In this document: in pieces, positions 1 to 64,000 of the stretch
Position numbering within the stretch: the first letter of the stretch is position 1
How the letters are laid out: every line of letters starts with the position of its first letter
Made by a program: the position numbers and the translations under genes
Notes under the pieces: generated by a model
The model's input: only the letters and a program-made list of their open reading frames with translations
The model's database searches: none
What the model was told of the DNA's origin: nothing
DNA from: Geosiphon pyriformis uo1
Taxonomy: Eukaryota; Fungi; Glomeromycota
NCBI GenBank assembly: GCA_016748015.1
Contig: JAAOMT010000134.1
Location: 1,618,757 to 1,682,756 of the forward strand
DNA: 64,000 nt
Reading direction: 5' to 3'

Positions 1-861
1 TAGAAAAATTTTGGATCTTTTAAAAATAATTAAAATTTTTAAAAATATTGAAAAGTAATAATAATTTTGTTGTTATGTTTTTAATATATATTGGTTAATT
101 TTATTGTTAATTTTTTCTTTTTTGGTAGCTAATTTTTTAATCTTAATAATTGTATACATATTTATTATATTTATTATAATAGTTTATTTACCAATAATTA
201 AAATAATATTTAAATAGTTTATTGTTTAATATTTATAAAGAGTATTAAAAATATTTTAAATGTATTGATTTATAAAATAATTATTTATGTTGATTAATAA
301 TATGTTTGTTTTGAAAATAATATATTTATTTATATCTAATTTTTATTGATTATTAAAACTAGTATTACTATTATAAACAATTAAGTCATTTGTAATACTT
401 CTTAAGTTTGGTGTTATGTACAGGGCAATTATTAAAGATTTACTTAAATTCAAAAAAATTATAATATAATTTAAAATAAATTTGTATTAATTTAAATGAA
501 TAATTAATATATAATATTAAACAAAAAAAGCAATTGCCAAAAATCAAGAATTATTGATAAAGTAATTTAGATTTTTAGACTCATATAAAAAATATGAAAC
601 TTTAAAAATTTAAAAATCGTGTAAAATATTAAATATCTCAAAATTTTTAATTTGATTTATTAAATTTATGAAGCTAAATCTGCTGAACTATAAAGAGAGC
701 ATCAAATTAAAAACCAAAGAAGATCACCGCAAATCCTTCATTTGAACGACGTCACATTGCTTGTTATCCTCCGATCACATCATAAAGCCAAAACCCCCGA
801 GTCTCTTTTCGTTTCTCAAAAAACCAGTGATTCGCATTCTTTTTATTAACATTTGCTTACA

Positions 862-3259
862 ATGACTTCAAAGACAGGAGATTCTTTACTCATTGATGGT
901 CAAGACTTACCGACTACAGAGACTTTTGTAGCATCAGCGACACATCCCCAAGAAGAAATTTGGTCCTCGATTCTCAATAGCGCTGCTTCTTCGAAAATAG
1001 TCCCAACCAAGAATGTTTTAATACTTGGTAAATTTTTATTTGCTATTAAGCGTTAAAAACTGAAGAACCAAACTCAAATTTTGACGCGTAGAATAAATTA
1101 ATCAAATTTATGGTTTCTCTATACACTGAAGGTGATAGAGAGTCCGGGAAATCAAATCTCATCAGTCAACTTAAAGGTGAAGGAGACGAGCTTTTTGAAG
1201 TAGCTGTACCTAATGGAGTTGCTGCAAAAAGCATTGGTGTCGGTCCCGAAGATCCCTCGTCTAAACAACGCCAAAAAAATGATCTGGCCTTAAGTTACAC
1301 CTATTTAGAAATTAAAGATAAGGATGACGAAACAGAAGGTTCGTCATTTTTTACTCAATAAAAACTAATGCAAAAGCAAAATTTATCTGATTCCATTTTA
1401 GGGTAGAAATTAATTGAACCTCTCATACGCGATCCATATTCCATCAAGATACCATTGCTCGTCTCGGTCTATACCAACTTGCCGGGAGCCAGAAGGCCTA
1501 TAATTCACTCCTTAGATTTGCTCTCAACTCCACAACCCTAGCTGACTCCTTAGTTGTGATCGTGTTGGATTGGGCGAGACCTTGGACATTTATCGAGACT
1601 CTACAGCGATGGATCAAATTAGTCCAAGAGGGTATCCATGCCATTCGTGCTGAAGGTGCTGTAACTGGTTCCAAGAGTGACTGGACAGAAGGACAGAAGG
1701 TCGTTGAAGAAGTGAAGGAGTCGCGTATGCTACAATATCATCATTTTTGTTCCTCCATATTTATTATTTGATAAATTATATTCTAATTATTCTGTTTCCT
1801 TTAATAGTTCTACGCTTTATCCAAAATTATACTGATCCCGATTCGGCTACTCCCGTTAGCAACACAGATATTGATATACCTTTACGTGACGGAACCCTTA
1901 CGGAGAATTTGGGTGTTCCCTTGATCGTTGTGTGTGCCAAGGTTGTAAAATTATGCGTGGCTATTATTTATGGCTTATTATTTGAGTCGTCTTTATATCT
2001 ATTGGCAGTCGATTGAGTTAATTTTTATTATTTGTCTATTTAGTCTGACAGTATTCTTAATCATCAACGTGAGTTAGATTACAAAGAAGATCAGTTTGAT
2101 TTTATTCAACAGAGCCTGCGTACTATTTGCTTAAAATGTGAGTGAAAAGTTATATATCTATGATTCACTTGGTTTTTCCTCATTCTTGAACATTAATGTT
2201 GGGGTGTGAAATGTAAAGATGGGGCTGCACTTTTCTACACCACTCCCCGACAATCTATGACCTTTACCAATTTACGCCAGTACATTTTACATCGACTTCT
2301 CGGGGAAAAATCTTTCTCCAGTGACACTAAATCTAATTATGGCTTCAATGTTAAGGCTCAAGTTCTTGAGCGGGATACCGTAATGGTTCCTGCTGGATGG
2401 GATACTTGGGGAAAAATAAAAACAATAAGAGAAGACTTTGAGTGTGAAAGAATGCTTCAGGGTTGGGATTATGATATGGAAGTAAATCCTGATGTAGCTA
2501 CTACCGATAGAATAAACGGTGAATCCATTAGTGCCAAAAAAGATTACGATGAAGTTGTTTATCATCAAGATTCTGATAAGGTAAATCAGAAAAATAATGC
2601 TTCATTAGCTTTTTCAACTGCTTATAAAGTTCTCTCCACAGCCATCAGTACAATCAATGATTGTCGCTGAAGACGAACAAGACTTTTTCAAACGACATTT
2701 TGATACTTTGCAGAAGGCTAGTAATGAGCGGAATATTTCACCTTCTGTGGTCGGACCTATGGCTGCCGCAATTTATACATACAATAATATTGGAGGACCA
2801 GAATATGATGTTGAGGATCGACTCGCTAAATACAAAAAGGTAATTTATTGTTCCATACAAATGTCTCCTGTCATCATCTCTATCTGTTAATAGGATTATT
2901 ATTTTATTTGTTTTCAGGAATCAATCAAAACCACAAACCAATTGCCGCCACTGAACATTGTCAATACAAATGGCACAAACCCCTCTTCCCCCACTGCGAC
3001 TGCGACTAATCAAAATGAAGTACTCGCAAACTTCTTTCAAGCATTGCTTACGAAGAAGCAAGCCTCAACAAACCAACCGCCTGGACCTCCAGGATCTGGT
3101 CAGACTTCACCTAATAATTCACAAATAAATTTACCTTTGCCAACTATTAAAAGTTCAACAGTAACCACAAATGTAGTAACGCGAAAGATGGTGAAAGAAG
3201 AAATAGAAAAGCTGAACATGGTACCCAGTTCACAAACTGCAAGTGCTGTTGGAAAGTAG
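862..3259 (+). CDS. DYNC1LI: Cytoplasmic dynein light intermediate chain (spliced)
   Basis: ATG 862. The exons give IWSSIL..KNVLILG|GDRESGKS (P-loop split by GT 1028/AG 1131), LDWARPW, NLGVPLIVVCAK, FDFIQQSLRTICL, GAALFYT, VPAGWDTWGKI and the C-terminal EVLANFFQALL helix typical of DLIC. TAG 3257-3259. Confidence 0.92.
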
Positions 3260-4663
3260 AGAAGATGGGTTATGGCTCACCTTGGCGATTTCACATAAAA
3301 TTTATCTTCAAAATCACTTCCTCCAAAAAATCTTTGATGCGCGGAACAATTTACATATTTGTTTCTTTCGAATTGCCTTTTCCTTTTGTTCCTAACCAAA
3401 ATTTTATATGCCACAAGTTTTTACTTCAAATTTCCTGTTATTATGACTCCTCGCCTTAAATTTGTGATATATATATAATCTTTCTTTCTTTTCATACGCA
3501 TCACACTCTCGACAAATACTCTTATACATCCAACTTTATAAACTATCTTTATGATAGAATTGAAAATGGGTTTTTACTTCCATTGCAGGACACATTGTAT
3601 TTTTTTTCGGTGGTTTCCTATGGTGTTTCTTGTTTTTTTTCTTTTTCATGAACATACGCTCATAGCAATATATTTAATATCATAAGATCTTTTCTCCCTT
3701 GGGAGGATATAATGATGTCTCAGATTAGGTTGAGATATTTGTGGGTTGACATCGATATTTCAATAATTCCTTGGATTTTTACCCTTTCCCGACCTGTTTT
3801 TACTCCATGATCTGTTTGCCTATCGATCGACTTAATTCCTACACGTGCTTTTTATTCTCTGTAAGGATTATTACGATCACACGTTAGCTTTCTAAAATCC
3901 TTTACACTTTTTGTCTAGCATCAAGCATATATTGTTCGATCTTTGTGTAAATAATCGAGTTTTTTTAATTTGGGAATTGGATTATCATTAAAATTTCCAA
4001 AGAAAATCCATTGTGCCACATACAACCTACAATCAACCTTTATATCCTGTTAGAATATATGTAAAAAAAACATGGCTTCAAAATTAGATAACAGTAAAGA
4101 GGTCCAATAAACCAACAACAAAAAGATTTATACTAGAACGTTTCATCCCTCTCTTGCTCACTTGTTCACCCCCCTTCCTCTCACACTTCCGGTTTTTCTT
4201 TTGGATCTGATTATCAACCACATTAATATTTTGTTAGTTGACTTTTTTTTTATACAAAGGATGACTATAAACATGAATTTTATGCAGGGAACATGAAAAA
4301 GAATAGGGAAAGCGGGGACGGAATATTATTAATAGTATATGATCCCCAAACAATTCGAGATATTACTGGTCTGGGGATGCATAGAGCTATTACTTCCTCC
4401 CTCCCCTTCAATCATGTCCCAATAAAAATATATATATAAAATAAATCTATACAAAATTAGGCCGGGTTTCCGCATTACTCGAAAATCGGACGACAAAAAT
4501 AAGTGTTAGAATACAAGGAATAACCACGACTAATAAATAAATGAATATAATAATACAAGTAATTTTTAAGAAATATTCACAAGTGTGATGAGCATGGAGC
4601 CAATTTCTTCTCACCAAATCCTTCACAATCGAAGAGTCCAATTTTGAAAATTATATGCTCTCC

Positions 4664-7640
4664 CTAGTCGATAACCCAATTACCACCTCTCTTCACATAT
4701 TTATCAGCCAATATACCCAAATCCCGAACAACAAATCGACACAAGACATTCCCGAAAAAATCAGACATCTTGTATAGCCGAGATACAATATGTGTGTGAT
4801 GATGATGATAAGGTCCTTTTAGCAAAGAAAAATGACGAATATAGACCTCTTTTTAAAAGGATAAGAAGATTGAAATTCAGAAATTATATTTATCAAATAT
4901 TGTATAGATGTTCCGAGATAAGAACTCACCTACGATATCTGCAATTTGAAACACCTTCAACAACGTATCTACATAACTATTAGCTTCTTCACTTCGATTC
5001 ACAACACCCATACCCATCCGATCCAATCTTTGAGAAAGTTTAGATCCCCAGTTCATAATTGAAGTACTTTGACGACTTTTCCCATTCGTTGATTCAACAT
5101 AACTCAATTTTCGGGCCAAATTATTTTGAATTCCATCGAATAAAGGTTCAATTGAATCCAATTCCTAAATTATTTTTCTTATAAATATTTCGGTCATATC
5201 AAATTTACCATCGAAAAGTAAACTAACCTTAACCAAACCGTCCAAATCATCCATCGTAATTTTTTCCAGCTTTAGTAAACAATTATAAATAATCTCACAA
5301 CTTGAAAGTTTAGCTTCCACAGATGCGAGCTTCACATTAGCTTGAACCCACATATTATTTGGAACAAACAATTTTTTTGTAAGATAACCTCCAGTGGTCA
5401 TAGTACGTTCCAAAATTCGCATTAACCAAAATGGTCTTAAATGTACGTCAATCGGTGGTGGGTCCGGAATTCCTTTTTCACTTGGATGATCAAAAGTGAT
5501 ATCTTCGTTAAATAAGATTGGACTAGAATCAACCATTGAAGAATAACCGGGATCAAAAGCCTTTGGAACCATTGTAGAATCAGATAAATGTACTCCTGTT
5601 GTTAAGCTATATATTGGATTGTTCAGAGGTGGTGATTGGAAATTGAAACTGTTGGTCCAAGGTGAATTAGGAGAACCAGGGGGTTGATTCCACTCGGATA
5701 AATTTGTAGATTGTTGAGTTGCTCCAGCATTATGGAGAGAATTGTTTTGCAAAAATCGGATTCCATTGTTTTTTCGAGGTTGTCCAGGATTCGAAGCTGC
5801 TCTTCGTGGAGATGCACCTATTAACCCATTAGTTGTTGGTAAAGTAGCTAAAACTGAAGAATTTGTTGTAGAATGAATAATAGGAATTATGCGAGAATTA
5901 TGATTGTTCTGTTCATTTAGTGTAAGTGGAGAAGGTCTTCGACTCTGAGATAATGCTTTATCAGCCAACTTTTCTACAGGTTTTTGAGGATTAGAAGTTG
6001 AAGAAGATGTTGTTGTTGTTGTTGAAGAGGAGGAGGAGGAGGAGGATGATGATAATGGTCTTGAAATTTGTTTGACTGTTGAAGCAGAGATAATTGAACC
6101 ATCAGTTCTTGAAGATTTTATAGAAGCAGAGTCCTCTCCATTATGAGTAGTGGATGATTTTAGTAATGAAGATGTAGGTAAATTTTTTTGAGATGGTGAT
6201 ATTAATAATTCTAAACCTATGGATGATCTTTTTCTTTCTTTAGTAGAAGCCAACTGTAAAGGTAAGGGATTTTGGGGATTTTGTGAAAGGGAATAAGAGT
6301 TTGGTGATGAATTAGAGGAATTGATATTTGATTGTGATAATATTGAGTAGATCTGAGAAGGCCCAGTTGATGTTGTTGATTTATCTGCTATTTTTACATT
6401 TGTTTTGATTGGCGATAATTGTGCAGAAAATTCGGAATTTGCCAATTCATCGATAGTATTTGCATCATCCGTACTAGAGCCTGCATCATCCGAACTCGTT
6501 GAAGATTCATTTGAGTTAACTACTGATTTTCTCTTTTCAATAGCTGATTCATAATCAGACACAGGTGGTGTAGTTTTATCTGACATAAAAGATTTTCTTG
6601 AAGAATTCCAAGATTTTGTGGTTGAGGTCGAAGAGTTCGATTTGTGTGTGCGCCCTTCTTGATGCCCTAATTTTATGGTTTGATTATTAGGTTCGATTTT
6701 CTCCGAAGCTGTTAACTCATTCTTTAAATTATGCTTTAGATTGATACCAATCTCATTAGTATGAGAATTATGAAAGTTTGTTTTGAAATTATTGTTTCCC
6801 AAATTTTCTGTTGAATTTGATATAAACTCTTTATTAGATTTGCTTCCTGTAGCTTGTATAAATCCAATTGGGGATTCTGGAGTTTGTTCATTCTCTATTG
6901 AGGGTAATTTTCCACGAGAATGTTCTTGTTGTTGTTGGTCTAATATAGGTGAATTCGCAAAATTAGGATTAGTCTGAATAGATGGCCCGCCACTTGATTC
7001 AGCCGAACTATAGCTATGACGTTTATATGGTAGAGGATTTCTTTCATAGGAAAATCCGTAATTTTCATACTCTTCATTATCTTCTATGGGATCTATATCA
7101 GGAGCTATAGTTGAAAGAAGTCGTATTCGGTCTGCATAGGTATCGTGCTATATCCATCATGAATCCATAAAAGTATAAAAAAAATGTTAATATAAAATCT
7201 TCGGAAGTAACCAAGGGATTCTATATCTTATCTATTAATTTTTCAAAATGCCTAACATTCTACGCATATATTAAGAAATTCTCTTGAGATTTTTTCACCC
7301 AATTATATTTAAAACTTACAATGTGTTGCAATCTTCGACGATCCGCATCATTCGCAGCCTTATCTATCACTTGTAATAAAAGTTTAACGGTTTGCTTGTA
7401 AGCGGCTAAAGCAGCTCCGACATTATTTGCTGAATCGAGCAATACGGCTGATTGAGCTTTCTGCAAAGCGATTGTCAAAATAGATTTGGAATGTGTCCGA
7501 GGTGAAGGTGGCAATTGAACTCTTGGTTGAGGAGAAGGATGAGTCGTCTGTGATACCTCCCCTATCCCTCGAGTAGTATGGGTAAGACCCAGACTTGATG
7601 GTGGGGGAGCGAGATGATGGTTGGTCGCCGAAGTAGTCAT
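4664..7640 (-). CDS. MIT-domain protein with long Ser-rich linker and conserved C-terminal helical domain (spliced)
   Basis: ATG 7640. N-terminal KSILTIALQKAQSAVLLDSANNVGAALAAYKQTVKLL..DRRRLQHI..Y.DRI is a MIT pattern. C-terminal block LRPFWLMRILERTMTTGGYLTKKLFVP. The last exon ends ADKYVKRGGNWVID-TAG at 4664. Confidence 0.75.
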
Positions 7641-8906
7641 CAAATATGTCTTTGTTCTTGGTTATAATATAATTTATTGGGAATAAAGACTGAGAGAAAA
7701 TTGAGAAACTTTAGGAGTTACTAAAAGTGAGTTCAAGTTTTTGTAATACACTTGATACTTTATGCTTAGTTTCTTTGAAACAATAGGACGAAAGGTGAAA
7801 GAAAATTGGTGAGGAATCAAAATGATAGTTCAAACCTTTTGAGAACGAAGAAGTAAAAAGGAAAGAATTTAAAAGTTGAAAAAAAATGGACACAAGGCAC
7901 TTTAAAGCAAAAGTACAGAGATCTCTTTGGAAGAATTCAAAACATGACTAAGATGATTTGAAACCTGAGCTTTGAAAGTGCAGGCCAAACGAGTTGAAAG
8001 GTTGAGACGAATGACCAAATAAAAAACTTTTTTTGAAAAAAACGTTGTCAAGTATGAAGCAGGAGTTTTTTTTTTTAATATGTATATAAAGTAGTATAAG
8101 AAAGACTGAATGCTATTACCTTCAAAGGAAACACAAACAACCCAACAAGGGAATTCGGACTATAATGTGGAATATAAACTTTGTAACTCAAACAACACAG
8201 ACTTGATGCATTACACATTATAACTTTTTTTAGTCAGTCTTCCTTTTAATCAAATCCGATTAAAAACTGTAACGAATGTTTTGATGACAAAAAGTAAAGA
8301 ATGAAAAAGCCGAGAGAGAAATGAAAAATTTTCTTCACTTGGAACACAATGCCTAAAAATTTTATTTAATGTTAAAAGTTGCAGATTTCCTACATAAACT
8401 AATAATTTTTGTACCCTTAAAAAAATTAGAATTCTTGCATTATGTATCGCATCCAATATACAAAAAGTTAAAAGCCTTCTAAGGTTGTTGTAGAATAAAC
8501 AAATAACGTTACGAGTTAGTAGCCCTTTCAAAAATTGTTTTACTTTCATTTCATCTTTATCAGCTATTACTCTATTGCGCTTTTTTAATGTACATATATT
8601 GATTTGAAGGAATTCGGAAAAAACGTAGAACTTAAATGAAGTTTCCAAGTTATGGTGCCTAAATTTGGAACGTTTGATCAACCTCTGAGATCTGTAAACA
8701 AATAACATGTCATAAATTTCCCTTTTTTACTAGAAATTGTCGATCAAAATAAATATTTTTTATTATTACGGGAAATTTTTTTCCTACGTTTATGCTAATA
8801 AGACTAGTTCCACCTCCCTGAAAAAAAAAAGATTTGCTTTGCTTTCCCTTCTCATTTTATTTATCTCACCTTCAAGTAAAAGTTAAAAAGTTTCCCTCTG
8901 GTAAAC

Positions 8907-10136
8907 ATGTCGGCCCCAAATTCAGAAACCAGCGACCAAGAAGCCGCACGAATGTACCGCATTTACAAAACCGTTAAAAAGATGGTTGTTGATAGGGTAA
9001 GTTTACTAAAATTTTATTTTTTCTAAATATTTTTCAATAAAAGTTCAGCCTCTTTCATTTCAGGGATATGTGGTAGGTGACGCCGAAATACCCGCGGATT
9101 TGGACACTTTTAAGGATCGTTGTACAGAAAACGGCATGGTCAGGTTAGATAAGAAGTCCTATTATTTAAAAATATTTTGCTCATCACTCCTTGTTCCAAT
9201 CTATTCATAGCTGCTATGCCTGAAAATGACTAAACATTTTTGAAATACTTTTTTCAAGTCGAGAGAAGTTAATGTTTCAGGTGCAGAAAAAGGATCATCC
9301 TACAGAGCAATTACTTGTTACATTTCCCACTGAGAAGCCTGTCGGCGTTAAATATCTCAAATTGTGGGTATTTTGTTTGTTAAGATATCAAAATCTTGTT
9401 TTCATTAGAGATTGTTTATGTCACTATATATTTTGATCGATTTTCAAATTATCGATATTTTCAGAATGTGTACGAGAATGGTAGAAACAAAAGTGTCAAG
9501 GGGTATTATAATATTTCAGGGAACATTAACTGCTGCGGCAAACAAGGTAAATTTTCAGATTGTTTCTCTAGTTTTTTAAAACTCTCAATATATTCATTCC
9601 TACGTAAATTTAGGCTATTCAATCGCTAAATCAAGGAGATAAATCCCCCGATAAGTTTTTTTACGAAATTGACACTTTTTCAGAATCTGAACTTTTAGTC
9701 AATATCACAGAACATCAACTTGTTCCGATGCACATTGTGCTCACTGATGAGGAAAAGAAAGCCTTGTTGAAAAAATAGTAAAGATGAATTCCCATCTTTC
9801 CTCAGGGTTTGCTTGATCCATTTCTTCAACCTTGTTAAATTGGTGTCATTATCTTTAAAATTTTATTACTTTTTTTATTTAGTCGTTTAAAAGATACCCA
9901 ACTACCCCGGATACAAGTAATTGATCCAATCGCGCGATATTATGGGCTTAAGAGAGGTCAAGTAAGTAACGATTAAGAATAAAAGTTTTTTTTTGATTTT
10001 GAACCCAGAAAAATCAATCAAGATATTAATTTGATTAATTTAAACATCTTTGAACGATCTTTTCTTTCAGGTCGTAAAAATTATGAGACCCAGCGAGACC
10101 AGTGGTCGTTACGTGACATATCGATTATGTTTTTGA
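8907..10136 (+). CDS. RPB5: RNA polymerase I/II/III shared subunit RPABC1 (many short exons, missed by the ORF track)
   Basis: [30 protein letters not shown]|GY..., [39 protein letters not shown]|[28 protein letters not shown] introns. Confidence 0.96.
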
Positions 10137-11004
10137 GTAATATCCGCCGCTGGGTTAGTTTGCTGTCAAGAAACTTTTGAAACAGATCCTTTCATTTTGC
10201 TTCTTTCCTTCTCTTTGCTCCGTTTTCCCTTGAATAATGGATACTATGATACAGGAACGCCATTTAAGTCGATAATTTGTGTAGGTCTAGAAATATACAG
10301 TTTTCCATTTCAGAATTTCTCACAATCACTTTATCTTAATAACTTTTTCATCGGGAATGTATATTTACCCCGAGAACCAAAATTATTATAGGTTATCCAT
10401 AATATTTTACACAAAAACATATGAAAATCTTGGCTGAATAAATTTATGGCAAGGTTAATTGTTTAGCGATTAAATGATCAATTACAAAGCAAACATGTGG
10501 ATGCAGGATGCAAATATTTGGACGAAACACAGAAAAGGCAAGATTTTGATCATTTCCCGAATGAATTGTGAAAAAAACACGATTATTTCAGATATTTTGA
10601 ACTTTGTAGACCCTAAAATAATGAATTTAAATCAAATTTCACACTTCCGAAATACGGTTTCAAGATATCACGGGAAAATTCTTTTTTAATTATAAATTAT
10701 TGAGAGATTTTTATTATGATAATATTTAATAATTTAATCATAAAAAAAAATTGATTTTATTTGTTTTTATAATAAATTAATTTAAAAAATTTTGTTTAAA
10801 AATAATGCAATAATTATATGTTTAAGCATAAATTAATGTTTTAAATTTAAATATAAATCTTAAAAAACCTACAAAAGTTACTAAAATAATAAGTTAAAAT
10901 ATTAATTTTATGTTAATTAAATTAATTATGATAAGATTATTTTTAATTGCACTAATAATTATATGAATCTTAAAATTTGAACAAATTGTAAATTAACTTA
11001 TTTG

Positions 11005-11035
<31 letters not shown>
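11005..11035. repeat. (AAT)n microsatellite
   Basis: About 10 tandem AAT units in AT-rich intergenic DNA. Confidence 0.9.
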
Positions 11036-11037
<2 letters not shown>

Positions 11038-11184
11038 TTCAATTGTGTCAAATTTTAGATAGTAAATTATTTGGTTAATCACAATAGATCAGATAAACTC
11101 AACCCGAGGGTTTTACTACGCCACCAACACCAAAAATTATTGATATTGAGTCTGTACTTCTGGTAGTAGACTGGATCCACAAAA

Positions 11185-12478
11185 ATGAAGTAAGTTTTTC
11201 CCTTGTATCTCTCTCATATTTACAAATTTCTCAAGCTTTCCACCCATAATTTTCAAAGTGTCACAAAAGAAATTTTACGTATTAATGCACGGGAAGCCGA
11301 CCGTAATATCTCTATATCGGGGTCATGGCACTCACAATATAAGGATTCCTCATATATTTTTATTGGGAACATACCATTTGAGTTGACCGAAGGTGATATT
11401 ATCTGTGTTTTTTCACAGTAAGTGAATATTTTCTTGATTTTAATGCCCTCCGAGTGAATTCAATAATTTATTTTGGCAAGGGAAATAATTAAAACAGGTA
11501 TGGCGAAATTCTTAACCTTGACCTTGTTCGTAACAAAAGCACTGGGGAATCAAAAGGGTTCGCTTTTATGAAATATGAAGATCAGCGTAGTACTATTTTA
11601 GCCGTTGATAATTTGAATGGTATTCAAGTAAGCATCTATTCAGGGTTGAAAATATTATTTCTAAATTACTAGATCAATTATTTGGAATTTGACACATGAT
11701 GAAGAATACGTTTTTTTCATAGCTACTGGGAAGGACTATTCGAGTTGATCATGCGAATGCAGAAGACAAAGAAGGAAGAAGACGAACGGGGATGAATGCC
11801 GCTCCTCATCTCATCAATGGTTTGCTCTTTTTTCATTTTGCTGAAATTTCAGTTCTTAACCCTAACCTTTAATTTATATTTATATTTCTCTTTTCACTGA
11901 CAGAAAAATCAGACTCTGAGCTCTCATCCTCGAGAGAATCTCATAAATCTGAAGATTTTGCTGATAAAATTGATCCGGATGATCCAATGCGTGATTATCT
12001 GATTAATAAATTAAAGAAGGAAAAGAAAAAGGAAAAGCAAAAGGAAAAGGAAACGAAGCGTCCAAATAAGAAAAGCTCGACAAAATCAAAAAATCATGAT
12101 AAGGACAAAACTGATTTTAAAGCTGATAAAAACCCGGAAAAATATAAATCACGTCAAGAAACAGGAAATTCTAGACGTGATGAACGACGAAAATCTTCTC
12201 CTCTGTCCAGAGATAGAGATCGACTACCGAGACGTTCGATATCAAGGTCTAGGTCAAGGGAAACTTCTCGTATTCGTCGTTCTAGGGAAGTTTTGCGATC
12301 AAGGTCTAGATCAAAGGAACCATCATATCGGTCTCGTGATAGTCAACGAGATCGATCACAATCTTTTGATCGTTATCGTGGGAATACACATAGTCGTGAG
12401 GAAAGGAGAGGAAGAAGCAGTAGTACTGAACGATTTGAAGAAAGAAATAGGGACAATGCTAGAAGAAGATCTCCTTGA
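11185..12478 (+). CDS. IST3: RES complex RRM subunit Ist3/Snu17 (RBMX2) with Lys-rich and RS tail
   Basis: ATGAA|gtaagt coding micro-exon, then VTKEILRINARE..SWHSQYKDSSYIFIGNIPFELTEGDIICVFSQ|YGEI..VRNKSTGESKGFAFMKYEDQRSTILAVDNLNG..GRTIRVDH, DPMRDYL, RS repeats. TGA 12476-12478. Confidence 0.92.
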
Positions 12479-13199
12479 TTTTGATGCTTAGCTTGGAAGA
12501 TGAGAGGCAATCAAATTTGGCTGAAAACACTGATCAAAAATTCAATTTGTGTTTATACCATGAAGACAAGAATTCAATCAATAAAAATTTTCATAGTTAA
12601 ATATTCCAAGATTTCAAGTTTGGCGATTACAAAATACCTTTCCAAGACCTCCAAATTATCCCATGGCAATCTTTTCATATTGGGTCAATATGGATTTCAT
12701 ATCTGTCGCGGTTCGGAAACCAGCTTTGGCTCTTTGAAAAAGATTTAACCTCTCATCATGAATAAGTTGAGTAGTGCTTTGGGCAATATTTTCCTTTGAT
12801 AAAACACTTTACTAAAGACGTTACAGATCAGAGACTCATCATACGCAGAATCGTGAATTTTCACATTAACAGGCTGCACTCCCTCTTGTTACATGACTGT
12901 CGTGACAAGTCTCTTGGAAGCAAAAATCAGAGACCTTTCAAGAGGTTCATCATTGCACCGATAGTGTTTCCATTGAATTGGACTGTGTAAAGGAATAGGT
13001 AATGGATTCATTCTTTCAAAAACCATTCCTTTTGATCTTGGAAGAAAGGTCTAATAGCAAACTCATATCAGATAAAAATAAAATCATCCAATCTCGAGAA
13101 ATCACAAAATCCAAAACAATTACTAATTAAAAACTTTTGTTCACAAAGTTCTAATTGGCTTGCTCGAGCTTTTCAAAAAAAAAAAAAAGGTGTTTATCT

Positions 13200-14700
13200 A
13201 TGGATAATTAACTTAACATTGATTTTTTGAAATAGTAAATGTTAAAAAAATGGATGTTGAGGTATTTTGTAAATGTTTTTTTAATTAATGTCCATGATAA
13301 TAATTAATAATTTGTAGCTAAGATATATTAAATTATAATATATATTTATTTATATGTTTTAAACCAAATTAAAATATAAACTATTCTGAAATGATTTAAT
13401 TAATTTGACTTGTTTTAAAATAATGAAAAAATAAATTAATTCAAATATTTTTTTACATTACAATTTATTTTAATTTTTTATTACAAAATTCAATAATTGG
13501 TATAAAAAAAATATATAACTATAATTAAAGTAAAAAACAAACTGTGTTTTTAATAAGTATTAAACCAAACAGTATTTAGAAATTTTATTTAATTAAGAAA
13601 ATTAATAAACAAAATATTAGAAACATTGTTTTTAGATAATCTTAAAAAAAATTAACTTTATTTATATTAAGAATATTATATTTGTTATTAACAAAAAGCA
13701 TTTTTTATCTAAAATTTTATCAAATAGCAAAATAGCAACAGTTTTAATATTATTGTTGTTTTAACCAAAAAAAATTTTTAAAATTATAATATTAAACCAA
13801 TAATAAAATGCTTTTTTTTAAATATTATTTTTTATTAATACATAAATAATTAAAAAAAAACAAAAAAAAGATAATTATAAATTTTATAATTTAATCTAAG
13901 TTTTAAAAAAATAAATTAAAAAAAATAAATTAGCATATTATATAAAACAATAAGAACAGTCATAAATAAATTTAGTAATATTATATTAATTAAAATATAA
14001 TTGATTAGTTTGTAACAAAAAATAATTATTAAATATGTTAATTTAAAATTATAACAATAAATAAATAATTATTTTTTATTGGCAAAAATTTAGTAAAAAT
14101 AATTAAAAAAATAAAAAACAAAAAAACTTAAAATAATAAAAATAAAAACAAAGTTATATTAATAAATTTATAAATAAGTATAATATTATATATATTATAA
14201 AGTTATATTGTAAAATAAAAATAGAATATATATTATTAGTTATAATTTGATTATTTATATAATAAACCAAATTAAGTTTAATAAAATTTACATTTTAAAA
14301 ATTTGTATTATTATAAATTAGAATTTTAATTAGTTTTAGCAATAAAATTAATATTTTTTTTAAAAAATTTGGTGTTAAAAAAAGAACAAAATGAAATAAA
14401 AAAAATTAAATTTTTAAATAACAATAAAAATATATTAAAATTAACAAAAATATATACCAAAAAATATTTTTTATTGTTAAACCAATTACTTTTAATAAAA
14501 AAACCTGATAATACAATATTATATTTTGCTAATATAAATAAAAAATTAGAATTGCAATAAAAAAAACAATATTATTAATTAAAATAATAATTATTAAATT
14601 AACTATAAAATATATATTTATAAACAATAATATTAATATTAGTAAATATAAATTTTTTTTATTTATTTAATGAGTAAAATCCAAATATTACTTAGTATAA
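13200..14700. other. Extremely AT-rich tract, probably fully decayed repeat DNA
   Basis: Roughly 90% AT by eye, no CpG seen, grades into the LINE relic. Similar tracts at 1-660 and 10690-11070. Confidence 0.55.
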
Positions 14701-16318
14701 TACATTAAATAATCAATTTAAACTAGGTGTGAATCATAGATTTTCTATACATAACCAGCCACTCAAGCTGATTAGAACAACACTAAGCACTTATATAAAT
14801 TGAGACTAAATCTCTAATACCTAAAAAATAAACAAGATTTACACAATTCAAAATTAGCACCAAATGCCTTAGCAATACTAAGCAATTTAACCACACTGAC
14901 AAAAAACATCAAAGACAGCCCAAAAACCAAAACCAAAGCTAAACCATTATATAGTATTAGCCCATTCTTTTTCATAAAAACATGATGCCTAGTATGTACC
15001 AACCAAACTTCATTTTTAAAGCAAGACAAAAATTATACACAAAGCCTACAACCTTTTAACTCACAATTTTGGAATTTTAAAGGCAAACACAGTCTTTTAA
15101 AGCCAATCTTCAAAGACAAAACTCTTATAAAAAGCTATACATATTGTAATATTCAAAACACAAGAGAACAACAATTAAAACACACATAAAGAGGACCAAA
15201 AAAGACCAGAAACCACACCCTAAGCAGCAGTATAAGCATCCAATAATTGACAATAAGCAGAAACATCAACTATACAAGAAAAAACATGATATAAAACTTC
15301 AATATTGTCACAATACAAACACAATACATTGAGATAACACTTGCTGTATAGGTATTTCTGAACAACAACTGGTAGTCAATAATGCAAAGCTTTTATGAAA
15401 TATGTATGGGTACCAGCAGTATGCTTACTAATAAAACCAGCAATTATGTATAAATTGAGATGTTACACCAAGGATGAATTAAGCCAATTAATGTCTGAAA
15501 ACAAACTATTATCCAAAACCCTAGAACCAGAACCAACTTTTCAATTCACACAGTAAATAGACCAAAGACTCCACAAACAAAATGTCTAAAACTATCAAAT
15601 ATGATATCACCTTTAGCCAACATATAATGCTTTTCCAATTAAGAAGAAAAATACCAGGAAGAAAGAAAAGCAATGTTGGTAAAAGTGTTAGTATTTATAT
15701 TATCCAAGACACCTAAATGACTCTTTATTTTGTGCCAACTAATATTTAAATTCTTTTTCTGAACAATATTCACAATGTGCTAACACTTAATCCAACACTA
15801 ATTCCAAAAATCCAGATATGCCAAACCCAATTCTGATTTGCATACATCCAAAGCAGTCTGACTGTCTGTCATAATATAAACTGAGCTAAAAAAGGAGACA
15901 CACTTAAAAACCAATACAATAGTTTGCAACTCCACCAAAGTAGAAAACATTAAACTGAAAATCTTAACTTCTAAATCCAAGTCTATGTCTTAAAAAAAAA
16001 CTGCCACACCAGTTCTTATGCTAACATTCTCTAAGTCTTTTAGAGATTTATTCATATAGATAAAAAGACAGTCAGCTGTGACATCTAACAAACTATTACA
16101 AACAAATTTAAACTCACAAGACTTCAAAACATTCAAAGGTTTAACTATATTTAAAGAAAAAAAGCAGATAAAAGAAGAAGTTATATTATTAAAAAAATCA
16201 ATAAAAAGCTTAAACCAGTCAGAAACAGGGTTATATAAGTCCAATTTTTTCTAACATTTGAAAATTTTCCAATTAAAAATAGTACCATTATGACTGCAAA
16301 GCTATTCAACAAACACTA
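14700..16318 (-). mobile_element. Degenerate non-LTR (LINE-type) retrotransposon 3' part: RNase H and C-terminal Cys/His motif
   Basis: Minus-strand fragments FIYMNKSL..TGVAVFF, STLVELQTIVL, IMTDSQTALD, WHKIK(S)HLGVLDN (RNase H motifs) and YFIKALH..LPV..CLYC..(DH)VFSC. Cut at 16318 by an LTR. Confidence 0.75.
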
Positions 16319-18551
16319 TGTTATACTGCTATTACAGATGATTATTTGGGGTTTGAAAACAAATAACAAACCCATAACTTGGTACTCAATAGCCAATAAT
16401 ATAGATGTAAATAATATTTGAAGGTTTTTAGAATCTAAAGGTTTTGGTTGAGTTCTTTGTATAATAGACAAAGATTCGATAGATGTATTTTTTGATAATG
16501 TTCTTAGTGTTTTATCAATCCTTGAGTTAATGTGCTTGTTTTGTCCATTATTTTCCAAAATATTTATATTCTATCAATTTCTTTCTCAGCTTGATGGCTT
16601 GTAATCTTCTGGTAAGCTATTTTCAATTTTAAGTGTTTACCCTTATTTCTGGGTTTTTTACCAGTACTATATCCTAATATTAGTACTCTGCATGTTAATA
16701 TTTTAATCAATTAATAAATCCACAATAAAACAAAAAAAAAGAAAAAGAAATAAAAAAAATAATAAAAATAATGAAAAAAAAAATAAAGAGATAAGCCAAG
16801 ACAAAAAAAAGTTAGTATTCTGTTAATAGCCATAATCAAGAGTTATTGGTTTAGTATAGTTAAGTATTGGTAACTATTAACATGAATTGTTAATAGTAAA
16901 AAGATGAATTGTGATATGTAATAAGTATTTTATTAATATTTTATGTTTCCACTTCAAGTTATAGAATACTATTGTATAAAAGGATGAATAGAGAATTGGA
17001 ACTGAAGATTCTAACTAAAGATTCTGTCTTTTTTGCTTTTAATACTACTTCTATATATACATAAATTTTGTTAAACAAGATTCCTTGAATTTCTTAATTC
17101 TCTAGCCAGAAATTCTGTAATTTTTTGAGAGGAATCCTAGAATTCTGGAATTCTGTAATTCCTTATACTGGGATCCTGTAATTCTGGAATCCTGCAATTT
17201 TTCTGAGAAAAATTCTGGAATTCCACTTTTACTATGTCTTATTTTGATTGGCTAATTTGTGTACTAATATATAATTCTTATATTCTATGAGTAACACTAT
17301 GTAAGGAATTGCAAAATTTTAGAATTTCAGAATTTCAGAAATTCCAGAATTCCTGGCTAGAAAATTGAGAAATTCAAAAAACCTCAAACAATAAAATTTA
17401 TGTATATATAGCAGTAGTATTAGAAGCAAAAAAAACAGAATTCTTAGTTTAGAATCTTTAATTCCAATTCTATATCTATTTTTTTATATGATAGTATTTT
17501 ATGACTTAAAGTAAAAACATTAAATATCAATAAAATACTTATTTATTATCACAATTCATCTTTCTATTATTAACAATTTATGTTGATAATTGCCAATACT
17601 TTATTATACTGAACCAATAACTTTTAATTACAGTTATTAATAAGATACTAATTTTTTCTTGCCTTGACTTATTTCTTTATTTTTATTTATTTTATTTATT
17701 GTTTTTATTGTTTATTGTGTACTAATTAATTTGAAAGATTAAGCATTAATTAATTAATGTCATAAATAGTCTGATAAAAAACTCCAAAAAAAGAGTATCA
17801 AGTTTAAAAAATTTATGGATAAGCTTATCAAAAAGCACAATTGCCAGAATAAACTGACCATCATGCTAAAGACAAAAATTGGATGGAATTGTAATTCTAA
17901 AAGACTACTAAAACAACACTTGAATCTCTGTTTATTATACAAAAAACTTAACAAAAACTTTTAGACACTAAAATCTTCAGATATTACTAACCAGATCAGC
18001 TATTAAGCACTAAGTTATGAGTTTGTTATTTGTATTAACATCTTAAATAATTACTTGTAACATTTAGTGCTCTCTGTAAAGTATAATCTTATAGAGAACC
18101 AGTATTAACAACAACTATTCAAAAGTGACAGAATCAGAAAGAAAAAAAACAAAATATCTAAGATTTACTAAATCCTTATTTCAACACTACTGTTAACACT
18201 TGGAATTAATCAACAACCAACTATTAATGAAATTAGTCTTTAATTTTTATGTCAATAAAAGAATTAAATATTTCTTAGGAGAATCAATAAATATTGAATC
18301 AGCAAGAGGAAATTTTTATAATAAATTAATTCAATATACCAGCTTACTATTAAACTATAACTTTAATCCAATCATTATTAAAATCAACAGAGAAATTGAA
18401 AATCACACTCAACAAACATTTTCTATTATCTATGCAGAAAAAAGCAAAGAAAAACTACAAACACCAGTAGAAACTCTAAAACAAATATAATTACCTACTT
18501 GGAAAAAACAAAGAATTGATTTACCAGTTAATCTATTATATTATCACATGC
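16319..18551 (+). mobile_element. Family A element A0, 5' fragment: LTR (16319-16329 + 17297-18062), PBS, start of ORF1
   Basis: LTR ends TTGTAACA at 18062, then TT-TAGTGCTCTCTGTAA (decayed PBS), AAAA-GTG at 18125 and homology to ORF 24870 (FNFYVNKRI..KLQTP). The 5' LTR boundary at 16319 is less certain. Confidence 0.75.
16330..17296 (-). mobile_element. Family A solo LTR
   Basis: Ends TATTACAG... and ...TGAGTAACA; GGAATTCC-type repeats; flanks CTGC/CTAT (decayed 4-bp TSD). Confidence 0.85.
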
Positions 18552-18663
18552 TATTACTTATAGAATATAGGAAATATATTAGCATATAAATTAACCAATC
18601 AGAAGTAGCCATAGTAAATGTGAAATTTCAGGATTCCTCTTAAAAGAATTACAAGATTCTCAT
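18552..18663 (+). mobile_element. 5' part of another family A LTR, interrupted by A1
   Basis: TATTACTTATAGAATATAGG matches the family A LTR start; it stops at the A1 terminus. Confidence 0.8.
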
Positions 18664-19487
18664 TGTTACAGGTGATTATTTGGGGTCTCAAGTCAAATAA
18701 CAAACCCATAACTTGGTGCTTGATTGGTATTTTCTGGTGTTGATATTTGAAGGTTTTGGTATAGAGTTCTTTGTATAATGAACAGAGATTTAATAGTTGT
18801 GTTATCCATAGCTTTTCAAAACCACAGTTTCATCAATTTTTTTCTCAGCATAATGGCCAGTATTTTTCCTGGTAAGCTATCCTTAATTAAATGTTCTATC
18901 CTTATTTCTAGGTCTTTTTCCAGTCACTTTGATGTCAGTAACTCTGTGTATTATTTTCTTTAATCAATTAGTACACAACAATAAAACCAAAGAAAAGAAA
19001 TAAAAAAAAGAAAATAAAAAAATAAGCCAAGGCAATTTGCAAGTTAGTATCTCATTAATAGCCATAATCAAGAGCTATTGTTCCAGTGTGGTTAAGTATT
19101 AATTGCTATTAACATGAAGTGTTGATAATAATGAGTAAGATTGAGATAGAGACTAATTATTTATTAATAGTTGTGAATAAAAGATTGCTTAGATTAAATT
19201 TAAACTGGGTGGTCTGTCTTTTCTACTTCTAATACTACCACTATATATACATAATTAAGATTCCTCAATTCTTTATACCAGAAATCTTGGAATTTCTGAA
19301 ATTCTGCAATTCCTTTTGAGAGAAATCCTGGAATTCTGGAATTCTGCAATTCTTTGTATGAGAATCCTGAAATTCTTGGAATTTTGCAATTCCTCTTAAG
19401 AGGAATTTTAGAATTCCACATTTACTATGACTACTTCTGATTGGCTAATTTATATGCTAATATACTTCCTATATTTTATAAGTAATA
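18664..19487 (-). repeat. A1 3' LTR (PPT at 19488-19503)
   Basis: TGTTACAGGTG...AGTAATA termini; adjacent purine tract on the minus strand. Confidence 0.88.
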
Positions 19488-19501
19488 TTATTCTCTTTTT
19501 T

Positions 19502-20140
19502 TTAATATTGAGCACCATCGAGATCTTTTAAATCTCCTAACTCTAATTCTCTGTTGTTGAGTATTTCTTAAACTTTTTTTTCGAGAATTACTTGGGTTAT
19601 TTTGTTCTGTAATTCTTCAAATTGGGTGTTGGTTATTTTTCCTATTTGGTTAACTATAATAGAGTCCAATTCTGGATTAAGTAAGATTTCTGGTTTGTCT
19701 TGGAATCCTGTATGTAGCTAATAGATGGCTCTTGCTTGTGTCATCAAATTGTTTTTTCCCACAAATTGTTCCAGTTGTTGCAGTATTGTTGTATCAAATA
19801 ATCATTTTGTTTTATTCATATATAAGTTCTGAATATTCAAGTATTGTCCTAAGTAAAAATAACAAAAATTTCTTGGAAATTCATGTATTCATCATTTCCA
19901 AGTTTCCTTGGTCAATTCTTGATATGTGGTGACATTTGTTGGTTCTTCTATTGCTAATTTTATTTTCAGAACCATTTTATTAATAGTGTTTTTTGTTTTC
20001 TTTTGACTTTTGTATTTGGGTATCTTTCTGGTATTTCGGTATCAAATGGTTTATTAATTGATAGTAATTTCTATATTCTGTTGTTAAATCAATTGGAAGA
20101 GTTGTTGTGCTAATGAGTGAATGTTGTCAGTGATTTTTAT
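19502..20140 (-). pseudogene. A1 ORF3 (unknown ~212 aa protein)
   Basis: Homolog of 46116-46745. Start decayed to ATA; ends DGAQY-TAA; 639 nt. Confidence 0.75.
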
Positions 20141-20199
20141 TTTTTTGAAGTCTTTTATCATGTCTATCATGTCTTTATATACTCTTTTATTGTTCAATT

Positions 20200-21576
20200 T
20201 TACATGTTTGGTCTAATGATTATGATTGGTTCCAGATCTTATGGAATTTCATCTGGTTAAACTAGTATTCTCTGTACTCCTAATTGTGGAATATTACTGG
20301 TAAATAGTGATACTATATGGTAATATGGTTTCAGTCAATTACCATGTACTGCTTTGGCTAAGATTTTGTTATCCCATCTTAATTTATAAGCTCTATTTTC
20401 AAGAATTTCTTCTATGTGAAATGGTCCATCCCATTTGGAGTCAAATTTTCCACTCCATTGTTTTTCTGCTTTAATACAATGTAAAAGTACTTTGTCTCCA
20501 ATCTTGAATTCAACTGGTTTATCTGATAGTTGGTTATTGTGTCTTTTTTTCTTTTTTTTTTGTGACTTTTGGATGTTATTAGCTGCTTTTTGCCATTTGT
20601 TTTCTAGTGTTTCCATTATGTCATATGTTTTTCTTAGCAATGTTTCCTAAAAATTGTCTTCAATTATTGGTTCTGTTGGATAAGTATTGACTTCTATTTC
20701 AACTGGTAATATTGCTGTTCTACTGTATACTAATTCAAATGGTGTTGTTTGTGTAGTGTCTTGCTTCATTGTCTGATAAGTAAATAATACTGATAGTATG
20801 AACAAATTCTATTTATTCTGGTTTTTTTGATTAATCTTGGCAATTGCTTTACACAATGTTCTGTTAAATCTTTCAACTAACCCATTTGTTTGTGGATGGT
20901 ATGGTGATGATAATGGTCTTTTTATCCCAAATCTTTGACTTAATTCTGTTAATGTTTTATTCACAAAGTGAGTTTTTTGATCTAATAGTAGTTCTTTTGG
21001 ACATCCATGTTGATAAATCAACTCTTAATGAACGAATTTGGCAACAGATTCTGCATCTGTTTTTTGAATGGCTTTTGCTTCTGGCCATTTAGTGAGATAA
21101 TCCATGGCTATTGCAATATATCTGTTGTCTCTACTGGTGATTGTTAATGGTCCGACTAAGTCAATTCCGATACAATCAAATGGTTGTCTTATTTTAATTG
21201 GTCTTAATGATTCACTGAGTCTTGTTCCTTCTCTTCTTTGATAAGCATCACAATTTTGAACATATTAGATGATGTCAGGATACATTGATGGCCAATAATA
21301 TCTTTTTCTGGTTCTTTTCATGGTTGCCTCTTTATAAAAATGTCCTACTGTTGGATCTGAGTGCATGTTGAATAATATTGTCTTTTTCTTTGGTTCTGTG
21401 ATTACTCTGGTTGGTTGATTTGAATTTTTTCTGTTCTTTCAGTAAAGTATATTCTGATGGTTGATAAAATATTTTGATTGTTGTTTTATGTTCCTTTGTT
21501 CTCATTGAAATAATTTTTCCTTAAACAATTGGGTATTTATATAATGTTAGAGTTGTTGGTATTTTTGTATATTCAT
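20200..21576 (-). pseudogene. A1 integrase ORF
   Basis: ATG 21576; H..H..C..C zinc motif, IGIDLVGP, SPYHPQTNGLVERFNRTL, KWDGPF. Confidence 0.88.
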
Positions 21577-21606
21577 TTTTTGTTATATTTTTGGGTTGAA
21601 ATGTTT

Positions 21607-23944
21607 TTAGATTTGTCTTATTTATGACAATCTGTCAGCATTTCCATTTTTTTTCTTTTTTTATAATGTACTGTATAATTAAATAGTGAAAGTTCTATTT
21701 TTCATCTGGCATAACAATCATTTTCAAATTCTTGTTTCTGGATTGAAGTCAATCCTTTGTGATCAGTGTATATGTCAAACTTCTGACTCAAGTATTTTTT
21801 CTATTTGATAACAGCCCAATAGATAGCTAAGTGTTCTAGTGCTGGAGTTTCATAGTTTTTTTCAGCTGGATTTAAGCTTCTACTGGCATAAACTACTGGA
21901 TGCTCTCTTCCATCCAGTTCTCTCTGCAATAGTACTGCTCTTAATGCTTGACCAGATGCATCAGTTGTTATTATAAATGGCTTGTTATAATCTGAATAGA
22001 TCAATACTGGAGCTTGAATAAGCTTTCTTCTTAATGTATCAAAAGCTTTTTGTTGAGTTTCAGTCCATTTGTATTTGGTGTTTTTTGTTTGAAGTTGGTG
22101 TAATGGTTAAGCTATTTTGGAAAAATTCTTGATAAAGCAACAGTAGTATTCTGCAAATCCCAAGAATGCTCTTAATTTGGTGAGATTATTTGGTACTGAA
22201 AAGTTCTTAACAATTTCTATCTTGTCTGAATCTGTTTTGATACCATCTTTGCTCACCACATGTCCCAAAAACTTGAGTTCTGTTTTGTCAAAGAAGCACT
22301 TGTTTGCATTTAATTTCAATCCTGCTTATCTGAGTCTTTCAAATACTTGTTGGAAATGATGTAAATGATCATCAAATGTTTTGGAGAACATATTGGTGTC
22401 ATCTAAGTAAACAACTACTGATTTTTACAGTAGTCCAGTATAGACAATTTTCATAAGCCATTGGAATATTGCTGGAGCATTCATCAAGCCAAATGGTATG
22501 ACTTCAAACTCAAAATTTCTTTCTCGTGTTGTAAAAGCCATTTTCTTTTTGTCTTCTAGTTTTATGGCTACTTGCTAGTAACCACTGTCTAAGTCTAAAA
22601 TTGAAAACCATTTTTTTCTTCCAAAAGCATCAAACAGCTCTTGAATCTTTGGTGTTGAATAGCTATTACCTTTAGTTACTCTATTCAGTTTATGGTAATT
22701 TACACAGAAGTGGATTTTCCCATTTTTCTTACAGACTAGTACTACTGGTAATAACCATGGGCTCATTAATGGCTGAATTAGCCCATTGTTAAGCATCCAA
22801 TTGATTTCTTGACAAATAATTTCATGGCTGGCTGGTGGTATTCTGTATGCTCTTTGTTTAATTGACATTATATCTCCAGTCTTAATTTAATGCTAAATTA
22901 TGTCAGTTCTGCCAAATTCATTTTTGCTTGCAAAGATGTCATTGAAGTTGTTGAGTAATATCTTAAGTTGTATTCATTGAAGTGAGTCTAAGTTTCCTAA
23001 GTTCATCTGTTCTAATTGTTCTGGTTGAAGCAGATAACATTCTTCTCATCTATAGATTGTTTGTAATGTGATATTTACATATCTACACAATTGTGAAAAG
23101 TCTGAAATGGGGTTTGGTGGTTGTTCTTCAATTTCAGTGGTTAAATATCCAATAGTGGTTCCTTCTGGTATCTCCATAATGTTTTCTATGTTGTTGTAAA
23201 TAGGGATTTTAATATGACCATGATTCTTGACTGGTATGTGTAAATTAATTAATCCAATTTTTCCTGATTCACAAAGTTGTGCTTTTGCCTCAAACATTTG
23301 AATCTGATTCTTCACTTTTCTCTCTATAGTTACTATGTACTAGTCATATAGTGGAATAGAAATTGATTGACGGGTAAAGATAATTTTTCCCTTGTCAATG
23401 ACCTTTTCTTCTGTCATATTAACTGGTATATTTATTCTACTTGTGAACCCAAATCTTTGTATCTTTCTTGCTGTTATCCCTAATTTTTTCCTGTTTCCCA
23501 CTAATATTAATTGAGCTACTTTAACTAGAGGTAGAAATATTGTCTGTGTTATTTTTTCATTTGGATCTATAGTGTAGGCCTTTTCTGAGTCATTTTGTAG
23601 CATAGCAATAATATTTCCTACATATCTTGCATCAATTATTCTTTCTCTAATGTTGATTCTTTTTTTTGCTAAGCTACTTCTAGATGCTAGCTGTACTATC
23701 ATTGTTGCTGAAATTTCCAGTGCTATTTTGAGATCAATACAGGTATGTAAATAGAATTCCAATTTGATGAGATCTTTTCCTAGATATCTCAAATCAAATC
23801 CTGCATCAGTATCATGCACCCATTCTGGCATAATACCTTCATCATTATCGCTGAATTATTTAAGTTCTTATTTCTTGGTGAGATTGGGAAGTGCGATAAA
23901 TGTTTTGGGATTTAAATCAGAGTCTGAATTGTTGTTATTTCTGT
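21607..23944 (-). pseudogene. A1 ORF1 3' part: dUTPase, RT, RNase H
   Basis: HDTDAGFDLRY, LASRSSLA, PVVLV.KKNGKI.FCV, YLDD, IITTDAS, YASRSL; TAA at 21607-21609. Confidence 0.9.
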
Positions 23945-24810
23945 TGTTACTCATAGAAATATAGGGAATATATATTAGCATAGTTATTAACCAATCAAAA
24001 GTAGACGTAGTAAAATGTAGAATTCCAGGATTTCTCTCAGGAATTGCAGGATTCCAGAAATTACAGGATTTTTACAAGGAATCGCAGGATTCCAGAATTC
24101 CAGGATTCCTCTCAAAGGAATTGCAGGATTCCAGGAATTCCAGGATTCCTGTTGTGAAGAATTGAGGAATTGAGGAATCTCAATTATGTATATATAGCAG
24201 TAGGATTAGAAGCTAAAAAAACAGATCTTTTAGTTTAGATTTCATCTAAACAACTTTCCAAAACACAAATAAATAACTGTTTGTTATCTCAAACTCACTA
24301 CCACTATCAACACTTCATGTTGATAGTAATTGATACTTAACCCCACTAGAATAATAGCTCTTGATTATGGCTATTGATGGAATACTAACTTGTAAATCAC
24401 CTTGGCTTATTTTTTTTCTTTTTTTATTTTCTTTTCTTTTTTTTATTTTTTTGCTTTGATTTTATTGTTGTTTACTAACTCTATTGAGGATTAATGTGCA
24501 GAGTATTGATGTCAGGATAAACGTGACTGGTAAAAGACCCAGAAATAAGGGTAGAACACTGAATTGAGGATAGCTTACCAGGAAGAATACCTCAAGCTGA
24601 AAAAAAAATTGATGAAACTGCAGTTTTGGGAAGCTACAGATAAAACTATTACCATTGAATCTTTGTCCATTATACAAAAAACTTAACCAAACTCTTCAGA
24701 TACAAACCTTCAGACACAAACCTTCAGATCACTATTAACTGCAACTAGATTTGAGCACCAAGTTACGAGTTTGTTATTTAATCTAACATCAGAAATAGTC
24801 ACCTGTAATA
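23945..24810 (+). repeat. A2 5' LTR
   Basis: TGTTACTCATAG...CCTGTAATA; GGAATTCC/GGATTCC array, TATATATA near 24189, T-rich tract. Confidence 0.92.
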
Positions 24811-24812
24811 TT

Positions 24813-24829
24813 TGGTGCTCCCTGTAAGG
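24813..24829 (+). promoter_or_regulatory. Primer binding site (family A)
   Basis: TGGTGCTCCCTGTAAGG, 2 nt after the LTR. Homologs at 18065 and 38342. Confidence 0.85.
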
Positions 24830-26521
24830 TATAATCTTATAGAGAACCAGCACCAACACAAATCTAAAAGTGGCAGAATCAGAAAACATAAGAGCAAACC
24901 ATCTAGAATTGGCAAAATCCTTATTTCAACACTACTGTCAACATTTGGGATTAAATTACAACCACATATCAGCAGAATCAGCTTTCAATTTTTACGTCAA
25001 TGAAAGAATTGCCTATCTGTTAGGAACACCAGTAAATATTGAATCAGCAAGAGAAGCCTTTTATAGTGAATTAATTCAAAATACCAACCTGCCAACAAAT
25101 CACAATTTTGCTTCTATTATTACAGAAATCAACAAAAAAATTGAACACCACACACAACAAAGATACCCCATTACTTATGCAAACAAAGGCAAAGGAAAAT
25201 TGCAAACACCAGCAGTAACACCCAAAAGAATACAACCATCTATTTGGAAGAAAACAAAAGTTGAGTTCCCAACTAATCCATTATACCACTATACATCTGG
25301 AAGTGTCATTAATATTACATTTACCAGTACAGTCACATCAAACATGACATTAGTATTTGGACAATTCCCATTCCAAAGTAAACAAAGGAAAGCAGAGTTA
25401 TTAGAACCATATGGCGCGTATTTTAAAAGATTTAACTCGCAATCATCAATGCCATCAGGACTTCGATCACTACCACCACCACCAGTTTTCAGTACTGCTA
25501 CTCTGTGAGAATTATCCAAAGAAGAGGAACAAGAAGAAGAGGAAGAAGAATCTGAGGATCAAGAGTTCACTTACCAAAACCCAATTTCTAAAAACCTGGA
25601 ATTTGAAATCCCAAACAATCAAACTCCAAGAAATCCAAATCAAGAAAACCCCGAAATTGAAACTCTAAATATTAGAACACCACCAACTCAGGATAATTGA
25701 AACCCTGATTTAATAAATCAACAAAACTTATCTTCAATAATCATCATCAATCAACCACCAATTAATCCAATAGCCAAACTCATATAGCAGCTACTTCAAC
25801 TACTACCCCAACAACCCATGCAACAACAACCGCTTCAACAGCCACCACAACAACCCAACTTAGATCCAATGGCCTATGCACCAATTGCAAAACTTGACAA
25901 TTTTACCAGTGAAGAAGATGACACTCAGATATGGCTGAATGATGTGGAAAAAACCATTGCAGCCAACGGATAGAATGATGTTCAAATAATGCAAGCCATT
26001 TCTTACTTTCTCAAGGATACCACCAATTCATGGTATTAGAGCTTGATTAATAAATCACAAGACTTCAATGCCTTTAAAGTGGAATTTTTAAGATACTTTA
26101 GCAACAATAACAGTATCAATCGCCTAATCAATACTTTCACCACCATAAAACAAGGAAAAACTGAAGCAGTCACCACTTACCTGGGATGCTTCCACAGAAA
26201 TCTATGCCAAATTCAAGCAATTAATGCCAACATTTCACAGTGCCACAGATCCTCAACCAGTTTATTTGTGGCCTGTGCAGCAGCATCTTACAATATGTAT
26301 GTCCATTACATTTTGGCACCCTTCAAAATGCAGTCACACACACCAGAGATTTTGAATCAGCTAAGTCTAAGACCAACCATGCCCAAGCCATCAATCTAGT
26401 GATAAACAAGTCATCTGAATTGAATTCCAAATTGGAGAAATTCAGGGAAACAATTAATCAGAAATTAGAGAGATACTTAGCTAACAACAATTAGACAATT
26501 TATCAACCACCACAATAATGT

Positions 26522-27554
26522 TGTTACCAGTAGAATTTTAGCTATTAATTAGTAGGAAAATTACCCTTATAATTCCTATAATTAATTAGTATATTAATAT
26601 TATTTCAAATTATCATTTATTATTTAATCAATTATCACATATCACAATTCAATTAAATAATCCAATTAGTATAATAAAAAGTAGGATGATCAAATTACAC
26701 AATACCCTGAACTTTGTAACATTCTAAAATTCACCGAAATTTACAGAAATTTGCCAAAATTTATAAGAAATTCACCAAAATTTATAGAAATTCACCAAAA
26801 TTATGAATAGTTCACCCAAATTAATTAATAGTTCAGCAAAATAACTTGTAGTTTATCAAAATGTATCTTTAGTTTACTGAAATTTGAGCAAAGAGAAAAA
26901 GTGCAAGTTCATAGACTAGTACTACAACAAGTTGTATAAAAAAAGAGCTTTTTTCTTCAAGAAAATATATTTTCTCATAGTACCTTACCATAGTATCTTA
27001 CTTTAAATATCTTAATTGAAACAAATTACCTTTTACAAAATCAAATAAAAATTAAATATTTGAAACCCAAATTCTTAAATTATTACACTTGAAATTCTCT
27101 CAACACATCTAACGTTTTGAAATTGATTAGCTACCAATTTCAATAAACTGTTAGTGACTTCAGGCCTAAATAGAAAACGTTTTCCTTGATAAAATCCTAT
27201 TTTTTTTACATTTTTTTTTTTTTTATTTTTTTTTCTTATTACAATCATTAGGGTAGCCTACAGACAAGATTCTTGTAGAAGAGTTAACTTTCACAGCAAA
27301 ATAACTACACATTTTTAGTAAGCTTCTAGATGAGCAATTCCTGGGAAAGAGTTGATGTTTACTACAACATAACTACATAAAATAACTGGCAAGAAATTGG
27401 CCATTCCACTTATAAGCCCAGCAGTTTAAATTATAGGAGATAATTTGAAGATAAATTCAGTTATTGGAGGTTCAATTACTTCTAAAAAACGTGAATTTGC
27501 AACCAACAGACAGTTACAACATTCAAGAAAAGAGACCAAAAACCTCCAATAACA
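26522..27554 (+). repeat. B1 5' LTR
   Basis: TGTTACCAG...CAATAACA; colinear with 35500-36524. Confidence 0.93.
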
Positions 27555-27556
27555 TT

Positions 27557-27572
27557 TGGTGCTCTCCCATGG
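27557..27572 (+). promoter_or_regulatory. Primer binding site (family B)
   Basis: TGGTGCTCTCCCATGG. Homologs at 57014 (minus) and 61903. Confidence 0.85.
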
Positions 27573-27599
27573 AAATAACACAGCAACAACAAATTCAAA

Positions 27600-30500
27600 G
27601 TGGCAACCACACCAGACACAGCAACTCTAGAGTATTACCAGTCAATTTACACCCACTGCAAGCAAAAATTCAACATTCCAGACGGAATTGAAGTTGTCAA
27701 GAAATCAGTATACCAATATATTGAAAACTACATCAACAATTATCTTTTTGGAAACTACAACATTTCAGAAGTTAGAAGCAATCTTTACAATAATTTAGTG
27801 CACTATTCACGATTAGGAACAGAAGACCTGAACAGTGAAACACTTGCTACTTACTTCCAAAAACTTAATTTTAACATTATTGAGTATTGTGAAAAAAAAT
27901 ACCCAGTACAGTCTCAATACTCTATTAACTTTGAATCAGAGACAGAAACAAGCAACAAAGGCAAACAAAGATTGAAGCAATACTTAAGAACCACTCCAAA
28001 CACTCCAATACTACAAAAGACAACTGCCAAACACTTGCAAACACCTAAACAAAGAACCAGTGTCAAATTACCAGTTTCTATTACATCATTTCCAATTTCA
28101 CTTGTTTAACCACAAATACCAAATTCACCACTCAACCACTTCTCCAAACTAGAAGATTTTCAGTTACCTAGAAACCTTATTCAACAGCAGGAACCAATAT
28201 CAACAAGTGCCAATATTATTGATTACTTACAGGAAAACGAAAGTAATCATTCAGAAAGCTTGGAAAGTGAAGAAACTGAATCAGAACCAGAAAAAATTAC
28301 AGAAAATGAAGAAGAAATGGCAACTGCTTACATTGCAAAAATCCCAGAATTTACTGGTGAAGACAATGATACCAGTCCTCAAGAATGGCTTGACAAAGTT
28401 CAAAAAGCAGGAGATGCAAATGGTTGGATCACAGCAAGAATGCTCAAAACAATTCCCTACTTTCTCCAAGAAACAGCAGAAGAATGGTTTGAAAATTTAA
28501 AAGAACCATTTGAAAACTGGCAAGCATTCAAAGATGCTTTTCTACAACAATTCACCAATAACAATACCTCTATTACTCTCAGAAACCACTTTTGCAATAT
28601 CAAATAAGAAACATCTGAAACTATTATGACCTATCTTGGAAGATTTAACAAACTTCTCAAATAAATCTGACAATTGGAAACCAATGACTACTATTCTAAT
28701 GCTCAAATTCTGGATCAGTTTATAGCAAGATTAAAAAACAAACTGATTAAGAAAGTTTATCTACATGCTCCAGCAGACTTAGCAACTGCTATTAGACATG
28801 CAAAGAGCTATGAAATGGCAATGGAAAAAGCAAATCACACCAAGCTTGTAAACCTTGCAATTGAAGAAACCAGTTCAGCAGCTAAAGAAAAGATAGACCA
28901 ACTTACAAAAAAGCTTGAAAGCTACTTCACAAACCAACAACAATAGCAACAACAACCACAAAGATATCAACCCTTACAATGACACAACCAAAACAATTTT
29001 GGATCACTATCCAACAACCAACCTCAAAATTGTCATTATTGTGGAATTCCAGGACACTGGAAATGAGATTGTAGGAAATTACAAAGAGACCAACAAAACA
29101 GAAGTAATCAATGTTACTCTTTACTACAACAATCTTATTACCAATCTCCACTACCAACCTATTATTTACCAAGACCACAAAATCAAAACAGTTACTATTC
29201 ACCAGCTCCACAACCAATGCAGCAACAATATCAGCAATCTTTACCAATTCAGTCATATTAGACACTACCCACTCAACAATATCAAGTACCAGCAAGAAGA
29301 TTGGTTCAACATAACCAATTCATATCCCAAAATCAATTGCAGAGTAACAACAACAGAATCAATCCAAATAACCAGTTGGTTCCCCGAAATTCTGGTCAGC
29401 AAAGACCCAATTACTATCACACTCAACCCAGTTATCTTACAATACCAGAGGAATCGGATTTTTAACAAACTGCACTTTCTGAAGATGAAGTTGCAGTACC
29501 AAGATCAAATCCTTCCAATCATACCATTCCACCAGCTCAAATTGCCCAAAATGCCAATCTGTCAGATATATTTCCATTTGAATTTGAAGCAAATAATTCA
29601 CCATTTCTGCTTAGTAATGCCGCAGTCAATAAACAGAAAGCAATTACTGCTATGTACACAGAAGCTATAGTAGAAGGAAAACTCATTCACTTAATCTTAG
29701 ATAGTGGATTGGCTCAAAGTATCATCACTTACCAGTTAATGCAACAACTCAAATAAAATGTAGACAAACCAGTTCAAACAGTTATTGTCACAGTTGATGA
29801 TATAAAAAAGACTCCAGTAAGAGAAATTAATGATTTCCCCTTTACAATTAATGGAATCACCATTCTAGTTAAAGTTCTTATTATAGATGCACACCAATAC
29901 CAAGCTCTAGTCAGAAATAATTGACTTCTCAAGGCCAATGCAAACCTGAACTGGGAAACTCAAGAACTTAAAATCTTATATCAAGAACAATATACCATAG
30001 TACCTGCAATCTGTGGTACCTTTAACAAATGATCAGAAAAAGCTCCAGTATTTGAATTTGAAGAAAAGAAGGAAATGCCACTCACTGAAACCTATATGGC
30101 TCTTGGATTACCATCCAATTGGGCTGAGGAAACAGAACAAGAGATTTTTGAAGAATTAAGAGAATGGAAGAAAGTTAGATATTCTACACCAGAACCATGA
30201 AAAAAACCACCATACATTCTACTAAAATGCAAAGATTGCAAAAAGAAGCTTTTATCTATGGGAGCCTGTATTTCTCCAAAAGAGGAATACAAAACTCGCA
30301 CTTGTTACTTCTACAAGGCATGCCATAGAAAACGATTTGGATTTCCAAAGAGAAGTAGAAAATGGGACAAAACTTCTTGCCTTACTTGTAGAAAAATGCT
30401 ACCAGAAGAATGCAACTGGATTGATGTAGCAATGAGAGGAGGAGTATGTAATCAGATCTGTCAATATGCTTTATCAATTTCGGAAAAAGTCAGAAAAGGA

Positions 30501-33224
30501 ACACCATTTGATGCAGCATACAACAGTGCTCTCAATAAACTTTATCACTACTCTCATGATGCTGAAATGATTTTTGACCTAGCAATGGCATTGATCAATG
30601 GAGCCACCCAAAAAGATGTCCACCAAATGAAAGAAGCTGAATATATTAAGTATACCATAGAATTAGCTGAATTTGATTATGAAAATGAAGTAGAAACCTA
30701 CCACCAAATTGCAAGCCATACATATCCAACCAAAGAAGCTCAAATTCAATGATTAGAGCAAATGAATATTCAATTGTGTGAAGAATGTATTATGCCTTGT
30801 GATGACCAATGGTGTTTAGAATGTTATGCTCTTAGCATTCCTCTGCCAGATGAGAATAATGAAAATGAAATCGAATTTGGAGTATCTGAACTAGTAGAAA
30901 AACTACCAACCACCTCCATCTATCTTCTTGAAAAGCAACCATCTCTACAACTTAAATATTTTGACAACTATGGCCAAGGAATTAGACCAAAAAAAGCACA
31001 CAAAATTGATGCTGGATATGATCTAAGATACCCAGGAAAAGATACTTTGGTTCTTCAACCAAAGTCCTTAACAAAAATCAATCTCAAAATTGCTCTTGAA
31101 ATTCCACCAGGAGCAATGGTTCAAATTGCCTCCAGATCATCATTGGCAAGCAAAGAAATCAATATTAGAGGAGGAGTTATAGATGCAGAATACACTGGAG
31201 ACATTACCATTATGTTACAGAATGAGACAGACAAACCATTCAAAATTGAACATGCTGAAAAAATTGCTCAAGCAATTTACTTACCCTTAATCAACATTTC
31301 GGGTTTACAATCAGTAAACAACAAAGAACAATTGGGAAAAAGTAAAAAAGGAACTCAAGGTTTTGGTTCAACTGGATGATTTACAGTTTCAGTAAACATA
31401 GCTCTTAATACACAAAATGAATCTTACCAGATTCTTCAACTTCTTCAGCCAATTACCATTTTACCTTTTGGAAAACATCACGAAATTTACACTTGCTCAA
31501 AACCCACCACTACACAACAAATCTTTGAATCCAATAAACAAATCTGTTTAAAGCATGAAATCTCAATTCTAAACATTTATATTCCCAAAGGAATGAAAAA
31601 ATTTCGAGTTACATTCTACAATCCCAATAATTACCCTATTGTCTTATTAAACAAACTAGAGATTAGAATCATACACAGCAATATTTTTTAAGATGAAAAC
31701 CCTCAAATTGTCTCTAATTTCATCGAAATTGTAAGGCACACTCTACTTCCAAATCCAAATATCATTCCCATTACTGAAAACTACCACTTTTTGGAAGAAA
31801 AACTCTTTCAAATCAACATGGATTTCTTAGAACCTCAACAATAAAGACAATTGAAACAATTGATAACTGAATTTGCAGATATATTTGCAAAAGACAACAA
31901 TGACCTGGAAAAAACAGATATTGTTCAACATCAGATCCATATAGGAGATGCTCTACCAAAATGTCAACAAGCTTATCGAATGCCACTTGCCAGCCACCAA
32001 TTCATCAGAGAAGAAGTCCAAAGAATGCTCAATAATGGATTGATTCAACCATCAAGAAGTTCTTGGGCCTCACCAGTGGTTTTAGTTAAAAAAAAAAATG
32101 AAAAAATTAGATTCTGTGTTGATTATAAACAACTAAATAGTGTTACAATTGGAGATGCCTACCCTCTTCCAAAAATTGATGACATGCTAAATGCTCTAGG
32201 AAAAGCCAAGTTCTTCTCAACTTAAGACTTGGAAAGTGGATACTGGCAAGTCAAAATGGATCCAAAAGATAGACCCAAAACAGCATTCATCACTTAAGGA
32301 GGAAACTATGAATTCAATGTTATGCCTTTTGAACTCTGCAATGTATCAACAACATTTCAGTAACTCATGGATGTTGTATATAAAGGGCTCTTATGGCAAT
32401 CAGTAGTTGTCTATTTTGATGATACTGATGTATACTCACCAAGCTTTGAAGCCCATCTCATTCACCTGCAAGAAGTTTTTCAATGATTATGGAAAGCAAG
32501 ATTAAAGTTAAACATTGAGAAATGTTACTTTGGAAAAACAAGCTTGATCTTTTTTGGACACATATTTAGTAAAAATGGAGTCAAACCAAATCCAGGAACA
32601 ATCAGTGATGTCAAAAACTTTCAAACCTCCAGAAATACCACAGAACTAAGAGGATTTGTAGAACTAGCCTCTTACTATCAGAAATTCATAAAAGGATTCT
32701 CAGAAATTGCCAAACCACTCAATTATCTTACCAACAAAAACGTGCCATACAAATGGACTAAAGAACAGCAAAAAGCTTTTAAAACTCTTAAAACAAAATT
32801 GACAACAGCCCCAGTTCTTGCTTACTCAGACTTCAACAAACAGTTCCAATTAGCCATTGATGCTTTACACATAGTATTTGGTGCTATTTTATCACAAGTA
32901 GATGAAAATGGGCAAGAACAAGTCATTGCTTATGCTAGTAGAACACTCAAACCAACAAAACTAAAATATGGCTCAACTGAATTAGAAGCTGCCACAGTTA
33001 TTTGGGCTCTTAAACATTTTCAACAATATCTGAAAAATAGAAAAGAATTTGACATAATAATGGACAACATTGGCCTCAAATGGCTCAATAAAAAGAAAAC
33101 TGAACAAAGTGCCAAACAGTCTCAATGGAATGACTTCCTAGCAGATTACAGATATATTGTACACCACAAACCAGGAAAACTACATACCAATGTTGATAGC
33201 CTTTCAAGAATGAGACAAAATTAA
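27600..33224 (+). pseudogene. B1 ORF1: N-domain-Gag-PR-Cys-rich-dUTPase-RT-RNase H in one frame (1874 codons, point stops)
   Basis: Fragments at 27600, 28260, 28674, 30258, 30762, 31851 and 32544 share one frame. CHYCGIPGHWK.DC, LILDSG, DAGYDLRY/IASRSS/GFGSTG, YFDD, NVDSLSR. Confidence 0.92.
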
Positions 33225-33281
33225 TACCAACAACAATTCTATCACAACTTACCAACTTACCAACAAAATGACCAAACAAGA

Positions 33282-34667
33282 ATGGATCTCAGAAATTACA
33301 ACAATCTTAAAAATTATTTGGAAACTCTTACCATGCCAGAAAACTGGTCTCCAAGTGAAAAACATTGTTTACAACACCAATTAAAACAATATTTCATACA
33401 CCAGAACAAAATTGATTATAAAAATCACAGAAACCCAAACCAACCACTCAGATTAGTACAAGAAAATGAAAAAGAAACAATTTTATACAACATGCACACA
33501 GATCCGTTTTCAGCACACTTGGGAAGAGATGGAACAATTCAAAGAACCCTTGAACATTATTTTTGGTCTCACATGCAAAAAAACATTCAACAATATATAG
33601 AATCTTGTGATAGTTGTTAAAGCAGAGAAAGAATTTGCTCCACAGAACCTTTAAATCCAATCAAAGTTGGACAACTTTTTAACAGAGTTGGAATTGATTT
33701 AGTCGGACCATTACCTATTACAACCCAAGAAAATTGCTATATTGCAGTAGCAGTAGATTATCTTACCAAATGGCCTGAAGCTAAAGCCATCCAAAGAGCA
33801 GATACAAAATTAGTAGCAAATTTCATCTATGAAGACATTATTTGTAGACATGGATGTCCAATTGAACTTTTATCTAATCAAGGAACACATTTTGTGAACA
33901 ACTTGATACAAGAAATTTGTGAATGGTTCAATGTTAAAAAACCTCTATTATTACCTTATCACCCTTAAACAAATAAACTTATAGAACGTTTCAACAGAAC
34001 ATTGTGTGAATCTTTAGCCAAAGTCTCAACAGACTTTGAGCAGGAATAGGATATCTTTATTCCATCAGTGTTACTAGCATACAGAATGCTAAAACAAGAT
34101 ACTACAAAACACACACCATTTGATCTTACTTATGGGAGGACAGCAACATTACCAATTAATTTCACAGTGGAAACATATCCAGTGCAACCAATCAATGAAG
34201 AAAACTTTCAAGAAACACTCCAAAGAAGGGCCTACACTCTTCTTAGTACACTGGAAGGAAAAAGAAGAATAGCAGCAACTTATATTGAACATTCCCAAGC
34301 TCAACAAAAAAAAAGACATGACAACAAATTACCACTTATTACCAACAAATTTAAAGTTGGAAATAAAGTTTTTTTATACAGAACTAAGACTGAAAAACAA
34401 TGGAGTGAGAAATTTGAAAACAAATAGGATGGACCATTTTATATTCACGAAATTCTAGGCAATAGATCATACAAGTTAAGACTTGATGACAAAATACTAA
34501 CAAAAGTTGTACATGGAGACAGATTGAAACACTATCATTCCAGAAACAATCCTGAACCATTAATTCCACAAATTAGTACACATTCTCTTTTAATTAATCC
34601 TGAAGATATTTCCCAAAATTTAGAACCAATAATTATAATAGAACAACAACCAAACTTGAACACTTAA
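33282..34667 (+). pseudogene. B1 integrase ORF
   Basis: ATG 33282; MH..AHLG..CDSC, VGIDLVGP, ERFNRTL, DGPF; TAA 34665-67. No chromodomain evident. Confidence 0.9.
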
Positions 34668-34811
34668 ATTTTACAATAATTCTCTAATAAAAACACAAAG
34701 ACAAAAATAGTAAATAAATTACAAAAACACCCAAACCCAAAAACAAATAAAAACTCCATATCCAAAAATAATTTTCTTTATTTTCTCTTTTCACAATTAG
34801 TCAATTTTATC

Positions 34812-35519
34812 ATAATTATTTCCCGAAATATTTAACAAATATCCCAAAAGTTAATATTAGCCTTGAAAACACTTCCTGACTTATCCATAACAATTAATGG
34901 AAGTCAAATTAATTACATTCAGAAAAAAACCACAGTCCCAGTAGCAAATCATTCACAGAACTATCACCTCTATAGAAGAAAAACAAGAAGTCACTCTGAA
35001 AATAAGTTACCAAGACTTTTGAAGCAAGCACTGGAAGAAAATCTTTTAATTGTCCCTATTGACATTTCACCAAATGCTACAATGCAACAAAAACTTCTAC
35101 TACTTTTTAATGAACAGAACAATGAACACACTCCTATCTATAAATACTTTCACATTGGAAAGACACTTTATGAACAAAAACTGGAACTTGAAGCAACAAA
35201 TCTCACTCTTGAAGCTATACAAAAGCAAATTCATAATGAATTCAAAACAGCAGCTGGATCAACAAATACTTGCTACAAACTTAAAGCAGCTTTTAGACTC
35301 TATAATTTGTTTAATACTTGTGAAAATGTTCTACAAAATCCAATACTGCAACCAATGAAAGTCCAATACATTGGCAAACTTACAGAACTGAAATTTCAAC
35401 AATTTTCAGACCAAATTACTTCAATTATTTTGGATCACTATCTCAATATTACAAATAGTGTTTGGATTTTGATGGAGCTCAGTCTTGAGAAGAAGATTAT
35501 GTTACCAGTAAAATTTTAG
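34812..35519 (+). pseudogene. B1 ORF3 (unknown ~235 aa protein)
   Basis: 218-aa open portion in the track. Start inferred from the B2 homolog (ATG at 49812; ATA here). Reads through the PPT into the 3' LTR. Confidence 0.78.
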
Positions 35520-36524
35520 CTATTAATTAGCAGAAAAATTACCCTTATAATTCTTATAATTAATTAGTATATTAATATCATTTCAAATTATCATTTATTA
35601 TTTAATCAATTATCACATATCACAATTCAATTAAATAATCCAATTAGTATAATAAAAAGTAGAATAATCAAATTACACAATACTCTGAACTTTGTAACAT
35701 TCTAAAATTTGCCGAAATTTACAGAAATTCGCCAAAATTTTAAGAAATTCACCAAAATTTATAGAAATTTGCCAAAATTATGAATAATTCACCCAAATTA
35801 ATCAATAGTTCAGTGAAATAACTTGTAGTTCATCAAAATGTATCTTTAGTTCACCGAAATTTGAGCAAAGAGAAAAAGTGCAAGTTCATAGACTAGTACT
35901 ACAACAAGTTGTATAAAAGAAAAGCTTTTCTCTTTAAGAAAATGTATCTTTTTATAGTACCTTATCATAGTATCTTACTTTAGATATCTTAATTAAAACA
36001 AATTATCTTTTACAAAATTAAATAAAAATTAAATATTTGAAAACCAAATTCTTAAATTATTATACTTGAAATTCCCTCAACACAACCAATGTCTTGAAAT
36101 TGATTAGCTACCAATTTTAATAAACTGTTAGTAACTCCAGGCCTGGATAGAAAACGTTTTCCTTGATAAAATTCTATTTTTTTTACATTTTTTTTTTTTT
36201 TTTTCTTATTACAATCATTAGGGTAGCCTACAGACAAGATTCCTGTAGAAGAGTTGACTTTCACAGCAAAATAACTACACATTTTTAGTAAGCTTTCAGA
36301 CAAACAATTCTTGGAAAAGAATTAACATTTATTACAATGTAACTACATAAAGTAACTGGCAAAGAATTGGTCATTCCACTTATAAGCCCAGCAGTTCAAA
36401 TTATAGGAGATAATTTGAAGATAAATTCAGTTATTGGAGGTTCAACTACTTTTAGAAAACGTGAATTTGCAACCAACAGACAGTTACAACATTCAAAAAA
36501 AGAGACCAAAAACCTCCGGTAACA
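35500..36524 (+). repeat. B1 3' LTR
   Basis: TGTTACCAG...CCGGTAACA. Confidence 0.93.
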
Positions 36525-37466
36525 ATGTAATAATTCAGAAGACACAAATTGTTTCCCAAATCAATTGTGGCCATCATCCTACACTAATCAGTCACAACAG
36601 CCAAAGATGCATGTCTGCCACAACTGTGGTAAACAAGGTCACATTAGAGCCAACTGTCAATTTTATAACAATAATCCATGATTGGGAAATCAATATTGAA
36701 ACCCTGATTGCAGATTTCAGACTCAGAATTACTACCCAAATTAAGACCAATATCAAACCACTTACTTGCCAATAACGCAGCAATTAATCTATCAACTGCC
36801 AATATATCAACTTCCAATTTATCAACTGCAGCCACTGGTAATTTATCAGCCCCAACAACCAATTCAAACACCACTCCAAAACCCCACTCAAATGACATCA
36901 GGAAACCCAAGACCTAGAATCACTCAAAACTGGAGATCAGTGATGGTTGTTCATCAACTGATCCCCAGCTCCTCTCACCAACTATCAGGCTCTTGACAGT
37001 GGAATCTGAGTACTGGTTCCATCCAAAACCCGAATTTCCAGAACTATTTAAGTCTCCTGGTAACCCCAGAAGACACCCAATCCAATCATCCAGAAAACAA
37101 CCAACAACCACTACTCATCAGCAACATTCTACCAACAACAGTCACCAAAAACAAAACTCTTACTGCCATCTTTCCTTTCAAATTAGAGGAAACCATCAAC
37201 CCACCATTGTTCAGTGGAGCAGTACTTGAGGAAAAACCCATCATTGCGATGTACACTGATGCAAAAGTTAATGATCACCCCATCAAATTGATCCTAAATA
37301 GTGGATCAGCTGGCAGCATCATCACAAGACAACTCATGGATTAATTAGGTCACCAAGTTGATCACACTGCCAGTACAAGAATTATTACTGCTAATGGAAC
37401 TACCAAAACTCCAATTAGCAAAATAGATAACTTCTCTATCAAAGTTAATGGCATCACAATACTCAT

Positions 37467-38339
37467 TGTTACTCATAGAAATATAGGAAATATATTAGTA
37501 TGATTATTAGCCAATCAGAAGTAAGCGTAGTAAATGTGGAATTTCAGGATTTCTCTTAGGAATTGCAGGATTCCAGGAATTTCAGAATTCCCCAACGAGG
37601 AATCGCAGGATTCCAGAATTCCAGGATTCCTCTCAAAAGAATCGCAGGATTCTAGAAATTCCAGAATTCCCATCGTGAAAAATTAAGGAATTGAAAAATC
37701 TCAAATATGTATATATAGCAGTAATGATAGAAACAGAAAAGACAGAATTGATACCACAGAATTCTTAGCCTAAAAACAAAATCATCAAATAAATAATTAT
37801 TTTATATCTCAATCTACTCTCTACTATCAATACTTCATGTTAATAGTAATTGATATTTAATCACACTGGAACAATAGCTCTTGATCATGGCTATTGACGA
37901 AATACTAACGTACCAAATTGCCTTGGCTTATTTTCTCTATTTTCTTTATTTTATTTTCTTTATTTTATTTTCTTTCTTTTTTTTGATTTTGTTATTGTAT
38001 ACTAATTGATTAAAAGATTAAGCACTAAGTTATTGACATCAAGGATAGCCTAGTAAAAGACCCAGAAATAAGAGTAGGATTTTATATATTATCAGATAAC
38101 TTACCAGAAAGGCATGACTGCCAGACTAAATCCGGCCACCACGCTGAGAAAGAAATTGGGAAAACTCTTGAAAAAATACATCTACTATTGACACTATTGA
38201 ATCTCTGTTCATTATACAAAGGACTCCAACAAAACCTTCAGATACAACACTTGCAGAACCTCATCCATGGAAAAAGCTTTTGAGCACCAAGTTACAGGTT
38301 TGTTATTTAATTCAACAGCAGAAATAATCACCTGTAACA
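37467..38339 (+). repeat. A3 5' LTR (different subfamily from the A2 LTRs)
   Basis: TGTTACTCATAG...CCTGTAACA followed by a PBS. The post-TATA and 3' segments differ from the 23945/46759 LTRs. Confidence 0.9.
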
Positions 38340-38401
38340 TTTAGTGCTCCCTGTGAGATATAATCCTACAGAGAACCAGCGCCAACAAACATCATCCAAA
38401 A

Positions 38402-41400
38402 GTGGCAGAATCAGAAAATATAGGAGCAAACCATTTAGGATTTGCAAAATTTTTATTTCAACACTATTGTCAATACTTGAGATTAAATCACAATCATATA
38501 TCTGCTGAATCAGTCTTTAATTTTTATGTCAACAAAAAGATTTTCTCTTTATTAGGAACACCAGTGAATACTGAATCAGCAAGAGAAACTTTCTATAGGG
38601 AGTTAATTCAAAACACCAACCTGCCAACAAATCATAATTTCACATCCATCATTATTAAGATCAACAAAGAAATTGAACACCACACTCAATAAAAATATCC
38701 AATTACACTAATAAAGGCAAGAGAAAACTACAAACACCAGCAGTAATACCCAGAAAAATACAACCACCTACTTGGAAGAAAAACAGAATTGAATTCCCAA
38801 GCAACTCATCCTACCACTATACACCTGGAAGTGCCATCAACATATCATCAACAGACATGTTCCCATTAACTGTGACATCAGCATTTGAACAATTTTCATT
38901 CCAAAGTAAACAAAGGAAAACAGAATTATTAGGACCATATGGCGAATACTTTGAGGGATTTAATTCACAATCATCAACCCCATTAGGACTTTGATCACCA
39001 CTGCCTCCACCAGATTTTGGAATCTCTGATCTGTGGGAAGCAGCAGAATCAGAAAAAGAGGAAGAAGAATCAGAGGATCAAGAATTTGCTTACTAGCACC
39101 CAATCACTAAAAACCCGGAAGTTGAAACCATGAATTTTCAAACTCAGCAAAATCTAAATCTAGAAAATTTGGAAATCAAAACTCCAAATCATCAAAGGCA
39201 GAACAATCCAAACCCCGAATTAATTAATCAGCAAAACTTACCTCTGGTAATCATCATCAATCAACTGCCAATTAATCCCATAGCTGAACTTATATAACAG
39301 TCACTTCAACTACCACCCCAACAACCAGTACAACAACAACTGCTTCAATAGCCACCACAATCACCTAACTTAGATCCAATGGCCTACGCACCAATCGCAA
39401 AACTTGACAACTTTACTGGTGAAGAGAATGATGCTCAAGTATGGCTGAATAATATAGAAAAGGCCATCACAGCCAACGGATGGAATGACGCCCAAACAAT
39501 GCAAGCTATTCCCTATTTTCTCAAGAATACCGCCAATTCATGGTATCAGAGCTTGGTTAATAAACCACAAGATTTCAATGCCTTCAAAGCAGAATTTCTA
39601 AGATACTTCAACAACAATAACAGCATCAATCACCTAGTCAATACATTCACCACTATGAAACAAGGAGAAACTAAAGTAGTCACCACTTACCTGGGACGCT
39701 TCTATTAAAACCTGCACCAAATTCAAGTAATTGATGCCAACTATTTCACAGCCCCACAGATACTCAACCAGTTTATCTGTGGTCTGTGCAGCAGCATCTT
39801 GCAACATGTATGTCTGTTGCATCCAGGCACTTTTCAGGATGCAGTCACATGTGCCAGAAATTTTGAATCTGCTGAGTCAGAGGCTAATCATGCCCAAGCC
39901 ATTAATCTAGTAATGAATGGATCATCTGAATTGGATTCCAAATTTGAGAAGTTCAGTGAATCAATTAATAAGAGATTGGAAAGATACTTAGCTGACAATC
40001 ATGCCATTTATCAGCCTCCACAATGACACAATAATCAAGGAAACTCTAATCATGCCCAAAATCAACCACGTCTATCTTCATTGACCAATCAACAGTGGCA
40101 ACAGGAAACGCGTATCTGCCACTATTGTGGTAAACAAGAACATATCCAAATTGACTGTCACCAGCATTTAAATAACCAACAATTGGGAAATCAATATCGA
40201 AACCCTGATCGCCAGTTCTCAACTCTGAATTATCAATCAAACTCAACACAATATCAAACTACTTACCTGCCAATGATGCAGCAATCAATTTATCAGCCAC
40301 CAGTATATTAAGCTCCAATTTATTAACCAACAGCCCCAATTTATCAGCCACAGCCACAGGTAATGTATCAACTGCAACCACTAACAATCTATCAACCCCA
40401 AACAATTCAGATCCCGTCACAAAACTTACTGATCAGCAGAGTCCAAAGGCCGAGAATTATACAGCAAAACTGGAAATTGTCAATGGTAGTTTATCAGCTG
40501 ATCCCCAGCTTCTTTAGTTAAACAGGATCTCATCAATAGAATTCGGGTGCTAGGAATTCCCAAAACCCAAATTCCCAGAACTATTTAAGTTTTCTGGTTA
40601 CCTCAGAAGACACTTCACCCAGCAATCAGAAACCCACCCAAAAACAAACACATACCAGCAATATTCTGCCAGCAACAGTTACCAACAACAAATCACTGAA
40701 TGCTATCTTTCCATTTGAACTTAAGGAACCATCAACCACGCCATTATTTAGTGGAGCCGCACTAGAAGAAAAGCCAAATACCATTATGTACACTGATGCA
40801 AAAATTGATGGCCATCACATCAAACTAATTCTTGACAGTGGTTCAGCAGGCAGCATCATCACACGACAATTCATGGATCAATTAGGTTGCCGAGTTAATC
40901 GAGCTGCTAGCGCCAGAATCATCATGGCTGATGGAGCGACCAAGACTCCAATTGGTGAAATCGATGACTTACCAATCGAAATTAATAGCATCATAGTACC
41001 AATCAAAGTACTTGTTATGGAAGCCACCCAATACCAAGCTCTAGTTGGTAATGACTGGCTGTCCAAAACGAATGCCACTCTGAACTGGAATACACAAGAG
41101 CTCCAACTCAGCCAGAACAGGCAACACACGTGAGTACCAGCCATGTGTGGCCACTTCAAGACTACCAACACCATGGCACTACTAATCGACTTCGAGGAAG
41201 AAAAACAAAAACCTACCTGGGAAGCCTACCAAGTATTATGGGCTGATGAAGAGCACAATGAGCTGCTGCCAATACTCTCTTGGAATGACAACAGGAAAGA
41301 AAAGCAAACAAATGAACTTACCTGGGAAACTGACAATCTGACTTAGATTGACAACAAATAGGAAGAATCATTGAGTTGAGAGTGGAAAAAAAAAAAGGGA

Positions 41401-44400
41401 AAAGGAAAAGAGAGGGAGGAAAAAAACACTTAAGCCAACAACACTTATATCCCATACACCTATGGTCAACAACAATCATCGACTTATCACCGACCCAAAC
41501 TGATATGCATTGATTGTGGCAAGAAATTGTCGTCAATGGGCACATGCTATGGCAACGATGAAGAATATCAGACAGCAACTAAGTTCTATTGCCGCACATG
41601 CTATGTTGAACGTTTTGGAAGACCGAAATGAGTGGGAAAATGAGATAATACACCATGTATAGCCTGTGGAGAAACTTTCCTCAACGAAGGAATGTGGAAC
41701 AACATTCTGGAGAGAGGAGAAATGTGTGACATGTTTTACCAATACATGATCCTTATCAGCAACTAGGTCGAGAAAGGAACACCCATAGAAGCTGCCTGAA
41801 GAAGAGCTGTACAGCGATTGGACAGTTGTCCACATAATGATGATGAATTATGGTGGATGGCAATTGCCAAAATTGAAGGCATGTTACCAGAAGAAATCAG
41901 GACAATTAAAAACAACCCACCAGAACCCATCGAGTTTGACTGGGACGCAGAGCCAGTCATAAATTTTCTGGAACCAAAAGAGTTCTATGAATATTACCAA
42001 AACTTAACACCCACTAAAGAAGAGCAAGAACAATGGCTAGCACAGTTAAATACAAGACTGTATTGCTATTGTTTAATTCCCAGTGACTTTGAATATTGTG
42101 ATAATTGTGACTTCATTTACAATCCACCACCATGCATAATCTACACAATCCTTGAAGAAGAAGAATCAATCAGCAGCTGTGCATTGGAATCAGAATTGCT
42201 GATCAATCGCGATCCAGACTCTGATGATAATAATGAAAACACCAGTTCCAGCTTCGTTCAAAATGGCAATAACAACAAAGACGATTCAAACTTAAATTCA
42301 AATTCCGAGTTAAACTATGAATAATACATTGCACTACCAGATCTCTCTAAGGAGCAAGAGTTGAAATGGTATAGTAACAAGGGGAAAGGTATTATGCCAG
42401 AATGTGCACATGATACTGATATAGGGTTTGATCTGAGGTATCCAGGAAAAGAGGCCATCAAATTGGAACCACATTTATGCACCTGTATTGATCTGAAAAT
42501 AGCACTAAAAATTCTGACAACAACAATGGTTCAATTAGCATCTAAAAGTAGTTTAGCGAAAAGAAGGATTAATATAAGAGGAGGAATAATTGATGCAGGA
42601 TATATAGAAAATATCATTGCTATGCTACAAAATAACTCAGAAAAGGCCTATATAATAGAGCCCAACGAAAAGATAGCACAGACAATATTCCTGCCTCTGG
42701 TTAGAGTAGTTCAATTAGTATTAGTGGGAAAGAGGGAGGAATTAGGAATAACAGCGAGAGGAATACAGGGATTCGGATCAACAGGTAGAATAGATGTACC
42801 AATTAATATGGTGGAGAAAGAAATTGTTGGCCAAGAAGAAATTATCTCAACCAGTCAAGCTATTTCTATTTCACTATATAACCAGTACATGCTAGCAATA
42901 GAAAGGAAGGAAAAAGACCAAGCACAAATTTTTGAAGCAGAAGCCAGTCTTTGTGAATTAGGAGAAGTTAGACTCATCAATCTCCACATACCAGTCAAAG
43001 ATTACAGCCACATCAAAATTTCCATCTACAACAATACAAAAAATGTCATAGAAATACCAGCCGGAACTATTATTAGATACTTAAACACTAAAATGGAAAA
43101 TCAACCACCAAACCCCATTTCAAACTTTTCACAACTTTGTGGATATGTTGATATCACATCACAAACAATATACGGATGAAGTGAATGTTATTTGCTCCAA
43201 CCAGAACAATTGGAACAAATGAACATGGGAAACTTAGATCCACTCCAACGTATACAACTTAAGATGTTGCTCAACCAGTTCAATGACATTTTTGTCAGCA
43301 AAAATAAGTTTGGCTGAACTGACATCATTCAGCATCAGATTAAGACTGGAGATGCAATGCCAATTAAACAAAGAGCATACAGAGTGCCACCAGCCAGCCA
43401 TGAGATTATTCATCAAGAGATAAACTGAATGCTTAACAATAGGCTAATTCAGCCATTAATGAGCCCATGATCATCACCAGTGGTACTTGTCTGTAAGAAG
43501 AATGGAAAGATCCGATTTTGTGTGGACTACAGAAAACTCAATGGTATAACTCGTAAAGACAGCTATCCAATTCTACGAATACAGGAATTATTCGATGCTT
43601 TTGGCAGAAACAAATGGTTTTCAACATTAGACTTAGATAGTGGTTATTGGCAAGTAGCCATGAATTCGGCCGACAAAGAGAAGATGGTATTCACTACTAG
43701 AGAAGGGAATTTCGAATTTGAAGTGATGCCATTTGGCTTAACCAATGCCCCAGCAACTTTTCAATGGCTAATGGAAATTGTTTATACTAGCTTATTGTGA
43801 AAATCAGTAGTTGTATACTTGGATGACACCAACGTATTTTCAAAAACATTTGATGATCATCTTTATTATCTTTAACAAGTGTTCAAAAAACTAAAAAGAG
43901 CAGGACTAAAGTTAAATGCAACAAAGTGCTTCTTTGGCAAGACAGAACTAAAATTCTTGGAATACATAATCAGCAAAGACGGCATCAAAACAAATCCAGA
44001 GAAAATAGAGATAGTAAAAAACTTTCCAGTGCTGACCAATATGACAGAACTGAAATCATTCTTGGGATTTGCCAGCTACTATTGATGTTTTATCAAGAAC
44101 TTTTCCAAGATAGCGCAGCCACTCAACTGACTGCAAACCAAGAATACCAAATATGAATGGGCAGAAAGTCAACAAGAAGCTTTTGACATTTTGAAAAGAA
44201 AGCTCATTTAAGCTCCAGTACTGATTTATCCAGATCACAGCAAACCATTCATCATTACTACTGATGCATTTGGCCAAATATTGGAAGCAGTATTATTTCA
44301 GAAAGGACCAGACAGCAGAGAACATTCAGTAGCATATGCCAGCAGAGGTTTAACACCAGCCGAGAAGAACTATGGAACACTGGAACAAGAACACTTAGCA

Positions 44401-44619
44401 ATATACTGGACAGTCATGAAATGGAAAAAATATTTGAGCCAGAAGTTTGAAGTATACACAAACCACAAGGAATTAACATCACTCCAAAAACAAGAATTTG
44501 GAGATAGAAGACAGTCAAGATAGAAAATGGCACTCACATTATACAATTATACTATACATTACAAAAAAGAAAAAAACAATGGAAATGCTGATGGTTTGTC
44601 ACAAATAAGACAAATCTAA
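38402..44619 (+). pseudogene. A3(/A2) ORF1: N-domain-Gag-PR-Cys-rich-dUTPase-RT-RNase H
   Basis: GTG 38402, ATG 39379; one frame from 39379 to TAA 44617-19 (small deletion near 38708 upstream). CHYCGKQ.H..DC, LILDSGSAGS, GFDLRY..GFGSTG, YLDD at 43816, NADGLS. Confidence 0.92.
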
Positions 44620-44678
44620 GAACATTTCAATCCAAAAATATAACAAAACCAGAACAATACCAATGAAAATAACAAAAG

Positions 44679-46061
44679 ATGAACATACAAAAATATCAAC
44701 AACTCCAACATTATATAAACACTCAACAGTTCAAGGAGAATTTATCTCAAATGGAATGAAAGAGTATCAAACAACAATCAAAATATTTTATCACTTACCA
44801 AAATATACTTTATTGGAAAAATAGAAGGGATCCAGATCAACCAACCAGAATAATTACAGAGCCAGAAAAAGAGACAATATTATTCAACATGCACTCAAAT
44901 CCAACAGCAGGACATTTTCACAAAGAAGCAACCATAGAAAGAACCAGAAAAAGATATTATTGGCCATCAATGTATCCAGACATTATCCAATATGTTCAAA
45001 ATTGTGATGCTTGTCAGTGAAGAGGAGGTATAAAACCCAGTGAACCATTAAGACCAATCAAAGTGAGACAACCATTTGACTGGATTGGAATTGATTTAGT
45101 TGGACCATTAACAATCACCAGCAGAGGAAACAGATATATAGCAGTAGTCATGGACTATCTCACTAAATGGCCAGAGACAAAAGCAATTCAAAGAGCGGAT
45201 GCAGAATCCATTGCCAAATTTGTTCATCAAGATTTGATCTGTTGACATGGATGTCCAAAAGAATTATTATCAGACTAAGGAACCCACTTTGTGAATAAAA
45301 CATTAGCAGAATTAAGCCAGAGATTCGGAATTAAGAGACTACTGTTATCACCATATCATCCACAAACAAATGGTTTAATGGAAAGATTTAATAGAACATT
45401 GTGTGAAGCAATTGCTAAACTCAGCCAAGAAAACCAGAATGAATGAGATTTGTTCATATCATCAGTATTATTTGCTTATTGAACAATAAAACAAGATACT
45501 ACACAAGCAACACTATTCAAATTAGTATACGGTAGAACAGCAACATTACCAGTAGAAAGAGAAATTAATACATATTCAGCTAAACCAATAATAGAAGAGA
45601 ATTTTCAAGAAACATTGCTAAGAAGAACATATGACTTAATGGAAACATTGGAAAACAAATGAAGAAGAGCAGCTGATAATATTCAAAAGTCACAAAAGAA
45701 ACAGAAAGAAAGACATGATAGTCAACTACTAGACAAACCAGTTGAATTCAAGATTGGGAACAAAGTACTCTTATATTGTACCAAAGTGGAAAAACAATGG
45801 AGTGGAAAATTCAATTCCAAATGGGATAGACCATTTCACATAGAAGAAATTCTAGGAAATGAAGCTTACAAATTAAGACTGGATAACAAAATTTTAACCA
45901 AAACAGCACATAGAGATCGACTGAAACCATACCATAACATCACACTACCATCTACCAGTAATATTTCACAATTAGGAGTACAGAGAATACTAGTCCAACC
46001 AGATGAGATTTTACGAAATCTGGAACCAATAGTTATTATCAACAACAACACATTAAATTGA
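44679..46061 (+). pseudogene. A3/A2 integrase ORF
   Basis: ATG 44679, in a different frame from RNase H. HHCC motif, IGIDLVGP, PYHPQTNGLMERFNRTL, TGA 46059-61. Confidence 0.9.
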
Positions 46062-46115
46062 TTCAGCAAAAGAATATATAAAGACACAATAGATACGACA
46101 GGAAATATCAAAAAA

Positions 46116-46745
46116 ATGGAAATTACAGACAACATTTACTTACTAACACAACAACTCTTTCAGTTAATCCAACACCAGGAAATGAAGATTACAATCAATC
46201 AACAAACCATTCGATATCAAGATATTAGAAAGACATTGCAACCCAAAACACAGAAGAAAACTGAAAATATGGTGGACAAAATCATTGTGAAAGTAAAATT
46301 AGCAATAAGAGAGTTGACAAAAGAGGCACTATATCAAGAGTTGATTAAAGAAACTTGGAATTAGTGGATACAACAATTTCTAAGAAACTATTGTTATTTT
46401 TACTTAGAACAACACATAAATATCCAGAATCTATATACGGATAAAACAAAGCAATTATTTGACACAAGAATACTACCACAATTAGAACATTTTGTGAGAA
46501 AGAACAACTTATCTACACAGGCCTGAGCCATATACTGAATACACACAGCATTTCAGAATCAACCAGAAATTTTACTCAACAAAACAATAGATATGATTAC
46601 CAGTAATCAATTAGGAAAGATCACTAATGCTCAATTTGAAAAATTACAGACTCAAATAACACAAGTAATTCTCGAAAATAAAATTCAGGAAATACTTTAA
46701 GAAGGGGAAATAACAGAGTTAGATTTTGATAGAGCTCAATATTAA
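46116..46745 (+). pseudogene. A3/A2 ORF3 (unknown ~209 aa protein)
   Basis: AAAAAA-ATG-G start; ends DRAQY-TAA at the PPT AAAAGGAAGGAA; 630 nt. Confidence 0.8.
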
Positions 46746-46758
46746 AAGGAAGGAATAA

Positions 46759-47629
46759 TATTACTCATAGAAATATAGGAAATATATATTAGCATAGTTA
46801 TTAACCAATCAGAAGTAGATATAGTAAAATGTGGAATTCCAGGATTCCTTTTAGGAATTGCAGGATTCCAAGAATTACTGGATTCTTACAAAGAATCACA
46901 GGATTCCAGAATTCCAGGATTCCTCTCAAAGAAATTGCAGGATTCCAGAAATCCCAGGATTCCTGTTATGAAGAATTGAGGAATTGAAGAATCTCAATTA
47001 TGTATATATAGCAGTAGGATTAGAAGCTAAAAAAACAGACCTCTCAGTTTAGATTTCATTTAAACAACTTTCCAAACCACAAATAAATAACTGTTTGTTA
47101 TCTCAAACTTGCTGCCACTATCAATACTTTATGTTAATAGTAATTCATACTTAACCTCACTGAAACAATAGCTCTTGATCACAGCTATTGACAAAATACT
47201 AACTTGTAAATTGCCTTGGCTTATTTCTTTTCTTTCTTTATTTTCTTTTCTTTTCTTTATTTTTTTGCTTTGATTTTATTGTTGTTTACTAACTCTATTG
47301 AGGATTAATGCACGGGGTACTGACATTAGGATAAATGTGACTGGTAAAAGACCCAGAAATAAGAGTAGAACACTCAATTAAGGATAGCTTACCAGGAAGA
47401 ATACCAGCCATCAAGCTGAGAAAAAAATTGACAAAACTGCAGTTTCGGAAAGCTACGGATAAAACTATTACCATTGAATCTCTGTCTATTATACAAAGAA
47501 CTCAACCAAACCCTTTAGATACAAACCTTCAGACACAAACCTTTAGATCACTATCAACTGCAACTAGATTTGAGCACCAAGTTACAGGTTTGTTATTTAA
47601 TCCAACACCAGAAATAGTCATCTGTAACA
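46759..47629 (+). repeat. 3' LTR matching the A2 5' LTR
   Basis: TATTACTCATAG...CTGTAACA; colinear with 23945-24810. Confidence 0.92.
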
Positions 47630-49093
47630 CCATTGTTATTTTGAGCAAAGCTGAAATCATTGTTTTCATCATCATCATTGTTGGAGTTTAAATTAAAATT
47701 GAAAATTGATTCTAATTCTGATACACAGTTGTTGATTGGCTCGTTTTCCTTTGAAATTGTGTAAATTATGCATGGTGGTAGATTGTAGATGAGATTATAC
47801 TCATTACAATACTGGAAGTCACATGGGATCAAACAATAGTCACATAATCAGGTGTTTATTTCTTCCAAGCACTGTTTCTGTTCTTTTCTGGTTGGTGCCA
47901 AATTTTGATAGTGCTCATGAAATTTTTTTGGGCCTGTTTCCAGGTCCAGGAAAGCATTTGGATTGGGAATCAGAACAATGTTGACTGGTTCCAGAGAGTT
48001 GTTCTTGATTTCCAATATTTTACTGGACATGGCACTTTCTACTTTGGTGTTTACCATTTGCCAGATCTTGTCTTTGTCATGTAGGTAACTGTTCAAATAA
48101 GAGATTGCTCAGTGTTAGGCAGCAGTAATAAGCATTCTATGATATTACTGGAGGTTTTTGGTCTCTTTTCTTGAATGTTGTAACTGTCTGTTGGTTGCAA
48201 ATTCACGTTTTCTAGAAATAGTTGAACCTCCAATAACTGAATTTATCTTTAAATTATCTTCTATAATTTGAATTGCTGGGCTTATAAGTGGAATGGCCAA
48301 TTCTGTGCCAGTTACTTTGTGTAGTTATGTTGTAGTAAACGTCAACTCTTTCTCAGGAATTGCTCATCTGGCAGCTCACTAAAAATGTGTAGTTACTTTG
48401 TTGTGAAAGTCAACTTTTTTACAGAAATCTTGTCTGTAGACTACCCTAATGATTATAATAAGAAAATAAAAGAAAGAAAATAAAAGAAATGTAAAAGAAA
48501 TAGAATTCTGTCAAGGAAAACGTTTTCTATTCAGGCCTGGAGTCACTAACAGTTTACTGAAATTGGTAGCTAATCAATTTCAAACTGTTTAGTAGGAATT
48601 GGTTAATTTCAAAAGAGAAATAATTAAAAATTTGATTTTTTGAATTATTTGATATTTATTTCGTTTTTGTGTGTAAAAAATAATTCTAATTGTTAAATCT
48701 GAAGTAAGATATATTTTCTCGAAGAAAAAAGCTTTTCTTTTATACAACTTGTTGTAACACTATTCCATGAACTTGAACTTTGCTTTTTTTCTACAATTTT
48801 GCTGAACTAAAAATACATTTTGGTAAACTACAAGTTATTTCTGCAAACTATTAGATATTTCAGTGAACTATCAATTATTTCAGCAAATTTCTACAAATTT
48901 TGGCGAACTTTTGAATGTTACATATTTCAGGGTATTGCATGATTGATCATTGCACTTAGGTTACATTTGTGTTATGTACAAATTGGGTTATTAATTAAAT
49001 GATAATTTCAGACATTTTGCTAATGTAATAAGTAATAATTTGAAACGATAATATATGCTAATTAATGATAAAATTTATAAGAGTAATTTCATG

Positions 49094-49812
49094 CTAAACA
49101 ATATCTCTAATTTTGTCTGATAATATAACCTTCTTCTCAAGACTGAGTTCTGTCGAAGTCTAAGTACTGTCTGTAATTTCCAGATAATAATCCAAAATTA
49201 TTGAAGAAATTTGGTCTGAAAATTGTTAAAATTTCAGTTCTGTGAGCTTTCCAATATATTGAATCTTCAAAGACTGTAAAATTGGGTTTTGTAGGACGTT
49301 TTCACAGATGTGGAATAGGTCATAGAGTTTAAGAGCAGCTTTTAGTTTATAATAACTGTTTGTAAGTCCAGCTGTTGTCTTAAATTCATTGTGGAGTTGT
49401 TTCCAAATAACTTCTTTTGTGATGTTTGCTGCTGTAAGCTCCCATTTTCATTCATGAAGTGTTTTTTCAATGTAGAAATATCTATATATTGGAGTATAGT
49501 TATAGTTTTTTTCATTAAGACACAGTTGAAGTTTTTGTTGAATAGTAGCATTTGGTGGAATACTAATAAGAGTGAGCATTAAGTTTTCTTTTAAAACAAG
49601 CTTTAAAAGTTTTGGCAGGTAAATTCCAGAATAACTTCTTGTATTTTTCTTATATGGGTGATATTTTTGTGAATTTGGGGCTAAATTTGTAACTACTTCT
49701 GTTTGAGTATAATTAAGTGGTTTTCAGTAACAGTAATGGATAATTTGGGTATTGTTTTTAAAGCTAACATTAGTTTTTGGAATAATTGTTGAATGTTTTG
49801 AGGAATAGTCAT
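49094..49812 (-). pseudogene. B2 ORF3
   Basis: MTIPQNIQQLFQKLMLALKTIPKLSITV..., homologous to B1 ORF3; stops inside the LTR; one apparent frameshift. Confidence 0.75.
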
Positions 49813-49932
49813 TATAAGAGATTTGAAAAAAATAAAAGAAAATTATATTTGGTATATGGGTTTTTATGTTATTTTTGCTTTGTTTTTGTGAGATTGTTTC
49901 TAAATTATAAAGAAATAACTATAATAATAATT

Positions 49933-51324
49933 TTAAGTTAAGTGTTCAAGTTGGGGGGATTGTTCAATAACAACTATTGGTTCTAAATTTCAGGGAATAT
50001 CTTCAGGATTGATTAAAGAGAAATGTGTACCAATTTGTGGAATTAATGGTTCAGAATTGTTTCTGGAATTATAGTGTTTCAAACAATCTCCATGTGCAAC
50101 TTTTGCTAAGATCTTGTCATCAAGTCTTAACTTGTATGATCTATTGCCTAGGACTTCATGGATAAAGAATGGTCCATTCCATTTATTTTCAAATTTTCCA
50201 CTCCATTGTTTTTCAGCTTTAGTTCTGTGTAAGAGAACTTTGTTTCCAATTTTAAATCCATTGGTAATTGGAGGCAATTTGTTGTCATGCCATTCTTTTT
50301 GTTGAGCTTGGAAGTGTTTAATATGAGTGGCTGCTATTCGTCATTTTTCTTTCAATGTGCTAAGCAAAGTGTAGGCTCTTCATTGTAGTGTTTCCTAAAA
50401 GTTGTCTTTATTAATTAGTTGTACTGGATATGTTTCTATTGTGAAACTAATTGGTAACATTGCTGTCCTTCTGTAGGTTAAATCAAATGGTATGTGTTTT
50501 GTGGTATCTTGTTTTAGTGTTCTATATGCTAGTAATACTGATGGAATAAAGAGATTCCATTCTTGCTCAAAATCGGTTGAGACTTTGGCTAATGATTTAC
50601 ACAATGTTCTATTGAAACATTCTATAAGTCTATTTGTTTGTGAATAATAGGACAAAGATAATGGTCTCTTGACATTAAATTGTCCACAAATTTCCTGGAT
50701 TAAATTGTTCACGAAATGTGTTCCTTGATCAGATAAAAGTTTTATTGGGCATCCATGTCTACAAATGATGTCTTTATATATGAAGTTTGTTACTGATTTC
50801 ATATCTGCTCGTTAAATGGCTTTGGCTTCAGGCCATTTGGTGAGATAGTCTACAGCTACTGCAATATAACGGTTTTCTTGGTTTGTAATAGGGAGTGGTC
50901 TGACTAAATTAATACCTACTCAGTCAAAAGGCTGTCCAACTTTAATTGGATTTAAAGATTCTGTAGGGCGAGTTCCTTCTCTTCTTTGATAACTATCACA
51001 AGACTTAACATATTCATAAATGTCTTTTCTTATTTGAGACCAGAAATAATATTCTAGTATTTTTTGGGTGGTGCTGTCTTTTCCTAGGTGTGCTGATGAA
51101 GAGTCTGAGTGCATGTTATATAAAATAGTTTCTTTTTCATGTTCTTGTATTAATCTAAGTAGATTGTCTGGGTTTCTGAAGTTTCGATAATAAATCATGT
51201 TGTTGTGTAAGAAGTATTGTTTGGCTTGTTGTTGTAACTGATGTTTTTTATCTGAGGACCAATCTGTTGGAATTGTTAATGTCTCCAAATATTGTTTAAG
51301 ATTGTTGTAGTTTTTGGGGTTCAT
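49933..51324 (-). pseudogene. B2 integrase ORF
   Basis: ATG 51324 (MNPKNYNNLKQYL), LSDQGTHF, FNRTL, KWNGPF. Confidence 0.9.
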
Positions 51325-51370
51325 TGTTTGTTGTTTTGTTGTTAATTTAAGTGGGTGTTGGTTTTGTATT

Positions 51371-54300
51371 CTAATCTTGCCTTATTCTTGAGAGACAATC
51401 AATATTGGTATGGAGTTTTTCTGATTTGTGGTGTACAATATATCAGTAGTTGGCTAAAAATCCTGTCCATTGGGTTTGTTTTGCATTCAGCTGAGTGTTT
51501 TTGTTCTGTAGCCATTTGAGTCCAATATTATCAGTGATAATATCAAATTCTTTGGGTCTGAAGTAAAGGTTAAAGTGATGTAAAGCCCAGATTACTGCTG
51601 CAGTTTCTAATTCTGTTGCAGGGTAGTTTTTTTCGGCTGGTTTCAATGTTCTACTAGCATAAGCAATTACTCACTCATTTCTATTGTCATCTAACTGTGA
51701 TAGAATAGCACCAAAGGCAGTATAAGAGACATTTGTTGCTAACTGAAATCAGTTGCTGAAATCTGAGTAGGCGAGAATTGGAGCTGTTGTTAGTTTTTCT
51801 TTGAGGATTTCAAATGTGTTTTGGTATTCAGTAGTTCATTTGTATTTGACGTTTTTGGTGGTAAACTAGTTGAAAGGTTTTGTGATTTCTGAGAATCCTT
51901 TGATAAACTTCTGATAGTAGAAGGCTAACCCTATGAATCCTCTTAGTTCTGTAGTGTTTTGAGGAGTTTTAAAGTTTTTGACAGCACTGATCTTTTCAGG
52001 GTCCAGTTTGATTCTATTTTTATTAACAATATGACCAAGAAAGGCCAAGCTTGTTTTTTCAAAGTAGCATTTTTTAATGTTAAGTTTCAGTCCTGCTTTT
52101 TGTAATCATTGAAAAACTTTTTGCAGGTGTTTTAAGTGTAATTCAAACAATAGAGAATAAACATTAATATCGTCAAGATAAATGACTACTGACTTCCAAA
52201 GGAGTTTTTTGTACACAATATCCATTAATCTCTAAAATGTTGTTGGTGCATTGCATAATCTAAAAGGCATTATATTGAATTCATAATTTCCTCCTTGAGT
52301 TGTGAAGGCTGTTTTGGAATGGTCTTTGGGATTCATGGCAATTTGCCAGTATTCGCTTTCTAAATCTAGTGTTAAAAAGTATTTGGTTTTTCCAAGGGCA
52401 TCCAACATATCATCAATTTGGGGAAGGGGATAAGCATCTCCAATGGTGACACTGTTGAGTTGTCGATAATCAACACAAAATCGTATCTTTCCATTTTTTT
52501 TTTTAACTAAGATCATAAATAAAGCCCATGAATTCATTGATGATTGAATAAGCTCATTGTTGAGCATCTGTTGTATTTCTTCGTGGATAAATTGGTGACT
52601 TTCTGGAGCAACTTGGTAGGCTTGCTGTTGCCTTGGTTTGGCATCTCCTGTATAAATTTGGTGTTGAACCAAATTGGTTCTTCCTAAGTTATTGTTGTTT
52701 TTGGCAAAGATATCGGCAAATTCTACAATTAGCTTTTTGAGCTGGCTCTGTTGCTGTGGTTCAAGTTGTCCTATGTTGATTTGAGATAGTTTTTCCATGA
52801 CAACATAGTAGTTTTCAAAGCTGGGGTTTGGGTTGATTTTTGGTAGTAAATGTCCAATAATTTCAGAGAAATTGGGGACTGTTTGGGGTAATTTTTGTTG
52901 AAAGATATTACTGTGAATAACTTCAATTTCTAAGTTATTTAATAAAACTATGGGGTAATTATTGGGGTTGTAAAAAGTAACTTGGACTTTCTTTGTTCCT
53001 TCTGGGATGTAAATATTTGGAATCAAGATATTATGTTCTAAGCAGATTCGTTCATTAGACTCAAAAATTTGTTGGGTGGTTGTTGGCTTTGGGCAGGTAT
53101 AGATTTTGGGGTGTTCTCCGAAAGGTAAAATAGTGATTGGTTGGGAAAGGCATAAAATCTGGTAAGACTCATTCTGTTCATTGAGAGCTATGTTTACTAG
53201 AACTGTAAATCATCCAGTTGAACCAAAACCTTGTGTTTCTCTTTCATTTTTTCCCAATTGTTCCCTTTAATTGACTAACTGTAAACCCGAAATGTTGATT
53301 AAGGATAAATAGATAGCTTGAGCAATTTTTTTGGCATGTTCAATTTTGAAAGGTTTATTGGTTTTGTTTTGGAGTATTACTGTTATGTCACCAGTATATC
53401 CAGCATTGATTATTCCTCTTCTGACATTAATTTCTTTGCTTGCCAAAGAGGACCGGGAAGTAATTTGAACCATTGCTCCTGGCAGAATTTCGAGGGCAAT
53501 TTTGAGGTTGATTTTTGTGAGAGATTTGGGTTTGAGAACAAGAGTATCCTTATCTGAATATCTTAGGTCATATTCAGCATTAATTTCATGTGCTTTATCA
53601 AGTTTTATTCCTTGTCCATTGTTGTTGAAGTATTTGAGTTGTAAGGCAGACTGATTTTCAATGAGATAGATAGGTGTTGCTTCAATTTCTTCTGTTGCTT
53701 CAGGTTCTCCAAATTCAATTTCATTTTCATCATTTTCACTGGACAGGGGAATGCTAAGAGCATAGTATTCAGAGCACCATTGCTCATTGCAAGGCATTAT
53801 GCATTTTTCACACAATTTAATGTTCATTTGCTCTAGCCATTGGGCTTGAACTTCTTTGATTGGGTAAGTGTAACTGGCAATTTGGTGATACACTTTTACT
53901 TCATCTTCATAGTTGTATCCAGCAATTTCAAAAATGTATGCAATGTATTTTGATTCTTTCATTTGACAAACATTTTCTTGAATGGCTCCATTGATTAAAG
54001 TCATTGCTAGATTGAAGATCATTTCAGTATCATAAGGGTAATGGTACAGTTTGTTAAGGGCACTGTTGTAAACAGAATCAAAAGGGGTTCCTTTTGTTAC
54101 TTTTTCTGAAATTAAAAAAGCATATTGGCATGTTTGATTGCAGACTCCTCCTTTGAATACAACATCAATCCAGTCGCATTCATCAGATAATCATTCTCCA
54201 CAAGTCAAACAAGGTGTTCTATCCTATTTTCCACTTCTTTTAACTAGGTGTCCCCATCATTCTCAGTGGCAGAATTTGCAATAGTAACAGGTATGGTTTC

Positions 54301-56970
54301 TGTATTCTTTCTCAGATAAAATACAAGCTCCCATTGATGAGAGTTTCTTGTGGCAATCTTTGCATTTGAGTGGAATGTAAGAGTGTTGTTTTCATGGTTC
54401 TGGTTTTGAATAGAGAACATTCCATCTGGGTGTCACTGGTTTTTTTGTTTCAAGAGAATTGTTTGTTGAAAAATACTGTTGTTCAGTTTCATCAGCCCAA
54501 TTGGAGGTTGATCTAAGTGCCATAAATGTTTCAATGATGGGTTTTTCTTCTTTCAGTTCAAATTCAAAAGCCAGAGCTTTTTTGGAGCATTTGTTGAATG
54601 TATCACAAGTGGCAAGTATCTGGGCATGTTGTCTTTGGTAGGAGATTGTTAACTCTTGTGTCTTCCAATTCAGATTAGCATTGGCTTTTTGGAGCCAATC
54701 ATTTCCAACAAAAGCTTGGTATTGGAGAGCATCCATAACCAAAACTTTGACTGAATGGTGATTTCGTCAATTGTAAATGAGAAATTGTTAATTTCTTCTA
54801 CTGAAGTCTTTTTCATGCCATCGGCAGTAACGATTACTGTCTGAGCTGGTTGGTCAACATTTCTTTTTAACTGTTGTATCAACTAGTAGGTGATGATGCT
54901 TCCAGCAGATCTACTGTCTAGGATCAAACAAATTCCCTTTCCTTCAACTTCTGTTTCAGTGTACATAGTAGTGATTGCTTTTTGTTTGTTGGTGGCTGCA
55001 TTGCTAAGCAGAAATGGTGACTTATTTGCTTCAAACTCAAAAAGGAATATATCTAAGAGGTTGGCGTTTTTAGCAATTCTGGCTGGTGGGATTGTGATAG
55101 GAGTATAGAAAAAGTTTTGTTGTTGTGCTGCAGCTCTACCTTCTGAGAGTGCAGTATGGTAAAAATCCTGTTCTTCTGGCATCATAAGATAATTAGGTTG
55201 AGTATGATAGTGGTTGGGTCTATGTTGATTCGAATTTTGAGTGGTTAATTACTTGTTGGAATTTAATCTGTTGTTGTTTGTTGGAAAACGGTTTTGTGGT
55301 GTAAATTGATTATGTTAAACCAATCTTCTAGCTGGCACTTGATATTGTGGTGTGGATGGTTGTTGATACTGTTATTGAATTGGTTGTGGAGCAGGTTGAT
55401 AATAGTGGTTTGGATATTGTGGTCTTGGTAAATATTGAGCTAGTGGTAATAGATAATATGATTGTTGTGGTTGAAAATAACGTTAATTATTCCTCTGTTG
55501 TTGGTCTCATTACAATTTTCTACAATCACATTTCCAGTGTCCTGGAATTCCACAATAATGACAATTTTGGATTTGGTTGTTGGATGGTGGTCCAAAGTTG
55601 TTTTGATTGTGTTGTTGTGGGAGTTAGTATCTTTGTGGTTATTGTGATTGCTGCGGTGGCTGTTTTTACTGTTGGTTGGTGAAGTAGTTTTCAACTTTTT
55701 TGGTTAATTGGTCAATCTTTTTTTCAGCTGCTGAGCTGGTTTCTCCAATAACCAGGTTAACAAGTTTGGTATGGTTGGCTTCTTTTATGGCCATTTCATA
55801 GTTTTTCATCTGTTGAATAGCAGTGGCTAAATCTTCTGGTACATGTGGGCAAACTTTCTTGATAAGTTTGTCTTTTAGTCCAGCAATGAATTGATCCAAG
55901 ATTTGTGCATTGGAGTAGTATTCATTGGTTTCCAATTGGTGAATTCTTCTAAGCAGTTTGTTGAATTTCTTAAGATAGGTCATAACTGATTCACTTGGTT
56001 CTTGCTTGATATTTCAGAACTGATTTCGAAGGGTGATAGAAGTGTTATTGTCAGTGAACTGTTCTAGAAAAGCAGTTTTGAATGCTTCCCAGTGTTCTGG
56101 TGGAGCTTCCAAGTTTTTAAACCATTCATTGGCTGTTTCTTGTAAGAAGTATGGAATTGCTTTTAACATTCTGGCAGTGTTCCAACCATTTGCATCTCCT
56201 GCTTTTGAGACTTTGTCAAGCCATTCTTGAGGACTGGATTTGCTATCTTCTCCTGTGAACTCAGGGATTTTTGCGATATATGTGGAGATCATTTCTTCTT
56301 CATTTTCTGAGTCTTCTGTTTTTTGTTCTGATTTGGTCTCTTCACTTCAATTTTCTGCTAAGTAGCCAATAAGGTTTGTGCTGGTTAATATTGGTTTCTG
56401 TTGTTGAATAGGGCTTTTGGGTAACTGAAAATCTTTTATTCTTGAAAACCGAATAAGTGGTGAGCTTGGTGTTTGCAGTTGAGCAAGTGAAGCTGGAAAT
56501 GATATGATTGAGAGTGGTAATTTAAAGCTGGTTCCTTGTTCTGGAGTTTGTAAATGTTTGGCAGTGGTTTTAGGTGTATTGAGAGTAGTTCTAAGTTTTT
56601 GTTTTCTTTTTCCTTTTTCTTCTTCTGTTTCCAATTCAAAACCAAGAGAAAATTTCTGTTCTACTGGATAATTCTCTTCACAATACTGAATGATATTGAA
56701 GTTGAGTTCTTGGAAATATGTTTCAAGTGTTTAACTGTTAAAATCCTGAGTGTTTAGACGAGAGTGATGTACTAAGCTTTCATATAAGTTGTGTCTAACT
56801 TCTGAAATGTTGTAGTCTCCAAAAAAATAATTGTTGATGTGATTTTCAATATACTGGTAAAGTGTTTTCTTGAATGTTTCAATTCCGTTTGGGATGTTAA
56901 ATCTCTGCTTGCAGTGGGTGTAGATTGACTGATAATACTCTAGAGTTCTTAAATCTGTTTGAGCCACCAC
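51371..56970 (-). pseudogene. B2 ORF1 (Gag-PR-Cys-rich-dUTPase-RT-RNase H)
   Basis: GTG 56970, in-frame ATG 56292, YLDD, TAG at 51371-73; one 1-nt deletion near 54750. Confidence 0.9.
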
Positions 56971-57999
56971 TTTTGAAGTTGTTGTTGCTGTGTTATTTCT
57001 GTGGGAGAGCACCAAATGTTACTGGAGGTTTTTGGTCTCTTTTCTTGAATGTTATAACTGTCTGTTGGTTGCAAATTCACATTTTCTAGAAGTAGTTGAA
57101 CCTCTAATAACTGAATTTATCTTTAAATTATCTTCTATAATTTAAATTGCTGGGCTTATAAGTGGAATGGCCAATTCTGTGCCAGTTACTTTGTGTAGTT
57201 ATGTTGTAGTAAATGTCAACTCTTTCCCAGGAATTGCTCATCTGGCAGCTCACTAAAAATGTGTAGTTACTTTGCTGTGAAAGTCAACTCTTTTACAAAA
57301 ATCTTGTCTGTAGACTACCCTAATGATTATAATAAGAAAATAAAAGAAAGAAAATAAAAGAAATGTAAAAAAAATAGAATTCTGTCAAGGAAAACGTTTT
57401 CTATCCAGGCCTGAAGTTACTAACAGTTTACTGAAATTGGTAGCTAATCAATTTCAAACTATTTAGTAGAAATTGGTTAATTTCAAAAGGAAAATAATTA
57501 AAAATTTGATTTTTTGAATTATTTGATATTTATTTTGTTTTTGTGTGTAAAAGATAATTCTAATTGTTAAATCTGAAGTAAGATATATTTTCTCGAAGAA
57601 AAAAGCTCTTCTTTTATACAACTTGTTGTAACACTATTCCATGAACTTGAACTTTGCTTTTTTTCTACAATTTTGCTGAACTAAAGATACATTTTGGTAA
57701 ACTACAAGTTATTTCTGCGAACTATTAGATATTTCGGTGAACTATCAATTATTTCAGCAAATTTCTACAAATTTTGGCGAACTTTTGAATGTTACATATT
57801 TCGGGGTATTGCATGATTGATCATTGCACTTAGGTTACATTTGTGTTATATACAAATTGGATTATTAATTAAATGATAATTTCAGACATTTTGCTAATAT
57901 AATAAGTGATAATTTGAAACAATAATATATACTAATTAATGATAAAATTTATAAGGGTAATTTCATGCTAAACAATATCTCTAATTTCATCTGGTAACA

Positions 58000-60889
58000 A
58001 CGACTTATCCAGTTGCTGATAAGAATCATGTATTGGCATAAAATGTTGCATGTTTTTCCTTATCCAGGAATGTTGTTCCACATTCCTTCATAGAGTAATT
58101 GTTTCTCACAAGTGAGACATGGTTTGTTGTCCCACTTGTTTTGTTATTTTGAGTAGCCATATTGTTTTTGGTTGCATGGCTTGCAGTAATAGTGGGTTCA
58201 TGTCTAGTAATCTTTGTCAGATGTAATCTAAGCTCCCATGGAAGAAAGTTTCTTGCCACAATCTTGGCATTTGAGTGGAATATGTGGCAGTTGTTTTAAT
58301 GATTTATGTGAGTAAGATCTCTCTTAGCCACTAGTTATTTCTTCAGTTGTTGTGTTTTCTTCTGTTGTGTCCTCTTTCTTATCTTTCTCTTTATTATCTC
58401 AAGAAAGTACTGATAGTAGCTTATTGTGTTCGGTGTCAGCCCAGGAGACTTGATACACTTCTTAGGTAGGTTTTCTTTTTTTTTCTTTTAATTCAATCAG
58501 TGGTTTGTCATTGAGAGTGGTTTTGAAATAATCACAAGTGGCTGGCACACATGTGTGGTGGCCATTCTAGCTGAGTTGTAGTTCTTGGGTGTTTCAGTCG
58601 AGCACGGTGTTGGCTTTTAACAGCCAGTTGTTTCCAACAAGAGCCTGATACTGAGTTGCTTCCATTACCAATATTTTGATCAGTATTATGATGTTGTTGA
58701 CTTCAAATAGGAAGTTGTCTATTTCACTAATCAGAGTTTTGGTTGCTCTATCAGCAGTAATTATACGTATGCTGGCAGCATGATCAACTCAGTGACCTAA
58801 TTGGTTTATAAGTTGTTGTGTAATGATACTGCCAGCTGATTCACTGTCTAGGATCAGTTTAATGTGCTGCCCAGCAACTTTAGCATTGGTATATATCACA
58901 GTGATAGATTTTGATTCTAGGGTGACTTCACTGAATAGTGGCATTTCAATTGGTTTCTTGAATTCAAAAAAGAAGATAGCAGTAAGTGATTTGTCTTCTG
59001 TAATGGTTGCTGGCAGAATATTGTTGGTAAATGGTTTTTGGTTGACTTCTGATTTGTTGAATGTGGCATCTTCTGGGGTAATCAAGAGACTTAAATAGTT
59101 CTGGAAATTTGGGTTTTGGGTGTACTCAGTGCCTAAATTTTGTTGTTAAAATCCTGATGGTTGCATAGAGGAACTGGGAATCAGTTAATAAACTACCATT
59201 GACAATCTCCAACTTTGTTGTGTCAGTTTTGGCCTTTGGTTTCCATTTTGAGGTAAGTTTTGTGACAGTAGTTGAATTTGTTGGGGCTAATAAATTATCT
59301 GAGGCTGCAGCTAATAAATGGGTTGAAACTGCAATTGATAAACAATAAGTACTGAAAGCTGATAAATTGGTGGTTAATAGATTGGCTGTTGTGTCATAAG
59401 TAGGTAATTCAGTTGATATGGTGCTGGGTTGGGTTGATAATTTGGAGCTTGAAACTGGCAATCAGGATTTCAATATTGATTTCCCAATCGTGAATTATTA
59501 CTATAAATCAGTAGTCAGCTCTAATGTGGTCTTGTTTATCACAGTTATGGCAAACATGTATCTCTTGTTGCCATGGCTGATTTGATAATAATAATAATGA
59601 TGGACATGACTGATTTTGGAAATGATTCATGTTTCCTAAGTTATTGCGTCATTGTGGTAATTGATAAATTGGTCAGCTAAGTATCTTTCTAATTTCTGAT
59701 TAATTGAATTACTGAGTTGTTTCAATTTGGAATTCAAGTTAGATGATCCATTTATTATTAGGTTAACAGCTTGGGCATGGTTTGCTTCAAGTTCTGCCAA
59801 TACAAAATCTCTCACATTGGTGACTGTGTCCTGAAGAGTTTGTGAGTGCATTGGGCATACACGTTGAAAAAGACTACTGCACAGTTCATGAATGAACTGG
59901 TTTAGGATCTGTAGTGCTGTAAAATAATCAGCTTGAATGACTTGAATTTGGTGCAAGTTCTTGTGAAAGCATCCCAAGTAAGTAGTAACTGTTTCAGTTT
60001 CTCTCTGTTTGATTGTAGTAAAAGGGTTGGTTAGGTAATTAATACTGTTATTGTTACTAAAATATCTCAAGAATGCAATTTTAAATTCCTGGAATGTTTG
60101 AGGTTTAGTGGCTAAACTCTGATACCACAAGTTAGTCATATCCTATAGAAAATAGGGAATTGCTTAAAAGGCTTTGTTGTTATTCTATTTATTGGCTGTG
60201 ATGGCTTTTTTCACATCATTGAGCCATATTTAGGCATTGTCTTCTTTGCTGGTAAATTTTTCTATTTTGGCAATTGGAGCATAAGCCATTGGTTGTTATT
60301 GTGGTTGCTGTTGGATTTGTTGTTGGGGTAGTGGTTGTAGCTGTTGTTGCTGTTCAGTGATTGGTGGAACTGGTAGTGGATTGATCATGATTACTAAAGG
60401 TAAGTGTTGTTGATTATTAATGTCAGAATTTCAATTGTTTTGGTTTTTCAGGGTTTGATTAACCAGAGTCCCAATTTCTGGTTTTTCTAAGATCATGTTT
60501 TGGTTACTATTTTCCTGATTACTATCTTCTTCTTCTTCGGAGTCAGTTATTTCCCAAGAACTAATGGCTTCAAAATCTGGTTGTGGTAGTGGTGATTAAA
60601 TTTCTAATGGCATTGGGAATCGTGATTTAAATTCCTTAAAGTAATCGCCATATGTTCCTAGTAATTCTGTTTTCTTTTGTTTACTTTAGAACAAGATCTT
60701 ATTTAATAGTGTGATTGCATTTGTGGTGGACATGCCTGTTGATATTATATTGATAGTACTTCCAGGTATGTAATAATATGATGGATTGGCTGGAGAAACA
60801 AATCTTTGTTTCTTTCAAGTGAGTAGTTGGATTTGCTTTGGGGTTCTTGCTGGTGTTTGTAGCCTTCCTTTTTCTTTATCAGCAAATGT
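58000..60889 (-). pseudogene. A1 ORF1 5' part: N-terminal linker, capsid (ATG 60289), zinc knuckle, protease, start of the Cys-rich domain
   Basis: MAYAPIAK, FLRYFSNNNSIN, CHNC..QDHIRADY, LILDSESAGSII. Confidence 0.85.
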
Positions 60890-63800
60890 TGTTACCAGTA
60901 GAATTTTAGCTATTAATTAGCATGAAATTATCCTTATAATTCCTATTAGTAATTAACATATTAATATCAATTCAAATTATCACTTATTATTTAATCAATT
61001 TATCACATATCATGATTCAATTAATAATCTAATTAGTACAACAGAAAGTAAGATAATCAAATTACACAATACCCTGAACTTTGTAACATTCTAAAATTCG
61101 CCAAAATTTACAGAAATTCGCCGAAATTTATATGAAATTCGCCGAAATTTATAGAAATTCGCCGAAATTATGAATAATTTATCCAAATTAATCAATAGTT
61201 CAGCAAAATAACTTGTAGTTCATCAAAATGTATTTTTAGTTTGCCGAAATTTAAGCAAAAAGAAAAAGTGCAAGTTCATAGACTAGTACTACAACAAGTT
61301 GTATAAAAGAAGAGCTTTTCTCTTCAAGAAAATGTAACTTACTTTAGATTTATTACTTAGAACCATTCTTACACACACAAAAAGAAATAAATATCAAATA
61401 ATTTAAAAAACCAAATTCTTTAATTATTGCACTTAGAAAATCCCCAAAACCCAACTAACGTTTTTGAAATTGATTAGCTACCAATTTCAGTAAACTGTTA
61501 GTAACTCCAGGCCTGGATAGAAAACGTTTTCCTTGATAAAATCCTATTTCTTTTACATTTTTTTATTTTTATTTTTTTTTCTTATTACAATCATTAAGGT
61601 AGCCTACAGACAAGATTCTTGTAGAAGAGTTGACTTTCACAGCAAAGTAACTACACATTTTTAGTGAGCTTCCAGATGAGTAATTCCTGGAAAAGAATTG
61701 ACATTTACTACAACATAACTACATAAAATAACTGGCAAGGAATTGGCCATTCCACTTATAAGCCTAGCAGTTCAAATTATAGGAGATAATTTGAAGATAA
61801 ATTCAGTTATTGGAGGTTCAACTACTTCTAGAAAACGTGAATTTGCAACCAACAGACAGTTACAACATTCAAGAAAAGAGACCAAAAACCTCTGGTAACA
61901 TTTGGTGCTCTCTCATGAAAATAACACAGCAAACAACAAACTTCAAAGTGGTAACCACACCAGACACAACAACTCTAAAGTATTATCAGTCAATTTACAT
62001 CCATTGCAAGCAGAGATTCAACATCCCAAATGGAATTGAAATTGTTGAAAGAACATTCTACCAATACATTGAAAACTGTATTAACAATTATCTTCTTGGA
62101 AATTACAATATTTCAGAAGTGAGAAGCAATCTCTACAATAATCTAGTACACTATTCACAATTGGGAACTGAAGACCTTAACAGTAAAACACTTGCCACCT
62201 ACTTTCAAGAACTCAATTACAACATTATTAAGTATTGTGAAGAAAAATACCCAGTACAGTCTAAATACTCTTTTGACTTTGAATCAAAAACAGAAACAGG
62301 CAACAAAGGCAAACAAAAAGTGAAACAACACTCAAAAACTGCTCCAAACACTCCAATACTATCAAAAACAACTGCCAAACACTTGCAAACATCTGAACAA
62401 GAAACCAGTGTGAAATTACCACTTTCTATCACACCATTTCCAATTTCACTTGCTTGACTACAAACACCAAATTCACTACTTAACTATTTCTCCAGACCAG
62501 AAGATTTTCAGTCACCTAGAAATTCTACTCAACAGCAGGAATCTATATCAACAAGCACCAATATTATTGAATACTTGCAGAAAAACGAAAATGATCATTC
62601 AGAAAATTTGGAAAGTGAAGAAACTGAATCAGAACAAAGAGAAGCCACAGAAAATGAAGAAGAAATAGCAACTGCTTACATTGCAAAGATTCCAGAATTC
62701 ATAAGTGAAGATAATGATACCAGTCCTCAAAAATGGCTTGACAAAGTTCAAAAAGCAGGAAATGCAAATGGTTGAATTGCAACAAGAATGCTTAAAGCAA
62801 TTCTCTACTTTTTTCAAGGAACAGCAGAAGAATGGTTTGAAAATTTAGAAGAACCATTTGAAAACTGGCAAGCATTCAAATATGCTTTTCTACAACAATT
62901 CACCAACAACAATACCTTTATCATTCTTAGAAACCACTTTCACAATATCAAACAAGAAACATCTGAAACTGTTATGACCTATCTTAGAAGATTTAATAAA
63001 CTTCTCAAATAAATCCAACAATTGGAAACCAATGATTACTATTCTGATGCTCAAATTCTGAATCAGTTTATAGCAAGGTTAAAAGACAAACTGATTAAGA
63101 AAGTCCATCTACATGCTCCAGCAGACTTAGCAACTGCTATTAGACATGCAAAGAGCTATGAAATGGCAATGGAAAAAGCAAATCACACCAAGCTTGTAAA
63201 CTTTGCAATTGAAGAAACCAGCTCAGCAGCTGAAGAAAAGATAGACCAACTCACAAAAAAGATTGAAAGCTACTTCACAAACCAACAACAACAGCAACAA
63301 CAACCACAAAGATATCAACCCCTATAATGACACAATCAAAACAATTTTGGATTACCATCCAACAACCAATCTCAAAATTGTCATTATTGTGGAATTCCAG
63401 AACACTGGAAATGAGATTGTAGAAAATTACAAAGAAACCAACAAAACAGAAGTAATCAATGTTACTCTTCACTACAACAATCTTATTACCAATCTCCACT
63501 ACCAACTTATTATTTACCAAGACCACAAAATCAAAACAGTTACTATTTACCAATTCTACAACCAATGCAGCAACAATATTAGCAACTTTTACCAATTCAG
63601 CCATATCAAACACCACCCACTCAACAATATCAAGTACCAGCAAGAAGATTGGTTCAACATAACCAATCCACACCCCAAAATCAATTGCAGAGTAACAACA
63701 ACAGAATCAATCCAAATAACCAGTTGGTTCTCCAAAATTCTGGTCAGCAAAGACCCAATTACTATCACACTCAACCCAGTTATCTTACAATACCAGAGGA

Positions 63801-64000
63801 ATCAAATTTTCTACAAACTGCACTTTCTGAAGGTGAAGTTGAAGCACCAAGATCAAATCCTTCCAACCATACCATTCTACCAGCTCAAATTGCCCAAAAT
63901 GCCAATCTGTGAGATATATTTCTATTTGAATTTGAAGCAAATGAATCATTATTTCTGCTTAGTAATGCAGCAGTCAATGAACAGAAAGCAATTACTGCTA
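60890..64000 (+). mobile_element. Ty3/Gypsy element B3 (5' LTR 60890-61900, PBS 61903, gag from 61948), runs off the window
   Basis: TGTTACCAG...CTGGTAACA 9-bp terminal inverted repeat; colinear with B1. Confidence 0.93.

Follow-up and report, generated by a model that had tools for sequence, protein, structure and literature searches.

Decayed 4-bp target sites suggest a CG-centred integration preference in nested Ty3/gypsy elements of Geosiphon pyriformis

The window analyzed here (64,000 nucleotides of contig JAAOMT010000134.1, assembly GCA_016748015.1) contains a nest of LTR retrotransposons belonging to two families, A and B, the parts of which are arranged as follows.

16326-16329, solo LTR left flank CTGC (pairing with CTAT probable, not certain)
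16330-17296, minus strand, solo LTR, family A
17297-17300, solo LTR right flank CTAT, within the A0 LTR, at the LTR position of the A1 site
17301-18547, plus strand, A0: rest of 5' LTR (to 18062), PBS, start of internal region; zero CpG remaining
18548-18551, half-site ATGC; sister copies ACAT, ATAC, ACAC
18552-18659, plus strand, initial 108 bp of a family-A LTR broken by A1; 88% to the A1 LTR
18660-18663, A1 half-site TCAT; CG origin hinges on repeat-unit alignment
18664-64000, minus strand, A1, host element carrying A2, B2 and B3; 5' end outside the window
18664-19487, minus strand, A1 3' LTR
about 20191-21630, minus strand, A1 integrase
23941-23944, A2 left TSD CTGT
23945-47629, plus strand, A2, carrying B1 and A3; LTRs 23945-24810 and 46759-47629, 90.9% identical
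26518-26521, B1 left TSD ATGT; sister copies ACGC, ACAC
26522-36524, plus strand, B1; LTRs 26522-27554 and 35500-36524, 92.9% identical
30201-30752, B1 Cys-rich insert in pol
34836-35519, B1 extra 3' ORF
36525-36528, B1 right TSD ATGT
37463-37466, A3 half-site TCAT
37467-41307, plus strand, A3 5' LTR (to 38339) and 5' internal part
47630-47633, A2 right TSD CCAT
48139-48142, B2 left TSD ATGA
48143-57999, minus strand, B2, youngest; LTRs 48143-49125 and 57017-57999, 96.2% identical
50050-51381, minus strand, B2 integrase
58000-58003, B2 right TSD ACGA; CpG still intact
60886-60889, B3 half-site ATGT; sister copies uninformative
60890-64000, plus strand, B3 5' LTR (to 61900) and start of internal region

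One gene of the window shares 99% identity with a Geosiphon pyriformis protein, in keeping with a Glomeromycotina host. All of the elements belong to the Ty3/gypsy LTR retrotransposons. Both LTRs are present in A2, B1 and B2, together with TG…CA ends, a PBS and a polypurine tract, and Pfam matches on B1, B2 and family A yielded the domain order gag, protease, RT, RNase H and integrase, the integrase consisting of H2C2, rve and SH3_Tf2-1 domains. B1 encodes gag, protease, the Cys-rich insert, dUTPase, RT, RNase H, integrase and the extra ORF. A3, which is devoid of a 3' LTR, likely recombined with A2. The stretch 14690-16323 is CpG-free, and its six-frame translation returned no Pfam match. Ty3 and PFV integrases were the top solved-structure matches. 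The location of the integrase downstream of RNase H departs from the order of the Gmr1 clade, in which integrase lies ahead of RT. As the initial annotation had indicated, a chromodomain was missing from all four integrases at E values up to 1; the proteins end after SH3_Tf2-1, which sets them apart from chromoviruses. The available text of Bao et al. 2010 (PMC2836005) defines the YPYY motif as a ~40-aa Y/F-P-Y/F-Y/F region immediately upstream of the H2C2 finger and, judged by eye against this definition, a Y-P-Y/F-Y stretch precedes the zinc finger of the integrase, its proline being clear in B1, B2 and most relatives and lost from A1 and A2. The integrase thus appears to fit the YPYY description, the class being set by the wording of the motif. 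No methyl-DNA or chromatin reader domain was recognized. The Cys-rich insert gave no Pfam match above cutoff, no match at E<=0.001 for its predicted fold (mean pLDDT 78; weak GATA, LIM and RING rows) and no counterpart in 84 related loci, and the domain search assigned no family to the extra 3' ORF.

Eight insertion sites were read in this one window, both flanks existing for only four of them. Their 4-mers proved to be present as first described, flush against TGTTA…TAACA LTR ends, and every one of the 12 flank 4-mers adjoins an LTR terminus (TGTTA/TATTA or TAACA/TAATA), so that element boundaries cannot slide. The duplications at A2, B1 and B2 are of 4 bp, 5-bp readings yielding mismatches at each (TCTGT/CCATT, AATGT/ATGTA and TATGA/ACGAC, respectively). 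The centres of the 12 flanks were TG (7), CA (3), CG (1) and TA (1). A central CG, TG or CA, which had been claimed for at least one flank per site, was thus found at all eight sites and in 11 of the 12 flanks, against a background share of these steps of 0.149 at positions 14001-64000 (8/8 sites, P=2e-7). The solo-LTR 4-mers CTGC and CTAT read as annotated, but their pairing is only probable: the ~105 bp with which the host LTR should begin are missing leftward of the left flank, and the pair is a true one only if these were deleted behind the TGTTA at 16319. Were this so, ACTA at the A0 boundary, initially left uncounted and indeed not fitting the pattern, would be a genuine ninth site; counting it as a miss gives P≈2e-6 (8/9 sites), and 7/9 would give P=4e-5. 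Because the right flank of the solo LTR lies at the very position of the family-A LTR that also received A1, these two sites do not count as independent sequence contexts.

That the target was originally CG could be established independently at four of the eight sites and is probable at two more, A3 and B3 being the two at which it is not shown. The discordant A2 flanks, CTGT and CCAT, establish CCGT at insertion, deaminated on opposite strands as initially proposed, and the 4-bp duplication leaves the A1 reading frame intact. The discordance between ATGA and ACGA likewise establishes CG at the B2 target. Sister copies of the B1 site (ACGC and ACAC) indicate a CG centre and read CGA CGY, in keeping with the Arg-Arg context suggested earlier, and those of the half-site at 18548 (ACAT, ATAC and ACAC) also indicate that its centre was CG. 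Comparable sister evidence accompanies a random TG, CA or CG of family A in 0.22-0.24 of cases. At the A3 site, two sister copies retain A at position 3, with CpG off centre by one base (TGAT, CAAT). CpA to TpA changes are frequent (11/37, 20/73 and 21/79 of LTR differences), and a TG/TA flank pair is for this reason no proof of CG.

Differences between paired LTRs are almost exclusively transitions, and CpG loss in the elements is fast: visible CpGs survive at 13/22 positions in B2, 10/26 in B1 and 7/28 in A2, and CpG density is 4.4 per kb compared to 21.7 in genic DNA, leaving the genic 14 kb about five times richer. This deamination was likely driven by methylation. Since decay of the duplicated CpG follows insertion, it requires no methylation at the moment of insertion.

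To look at family B genome-wide, contigs of one public run (X1) were aligned to the B1 LTR end and summed depth was read along the flank; the search words were nearly absent from two other runs (X2 and X3). Summed depth dropped from 82,076 at flank bases 1-2 to 28,462 at bases 3-4 (ratio 0.347), and to 3,920 past the duplication (ratio 0.138). Simulated random flanks gave a first ratio of at most 0.21, with a second ratio then of 0.36-0.53, CG-centred simulations bracketed the observed 0.347, and a pyrimidine-purine (YR) simulation attained 0.29-0.39 under a low mismatch penalty. All three depth ratios together were reproduced by none of the simulated models; simulated ratios vary with the mismatch penalty, and the aligner's own penalties may differ from those simulated. 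Among 6 of 22 loose-end places listed, contigs ended loosely at +3 (7 contigs) and +4 (6 contigs), and two of the loose-end consensus sequences are CTA, a reading compatible also with a TA-rich YR model. PBS dominates the other loose-end consensus set. The profile, an indirect measure, rejects random flanks for family B genome-wide; it speaks for a centre derived from CG rather than for just any pyrimidine-purine step, but does not prove this.

Flanks were sought in 84 related loci (80 metagenomic and 4 further fungal-like), only one of which (L069) has an LTR end with a usable flank, CTGT. Five more distant elements with 4-bp duplications had AA, AT, AT, AT and TA at their centres (0/5 TG, CA or CG), and one element of L109 had a 5-bp TSD; L099, L104, L105, L107, L108 and others were left out of the count for want of a clean LTR pair. 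In several loci an LTR end plus PBS follows the integrase, which we interpret as assembly of a circle across the LTR. The family-B LTR-end pattern matched neither viral nor metagenome contigs; in another search, viral contigs yielded three distant matches. Matches in Bradyrhizobium were dropped as bacterial IS. Our search retrieved no published report of a CG-centred target rule for a fungal LTR element, and no such rule appears in the accessible portions of papers on GingerRoot (PMC6839031), Cryptococcus TEs (PMC12810828), AMF TEs (PMC11952901) and fungal DNA TEs (PMC5751038).

Flanks, sister copies and depth profile support the earlier proposal that integration prefers NCGN. We consider it rather probable that, in these nested Glomeromycotina elements, the preference is one of the integrase for sequence and bendability, followed by deamination. 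Integration would cut the target with a 4-bp stagger, giving rise to the 4-bp duplication; the integrase would favor a CG step centred in the cut through sequence and bendability alone; and cytosine deamination, likely methylation-driven, would later convert each duplicated CG to TG or CA. The nesting is left unexplained by a preference for sequence alone, which would direct insertions to genic DNA, richer in CpG; nesting would instead arise from a repeat-rich genome and selection against genic hits. The initial annotation had further suggested that methylated CpG may be the target, such that elements are steered into silenced repeats and the nesting is accounted for without a chromodomain; 5mCG would then be read at the unstacked central step or by an element-encoded reader. 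All eight sites lie in CpG-depleted repeats despite the CpG-richer genic DNA, and B2 (LTRs 3.8% diverged) inserted at a CG in A1 at a time when most A1 CpGs had presumably been lost, A1 being older than A2 (9.1%). For Gmr1-like elements of fish, a preference for same-family LTRs and possibly for methylated sites has been suggested; two insertions at one sister-LTR position are seen here, with integrase after RNase H. According to the available text, TEs of Rhizophagus irregularis are generally highly CG-methylated (10.1101/2021.03.30.436303), and the accessible part of PMC5408687 cites work from 1992 on in vitro retroviral integration and CpG methylation. Repeat content and selection against genic insertions would, however, yield identical nesting, and neither a chromodomain nor any other reader was recognized. 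That 5-methyl-CpG is read directly at the central target step by a fungal Gypsy lineage that has no chromodomain, CpG decay then exhausting its targets, is in our estimation unlikely; methylated CpG as the preferred target is no more than a tentative reading.

Less probable still is that integrases with 4-bp duplications generally prefer any flexible pyrimidine-purine step (TA, CA, TG or CG) at the centre, with CG only modestly favored. Retroviral integrases generally enrich central YR, most strongly with 4-bp duplications (PMC4422553, accessible text), and YR simulations approach the depth ratio when penalties are low; their joint fit to both ratios is poorer than that of CG models. Of the YR steps, TA has the highest share here (0.080) but occupies one of 12 flanks, two of the four two-sided sites were CG at insertion where CG makes up 0.004 of present steps, and the lack of TA given YR has P=0.03 for 8/8 sites, or P=0.12 for 8/9. 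Chance combined with flexible counting in TG/CA-rich DNA, which the small number of sites and the exclusion of one after the fact might invite, is very improbable and largely refuted by the fixed LTR termini, P values of 2e-6 to 4e-5 with misses included, and a depth profile that random flanks fail to reproduce.

With two flanks decaying on opposite strands, annotation by TSD matching overlooks such copies. These families provide a high-copy natural data set for asking whether an integrase reads cytosine methylation. If it did, this would be a route to heterochromatin without a chromodomain, in which the host's silencing mark itself guides new copies to silenced repeats.

We take the suffix of Gypsy-1_RO, a YPYY-type element, to stand for Rhizopus oryzae. 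By description, our families share their integrase motif class with the YPYY-type Gypsy elements listed in the available text of PMC2836005 (Athila/Tat, Cer1, Gypsy-1_RO, Gypsy-1_DD and DGLT-A1), and differ in carrying dUTPase, the Cys-rich insert and the extra 3' ORF; that text names no target preference for the listed elements. Prototype foamy virus and gammaretroviral integrases have in common a 4-bp stagger and an unstacked central YR step; the accessible account describes a weak preference that extends to every YR step (PMC4422553), whereas the one seen here appears strong and specific to CG. The ZAM/tirant errantiviruses of Drosophila, put forward initially as precedent, resemble our families in that their Gypsy-type integration is sequence-specific and uses a 4-mer rich in CG; that precedent is wrong in detail, the ZAM-subgroup target given in the excerpted text being CGCG, centred on GC, with AGT ends (PMC5408687). 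The closest and fitting precedent is Ginger1, which has TGTNR ends, an integrase with YPYY, H2C2, DDE and GPY/F, and TSDs reading, among 112 Hydra elements, CCGG in 75% and CCGT/ACGG in 24% (PMC2836005, available text). The likeness lies in the CG-centred 4-bp TSD, with CG at four of eight sites here and strict CCGG/CCGT at A2 only; Ginger1 is a cut-and-paste transposon of animals with TIRs, in contrast to RT-encoding LTR retrotransposons of a fungus with direct LTRs. The outer target bases look relaxed here (ACGT, TCGT, ACGC and ACGA, as reconstructed), and NCGN may be a relaxed form of the Ginger1 preference; a CG-centred rule in an LTR retrotransposon would link the CCGG/CCGT preference of Ginger1 to Gypsy integrases, its presumed relatives.

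Self-alignment and reading of the junctions revealed two Ty3/gypsy families in the window. A1, on the minus strand, hosts A2, B2 and B3, and A2 hosts B1 and A3; A1 in turn is inserted into the initial 108 bp of a sister LTR lying inside A0, the LTR of which contains a solo LTR. The elements encode, in order, gag, protease, a Cys-rich insert, dUTPase, reverse transcriptase, RNase H, integrase and an extra ORF, with the insert and the extra ORF found at the following positions:

30201-30752 (+): Cys-rich region of ~200 aa between protease and dUTPase, conserved in both families; weak LIM match below cutoff
53687-54376 (-): Cys-rich region, further copy
41485-42144 (+): Cys-rich region, further copy
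34836-35519 (+): extra ORF between integrase and 3' LTR
about 49130-49800 (-): extra ORF, further copy
46062-46757 (+): extra ORF, further copy

A search with the Cys-rich insert yielded 186 relatives (E<=0.001), none of the 84 related loci contains it, and its predicted fold has a pLDDT of 78. The extra ORF has no Pfam family; its Atlas matches are only hypothetical Mucoromycota clusters, and one relative lies in the related locus L003. A weak Spuma_A9PTase match (E 6e-7) at 52232-53209 (-), between dUTPase and reverse transcriptase, is additional to the aspartic protease behind gag. The integrase carries H2C2, rve and SH3_Tf2-1 domains and a YPYY-like stretch (read by eye against a text definition). 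A chromodomain was absent from all four window copies, bearing out the initial annotation, which had described nesting without one. In intact relatives the integrase is a separate ORF of ~420 aa starting with MD/ELxxY (proteins P0076-P0195; loci L001-L080); relatives with a stand-alone integrase are widespread in metagenomes and Rhizophagus.

The run of CG, TG or CA centres at the insertion sites is a real feature of these elements. All 12 flanking 4-mers read as initially annotated, with TG (7), CA (3), CG (1) or TA (1) at their centres. Against a CG+TG+CA background of 0.149, eight of eight sites fit (P=2e-7), or 8/9 (P=2e-6) if ACTA, the uncertain A0 boundary, is entered as a miss. Disagreement between the flanks of A2 (CTGT/CCAT) and of B2 (ATGA/ACGA) establishes CG at the target, as do empty sister sites for B1 (ACGC, ACAC) and for the half-site at 18548 (ACAT, ATAC, ACAC). 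CG is probable at the targets of A1 and the solo LTR, which share one LTR position. At A3 the sisters' CpG sits one base off centre, and a CG origin is supported for neither A3 nor B3. The solo-LTR flank pair requires deletion of the left part of the host LTR, in which case ACTA would count as a real miss. The insertions at 17297-17300 and 18660-18663 are separate events at the same family-A LTR position, each opposite in orientation to a host LTR of close subfamily; this position is possibly a hot spot in GGAATTCCAGGATTCC repeats.

Contigs (800) from the public sequencing run X1 were aligned to the final 40 bases of the B1 LTR plus 20 flank bases (ATGT…); X1 may be the window's own source, and the profile thus widens the count within one organism only. 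The contig depths added up to 280,081 over the two LTR bases next to the flank, 82,076 over flank bases 1-2, 28,462 over 3-4 and 3,920 over 5-6; the B1 locus itself accounted for 88.5. The small drop inside the 4-mer (ratio 0.347) and the large drop past it (0.138) indicate that many other copies go on with xTG. When de Bruijn contigs were simulated, random flanks gave a first ratio of at most 0.21, at which the second was 0.36-0.53, and are rejected; YR (pyrimidine-purine) centres gave 0.20-0.40 and CG centres 0.20-0.51 for the first ratio. The closest joint fits in the first simulation set had 75-100% CG (0.38/0.12-0.14 and 0.33/0.13-0.15), and none of the models in a wider grid fitted all three ratios. 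A CG centre is thus favoured over YR, albeit without clean separation. Flank counts, discordant and sister sites and this profile together back the initial proposal that integration prefers NCGN: such a preference is probable in some form, and one set by sequence only is more likely than not.

The sole usable flank among the 84 loci is that of the metagenome element L069, which ends in TAACA followed by CTGT. Five more distant 4-bp elements have AAAG, CATA, GATT, GATC and ATAG, none with a CG-type centre; the pattern is therefore not generic. Complete Gypsy LTR elements with intact target-site duplications also occur in contigs filed as bacterial MAGs (L087, L090 and L091 in CBDBCZ01; L089 in OZ220007), likely as eukaryote contamination.

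The first 14 kb of the window are genic, with a dynein light intermediate chain gene and an MIT-domain gene, the latter sharing 99% identity with Geosiphon pyriformis G9A89_018720 and otherwise matching Glomeromycotina. CpG observed/expected is 0.7-1.06 there versus 0.0-0.4 from 14 kb on, where TG and CA are in excess. The relic hosting the whole nest (14690-16325) is free of CpG and gave no match in a six-frame Pfam search. The LTR pairs of B2, B1 and A2 differ almost exclusively by transitions; their LTR identities are 96.2, 92.9 and 90.9%, and CpGs visibly survive at 13/22, 10/26 and 7/28, respectively. Such a pattern would be expected from deamination driven by methylation. In Rhizophagus irregularis, transposable elements are documented to carry CG methylation (10.1101/2021.03.30.436303). 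CpA decays too, and CpA->TpA accounts for between a quarter and a third of the LTR differences, termini included (TATTA, TAATA); this would represent non-CpG cytosine loss, either RIP-like or through non-CG methylation.

An integrase reading methylated CpG at its target would suit the position of all sites in CpG-poor repeat DNA, and B2 did hit a CG inside an already decayed host. Nesting, however, is expected anyway from selection and repeat abundance, LTR expansion in Geosiphonaceae being striking (PMC11952901), and flank decay follows any insertion. No methyl reader was recognised among the elements' domains, nor did the predicted fold of the Cys-rich insert match a solved structure, and we regard methyl-reading as unlikely. 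Under a CG rule set by sequence alone the nesting would go unexplained; such a rule would favour the genic DNA, which is richer in CpG (21.7 versus 4.4 per kb in the repeat part).

In the literature covered, outside subscription papers and Repbase entries, no fungal LTR element was reported to have targets centred on CG. ZAM, earlier offered as precedent, does use a CG-containing 4-mer, but the central dinucleotide of its target, CGCG, is GC (PMC5408687). Where the stagger is 4 bp, integrases unstack the step at the centre and prefer YR at that place (PMC4422553); most simply, the window integrase would narrow this preference to CG, like Ginger1 transposases, the targets of which are CCGG (75%) and CCGT/ACGG (24%) (PMC2836005).

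Follow-up and report, generated by a model that had tools for sequence, protein, structure and literature searches.

LTR retroelements are thought to deliver their integrase (IN) by cleavage from a Gag-linked polyprotein. In canonical Ty3/Gypsy elements (Metaviridae; Ty3, DGLT-A), LTRs with TG...CA ends, a primer-binding site (PBS) and a PPT accompany Gag-PR-RT-RH-IN, a GPY/F motif and a 4-bp target-site duplication (TSD). The window analysed here, a stretch of 64,000 nucleotides from Geosiphon pyriformis, contains nested LTR elements that share these features, but their IN lies outside the Pol frame, behind a stop and with its own ATG, and is followed by a conserved ORF3. A dUTPase, also present in the window elements, has been described in PosPlaTy3-5 (between PR and RT), in Phanerochaete elements and in Tuber Tmt1; compared by description, these differ in that the dUTPase is placed within Pol, and the part of that account available to us mentions no separate IN (PMC2864245).

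We consider it probable that the window elements are decayed copies of a glomeromycotan-type Ty3/Gypsy clade, in which ORF1 stops after RH, IN and ORF3 have their own starts, and IN is likely made by reinitiation and packaged unfused to Gag. The RH stop, the separate ATG-led frames, the non-coding evolution of the spacers and the clade-wide spread were observed directly. As far as the literature searched goes, the organisation with a free-standing IN and ORF3 appears to be new, while dUTPase in fungal Gypsy elements was already known.

Layout of the nested elements

Two families were found, A (A1, A2 and A3) and B (B1, which later insertions have split, B2, of which the 5' part is seen, and B3), and their features are listed in Table 1. 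The preliminary description had proposed unrelated LTR interiors with a common layout, and a free-standing IN followed by a third ORF, and both proposals were borne out. There was no blastn match between the A and B LTRs at E 1e-5; LTRs of both families start with TGTTAC and end with GTAACA, and PBS and PPT are present. In each of the four copies covering it, the RH stop falls in the identical alignment column (TAA in A1, B3 and B1, TAG in A2). The spacers between this stop and the IN ATG are 57 nt in A1, 46 nt in A2, 59 nt in B3 and 30 nt in B1, with all three frames represented, and IN and ORF3 follow in order, the ORF3 ATG being kept in A2 and B3 and replaced by ATA in A1. Pfam confirmed Gag, CCHC, dUTPase, RT and RH on A1, while the protease matched Pfam on B3 and was recognised in A1 from its motif. 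The domains are of the Gypsy type (Retrotrans_gag, Ty3_capsid, RVT_1, RT_RNaseH, Integrase_H2C2), in the order PR-RT-RH-IN. B3 is probably a B3/B2 chimera, because its 3' LTR is 90.5% like the B2 5' LTR and only 75% like its own 5' LTR.

Table 1. Features of the nested elements, in window positions
Feature	Position	Strand	Remarks
B1 3' LTR	18664..19488	-	blastn to B LTR; flank TCAT
B1 3' internal part	19489..23940	-	dUTPase-RT-RH, stop TAA 21607-21609, IN ATG 21576, ORF3, PPT
B2 5' LTR	23945..24810	+	90.5% identical to LTR 46758-47629
B2 PBS, GTG N-domain (24870), Gag ATG (25869)	24811..26517	+	split by A1; resumes 36529-37462
A1 element	26522-36524	+	
A1 5' LTR	26522..27554	+	target-site duplication ATGT
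A1 primer-binding site	27557..27570	+	begins TGGTGCTC
A1 ORF1	27600..33224	+	single frame, GTG 27600 to TAA 33222-33224; 21 internal decay stops; order GTG N-domain, Gag ATG 28317, CCHC 29031, PR, Cys-rich insert, dUTPase 30987-31376, RT (YxDD 32409), RH
A1 RH-IN spacer	33225..33281	+	57 nt, A/C-rich, non-coding evolution
A1 integrase ORF	33282..34667	+	461 aa, own ATG; zinc finger, DDE core, GPF motif
A1 ORF3	34812..35519	+	start ATA (ATG in A2); overlaps PPT and LTR start
A1 3' LTR	35500..36524	+	
B3 element	37467-47629	+	probable B3/B2 chimera
B3 5' LTR	37467..38339	+	sits within B2 protease
B3/B2 internal region	38340..46757	+	GTG 38402, Gag ATG 39379, PR, Cys-rich, dUTPase, RT-RH
B3/B2 internal region, 3' part	within 38340..46757	+	stop TAA 44617-44619, IN ATG 44679, ORF3 ATG 46116
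B 3' LTR	46758..47629	+	right flank CCAT
B1 middle piece	47634..48138	-	Cys-rich insert
A2 complete copy	48143..57999	-	LTRs 57017-57999 and 48143-49123; target site ATGA/ACGA
A2 RH stop, IN and ORF3 starts	within 48143..57999	-	stop TAG 51371-51373, IN ATG 51324, ORF3 ATG 49812
B1 5' piece	58004..60885	-	Gag ATG 60289, PR, Cys-rich insert start
A3	60890..64000	+	5' LTR, N-domain, Gag; ends at window edge

The target sites read ATGT/ATGT for A1, ATGA/ACGA for A2 and CTGT/CCAT for B2, with lone flanks TCAT, TCAT and ATGT. CG or its decay products TG and CA were central in all six insertions (chance 0.15 each, p about 1e-5). The sites had been claimed to be 4 bp long and CpG-centred; the length and the CG/TG/CA centre stand, but a still-intact CG was seen in one flank only, and it is from the decay that we infer a CpG centre in the original sites.

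The stop after RH and the clade that shares it

Decay in the window is heavy, with 182 transitions and 6 transversions between LTR partners and 21 decay stops in ORF1 of A1, so the RH stop could itself be a product of C-to-T decay. However, no variant of 3% or more was found at this stop (33222-33224) among 623 contigs of other copies, which are unitigs of one run and possibly the window's own source, and because of this invariance the stop is not ascribed to decay. A1-private decay sites adjoining it were reverted in 75-88% of the depth in the contigs. The stop is also present in the intact relatives L005, L011, L013 and L016, with CpG o/e near 1. The contigs and the intact relatives together refute an origin of the stop by decay, to which we attach next to no probability. 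In RT, IN and ORF3, the transversions between A1 and A2 were in excess at the third positions of codons, which was not so in the spacers, and indels were multiples of three in 11 of 12 cases in ORF1 versus neither of two in the RH-IN spacer.

A search of related fungal genomes for the same layout, which the preliminary description had called for, found the RH/IN split in glomeromycotan genomes and soil metagenomes, several relatives having intact reading frames (L005, L013 and L019 among the clade members). The relatives form a single RT-RH clade (support 99) and a congruent single integrase clade (support 96), the outside rows of the RT tree all being Gypsy-like search matches, with no non-Gypsy outgroup or named GyDB references; the RT of the clade is 45-50% identical to fused-Pol relatives. 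All 10 clade loci showing both RH and IN are split, eight of them out of frame. IN was absent from each of the best 19 single RT-RH matches, 18 of which end at most 4 residues from the RH end, and the same aligned starting Met was present in 98 of the 120 IN matches listed. The proposed distinct Ty3/Gypsy lineage is supported. Its supposed markers fared differently: of 46 clade proteins, two carry the dUTPase, which had moreover been published earlier for fungal Gypsy (PMC2864245), and none carries the Cys-rich insert, which gave no Pfam match above cut-off.

Some candidates were set aside. L059 has inverted repeats and on that account was taken at first as a Ginger-like element, but it falls among plant Athila-like rows. 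Two rows from outside the clade also looked split: L039, which hardly differs from the fused L041, and P0284, which breaks off within IN. Chromovirus affiliation was rejected, the C-terminal chromodomain (PF00385) being absent among the 120 close INs listed and the window INs ending about 50-70 aa past GPF. Gmr1-like Gypsy was ruled out by the position of IN after RH, the IN-first rows forming a separate branch.

No description of the clade was found in the literature, with Repbase and GyDB outside the search, and relatives of the element were absent from the viral contigs searched. It is rather doubtful, whichever mechanism applies, that the clade is already catalogued with its split organisation in Repbase or a paper, for example near Rhizopus Gypsy-1_RO. 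Gypsy-1-I_RO is among the YPYY-motif integrases related to Ginger1 (Bao 2010, PMC2836005) and clade-type integrases are abundant in the well-studied Rhizophagus genomes, but the accessible parts of the transposon surveys of AMF name only 'LTR/Gypsy'.

Possible routes of integrase expression

Judged from the sequences, the most likely expression mechanism would be reinitiation over short unstructured spacers, with a subgenomic RNA as the main rival. Reinitiation is favoured because an ATG is missing from nine of the 12 RH-IN spacers, position -3 is a purine in 11 and none folds strongly, and because start and stop overlap at RH/IN in L025 and, as ATGA, at IN/ORF3 in L012. IN and then ORF3 would likely be translated by termination-reinitiation on one RNA, and this would lower the dose of IN while Gag and RT share one frame. 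The spacers are G-poor, so the scarcity of ATG and AG is partly compositional.

The TURBS of known reinitiation systems carry an upstream motif, UGGGA, complementary to 18S rRNA; of the 12 junction windows one contained it, and this was not among the four of the window elements. In TURBS-type reinitiation the start also follows the stop at a distance of about 20-30 nt at most, which the 30-59 nt spacers of the window elements do not fit. These are close to the 63-nt spacer of LINE-1, a precedent described alongside SART1, which requires RNA structure (PMC5972666).

Spacers in the clade measure 30-163 nt, and those of L004 and L019 are as long as 365 and 727 nt and contain many ATGs. As TURBS-type reinitiation is described as declining beyond about 30 nt (PMC10275272), a subgenomic RNA fits better in these two loci. 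It is possible, as a tentative alternative, that IN is separate but comes from a subgenomic mRNA of its own, owing to splicing or an internal promoter, or else from ribosomes entering internally. T-rich tracts lie upstream of IN or ORF3 in several loci, foamy virus Pol comes from a spliced mRNA (PMC3705302), and a covarying RNA stem ending about 4-15 nt 5' of the IN ATG in eight loci could be an entry site. However, AG, a possible splice acceptor, is missing from four of the 12 RH-IN spacers, overlaps of the kind found in L025 and L012 usually go with coupled translation, and the stem belongs to a sister subgroup and was absent when sought in the window elements; it had nothing credible in Rfam and no match in viral contigs.

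A conventional RT-RH-IN fusion, still made by readthrough, frameshift or a junction-skipping intron, appears very improbable. Four of 14 RH/IN junctions are in frame, two of them (A1 and L016) with no second stop, and UGA-CUA readthrough-type stops occur elsewhere in the clade. In four NCBI gene models from the clade RH and IN are joined, and in a fifth, P0130, the end of RH is retained with a linker of about 140 aa; one join is common to three Rhizophagus clarus models, and P0128 and P0127 are joined too. Against this, the frame changes at 10 of the 14 junctions, with both shifted frames represented, the joined models leave out the end of RH including the conserved NxDxLSR motif, no GT donor at that position is common to the 14 RH ends compared, and the IN starting Met is conserved.

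The likely start of ORF1 itself is the conserved GTG, and the ATG further along may yield a shorter Gag. The AAA-GTG-G context is kept in all five copies showing the N-domain start, which points to use of GTG there. The N-domains of the relatives L005 and L013 start with ATG instead, and the GTG start claimed earlier is not supported as a defining trait of the lineage. For the N-domain a four-helix fold is predicted (pLDDT 84.6), to which Foldseek found no match. Leaky scanning had also been suggested and has partial support: the stretch from the GTG to the Gag ATG is poor in ATGs, but one shared out-of-frame ATG persists per family. The dUTPase may be an accessory capture in some branches.

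Free IN may be brought to the particle or cDNA by contacts with RNA or protein, in the manner of foamy-virus Pol, and ORF3 is a candidate helper for reinitiation or for IN delivery. ORF3 is a widespread helical protein family, linked to unnamed Mucoromycota clusters in an Atlas look-up (0.92-0.93, low recognition). It had no match to PDB sequences under E 0.29, Foldseek gave nothing at E 0.001, and the best VIA result had a Z of 5.1. The family profile gave no direct match to the B-family ORF3, which is linked only via that of the A family, and no ORF3 was found in six or more clade loci that extend at least 400 nt downstream.

Implications and comparison with known systems

A successful clade with a split IN implies another way of translating, dosing and packaging integrase, and the intact L005, L013 and L019 make this route testable. 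For annotation, integrases of the clade appear either as stand-alone genes or, in gene models, joined to RT, and screens of the kind described as treating a solitary rve gene as a Ginger DNA transposon could miscount them (PMC5751038). LTR sequence is reported as 41.2% of the G. pyriformis genome (PMC11952901), therefore the clade may be a main driver of its size.

Among systems with a downstream ORF behind a long ORF (LINE-1, SART1, victoriviruses and hypoviruses, CaMV; PMC5972666, PMC10275272), none is an LTR element, and reinitiation in the window elements is proposed from sequence. In CaMV, reinitiation is described as relying on the TAV protein (PMC5972666); no Pfam family was matched by more than one of 82 ORF3 members, and no clear fold match pointed to TAV. 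In foamy viruses, as here, enzymes without Gag fusion need separate packaging, but there the whole Pol is separate and spliced, while here IN alone is split off (PMC3705302). Troyka is likewise a distinct LTR lineage with unusual target features, but it is described with a 3-bp TSD, CG ends, a single Gag-Pol including IN and a distribution in animals only (PMC12440569); membership was ruled out by the 4-bp TSD and TG...CA ends of the window elements.

Ginger1, likened by description, also encodes its integrase on its own (about 400 aa, with zinc finger, DDE and GPY/F), and it has TGTNR ends and 4-bp targets, CCGG or CCGT/ACGG (PMC2836005), resembling the decayed, putatively CpG-centred sites here. 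The aromatic spacing of the window IN is similar to the Ginger1 YPYY by eye. Ginger1, however, is bounded by TIRs, lacks RT and in most cases carries an OTU or Ulp1 tail, while the window elements have LTRs, Gag and RT and so are not Ginger1 DNA transposons. A start codon of its own would give the integrase a simple route from Gypsy to Ginger1. A combined account, unlikely to be right in all its parts, is an old, undescribed AMF-type Gypsy clade with a three-cistron RNA, whose free IN would arise via an RNA element in one subgroup and via stop-start coupling or short spacers in others, with ORF3, as a new factor encoded by the element, driving that translation or loading IN into particles; with its Ginger1-like CpG targets, the free IN would then represent the missing intermediate between Gypsy and Ginger1.

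Decay of the window elements and the stop after RNase H

From about 16 kb on, the window is filled by a nested stack of LTR elements, in which CpG stands at 0.07-0.27 of expectation, compared with 0.8 in the first 16 kb. A1 and A2, each about 10 kb long, are the complete copies of family A, whose third copy (A3) is cut; family B comprises B1, broken up by three insertions, and B2/B3. Geosiphon pyriformis gene models are close named relatives, with 75% identity over part of the A1 integrase (IN) and 84-89% to A1 ORF3, the third frame after IN, so the host is most probably this species or one closely related to it. Comparison of the LTR pairs across 2,869 columns shows 182 transitions and 6 transversions, so all copies are heavily decayed and a lone stop codon is no proof by itself. 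The C-to-T rates in these pairs (CpG 0.50, CpA 0.22, CpC 0.23, CpT 0.14) suggest mutation by a process resembling RIP or driven broadly by methylation. One B element is probably a recombinant of two nested copies, because its 3' LTR pairs with the 5' LTR of B2 (90.5%; flanks CTGT/CCAT) instead of that of B3 (75%).

The stop after RNase H (RH) is genuine. It occupies one common column (TAA in A1, B3 and B1, TAG in A2), and the IN ATG follows after 57 (A1), 46 (A2), 59 (B3) and 30 nt (B1), with all three frames represented. Among 623 contigs aligned to 33165-33315, which come from one run, possibly the window's own source, and thus sample other copies and not another organism, no difference of at least 3% is listed at this stop. 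In the same contigs 75-88% of depth shows reversion at the A1-private sites 33203, 33240 and 33242, and the single ATG in the A1 RH-IN spacer is also A1-private. Transversions between A1 and A2 at codon positions 1/2/3 number 16/10/38 in reverse transcriptase (RT), 20/5/42 in IN, 14/10/29 in ORF3 and 11/9/35 in the Cys-rich insert between protease (PR) and dUTPase, with a weaker third-position signal in the N-domain preceding Gag (11/4/13). Both spacers show 11/12/11, without third-position bias, and spacer indels do not respect the reading frame. The stop and the own-ATG integrase proposed in the preliminary description are confirmed.

Spread of the split layout and its accessory domains

Separation of RH and IN is a trait of the whole Ty3/Gypsy clade holding the window copies, and the integrase is very probably made as a separate protein. 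Among 80 metagenome loci, the clade loci showing both RH and IN are split in 10/10, several of them with open frames, and most of the more distant loci are fused; L019 is a near-complete element with LTRs 96.8% identical. From 2,963 candidates the IN search yielded 962 matches, 253-807 aa long, and 98 of the 120 matches listed start at one aligned Met. For longer forms there were 74 matches, four of which reach at least 38% identity; these four are glomeromycotan NCBI gene models. When 192 long proteins were ranked by RT and RH score (110 rows listed), IN was absent from all of the top 19. In five joined models (P0127, P0128, P0270, P0275, P0296) the RH end is deleted; P0130 keeps it, followed by a long linker and IN.

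In unrooted trees without named GyDB references, the window copies fall inside a 57-row RT-RH branch (FastTree, 158 rows, multi-RT and partial rows left out; support 99), matched by a 55-row branch in the 113-row IN tree (support 96), and the clade has SH-aLRT 99 in an IQ-TREE of 66 hand-picked RT-RH rows. Of the 57 rows, 53 are split and 4 are joined gene models, with two further split rows lying outside the branch. The earlier interpretation is supported in part: these trees agree with a distinct lineage.

Of 46 clade proteins, among which 42 extend over PR, only 2 carry the dUTPase, which had been taken as a mark of this lineage and was already published between PR and RT in PosPlaTy3-5 (PMC2864245). 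It is an accessory in the clade; the organisational variant of Ty3/Gypsy, probably a new one, is defined by its free integrase. The Cys-rich insert occurs in 0/46. Pfam lists place a NUDIX domain in two other members, P0247 (upstream of the protease) and P0249, a second nucleotide-cleaning enzyme in the clade. In a further subgroup (L013 and proteins P0255-P0317) RH is followed by a His/Cys-rich tail of 160-400 aa, which has no Pfam match and co-occurs with a 45-nt RNA stem.

The layout is not described in those parts of the literature that were searched (among others PMC5751038, PMC11075540, PMC13465315, PMC3248453, PMC11952901, PMC5911963 and PMC12440569), a scope that does not extend to Repbase Reports, GyDB or the G. 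pyriformis genome paper; element structures that may affect its novelty are given in the supplements of PMC2836005 and PMC2864245.

ORF3 and target sites

Related ORFs of about 120-280 aa directly follow IN at 11 loci, and ORF3 is undetected in at least six clade loci having room downstream of IN. The profile search returned 526 representatives at E <=0.001; ten were looked up, and four of these have a named organism (Gigaspora, Rhizophagus, Cetraspora, Acaulospora). The L005 ORF3 is predicted to be an all-helical domain (pLDDT 92.8), for which structure comparison gave no clear match. A1 ORF3 scores 14.2 bits against the profile without its three close relatives (shuffles reach <=6.3), and only 7.7 in hhalign probability. 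B ORF3 aligns to A ORF3 (probability 84) and has no direct match to the family profile.

The middle of the 4-bp flank is CG, TG or CA at 6/6 insertions (p about 1e-5). Ginger1 transposons target CCGG or CCGT/ACGG, and a YPYY motif is common to them and to some Gypsy integrases, among them Gypsy-1-I_RO (PMC2836005); kinship between Ginger1 and the clade integrase is a lead only.

Translation of ORF1 and the integrase

An AAA-GTG-G start is conserved in five copies of both families, and the N-domain alignment begins at this GTG. From there to the Gag ATG, 1, 2, 6 and 4 ATGs are observed against 7.1, 5.3, 12.5 and 14 expected; equal-sized pieces further downstream in A1 hold 8-26 each. This depletion agrees with the leaky scanning suggested earlier, but each family keeps one common out-of-frame ATG, which counts against a clean form of it. 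In relatives, L021 has an upstream frame overlapping the PR-RT-RH frame in a different frame, a possible frameshift site; the window elements have a single ORF1. Three loci carry an in-frame TGA then CTA 160-280 nt upstream of RT, and UGA-CUA is known as a context for readthrough. L013 lacks this stop; L025 also contains another TGA that differs from it.

Eight loci, five with a long tail after RH, carry the 45-nt stem, ending about 4-15 nt upstream of the IN ATG; L006 has a weak variant, Rfam no match, and the 64-kb window no such stem. In a seven-locus alignment 97.8% of cells pair and five pairs change on both sides; covariation is 0.469 versus 0.179 in shuffles (0/500), for a structure drawn from the same sequences tested.

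Coordinates of features in the window and in metagenome loci
Feature	Sequence	Position	Remark
LTR pairs compared for decay	window	26522/35500, 48143/57017, 23945/46758	
Probable B recombinant	window	37467-47629	
Older B-type LTR pieces, both orientations	window	16332-18660	large inverted repeat, with fragment of B internal sequence
660-codon open frame	window	5165-7147 (-)	host-like region, CpG o/e 0.8; no Pfam match
Dynein light intermediate chain exon	window	2197-2670 (+)	host-like region, CpG o/e 0.8
His/Cys-rich tail	L013	3497-4438	
Possible frameshift site	L021	2898-2916	
In-frame TGA-CTA	L004	870	
In-frame TGA-CTA	L019	3358	
In-frame TGA-CTA	L025	1585	
45-nt stem	L008	582-626	
45-nt stem	L012	182-226	
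45-nt stem	L013	4460-4504	
45-nt stem	L014	487-531	
45-nt stem	L018	172-216	
45-nt stem	L024	5-49	
45-nt stem	L026	489-533	
45-nt stem	L027	16-60	

The integrase would probably be translated by reinitiation after the ORF1 stop, a reading favoured by RH-IN spacers that are short and mostly without ATG, by favourable start contexts at the IN ATG and by overlapping start-stop codons in L025 and L012. However, the spacers of L004 and L019 are long with many ATGs, which opposes reinitiation and speaks for a subgenomic RNA or internal entry, the less probable of the two routes. Reinitiation, which we favour, has precedents in LINE-1 and SART1 (PMC5972666, PMC10275272). Foamy virus Pol is made without fusion to Gag and provides a precedent for packaging without such a fusion (PMC3705302), as a separate integrase in this clade would need.

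Follow-up and report, generated by a model that had tools for sequence, protein, structure and literature searches.

Probable GUG initiation with leaky scanning to a capsid AUG in Ty3/gypsy retrotransposons of Geosiphon pyriformis

The window, that is the whole stretch of 64,000 nucleotides analyzed here, is a nest of decayed Ty3/gypsy LTR retrotransposons belonging to two families, A and B. Pfam identified capsid, protease, dUTPase, reverse transcriptase (RT), RNase H and integrase domains, and their order pooled over the copies (PF03732, PF19259, PF13975, PF00078, PF17917, PF17921) is the Gag-to-integrase layout of Ty3/gypsy elements. Element B1 of family B spans 26522-36524. Its 5' LTR (26522..27554, forward strand) and 3' LTR (35500..36524, forward strand) are 92% identical, have TG...CA ends and are flanked by a 4-nt repeat corresponding to the target duplication. 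The primer-binding site (PBS) lies 2 nt past the LTR end (27557..27572, forward strand) and is followed, on the same strand, by a Retrotrans_gag match (PF03732, 28452..28601) and by the dUTPase (30987..31376) and RT-RNase H (32754..33149) domains of pol, all located by Pfam. In both families, the dUTPase is placed between protease and RT (30987-31376, 42325-43179 and 53267-54190); it is missing in the intact relatives described below. A second protease, hinted at by a weak PF03539 match just before RT, was dropped, as a weak match occupies the equal place in a relative too. The insertions are nested (23945-47627), B1 lying within A2 and B3 within a minus-strand A element. Outside the elements, a host gene for a dynein light intermediate chain was found at about 860-3260. 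Inspection by eye recognized seven introns in it, each of 61-110 nt, whose removal leaves an open frame of 592 codons. A 660-codon open frame at 5165-7147 (minus strand) has no Pfam match.

Six 5' ends are present in the window, and all of them carry AAA-GTG, at 18125, 24870, 27600, 38402, 56970 (minus strand) and 61948; G is found at +4 in five, A1 having A. These are the positions at which the initial annotation had set the beginning of Gag homology, and its coordinates were confirmed. In B1, the GTG (27600..27602, forward strand, context aaaGTGGC) is the proposed start of a long Gag. From the TATA-like motif to the capsid ATG, it is the sole CTG, GTG, ACG or TTG with A at -3 and G at +4 that is common to B1, B2 and B3. 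On the forward strand, the GTG is followed in A1 by a truncated N-terminal domain (18125..18540), and it leads to the capsid ATG at 25869 in A2 (24870..25871), to the capsid ATG at 39379 in A3 (38402..39381), and to a capsid start decayed to ATA in B3 (61948..62667). In B2, on the minus strand, the segment runs from the GTG at 56970 to the capsid ATG at 56292 (56290..56970).

Upstream of this site, a TATA-like motif (26935..26941, forward strand) is present in all five B LTRs, and we infer a transcription start about 30 nt downstream of it. Past this motif, the family B LTR is poor in ATG (7 against 17.1 expected). Each of these ATGs has an ACG or ACA sister with one exception, which lies about 30 nt past the motif and is absent from both B2 LTRs. 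Between PBS and GTG (27575..27599 in B1, forward strand), the leader is A/C-rich, T-poor and unstructured, and its length shifts the frame among copies and subfamilies. The spacing from PBS to GTG is 43, 44 and 45 nt in B1, B2 and B3, so that the upstream frame is indeed unlike among the three copies, as had been noted initially, and 60, 57 and 60 nt in A1, A2 and A3. In family A, the leader frame classes are inherited (7 label changes versus 22.2 when shuffled, on 108 rows with 5 unclassified rows excluded), and one class is marked by Ser6 (9/9 versus 0/85 elsewhere). In family B, 13 label changes were counted versus 16.4 shuffled, on 95 rows (4 excluded) and a poorly resolved tree in which 2 of 92 branches are starred. 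Since the leader length shifts the frame between replicating subfamilies, an unspliced start in the LTR was rejected. An ATG does lie 31-33 nt upstream of the GTG in B1 and B3 (27569 in B1); as B2 has ACA at this site, it is regarded as a product of CpG decay.

The family A LTR contains a seven-codon upstream ORF in weak context (24317..24340, forward strand). Its ATG is kept in all five A LTRs, which makes it a true short upstream ORF, and a donor-like GTAATT comes next in three of the five; family B LTRs have no counterpart. About 470 nt away, the family A PBS (24813-24855) and a downstream complementary arm form a hairpin (-18.1 kcal/mol in A2). This hairpin is missing in family B, where folding near the PBS gave little structure (-7 kcal/mol). 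In addition, each of the five A LTRs has a T-rich tract with a branch-like TACTAAY motif on either side (24385-24486), possibly marking a leader intron or a 3' end signal. The U5 part of the B LTR (27400-27552) bears an ATG-less open frame of about 50-60 codons, which, once CpG decay has occurred, often serves gene models as their first exon (28 models) and is probably due to chance.

The database homologues of the segment between the GTG and the capsid ATG, called the extension below, are ab initio gene models of dead copies, for which the longer length class was searched. The 120 listed of 151 homologues for family A and the 120 listed of 419 for family B are all named as hypothetical proteins of Geosiphon pyriformis. 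A profile search of 1.84 billion representatives returned 191 matches; among the 150 listed, those inspected were A- or B-like; four that were looked up carried the name G. pyriformis, and one match proved to be an unrelated repeat. The protein atlas search gave no usable match. At the GTG site, the family B homologues have Val at 99, Met at 11 and other residues at 9 of 119 aligned positions. Those of family A have Val in 89 and Met in 1 among 98, and the wider family A set has Val in 113, Met in 8 and Leu in 5 among 126. Protein data do not tell GTG from other Val codons, and in all six window copies the codon is GTG. Five of the 11 Met residues of family B come after unrelated residues and look like model junctions. 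The Met share (11/119) is below the background of G>A change at non-CpG first positions (median 0.13), so these copies fit decay; for the family A codon junctions, the G>A rates pool CpG and non-CpG sites. Furthermore, A at -3 is retained when -2 varies (Lys or Thr preceding Val), and among the aligned homologues no column upstream of the capsid Met has a Met majority. A consensus ATG had been named as the outcome contrary to GUG initiation; with mostly Val in the database copies (99/119 and 89/98), the proposed reading stands.

In B1, no ATG occurs in any frame from 27600 to 28305, the first one being out of frame at 28306 and the first in-frame one at 28317 (+717 nt), exactly as the initial annotation had it. 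The comparison with shuffled sequences that it had suggested gave 16 ATGs in five segments (4088 nt) versus 50.5 ± 5.4 in dinucleotide shuffles, none of 500 being as low, a depletion beyond chance. ATG is the second most depleted of the 64 triplets, TAA being the first, and the stricter in-frame codon shuffle yielded p values of 0.03-0.06 per copy in four copies. The depletion ends at the capsid ATG, since the next 600 nt hold 77 ATGs for 66.9 expected. Between paired LTRs, 47 of 76 CpG positions are unlike, as opposed to 14-24% of other C sites, and decay thus creates ATG from ACG. Most of the surviving intervening ATGs have sisters of the ACG, ACA or GCG type, and the earlier view of them as CpG-decay products therefore holds. 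The out-of-frame ATG at 28306..28308 (forward strand) is common to B1, B2 and B3; the next residue is Lys in 27 and Glu in 21 of 50 homologues, a CpG signature for which this ATG is taken as a decay product of AAC-GAA. The ATG common to the three A copies is less clear (Gly 19, Ser 8 and Asp 3 of 30). As all window copies are decayed, the ATG-free state is one that we infer for their ancestors. Similarly, B1 carries an in-frame TAA (28107..28109, forward strand), a private decay of this copy, so that the mechanism concerns ancestral active elements and not B1 itself.

The extension comprises 226-333 codons following the GTG. In B1, it consists of a Met-free N-terminal domain (27600..27914, forward strand) under purifying selection, predicted to be a four-helix bundle, and of a low-complexity linker ending in an acidic run (27915..28316, forward strand). 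Over 220 codons of the B1/B2 pair, pN/pS was 0.32 for transversions and 0.46 for transitions, with 0.72-1.73 in the shifted frames; the A2/A3 pair gave 0.32 and 0.62, respectively. Close or heavily decayed pairs give less signal (transitions in the B1/B3 linker, 1.51; A2/A1, 1.31). The indels of the extension measure 3, 9, 9 and 24 nt between B1 and B2, in the linker, and 4, 9 and 9 nt between A2 and A3, in contrast to the 16 LTR indels, which are mostly of 1-2 nt. From these sequence comparisons it was concluded that the segment from the GTG to the capsid ATG is coding and under purifying selection, the outcome on which the earlier proposal depended.

Over the first 105 codons, families A and B share 18-22% identity. 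The best of five models of the N-terminal domain has four helices and a mean pLDDT of 81.6, the remaining ones reaching 56-66. Fold searches with this model retrieved nothing at E 0.001 and no specific structural match; the best structural match (Z 6.8, rmsd 3.6, 104 aligned) is of a generic kind. The comparison with retroviral matrix proteins concerns a predicted four-helix model whose best structural matches are generic. No hydrophobic segment was detected in the B1, B2 and A2 extensions, in which the maximal 19-residue hydropathy is 1.0-1.1.

The in-frame ATG of B1 (28317..28319, forward strand, context gaaATGG) opens the capsid region and is the proposed start of a short Gag. Equivalent in-frame ATGs, already pointed out for A2 (+999) and B2 (+678), were found again at these distances; that of A3 lies at +977, after deletions, and that of B3 has decayed to ATA. 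The family A capsid ATG has C at -3. Six of the seven long ORF pieces of B1 are in the GTG frame, and the intact relatives have one single ORF. Gag and Pol thus appear to share one frame, and a leak would set the ratio of extension to capsid, not that of Gag to Pol.

Intact polyproteins were found by an RT search. The first two Met residues are at positions 1 and 187 in P0385 and at 1 and 277 in P0494, the second one marking the opening of the capsid region in both. A scan of metagenomes gave at least six loci, representing five distinct elements, which correspond to about three independent lineages. Scanned with the window capsid alignment, viral and metagenome contigs gave no locus, nor did viral and genome contigs scanned with P0385, P0495 and their alignment. 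In a quick tree of RT-RNase H (66 rows, built without bootstrap), the four window elements are grouped with L001, L002, L006, P0385, P0389 and P0406 (SH-aLRT 96); L004 and L005 have no RT by which to be placed. L001 (940-6345), L002 (1685-6505) and P0385 encode capsid, zinc knuckle, protease, RT and RNase H in one ORF. They have no integrase or dUTPase by Pfam and end in a Cys/His-rich region. L002 and L003 bear terminal repeats, as in circular assemblies.

The ATG that opens the frame in each of the five relatives lies 53-111 nt past the PBS and is flanked by T at -3 and A at +4, a weak context by the definition of PMC5902531. The 438-828 nt that follow contain 0-1 ATG, compared with 4.4-9.8 out-of-frame ATGs expected from codon shuffles. 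Then, near the capsid, comes the next in-frame ATG, which four of the five relatives precede with A at -3. L001 has C there, and G is present at both -3 and +4 of a further ATG situated two codons later. The next in-frame ATG is also the first one met in any frame in four of the five relatives; in L004 and L005, it lies about 40 codons ahead of the capsid-aligned part. No homology was detectable between the extensions of the relatives and that of the window, and two further extension types were recognized; the first starts are therefore equivalent by position only. Judged from these sequences, the layout is conserved across the relatives and the cargo domain is not. That intact elements have a weak first ATG, followed by a run free of ATG and then by another ATG in frame, provides independent support for a model with two starts.

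The sequence hallmarks of a non-AUG upstream start are thus present in the window: a GTG in optimal context, coding constraint behind it and an AUG-free run to the capsid ATG. Near-cognate codons are weak starts, as stated in PMC5666671 and PMC5902531. In the mechanism that we propose, transcription would start in the LTR, about 30 nt past the TATA box, and a minority of scanning ribosomes would initiate at the GUG, giving a domain-linker-capsid polyprotein. The remaining ribosomes would traverse 680-1000 AUG-free nt and initiate at the capsid AUG, giving the short Gag. Both polyproteins would come from one RNA, with the leak setting the dose of the extension domain rather than that of Pol. 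The long form might then, as a guess, co-assemble as a minor particle subunit displaying the helical domain. The reading of the initial annotation, two Gag isoforms through GUG initiation and leaky scanning, is supported by the Val consensus, the purifying selection and the layout of the relatives; GUG use and the two products are deduced from these. We consider it probable that long and short Gag arise in this way, and a two-start expression of Gag, when a start made by splicing is counted in, appears somewhat more probable still. A weak first start with leaky scanning looks clade-wide, and in the lineage of the window a weak AUG and a strong-context GUG have likely been exchanged, in either direction. 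By a narrower preference, we favor the broader view that, through the conserved layout of this fungal Ty3/gypsy clade, a dosed minority of the capsid subunits receives an accessory domain that can be swapped, with at least three unrelated domains filling the slot and with weak-context AUG and strong-context GUG being interchangeable for the same tuned leak.

Splicing could supply a true AUG in two ways. An intron covering U5, PBS and leader might use the AG of AAAG-TG as its acceptor, and an exon with A as its last letter would then make A|TG; the long Gag would be translated from this AUG on spliced RNA and the short one from the capsid AUG on unspliced RNA, that is, two isoforms without GUG. 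This would account for the conserved AAGTG and tolerate any leader length. AAG acceptors occur in three of the seven host gene introns, family B has a branch-like ATAAC at a workable distance (26-28 nt) before AAAG as well as donor-like aaa|GTAACT sites in its LTR, and several ab initio gene models join at this AG. However, in five of the six copies, T occurs 2-3 times among the 25 nt preceding the AG, versus 7-17 times in the host introns, and family A has 3-4 other AGs past its only branch-like motif. A at -3 is, moreover, retained when -2 changes, and the relatives use an unspliced weak ATG at the equivalent position. Among the 15 listed of 42 contigs aligned with 26500-29500, no joint was seen at the leader, but these are presumably from DNA and carry no information on splicing. 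A start made by splicing, another outcome that the initial annotation had set against its reading, is possible mainly in family B, but on sequence grounds unlikely as the general explanation. We give distinctly less credit to the other route, in which a short LTR exon bearing the ATG at 24317 (Met-Leu-Ile, donor GTAATT) is joined to a TACAG acceptor in the leader and the GTG is an ordinary Val codon. The ATG is found in all five A LTRs and the donor-like motif in three, the leader is in the fitting frame in 85 of 113 Val-bearing A models, and P0031 uses this join. Against it, family B has no counterpart, neither leader acceptor is in frame in one replicating A subfamily of 9 copies, and the conserved part of the A leader pairs with the PBS in the hairpin. 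With about 520 nt, the intron would also be longer than those of the host gene (61-110 nt), and two TACTAAY motifs would be passed over.

A similarly small chance is left to the GUG being the sole start, the capsid being cut out by the protease or the short Gag being made from an internal transcript, with an incidental ATG gap. Ty1 p22 comes from an internally initiated RNA, according to PMC5408680, and the C at -3 of the family A capsid ATG would suit this explanation. Neither route, however, needs three ATG-free frames, and yet the depletion stops at the capsid ATG in the window and in all five relatives. The least probable of these explanations, in our estimation, is that ribosomes arrive by a shunt or by reinitiation behind a short upstream ORF, in the manner of rice tungro bacilliform virus (RTBV), or use several near-cognate starts, as in Neurospora cpc-1 (PMC5487733). 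Family A does have the seven-codon upstream ORF and the PBS hairpin, but family B lacks an upstream ORF of ancestral age, its structure around the PBS is slight (-7 kcal/mol), and homology and frame constraint begin at the GTG. Leaky scanning from the GUG to the capsid AUG is therefore preferred.

The layout of the window works like those of MLV glyco-Gag, RTBV ORF I and PEG10 and is identical to none of them. MLV glyco-Gag is a membrane-anchored, glycosylated extension. It begins at a CUG upstream of the gag AUG (PMC13517186), and in both cases a near-cognate in-frame start upstream yields an N-terminally extended Gag beside the AUG form. MLV differs in being a retrovirus that uses CUG, whereas the window elements are fungal Ty3/gypsy retrotransposons with a GUG and an extension of 226-333 residues free of a hydrophobic anchor. 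The analogy drawn in the initial annotation thus stands for translation and fails for the membrane anchor, the extension having no hydrophobic signal-anchor. In RTBV ORF I-III (PMC5902531), a weak non-AUG first start is used at about 10% and is followed by a 900-nt AUG-free run. The likeness lies in this weak first start and the long run to a capsid-polymerase start. However, RTBV has separate ORFs after a ribosome shunt, and the window has one continuous frame and, in family B, no shunt structure. PEG10, a retrotransposon-derived gene, has a CUG 102 nt upstream of its AUG (PMC2800197) and likewise makes a Gag-like protein from a near-cognate codon and an in-frame AUG. It is, in contrast, a domesticated mammalian gene with a 34-residue extension, whereas the window has mobile elements, a predicted folded domain and AUG depletion. 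Two fungal cases are also related. Ty1 p22/p18 (PMC5408680) represents a fungal LTR retrotransposon with long and short Gag products, but these involve an internal transcript and AUGs inside the capsid, whereas a single RNA with a short form beginning at the capsid N-terminus is deduced for the window. Neurospora cpc-1 (PMC5487733) indicates that near-cognate codons in a good context serve fungal ribosomes as starts of long N-terminal extensions; it differs as a host gene under uORF control with AUU, CUG and ACG codons. Among the papers listed from the full-text literature covered, which includes few subscription journals, no description of such a two-start layout in an LTR retrotransposon was found.

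Since annotation of LTR retrotransposons lets Gag begin at the first ATG, a non-AUG start hides a whole domain. In G. pyriformis, whose genome is 41% LTR sequence according to PMC11952901, the extension domain is missing or mis-spliced in hundreds of gene models. If the proposed mechanism is true, the strategy of glyco-Gag and pararetroviruses extends to mobile fungal retrotransposons, and the clade offers a natural experiment on the trade-off between AUG context and codon identity. Both the leak ratio and the role of the extension are open to direct tests in the intact relatives. Directly before the weak ATG, four of them (L002, 1625-1685; L004; L005; L006) also carry a short repeated hairpin motif, which may tune the first start.

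Follow-up and report, generated by a model that had tools for sequence, protein, structure and literature searches.

Results

Nested LTR Elements in the Window

The 64-kb stretch of Geosiphon pyriformis DNA analyzed here, referred to below as the window, contains LTR elements that are nested and decayed and fall into two families, A (copies A1, which is truncated, and A3) and B (copies B1 and B2). Pfam places domains of Gag, protease, dUTPase, RT, RNase H, and integrase on them. Element B1 is bounded by a 5' LTR (26522..27554, +) and a 3' LTR (35500..36524, +) that are 93% identical, have TG...CA ends, and are flanked by an exact 4-bp target duplication, ATGT. The LTRs of A3 (5', 37467..38339, +; 3', 46759-47629) share 81% identity and those of B2 (5', 57016..57999, -; 3', 48142-49123) share 96%, and both elements have 4-bp target duplications with one mismatch each. 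Within B1, a dUTPase domain (30753..31379, +; PF00692, E 1e-23) lies upstream of RT in the same frame, and is followed by a decayed RT-RNase H region free of frameshifts (31761..33221, +; RNase H, PF17917/PF17919, on 32487-33221), an integrase cistron with its own ATG (33282..34667, +; H2C2, rve, and SH3 domains, four decay stops), and an orphan gene 3' of integrase, here termed ORF4 (34836..35519, +), which has 227 open codons and whose ATG was apparently lost in B1. The decayed integrase cistron of A3 was placed with an integrase profile at 44679..46061 (+).

Several other features of the window were recorded. B1 (31377-31379, +) and B2 (53210-53212, -) have a common stop right after the dUTPase, where family A encodes Arg, and this position is likely to be a CpG decay hot spot. 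Degraded inverted LTR-like segments, including a 281-nt inverted pair, lie beside A1 (16330-18530). One public DNA run yielded 8,720 contigs for positions 32700-33900, in which C/T and G/A changes dominate (40 of 302 rows listed), in keeping with a family of very high copy number that undergoes methylation-type decay. Pieces of host genes comprise a dynein light intermediate chain (2197-2670, +), a 660-codon low-complexity exon (5165-7147, -), and an RS-rich ORF (11873-12478, +).

A Conserved Stop Separates RNase H from Integrase

The original prediction for this DNA was that, in all four copies, a conserved stop closes the RNase H frame and integrase starts beyond a short spacer at an ATG of its own, and re-measurement returned the same stops, spacer lengths, and start codons. 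At the B1 junction, a TAA stop (33222..33224, +) closes the RT-RNase H frame and is followed by a 57-nt, A/C-rich, unstructured spacer (33225..33281, +; fold z +0.8) and the integrase ATG at 33282. The A3 junction (44617..44681, +) has a TAA stop at 44617-19, a 59-nt spacer, and an ATG at 44679. On the opposite strand, the A1 junction (21574..21609, -) consists of a TAA stop at 21609-07, a 30-nt spacer, and an ATG at 21576, and the B2 junction (51322..51373, -) of a TAG stop at 51373-71, a 46-nt spacer, and an ATG at 51324, with H2C2 detected at E 5e-16. Each of these ATGs is position 1 of the integrase profile. The spacers place integrase in frame 0 (A1 and B1), +2 (A3), or +1 (B2), covering all three frames as had been claimed, and their summed composition (110 A, 47 C, 29 T, and 6 G over 192 nt) agrees with the G-poor, A/C-rich character attributed to them. 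A second in-frame stop, proposed for three spacers, is present in A1, A3, and B2; since it is missing from the B1 spacer, B1 alone would permit readthrough. The proposed RNase H ending, LS(R)[I/M]RQ[I/N/D], describes B1 (LSRMRQN) and B2 (LSRIRQD) but not A3 (LSQIRQI) or A1 (LS*IRQI), and A1 carries an additional decay stop four codons before the junction stop as well as a 1-nt frameshift just upstream.

Out-of-frame ATGs are found inside the spacers of B1 (33268) and A3 (44663). At position 33270, A makes up 57,710 of 57,792 in the summed contig depth of other copies from one public DNA run, and thus the ATG at 33268 is private to B1. Contigs of one public DNA run that cover 33196-33292 contained no alternative letter at the B1 stop, but this comparison is blind near the ends of the stretch, where position 33270 dropped out of it, and is uninformative about the stop.

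An alignment of RT-RNase H and integrase contains 45 columns with decay stops, which mainly affect Q, R, and W codons; 37 of these columns have the stop in one copy, 7 in two, 1 in three, and 0 in four. The junction stop is shared by 4/4 copies and by both families. B1 and B2 differ by eight indels over ~2,800 nt, five of them inside the spacer, and A1 differs from A3 by a 29-nt indel that is also inside the spacer. The junction spacer behaves like non-coding DNA. Because LTRs and 4-bp target duplications surround the split elements, the split layout itself has transposed.

Split Elements Form a Lineage

A protein search with the B1 integrase returned 963 proteins, with lengths of 254-811 aa. 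Among the top 120, lengths were 360-453 aa and 117 proteins started with Met, mostly at the same residue, but the search was restricted by length, which favors stand-alone forms, and DNA and RT were therefore examined separately. Met1 is invariant in 51 aligned homologs (50 of the rows hand-selected from the best 120). The nearest named match is a gene model of Geosiphon pyriformis (75% over 35% of the query), and the named members of the cluster belong to Rhizophagus, Entrophospora, and Paraglomus, which makes a Glomeromycota fungus the likely host. Rhizophagus irregularis has a Gag-PR-RT-RNase H protein of 1,577 aa that ends in LSRIR and a 419-aa integrase, which have consecutive accessions and lie on contigs of equal length. 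Intact families in this species include CAB4415525/CAB4415526 and, for the RNA motif described below, the P0092 family. Viral contigs searched for the integrase gave only distant ones.

From 515 matched soil metagenome loci, 80 were kept, and 35 of these include integrase as well as the end of RNase H; 32 of the 35 are split and 3 are fused, although the loci are related and these counts do not represent independent events. The distances from stop to ATG in the split loci are -11 (two near-identical loci), -8 (two), -4 (two), -1 (two), +2, and +5 nt, with 14 further loci at 24-93 nt and eight at 156-727 nt, so that 10/32 lie within 11 nt, 13/32 within 30 nt, and 24/32 within 93 nt. The original prediction argued against decay stops, readthrough, and a fixed frameshift, and the relatives bear this out: intact ones are also split, with 19/32 split loci free of stops in both matched regions, RT-RNase H and integrase; their frames are distributed 9/9/14; and all three stop codons are in use (TAA 21, TAG 6, TGA 5). 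An intron that would restore the fusion is contradicted by donor-like sites at 3/35 junctions versus 9.6 in shuffled sequences. We conclude from these comparisons that the split is not a product of decay.

An RT profile built from split loci was searched against long proteins, and among the 120 listed, the top 39 (best domain at least 730 bits, up to 1,849 aa) all lacked integrase, while 77 of the other 81, which are named animal and plant gene models, contained it. A search of a representative library was crowded by gene models with several RTs; when these were re-ranked by best domain, the top four lacked integrase, and fused proteins appeared from 677 bits down, mixed with integrase-less ones. 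In an RT tree of 64 rows, hand-thinned from 161 and without an external root, 37 of the 40 split or integrase-less rows, including the window's four, fell on one side of a branch with SH-aLRT support of 95; L066, P0344, and P0354 were the exceptions among the fused rows. A FastTree analysis of all 161 rows was weakly resolved and grouped the fused locus L070 with the split locus L038. A single origin of the split lineage is plausible.

Pol varies in its other domains. It extends 285-587 aa beyond RNase H in L019 (2420-3271), L022 (3497-4438), and L044 (4945-6702), with a Cys/His-rich stretch, and such long extensions are present in many of the closest long RT proteins; no Pfam family matched the extensions of these three loci. 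In P0207, P0218, and P0238, Pol contains a NUDIX domain (PF00293) where the window elements have dUTPase.

AUG Depletion Begins at the Pol Stop

Spacers of 20-300 nt (n = 19) contain 11 AUGs versus 20.4 expected, and 0/1000 dinucleotide shuffles were as low; when the three longest spacers were added, the deficit was not significant (38 versus 45.1, p 0.08). The last 60 nt of Pol contain 21 out-of-frame AUGs versus 21.1 expected, and depletion of such AUGs upstream of the Pol stop was absent from all 8 bins examined, to 600 nt. The AUG-poor zone thus begins at the stop, which is the pattern predicted by termination followed by scanning, whereas a capped or spliced RNA that begins inside Pol should also clear AUGs from the Pol tail. 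The integrase AUG has A at -3 in 39/51 homologs, compared with 104/301 internal Met codons. Neither acceptors nor branch points were enriched in the 40 nt before the integrase AUG (YAG in 34/57 versus 34.7), and 9/57, A1 and B2 among them, have no AG at all in this interval. In L004, L006, L016, and L027, out-of-frame AUGs 34-80 nt upstream open frames that overrun the integrase start. RNA structure around the stop or start gave no general signal among the junctions, and the small hairpins that precede the stop in A1, A3, and B2 were not significant. The UGGGA motif of TURBS was found upstream of the stop at 2/35 junctions, and the window spacers, at 30-59 nt, exceed TURBS spacing (~20-30 nt).

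Stop/Start Overlaps Link Additional Genes into Chains

Five loci contain extra genes between Pol and integrase that are chained by stop/start overlaps. From upstream to downstream, with distances in nt, the chains are 90 aa, -4, 238 aa, -4, and integrase in L029; 49 aa, -4, 83 aa, and -1 in L064; +32, 83 aa, -13, 85 aa, and -8 in L032; 263 aa and -4 in L071; and +28, 44 aa, and -4 in L024. Such overlaps were present in 5/19 loci examined versus 9/1042 control ATGs, and the integrase tree, in which the row L061 is mistranslated and should be disregarded, places gene chains in three or more branches. Inserted genes lie at 181-972 in L071 and 521-1237 in L029; that of L071 has a weak thymidylate kinase-like P-loop match that is below the cut-off (E 0.0045).

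A conserved ORF also follows integrase in most of the loci listed, at -8, -4, or +32 to +129 nt. The ORF4 of B1 and those at the equivalent position in 18 relatives (e.g., L015:1596-2039), 19 in all, align on a helical core, and the predicted model has a pLDDT of 94.7. Pfam gave no match for the first member and two weak single matches among the 19, the Atlas gave none, Foldseek gave none at E<=0.001, and the best VIA Z was 4.3; these negative searches indicate neither a new fold nor a function. No likeness to TAV was found in the family and fold searches. The ORF after integrase in family A matches the ORF4 profile weakly (probability 4.6%).

A Covarying RNA Motif in One Branch

In 15 of the 80 loci (14 found by pattern, and L061 by model alone), a 40-nt RNA motif lies in the interval that separates the upstream stop from the integrase AUG, for example at L010:182-228, L012:582-629, L019:3294-3341, L022:4460-4506, and L035:172-218. 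In 13 aligned rows, 95.9% of cells pair and both partners vary in 7 of 13 pairs (0/500 shuffles); controls slid along the sequence reached at most 47%, a contrast that is inflated because the structure was drawn by hand from the same rows. An invariant U-G pair points to RNA, and a nearly invariant pseudoknot of two pairs is possible. The motif ends 3-4 nt before the integrase AUG in 9/15 loci. Gaps between the upstream stop and the motif (n = 12, 613 nt) contain no AUG versus 4.8 expected (P 0.005). The motif is confined to one side of an integrase-tree branch with support of 97, which includes an R. irregularis integrase, and in this branch Pol has a long C-terminal extension. Rfam searches of 14 loci at a threshold of E<=0.1 left the motif unmatched, with nothing beyond chance rows on two short stretches, in a search that short elements can escape. 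The motif was not found in the window (best E 0.59), and its pattern had 0 matches in viral contigs; one match in a prokaryote genome was judged to be chance because its stem was unpaired. The motif could be a reinitiation element, an entry site, a nuclease block, or a ribozyme.

Discussion

Judged by its sequences, the separate integrase is a real, lineage-wide layout and a variant of Ty3/gypsy, which would entail separate translation of integrase and its delivery outside the polyprotein, as originally proposed. Of the three routes suggested at that time, reinitiation, internal entry, and subgenomic RNA, reinitiation appears to have the most support, and integrase is probably translated from the same full-length RNA as Pol by stop and restart. 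Ribosomes that read the Gag-protease-(dUTPase)-RT-RNase H frame would terminate at its stop, remain on the RNA, scan the short AUG-free spacer, and restart at the integrase AUG. The window spacers would serve as a plain A/C-rich scanning tract of LINE-1-like length, and in other branches stop and start codons that overlap, or a small RNA structure ahead of the AUG, would take its place. A predicted consequence is low integrase output relative to Gag-Pol. Foamy virus Pol binds its own RNA, and free integrase might similarly enter the particle by binding the RNA from which it was made, the packaging route we prefer, or by binding a partner protein.

Coupled translation seems a better account than a shorter RNA for integrase (and ORF4), whether transcribed from an internal promoter, spliced from a 5' donor, or processed from the genomic RNA, in which the spacer would be a 5' UTR. 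Precedents exist in the spliced RNAs for env and for foamy virus pol, a structured motif could mark or protect the 5' end, and long spacers with AUGs (L044) would be tolerated. The invariant AUG in good context also favors this explanation, being unlike TURBS reinitiation, which tolerates start changes according to the excerpted text of PMC5972666. However, acceptors and branch points are not enriched before the AUG, upstream AUGs in L004, L006, L016, and L027 open frames that cross the integrase start, depletion starts at the upstream stop even ahead of the motif, and each overlapped gene in a chain would require its own RNA; we consider a shorter RNA rather unlikely. Less likely still is internal entry near the integrase AUG, through the A-rich tract or the motif and independent of Pol translation. 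The position of the motif just before the AUG, its tolerance of AUGs within it, and the unstructured A-rich spacers would suit such entry, but the motif is confined to one branch outside the window, and close stop-start spacing and the overlaps of inserted genes are left unexplained.

It is very improbable that readthrough, frameshifting, or removal of an intron still yields an RNase H-integrase fusion, or that the stops are decay. The open, in-frame spacer of B1 and the heavy mutation of the window copies would allow it, and against it stand the three frames and three stop codons, the overlaps, spacers of up to 727 nt, inserted genes, the few donor-like sites, and intact stand-alone integrases with an invariant Met. 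Reinitiation has difficulties of its own: the chains do not account for L044 (727 nt, 12 AUGs), L059 (278 nt), and L073 (239 nt), and an AUG inside the motif in 2/15 loci is awkward for linear scanning. Some of the stop/start overlaps may have arisen incidentally, where a run-on frame happens to stop within the start region, and leaky scanning, or a subgenomic RNA beginning right at the stop, could yield the same AUG pattern.

A broader model is offered tentatively, as one that we hold to be possible and somewhat doubtful when all of its parts are taken together. These elements would be an old, operon-like fungal LTR lineage. Ribosomes would reinitiate repeatedly, each time after a long ORF, to read three to five serial cistrons from one genomic RNA, overlap of stop and start codons would let new genes slot in, the covarying 40-nt structure would be a reinitiation element of a new class, and integrase would be packaged in free form, with no polyprotein and possibly by way of ORF4. 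Fusion to Pol is thought to package integrase and set its amount in LTR elements and retroviruses, and a successful lineage with free integrase would mean that another route exists, which can be tested in Rhizophagus irregularis. Eukaryotic ribosomes seldom reinitiate after long ORFs, a process that is poorly understood, and the lineage supplies dozens of natural variants of the junction, along with serial chains and a compact RNA as a candidate element. The layout also bears on integrase exchange between gypsy elements and Ginger-like transposons, and annotation pipelines may score split elements as broken.

Comparison with Known Systems

The elements resemble Ty3/gypsy (Metaviridae), such as yeast Ty3, in their Ty3-type RT-RNase H, the order PR-RT-RH-IN, the H2C2/rve/SH3 integrase, and, in the window, TG...CA LTRs and a 4-bp target duplication; a profile of 20 relatives matched the Ty3 RT best among solved structures (4OL8, 479 bits; next, 336). 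They depart from the usual layout in having integrase outside Pol and extra cistrons before and after it. In the passages of PMC2864245 that describe them, PosPlaTy3-5 also has dUTPase between PR and RT, and the elements surveyed have one fused or two (gag, pol) ORFs. No description of an LTR element with a separate integrase ORF was found in the open-access literature, and subscription papers, Repbase, or supplements may have one. In the excerpted texts, mentions of separate ORFs concern only gag/pol, env, an added RNase H, or the DIRS recombinase (PMC12440569, PMC5911963, PMC2836005, PMC6431247, PMC2582038, PMC7947760, PMC9040795, PMC10275272, PMC5972666, PMC2864245, PMC11952901, PMC13468544, PMC10508981, 10.1101/2021.03.30.436303, 10.64898/2026.05.21.726589).

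Ginger1, as excerpted from PMC2836005, has a stand-alone gypsy-like integrase that starts with a YPYY-like region; identity with Ginger1 was rejected, since RT lies upstream and LTRs surround the elements here, and neither terminal inverted repeats nor an Ulp1/OTU tail was seen. Troyka elements, in the relevant part of PMC12440569, have a fused Gag-Pol, CG ends, and 3-bp duplications and are found in animals only, whereas the window elements have TG...CA ends, a 4-bp duplication, and a split Pol. Identity with Troyka was rejected, as was identity with lokiretroviruses and Odin, two other unusual LTR lineages considered as candidates, whose excerpted descriptions mention no separate integrase.

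Among systems that restart translation, the victorivirus HvV190S, the hypovirus CHV1, and calicivirus TURBS share AUGA or UAAUG overlaps with L014, L038, L006, and L016. TURBS-type systems differ from the window, with its spacers of 30-59 nt, and from the junctions generally, with UGGGA in 2/35. To our knowledge, caulimoviruses have no integrase. Restart of the fungal-virus/TURBS type requires codons within ~20-30 nt and an upstream element, and Cauliflower mosaic virus, with TAV, is a reverse-transcribing element that reads serial cistrons by reinitiation, both in the pertinent passages of PMC10275272. Because the TURBS features fail, the best analog for the window is the spaced LINE-1 type. 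Reinitiation at LINE-1 ORF2 is reportedly AUG-independent, whereas the AUG is invariant here. In the account excerpted from PMC5972666, LINE-1 has a second long ORF beyond a stop and a 63-nt spacer, and SART1 has a UAAUG overlap and also needs a downstream structure. LINE-1 and SART1 are non-LTR elements with two ORFs, whereas in the lineage described here the enzyme module of an LTR element is split and as many as five cistrons are chained.

Follow-up and report, generated by a model that had tools for sequence, protein, structure and literature searches.

The window, a 64,000-nt stretch of the Geosiphon pyriformis genome (contig JAAOMT010000134.1), is filled from about 16.3 kb onward by a nest of LTR retrotransposons; the fungal genes next to it are ordinary ones (dynein light intermediate chain, MIT domain). 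Self-comparison of the window separated two lineages, A and B, with two pol-containing copies each. The elements carry gag, protease, dUTPase, reverse transcriptase (RT), RNase H and integrase in that order, followed by a further reading frame, ORF3. The Pfam families found in them are Retrotrans_gag/Ty3_capsid, aspartic protease, RVT_1, Integrase_H2C2 and rve, and the region that we take to be RNase H was assigned by its likeness to L001, an independent metagenome element, and by known motifs. The LTRs begin with TGTTAC, end with GTAACA or a decayed form of it, and are flanked by target duplications of 4 bp. By their domain content and order, together with paired LTRs, target-site duplications (TSD), primer binding site (PBS) and polypurine tract (PPT), these elements are Ty3/Gypsy LTR retrotransposons with a dUTPase. 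A PBS-like sequence, TGGTGCTC/TAGTGCTC, is common to A and B (window 27555-27570 and 38340-38355). The elements are nested (window 18664-64000): the minus-strand element A2 contains an A element (23945-47629), which in turn contains B1, and B2 and B3 are likewise inserted in A2. The A element at 23945-47629, whose LTR at 46759-47629 finds its best partner in the LTR at 23945-24810 (90.9%), also contains an extra A-type LTR and a second gag-protease (37467-41300); a partner LTR is absent, and this part may be a recombinant. More diverged A-like LTR fragments occupy 16330-18540, some of them forming an inverted repeat (16332-17716 vs 18060-16745).

Table 1. Positions of ORF3 copies, neighboring pol regions, LTRs and insertion sites within the window.
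Feature	Position	Strand	Remarks
ORF3 of B1	34812..35519	+	Pseudogene; open at 34836-35519; last 20 nt within 3′ LTR
ORF3 of B2	49094..49812	-	One frameshift near 49725, 3 stops
ORF3 of A1	46116..46745	+	209 codons, 4 stops; ends just 5′ of polypurine tract
ORF3 of A2	19502..20140	-	ATA start, 9 stops
dUTPase domain of B1 pol	30762..31379	+	Pfam PF00692, E 9.5e-24
End of RT and RNase H region, B1 pol	32442..33218	+	
Integrase of B1 pol up to pol stop	33270..34667	+	4 internal stops
Spacer from pol stop to ORF3 in B1	34668..34811	+	144 nt, A/C-rich then U-rich
Polypurine tract of B1	35487..35496	+	Read through by ORF3 tail
B1 5′ LTR	26522..27554	+	TGTTAC...ATAACA; TSD ATGT; then PBS-like TGGTGCTC
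B1 3′ LTR	35500..36524	+	92.9% identity to B1 5′ LTR
B1 U3 tandem array	35704..35800	+	Period 20/40 bp; candidate binding site (inferred)
A-type 3′ LTR behind A1 ORF3	46759..47629	+	38-40-bp U3 array
B2 3′ LTR	48143..49123	-	96.3% to 5′ LTR at 57017-57999
A2 3′ LTR	18664..19487	-	
Insertion-site flanks	26518-26521/36525-36528, 23941-23944/47630-47633, 37463-37466		
Insertion-site flanks	60886-60889, 48139-48142/58000-58003, 18660-18663		

In each of the window's four elements with a pol region, ORF3 is located between the integrase and the 3′ LTR, and a family profile run over the six frames of the window returned exactly four copies, each directly after an integrase (Table 1). The initial annotation had described a conserved ORF3 at four 3′ ends; the gene is present at all four according to the family profile, but none of the four is an intact ORF. 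The B1 copy has ATA at the positions of the homologues' Met1 and Met15, TAA as codon 8 and its first in-frame ATG at 35082. The pol regions of the same elements bear stops too, at a similar rate. The open stretch of B1 nevertheless amounts to 227 codons against a maximum of 139 in 2000 shuffles, and is thus longer than expected by chance. The peptides quoted in the initial annotation occur in the window, with the correction that MTIPQNIQQLFQKL belongs to B2 and not to 34812-35519.

Selection on ORF3 was assessed by the Nei-Gojobori method, which gave a dN/dS of 0.18 for B1-B2 (95% CI 0.08-0.29) and 0.19 for A1-A2 (0.11-0.34), compared with 0.30 and 0.16 for two stretches of integrase. The other reading frames of ORF3 gave values of 0.49-1.72, with the exception of the antisense frame whose third positions coincide with those of ORF3 (0.26, 0.29), and the excess of changes in ORF3 sits at third positions. 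When only transversions were counted, which C-to-T decay cannot produce, there were 14 at 66 four-fold sites vs 23 at 415 second positions, and the selection signal is therefore older than the C-to-T decay of the window copies. ORF3 is a genuine gene under purifying selection as strong as that on integrase, and the non-neutral evolution for which a dN/dS check had been suggested was borne out, with values of about 0.2 and confidence intervals well below 1.

The A and B versions of ORF3 matched each other in BLASTP (26% over 100 aa, E 5e-8) and in hhalign (84%, 181 columns, N-terminus included); these alignments mark them as homologous along most of their length, in agreement with the likeness noted initially. 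The B copy has 201 homologues, of which the 120 listed are all G. pyriformis hypothetical proteins, as are 118/118 homologues of the A copy, with identities of up to 90%; 238 or more of the Geosiphon proteins annotated as 'hypothetical' (120 + 118 listed) are thus copies or fragments of ORF3. Intact copies exist, since 29 of the 120 listed B homologues are full length from the first ATG, and another 35 are open from their second Met as far as the native end. A profile search over 1.84 billion representatives produced 113 matches at E<=0.001, 87 of them new, and 27 of these 87 were less than 55% identical to A or B. Ten new matches were looked up, seven coming from Geosiphon and three being metagenome proteins, and a further search added five more metagenome ORF3 proteins. 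In the metagenome element L001, RT-RNase H-integrase is followed, after a spacer of 316 nt, by an intact ORF3 of 230 aa, whose tail enters an LTR-like start, as in B. The L001 integrase has a single in-frame stop (1564-1566); the ORF3 and RT/RNase H part of this element contain none. Across lineages, identities are 23-31% for ORF3, 44-56% for RT/RH and 51-57% for integrase, a pattern that fits an ORF3 descending together with the element but changing faster than pol. In the Atlas, 24 of the 30 nearest clusters fell in one set without a common family, and the two displayed were Mucoromycota hypothetical proteins. The term 'orphan' used in the initial annotation is apt with respect to Pfam, PHROGs, PDB and BFVD; members of the family nevertheless number in the hundreds and are not confined to the annotation of a single genome. 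No description of ORF3 was found in the open-access papers searched.

We then considered what the ORF3 sequence says of its product. The Kyte-Doolittle maximum over 19 residues was 0.27-1.33 in 11/11 homologues from six lineages, by a hydropathy scan rather than a dedicated predictor; a signal-like N-terminus was absent in all 11, and cysteines numbered one to three. The scan agrees with the earlier statement that no signal peptide or transmembrane segment is visible, and by these sequence features, with neither a transmembrane nor a signal stretch, the ORF3 product is not Env. Likewise, Pfam, PDB-sequence profile and fold searches gave no confident match to an Env or movement protein; of the two refuting conditions named in the initial annotation, such a match and neutral evolution, neither occurred. 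A fusion-protein fold or family was not among the listed Pfam, Foldseek and VIA-align matches. The 30K movement proteins of plant viruses have a beta-rich core, which the ORF3 model does not share: its core is helical and its strands are limited to two short ones at the N-terminus. The basic patch that had been pointed out (YRRKTRS; PKTQKKT) is not conserved as written and sits in a low-confidence linker of the model; only Y-x-R/K-x-x-K recurs across lineages, and net charge ranges from -8 to +14, with three of the 11 homologues acidic (pI 5.2-5.9). Basic residues recur at 131, 143, 151, 155 and 182, and a conserved G-K-x-N loop is followed by a helix with R155, Y157 and F160; most conserved positions hold hydrophobic or aromatic residues. 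The DNA of the polypurine tract and of the LTR start determines the C-terminal tail, with B-like and A-like members using different frames. The tails ELSLEEEIMLP and DFDGAQY were rejected as functional motifs, since one stretch of DNA at the PPT/LTR start encodes both of them in two frames.

The spacers between pol and ORF3 measure 55 to 316 nt and do not keep frame. Read-through of the pol stop, which is in frame and stop-free in A1, was rejected as a general route to ORF3 because A2 and L001 do not keep the frame and stops block it in B1. A splice acceptor directly before the ORF3 start is likewise not conserved, being found as an AG after a U-rich tract in B1 and being absent in B2 and L001. 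As neither read-through nor an adjacent splice acceptor is conserved, ORF3 may be translated from a message that is spliced or starts internally, or by reinitiation on the A-rich spacer. With contigs from three runs of one sample (30,286, 6 and 0 records), no GT..AG joint was present among the 15 listed of 34, a count that is uninformative on expression or splicing.

An AlphaFold model from a 49-sequence alignment reached a mean pLDDT of 77, an earlier model from close B copies having reached 51, with nothing at Z >=5 in its fold search. The later model consists of an N-terminal module (residues 7-38; short helix-strand-strand, pLDDT 60-70), a disordered linker and a helical core of about 125 residues (pLDDT 83-95), which is the most conserved part of ORF3 (70% and 67% vs 47-60%). 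The ORF3 product is accordingly modelled, and predicted, to be a soluble, mostly helical protein. With this model Foldseek found nothing in PDB or BFVD at E<=0.001, and VIA-align had no match at Z 5 among 48,161 chains, a wide and a second look giving the same result; Z values under 8-13 are called common for helical models. Four of the 50 VIA-align rows listed, all below significance, were HTH domains of ParB type or Raf1, namely Spo0J (Z 4.0, rmsd 5.3, 91 aligned), the Raf1 N-domain (Z 4.0, rmsd 5.1, 88 aligned), KorB (Z 3.5, rmsd 4.8, 92 aligned) and ParB (Z 3.3, rmsd 3.1, 59 aligned). The Spo0J, Raf1 and KorB alignments cover model residues 78-209, and the Raf1 N-domain is grouped here with the ParB-type HTH domains. 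In Pfam the most frequent lead was DUF1016_N (PF17761; 8/41 and 6/49), always at residues ~105-175 and with B-type sequences only, the best score being 18.2 bits (E 0.0028) where the cut-off is 32.8. Clusters of DUF6192, DUF3102 and DUF1016_N appear in the Atlas at 0.83-0.88 (the DUF3102 lead at 0.83). Sub-threshold leads from three tools (VIA-align, Pfam and Atlas) thus converge on the same core segment and on HTH-like families. The HTH domains of ParB/Spo0J/KorB, DUF1016_N (the YhcG N-terminus) and DUF3102 overlap weakly with ORF3 over the whole core (Z 3.3-4.0) and resemble it in the order 'IG..L helix, helix, loop, R.Y..F helix'; no score reaches significance, and the eukaryotic retrotransposon context of ORF3 differs from that of ParB-type domains.

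Direct profile tests gave no confirmation of these leads. Hhalign aligned the core with YhcG-N at 3.3% over 61 columns, and the score of 18.9 was beaten by one of 100 block shuffles, with four more within 0.4; against DUF3102 (PF11300) it gave at most 1.1%, below the top shuffles, and the core profile missed the DUF3102 genes in the five genomes carrying them. The hhalign test is of low power, since YhcG-N and DUF3102 were not linked by it either (2.5%). The DUF3102 profile retrieved no ParB structures, and single DUF3102 members reached HTH_28 and KorB at E 0.09-0.18. The core profile matched in 0/12 bacterial genomes and in 2/401 at E<=0.01, which is chance level. Against PDB sequences the ORF3 profile had 0 matches and the core profile had three importin-5 rows at E 1.6. 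In PHROGs, phrog_23683 was hit by 18 of 49 sequences (best E 0.00038; B-type among the eight looked at singly), and its members were found in none of 5 + 201 genomes. Relatives of ORF3 were absent from the phage records and viral contigs searched, a ParB N-terminal domain was not detected in ORF3, and Pfam scans of ORF3 gave no sequence link to VANC. ORF3 is a member of no tested family and is without a confident sequence or fold match, and a ParB/KorB-like HTH core is a lead, not a result.

The LTRs that adjoin ORF3 carry tandem arrays. TRF found a U3 array of period 20/40 in 5/5 B LTRs and of period 38-40 in 4/4 A LTRs, and the L001 LTR has a weak period-20 array and three copies of a 9-mer. 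The array motifs counted, which were picked after seeing the sequences, are lineage-specific, and the B1 motif was not found in B2; the top 8-mer beat all 100 shuffles in 6/10 LTRs only. The same LTRs are heavily decayed. Between the members of three LTR pairs (26522-27554/35500-36524, 48143-49123/57017-57999, 23945-24810/46759-47629) there are 182 transitions vs 6 transversions, and C-to-T change affects every context (CG 61%, CC 26%, CA 22% and CT 15% of sites). The decay is broader than CpG alone and may reflect a RIP-like or all-context methylation process, and CpG observed/expected is 0.17 in the elements vs 0.84 in host genes. From this mutation spectrum we infer that the elements are under strong cytosine-directed attack. 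In Rhizophagus, a related fungus, elements carry CG methylation and small RNAs arise from Gypsy loci (10.1101/2021.03.30.436303).

Third reading frames at this position have precedents. LTR retrotransposons of bdelloid rotifers, several of them with a dUTPase, carry a non-Env third ORF in the env position (PMC5408684), so the gag-pol-ORF3 layout is already a known kind; the rotifer ORF3s are recognisable GDSL esterases, DEDDy exonucleases or membrane proteins, whereas the fungal ORF3 matches no family. Errantivirus-type Ty3/Gypsy elements with env (PMC13524379) share the layout and the 4-bp target duplication. Unlike errantivirus env, the ORF3 of the fungal elements lacks every Env feature tested. 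ORF3, selected at the level of integrase, forms a family without a confident match that is kept across lineages whose pol is only 44-57% alike. In retroviruses, foamy-virus Tas/Bel1 and other 3′ accessory genes are ORFs that adjoin or overlap U3, and Tas binds its own promoter. Foamy viruses also carry Env, and their likeness to ORF3 lies in position and layout.

As our preferred though tentative reading, possible although we hold it short of probable, we propose that ORF3 is a separate helical protein that binds the tandem arrays of its own LTR and thereby promotes transcription or shields the element from silencing. The lineage-specific LTR arrays and the heavy C-to-T decay would be compatible with such a self-binding regulator or anti-silencing role, and the idea of an LTR-binding transactivator or anti-silencing factor, raised initially, gains only circumstantial support, from the arrays, the decay and the sub-threshold HTH leads. 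For the other two roles put forward initially, reinitiation factor and integrase partner, no support emerged. ORF3 would be made as a protein of its own and enter nuclei, where its helical core, as a ParB/KorB-like HTH, would bind the phased U3 array; binding would favour transcription or resist silencing, as VANC does for VANDAL, and intact ORF3 copies could act in trans on broken ones such as the four in the window. VANC proteins of Arabidopsis VANDAL transposons are anti-silencing factors with tandem-repeat targets (PMC5735166; PMC12859917). The likeness lies in an element-encoded accessory protein combined with tandem repeats that vary from one related element to another in a host that methylates cytosine, and such variation of the repeats was found in A and B. 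VANDALs are, however, DNA transposons for which binding was shown, whereas the retrotransposon ORF3 would be a putative binder. On the other side, LTR arrays are probably common without an element-encoded binder, and the 10-bp-phased AAATT could just bend DNA. Should ORF3 bind these arrays, fungi would have a sequence-specific regulator encoded by a retrotransposon, how elements outrun cytosine silencing could be tested directly, and A, B and L001 would offer natural protein-array pairs.

A narrower form of this proposal, in which the env slot holds a ParB/KorB-type HTH, perhaps of bacterial or phage origin, that serves as a sequence-specific LTR-array transactivator or anti-silencer, is in our view rather unlikely. 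Were it true, the protein could act in trans through the shared cytoplasm of a multinucleate fungus, and this would help explain the ~41% LTR cover of the Geosiphon genome despite heavy cytosine attack (41.2% LTR, PMC11952901).

Array binding competes most closely with a protein-interaction adaptor of new helical fold, acting in translation or reinitiation, nuclear import or inhibition of host defence without specific nucleic-acid binding, which we regard as somewhat doubtful. The absence of a fold match suits such an adaptor, as do conserved positions that are mostly hydrophobic or aromatic and a charge that varies from acidic to basic; the convergence of three tools' weak leads on HTH-like families in the same core segment, and the five recurring basic residues, speak against it.

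An RNA-binding ORF3, captured from a filamentous virus, resembling a coat or nucleocapsid protein and coating element RNA or blunting small-RNA silencing, is unlikely. The closterovirus coat cluster (PF01785) was the best named Atlas match (0.92 and 0.91 for two queries ~26% alike) and is of similar length (198 aa), but the shared Atlas features were 150 and 138 of 256, where true members of a family typically share 170, the recognition value stayed below 2300, and the family was common to only 1/10 of the best named matches. PF01785 was also absent among the Pfam families listed (two scans: first 25), and no named coat protein was among the 50 BFVD rows listed (20 of them without names) or the PDB rows. 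In favour of such a protein, AM fungi produce small RNAs from Gypsy elements (10.1101/2021.03.30.436303), and there is precedent for viral gene capture at ORF3 (PMC5408684).

The 4-bp flanks of 6/6 independent insertion sites (Table 1) have a central CG, TG or CA, each with a background of 0.15, as would be expected if insertion were targeted to CpG-centred sites that later decayed. Together with the nesting of the elements in one another and the constant place of ORF3 after integrase, these flanks would accommodate an ORF3 acting as an integration-targeting partner, by which the integrase complex is tethered to CpG-centred sites or silenced chromatin. We consider this quite unlikely, as integrases reportedly set such sequence preference alone (ZAM, PMC2527525), ORF3 is set off from pol by a stop and spacers of varying frame, and it diverges far faster than integrase between lineages.

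A degenerate Env or movement protein, to which position between pol and the 3′ LTR alone points, is very improbable, being contradicted in 11/11 homologues by the missing transmembrane or signal-like stretch and the one to three cysteines, and further by the helical model and by Pfam and fold searches that found no such family. Neutral spacer DNA open by chance, as the four broken window copies might suggest, is refuted by the dN/dS, third-position and transversion results, by intact copies elsewhere and by the similar rate of stops in pol, and has a negligible probability.

Two other parts of these elements had no Pfam match. One is a long N-terminal gag region, at 61915-62457 (+) and at the corresponding start of B1 gag. 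The other is a Cys/His-rich stretch of B1 pol at 30258-30752 (+), between protease and dUTPase, with a related stretch on the minus strand in B2 (inverted match); it is possible that this represents a new zinc-binding domain.
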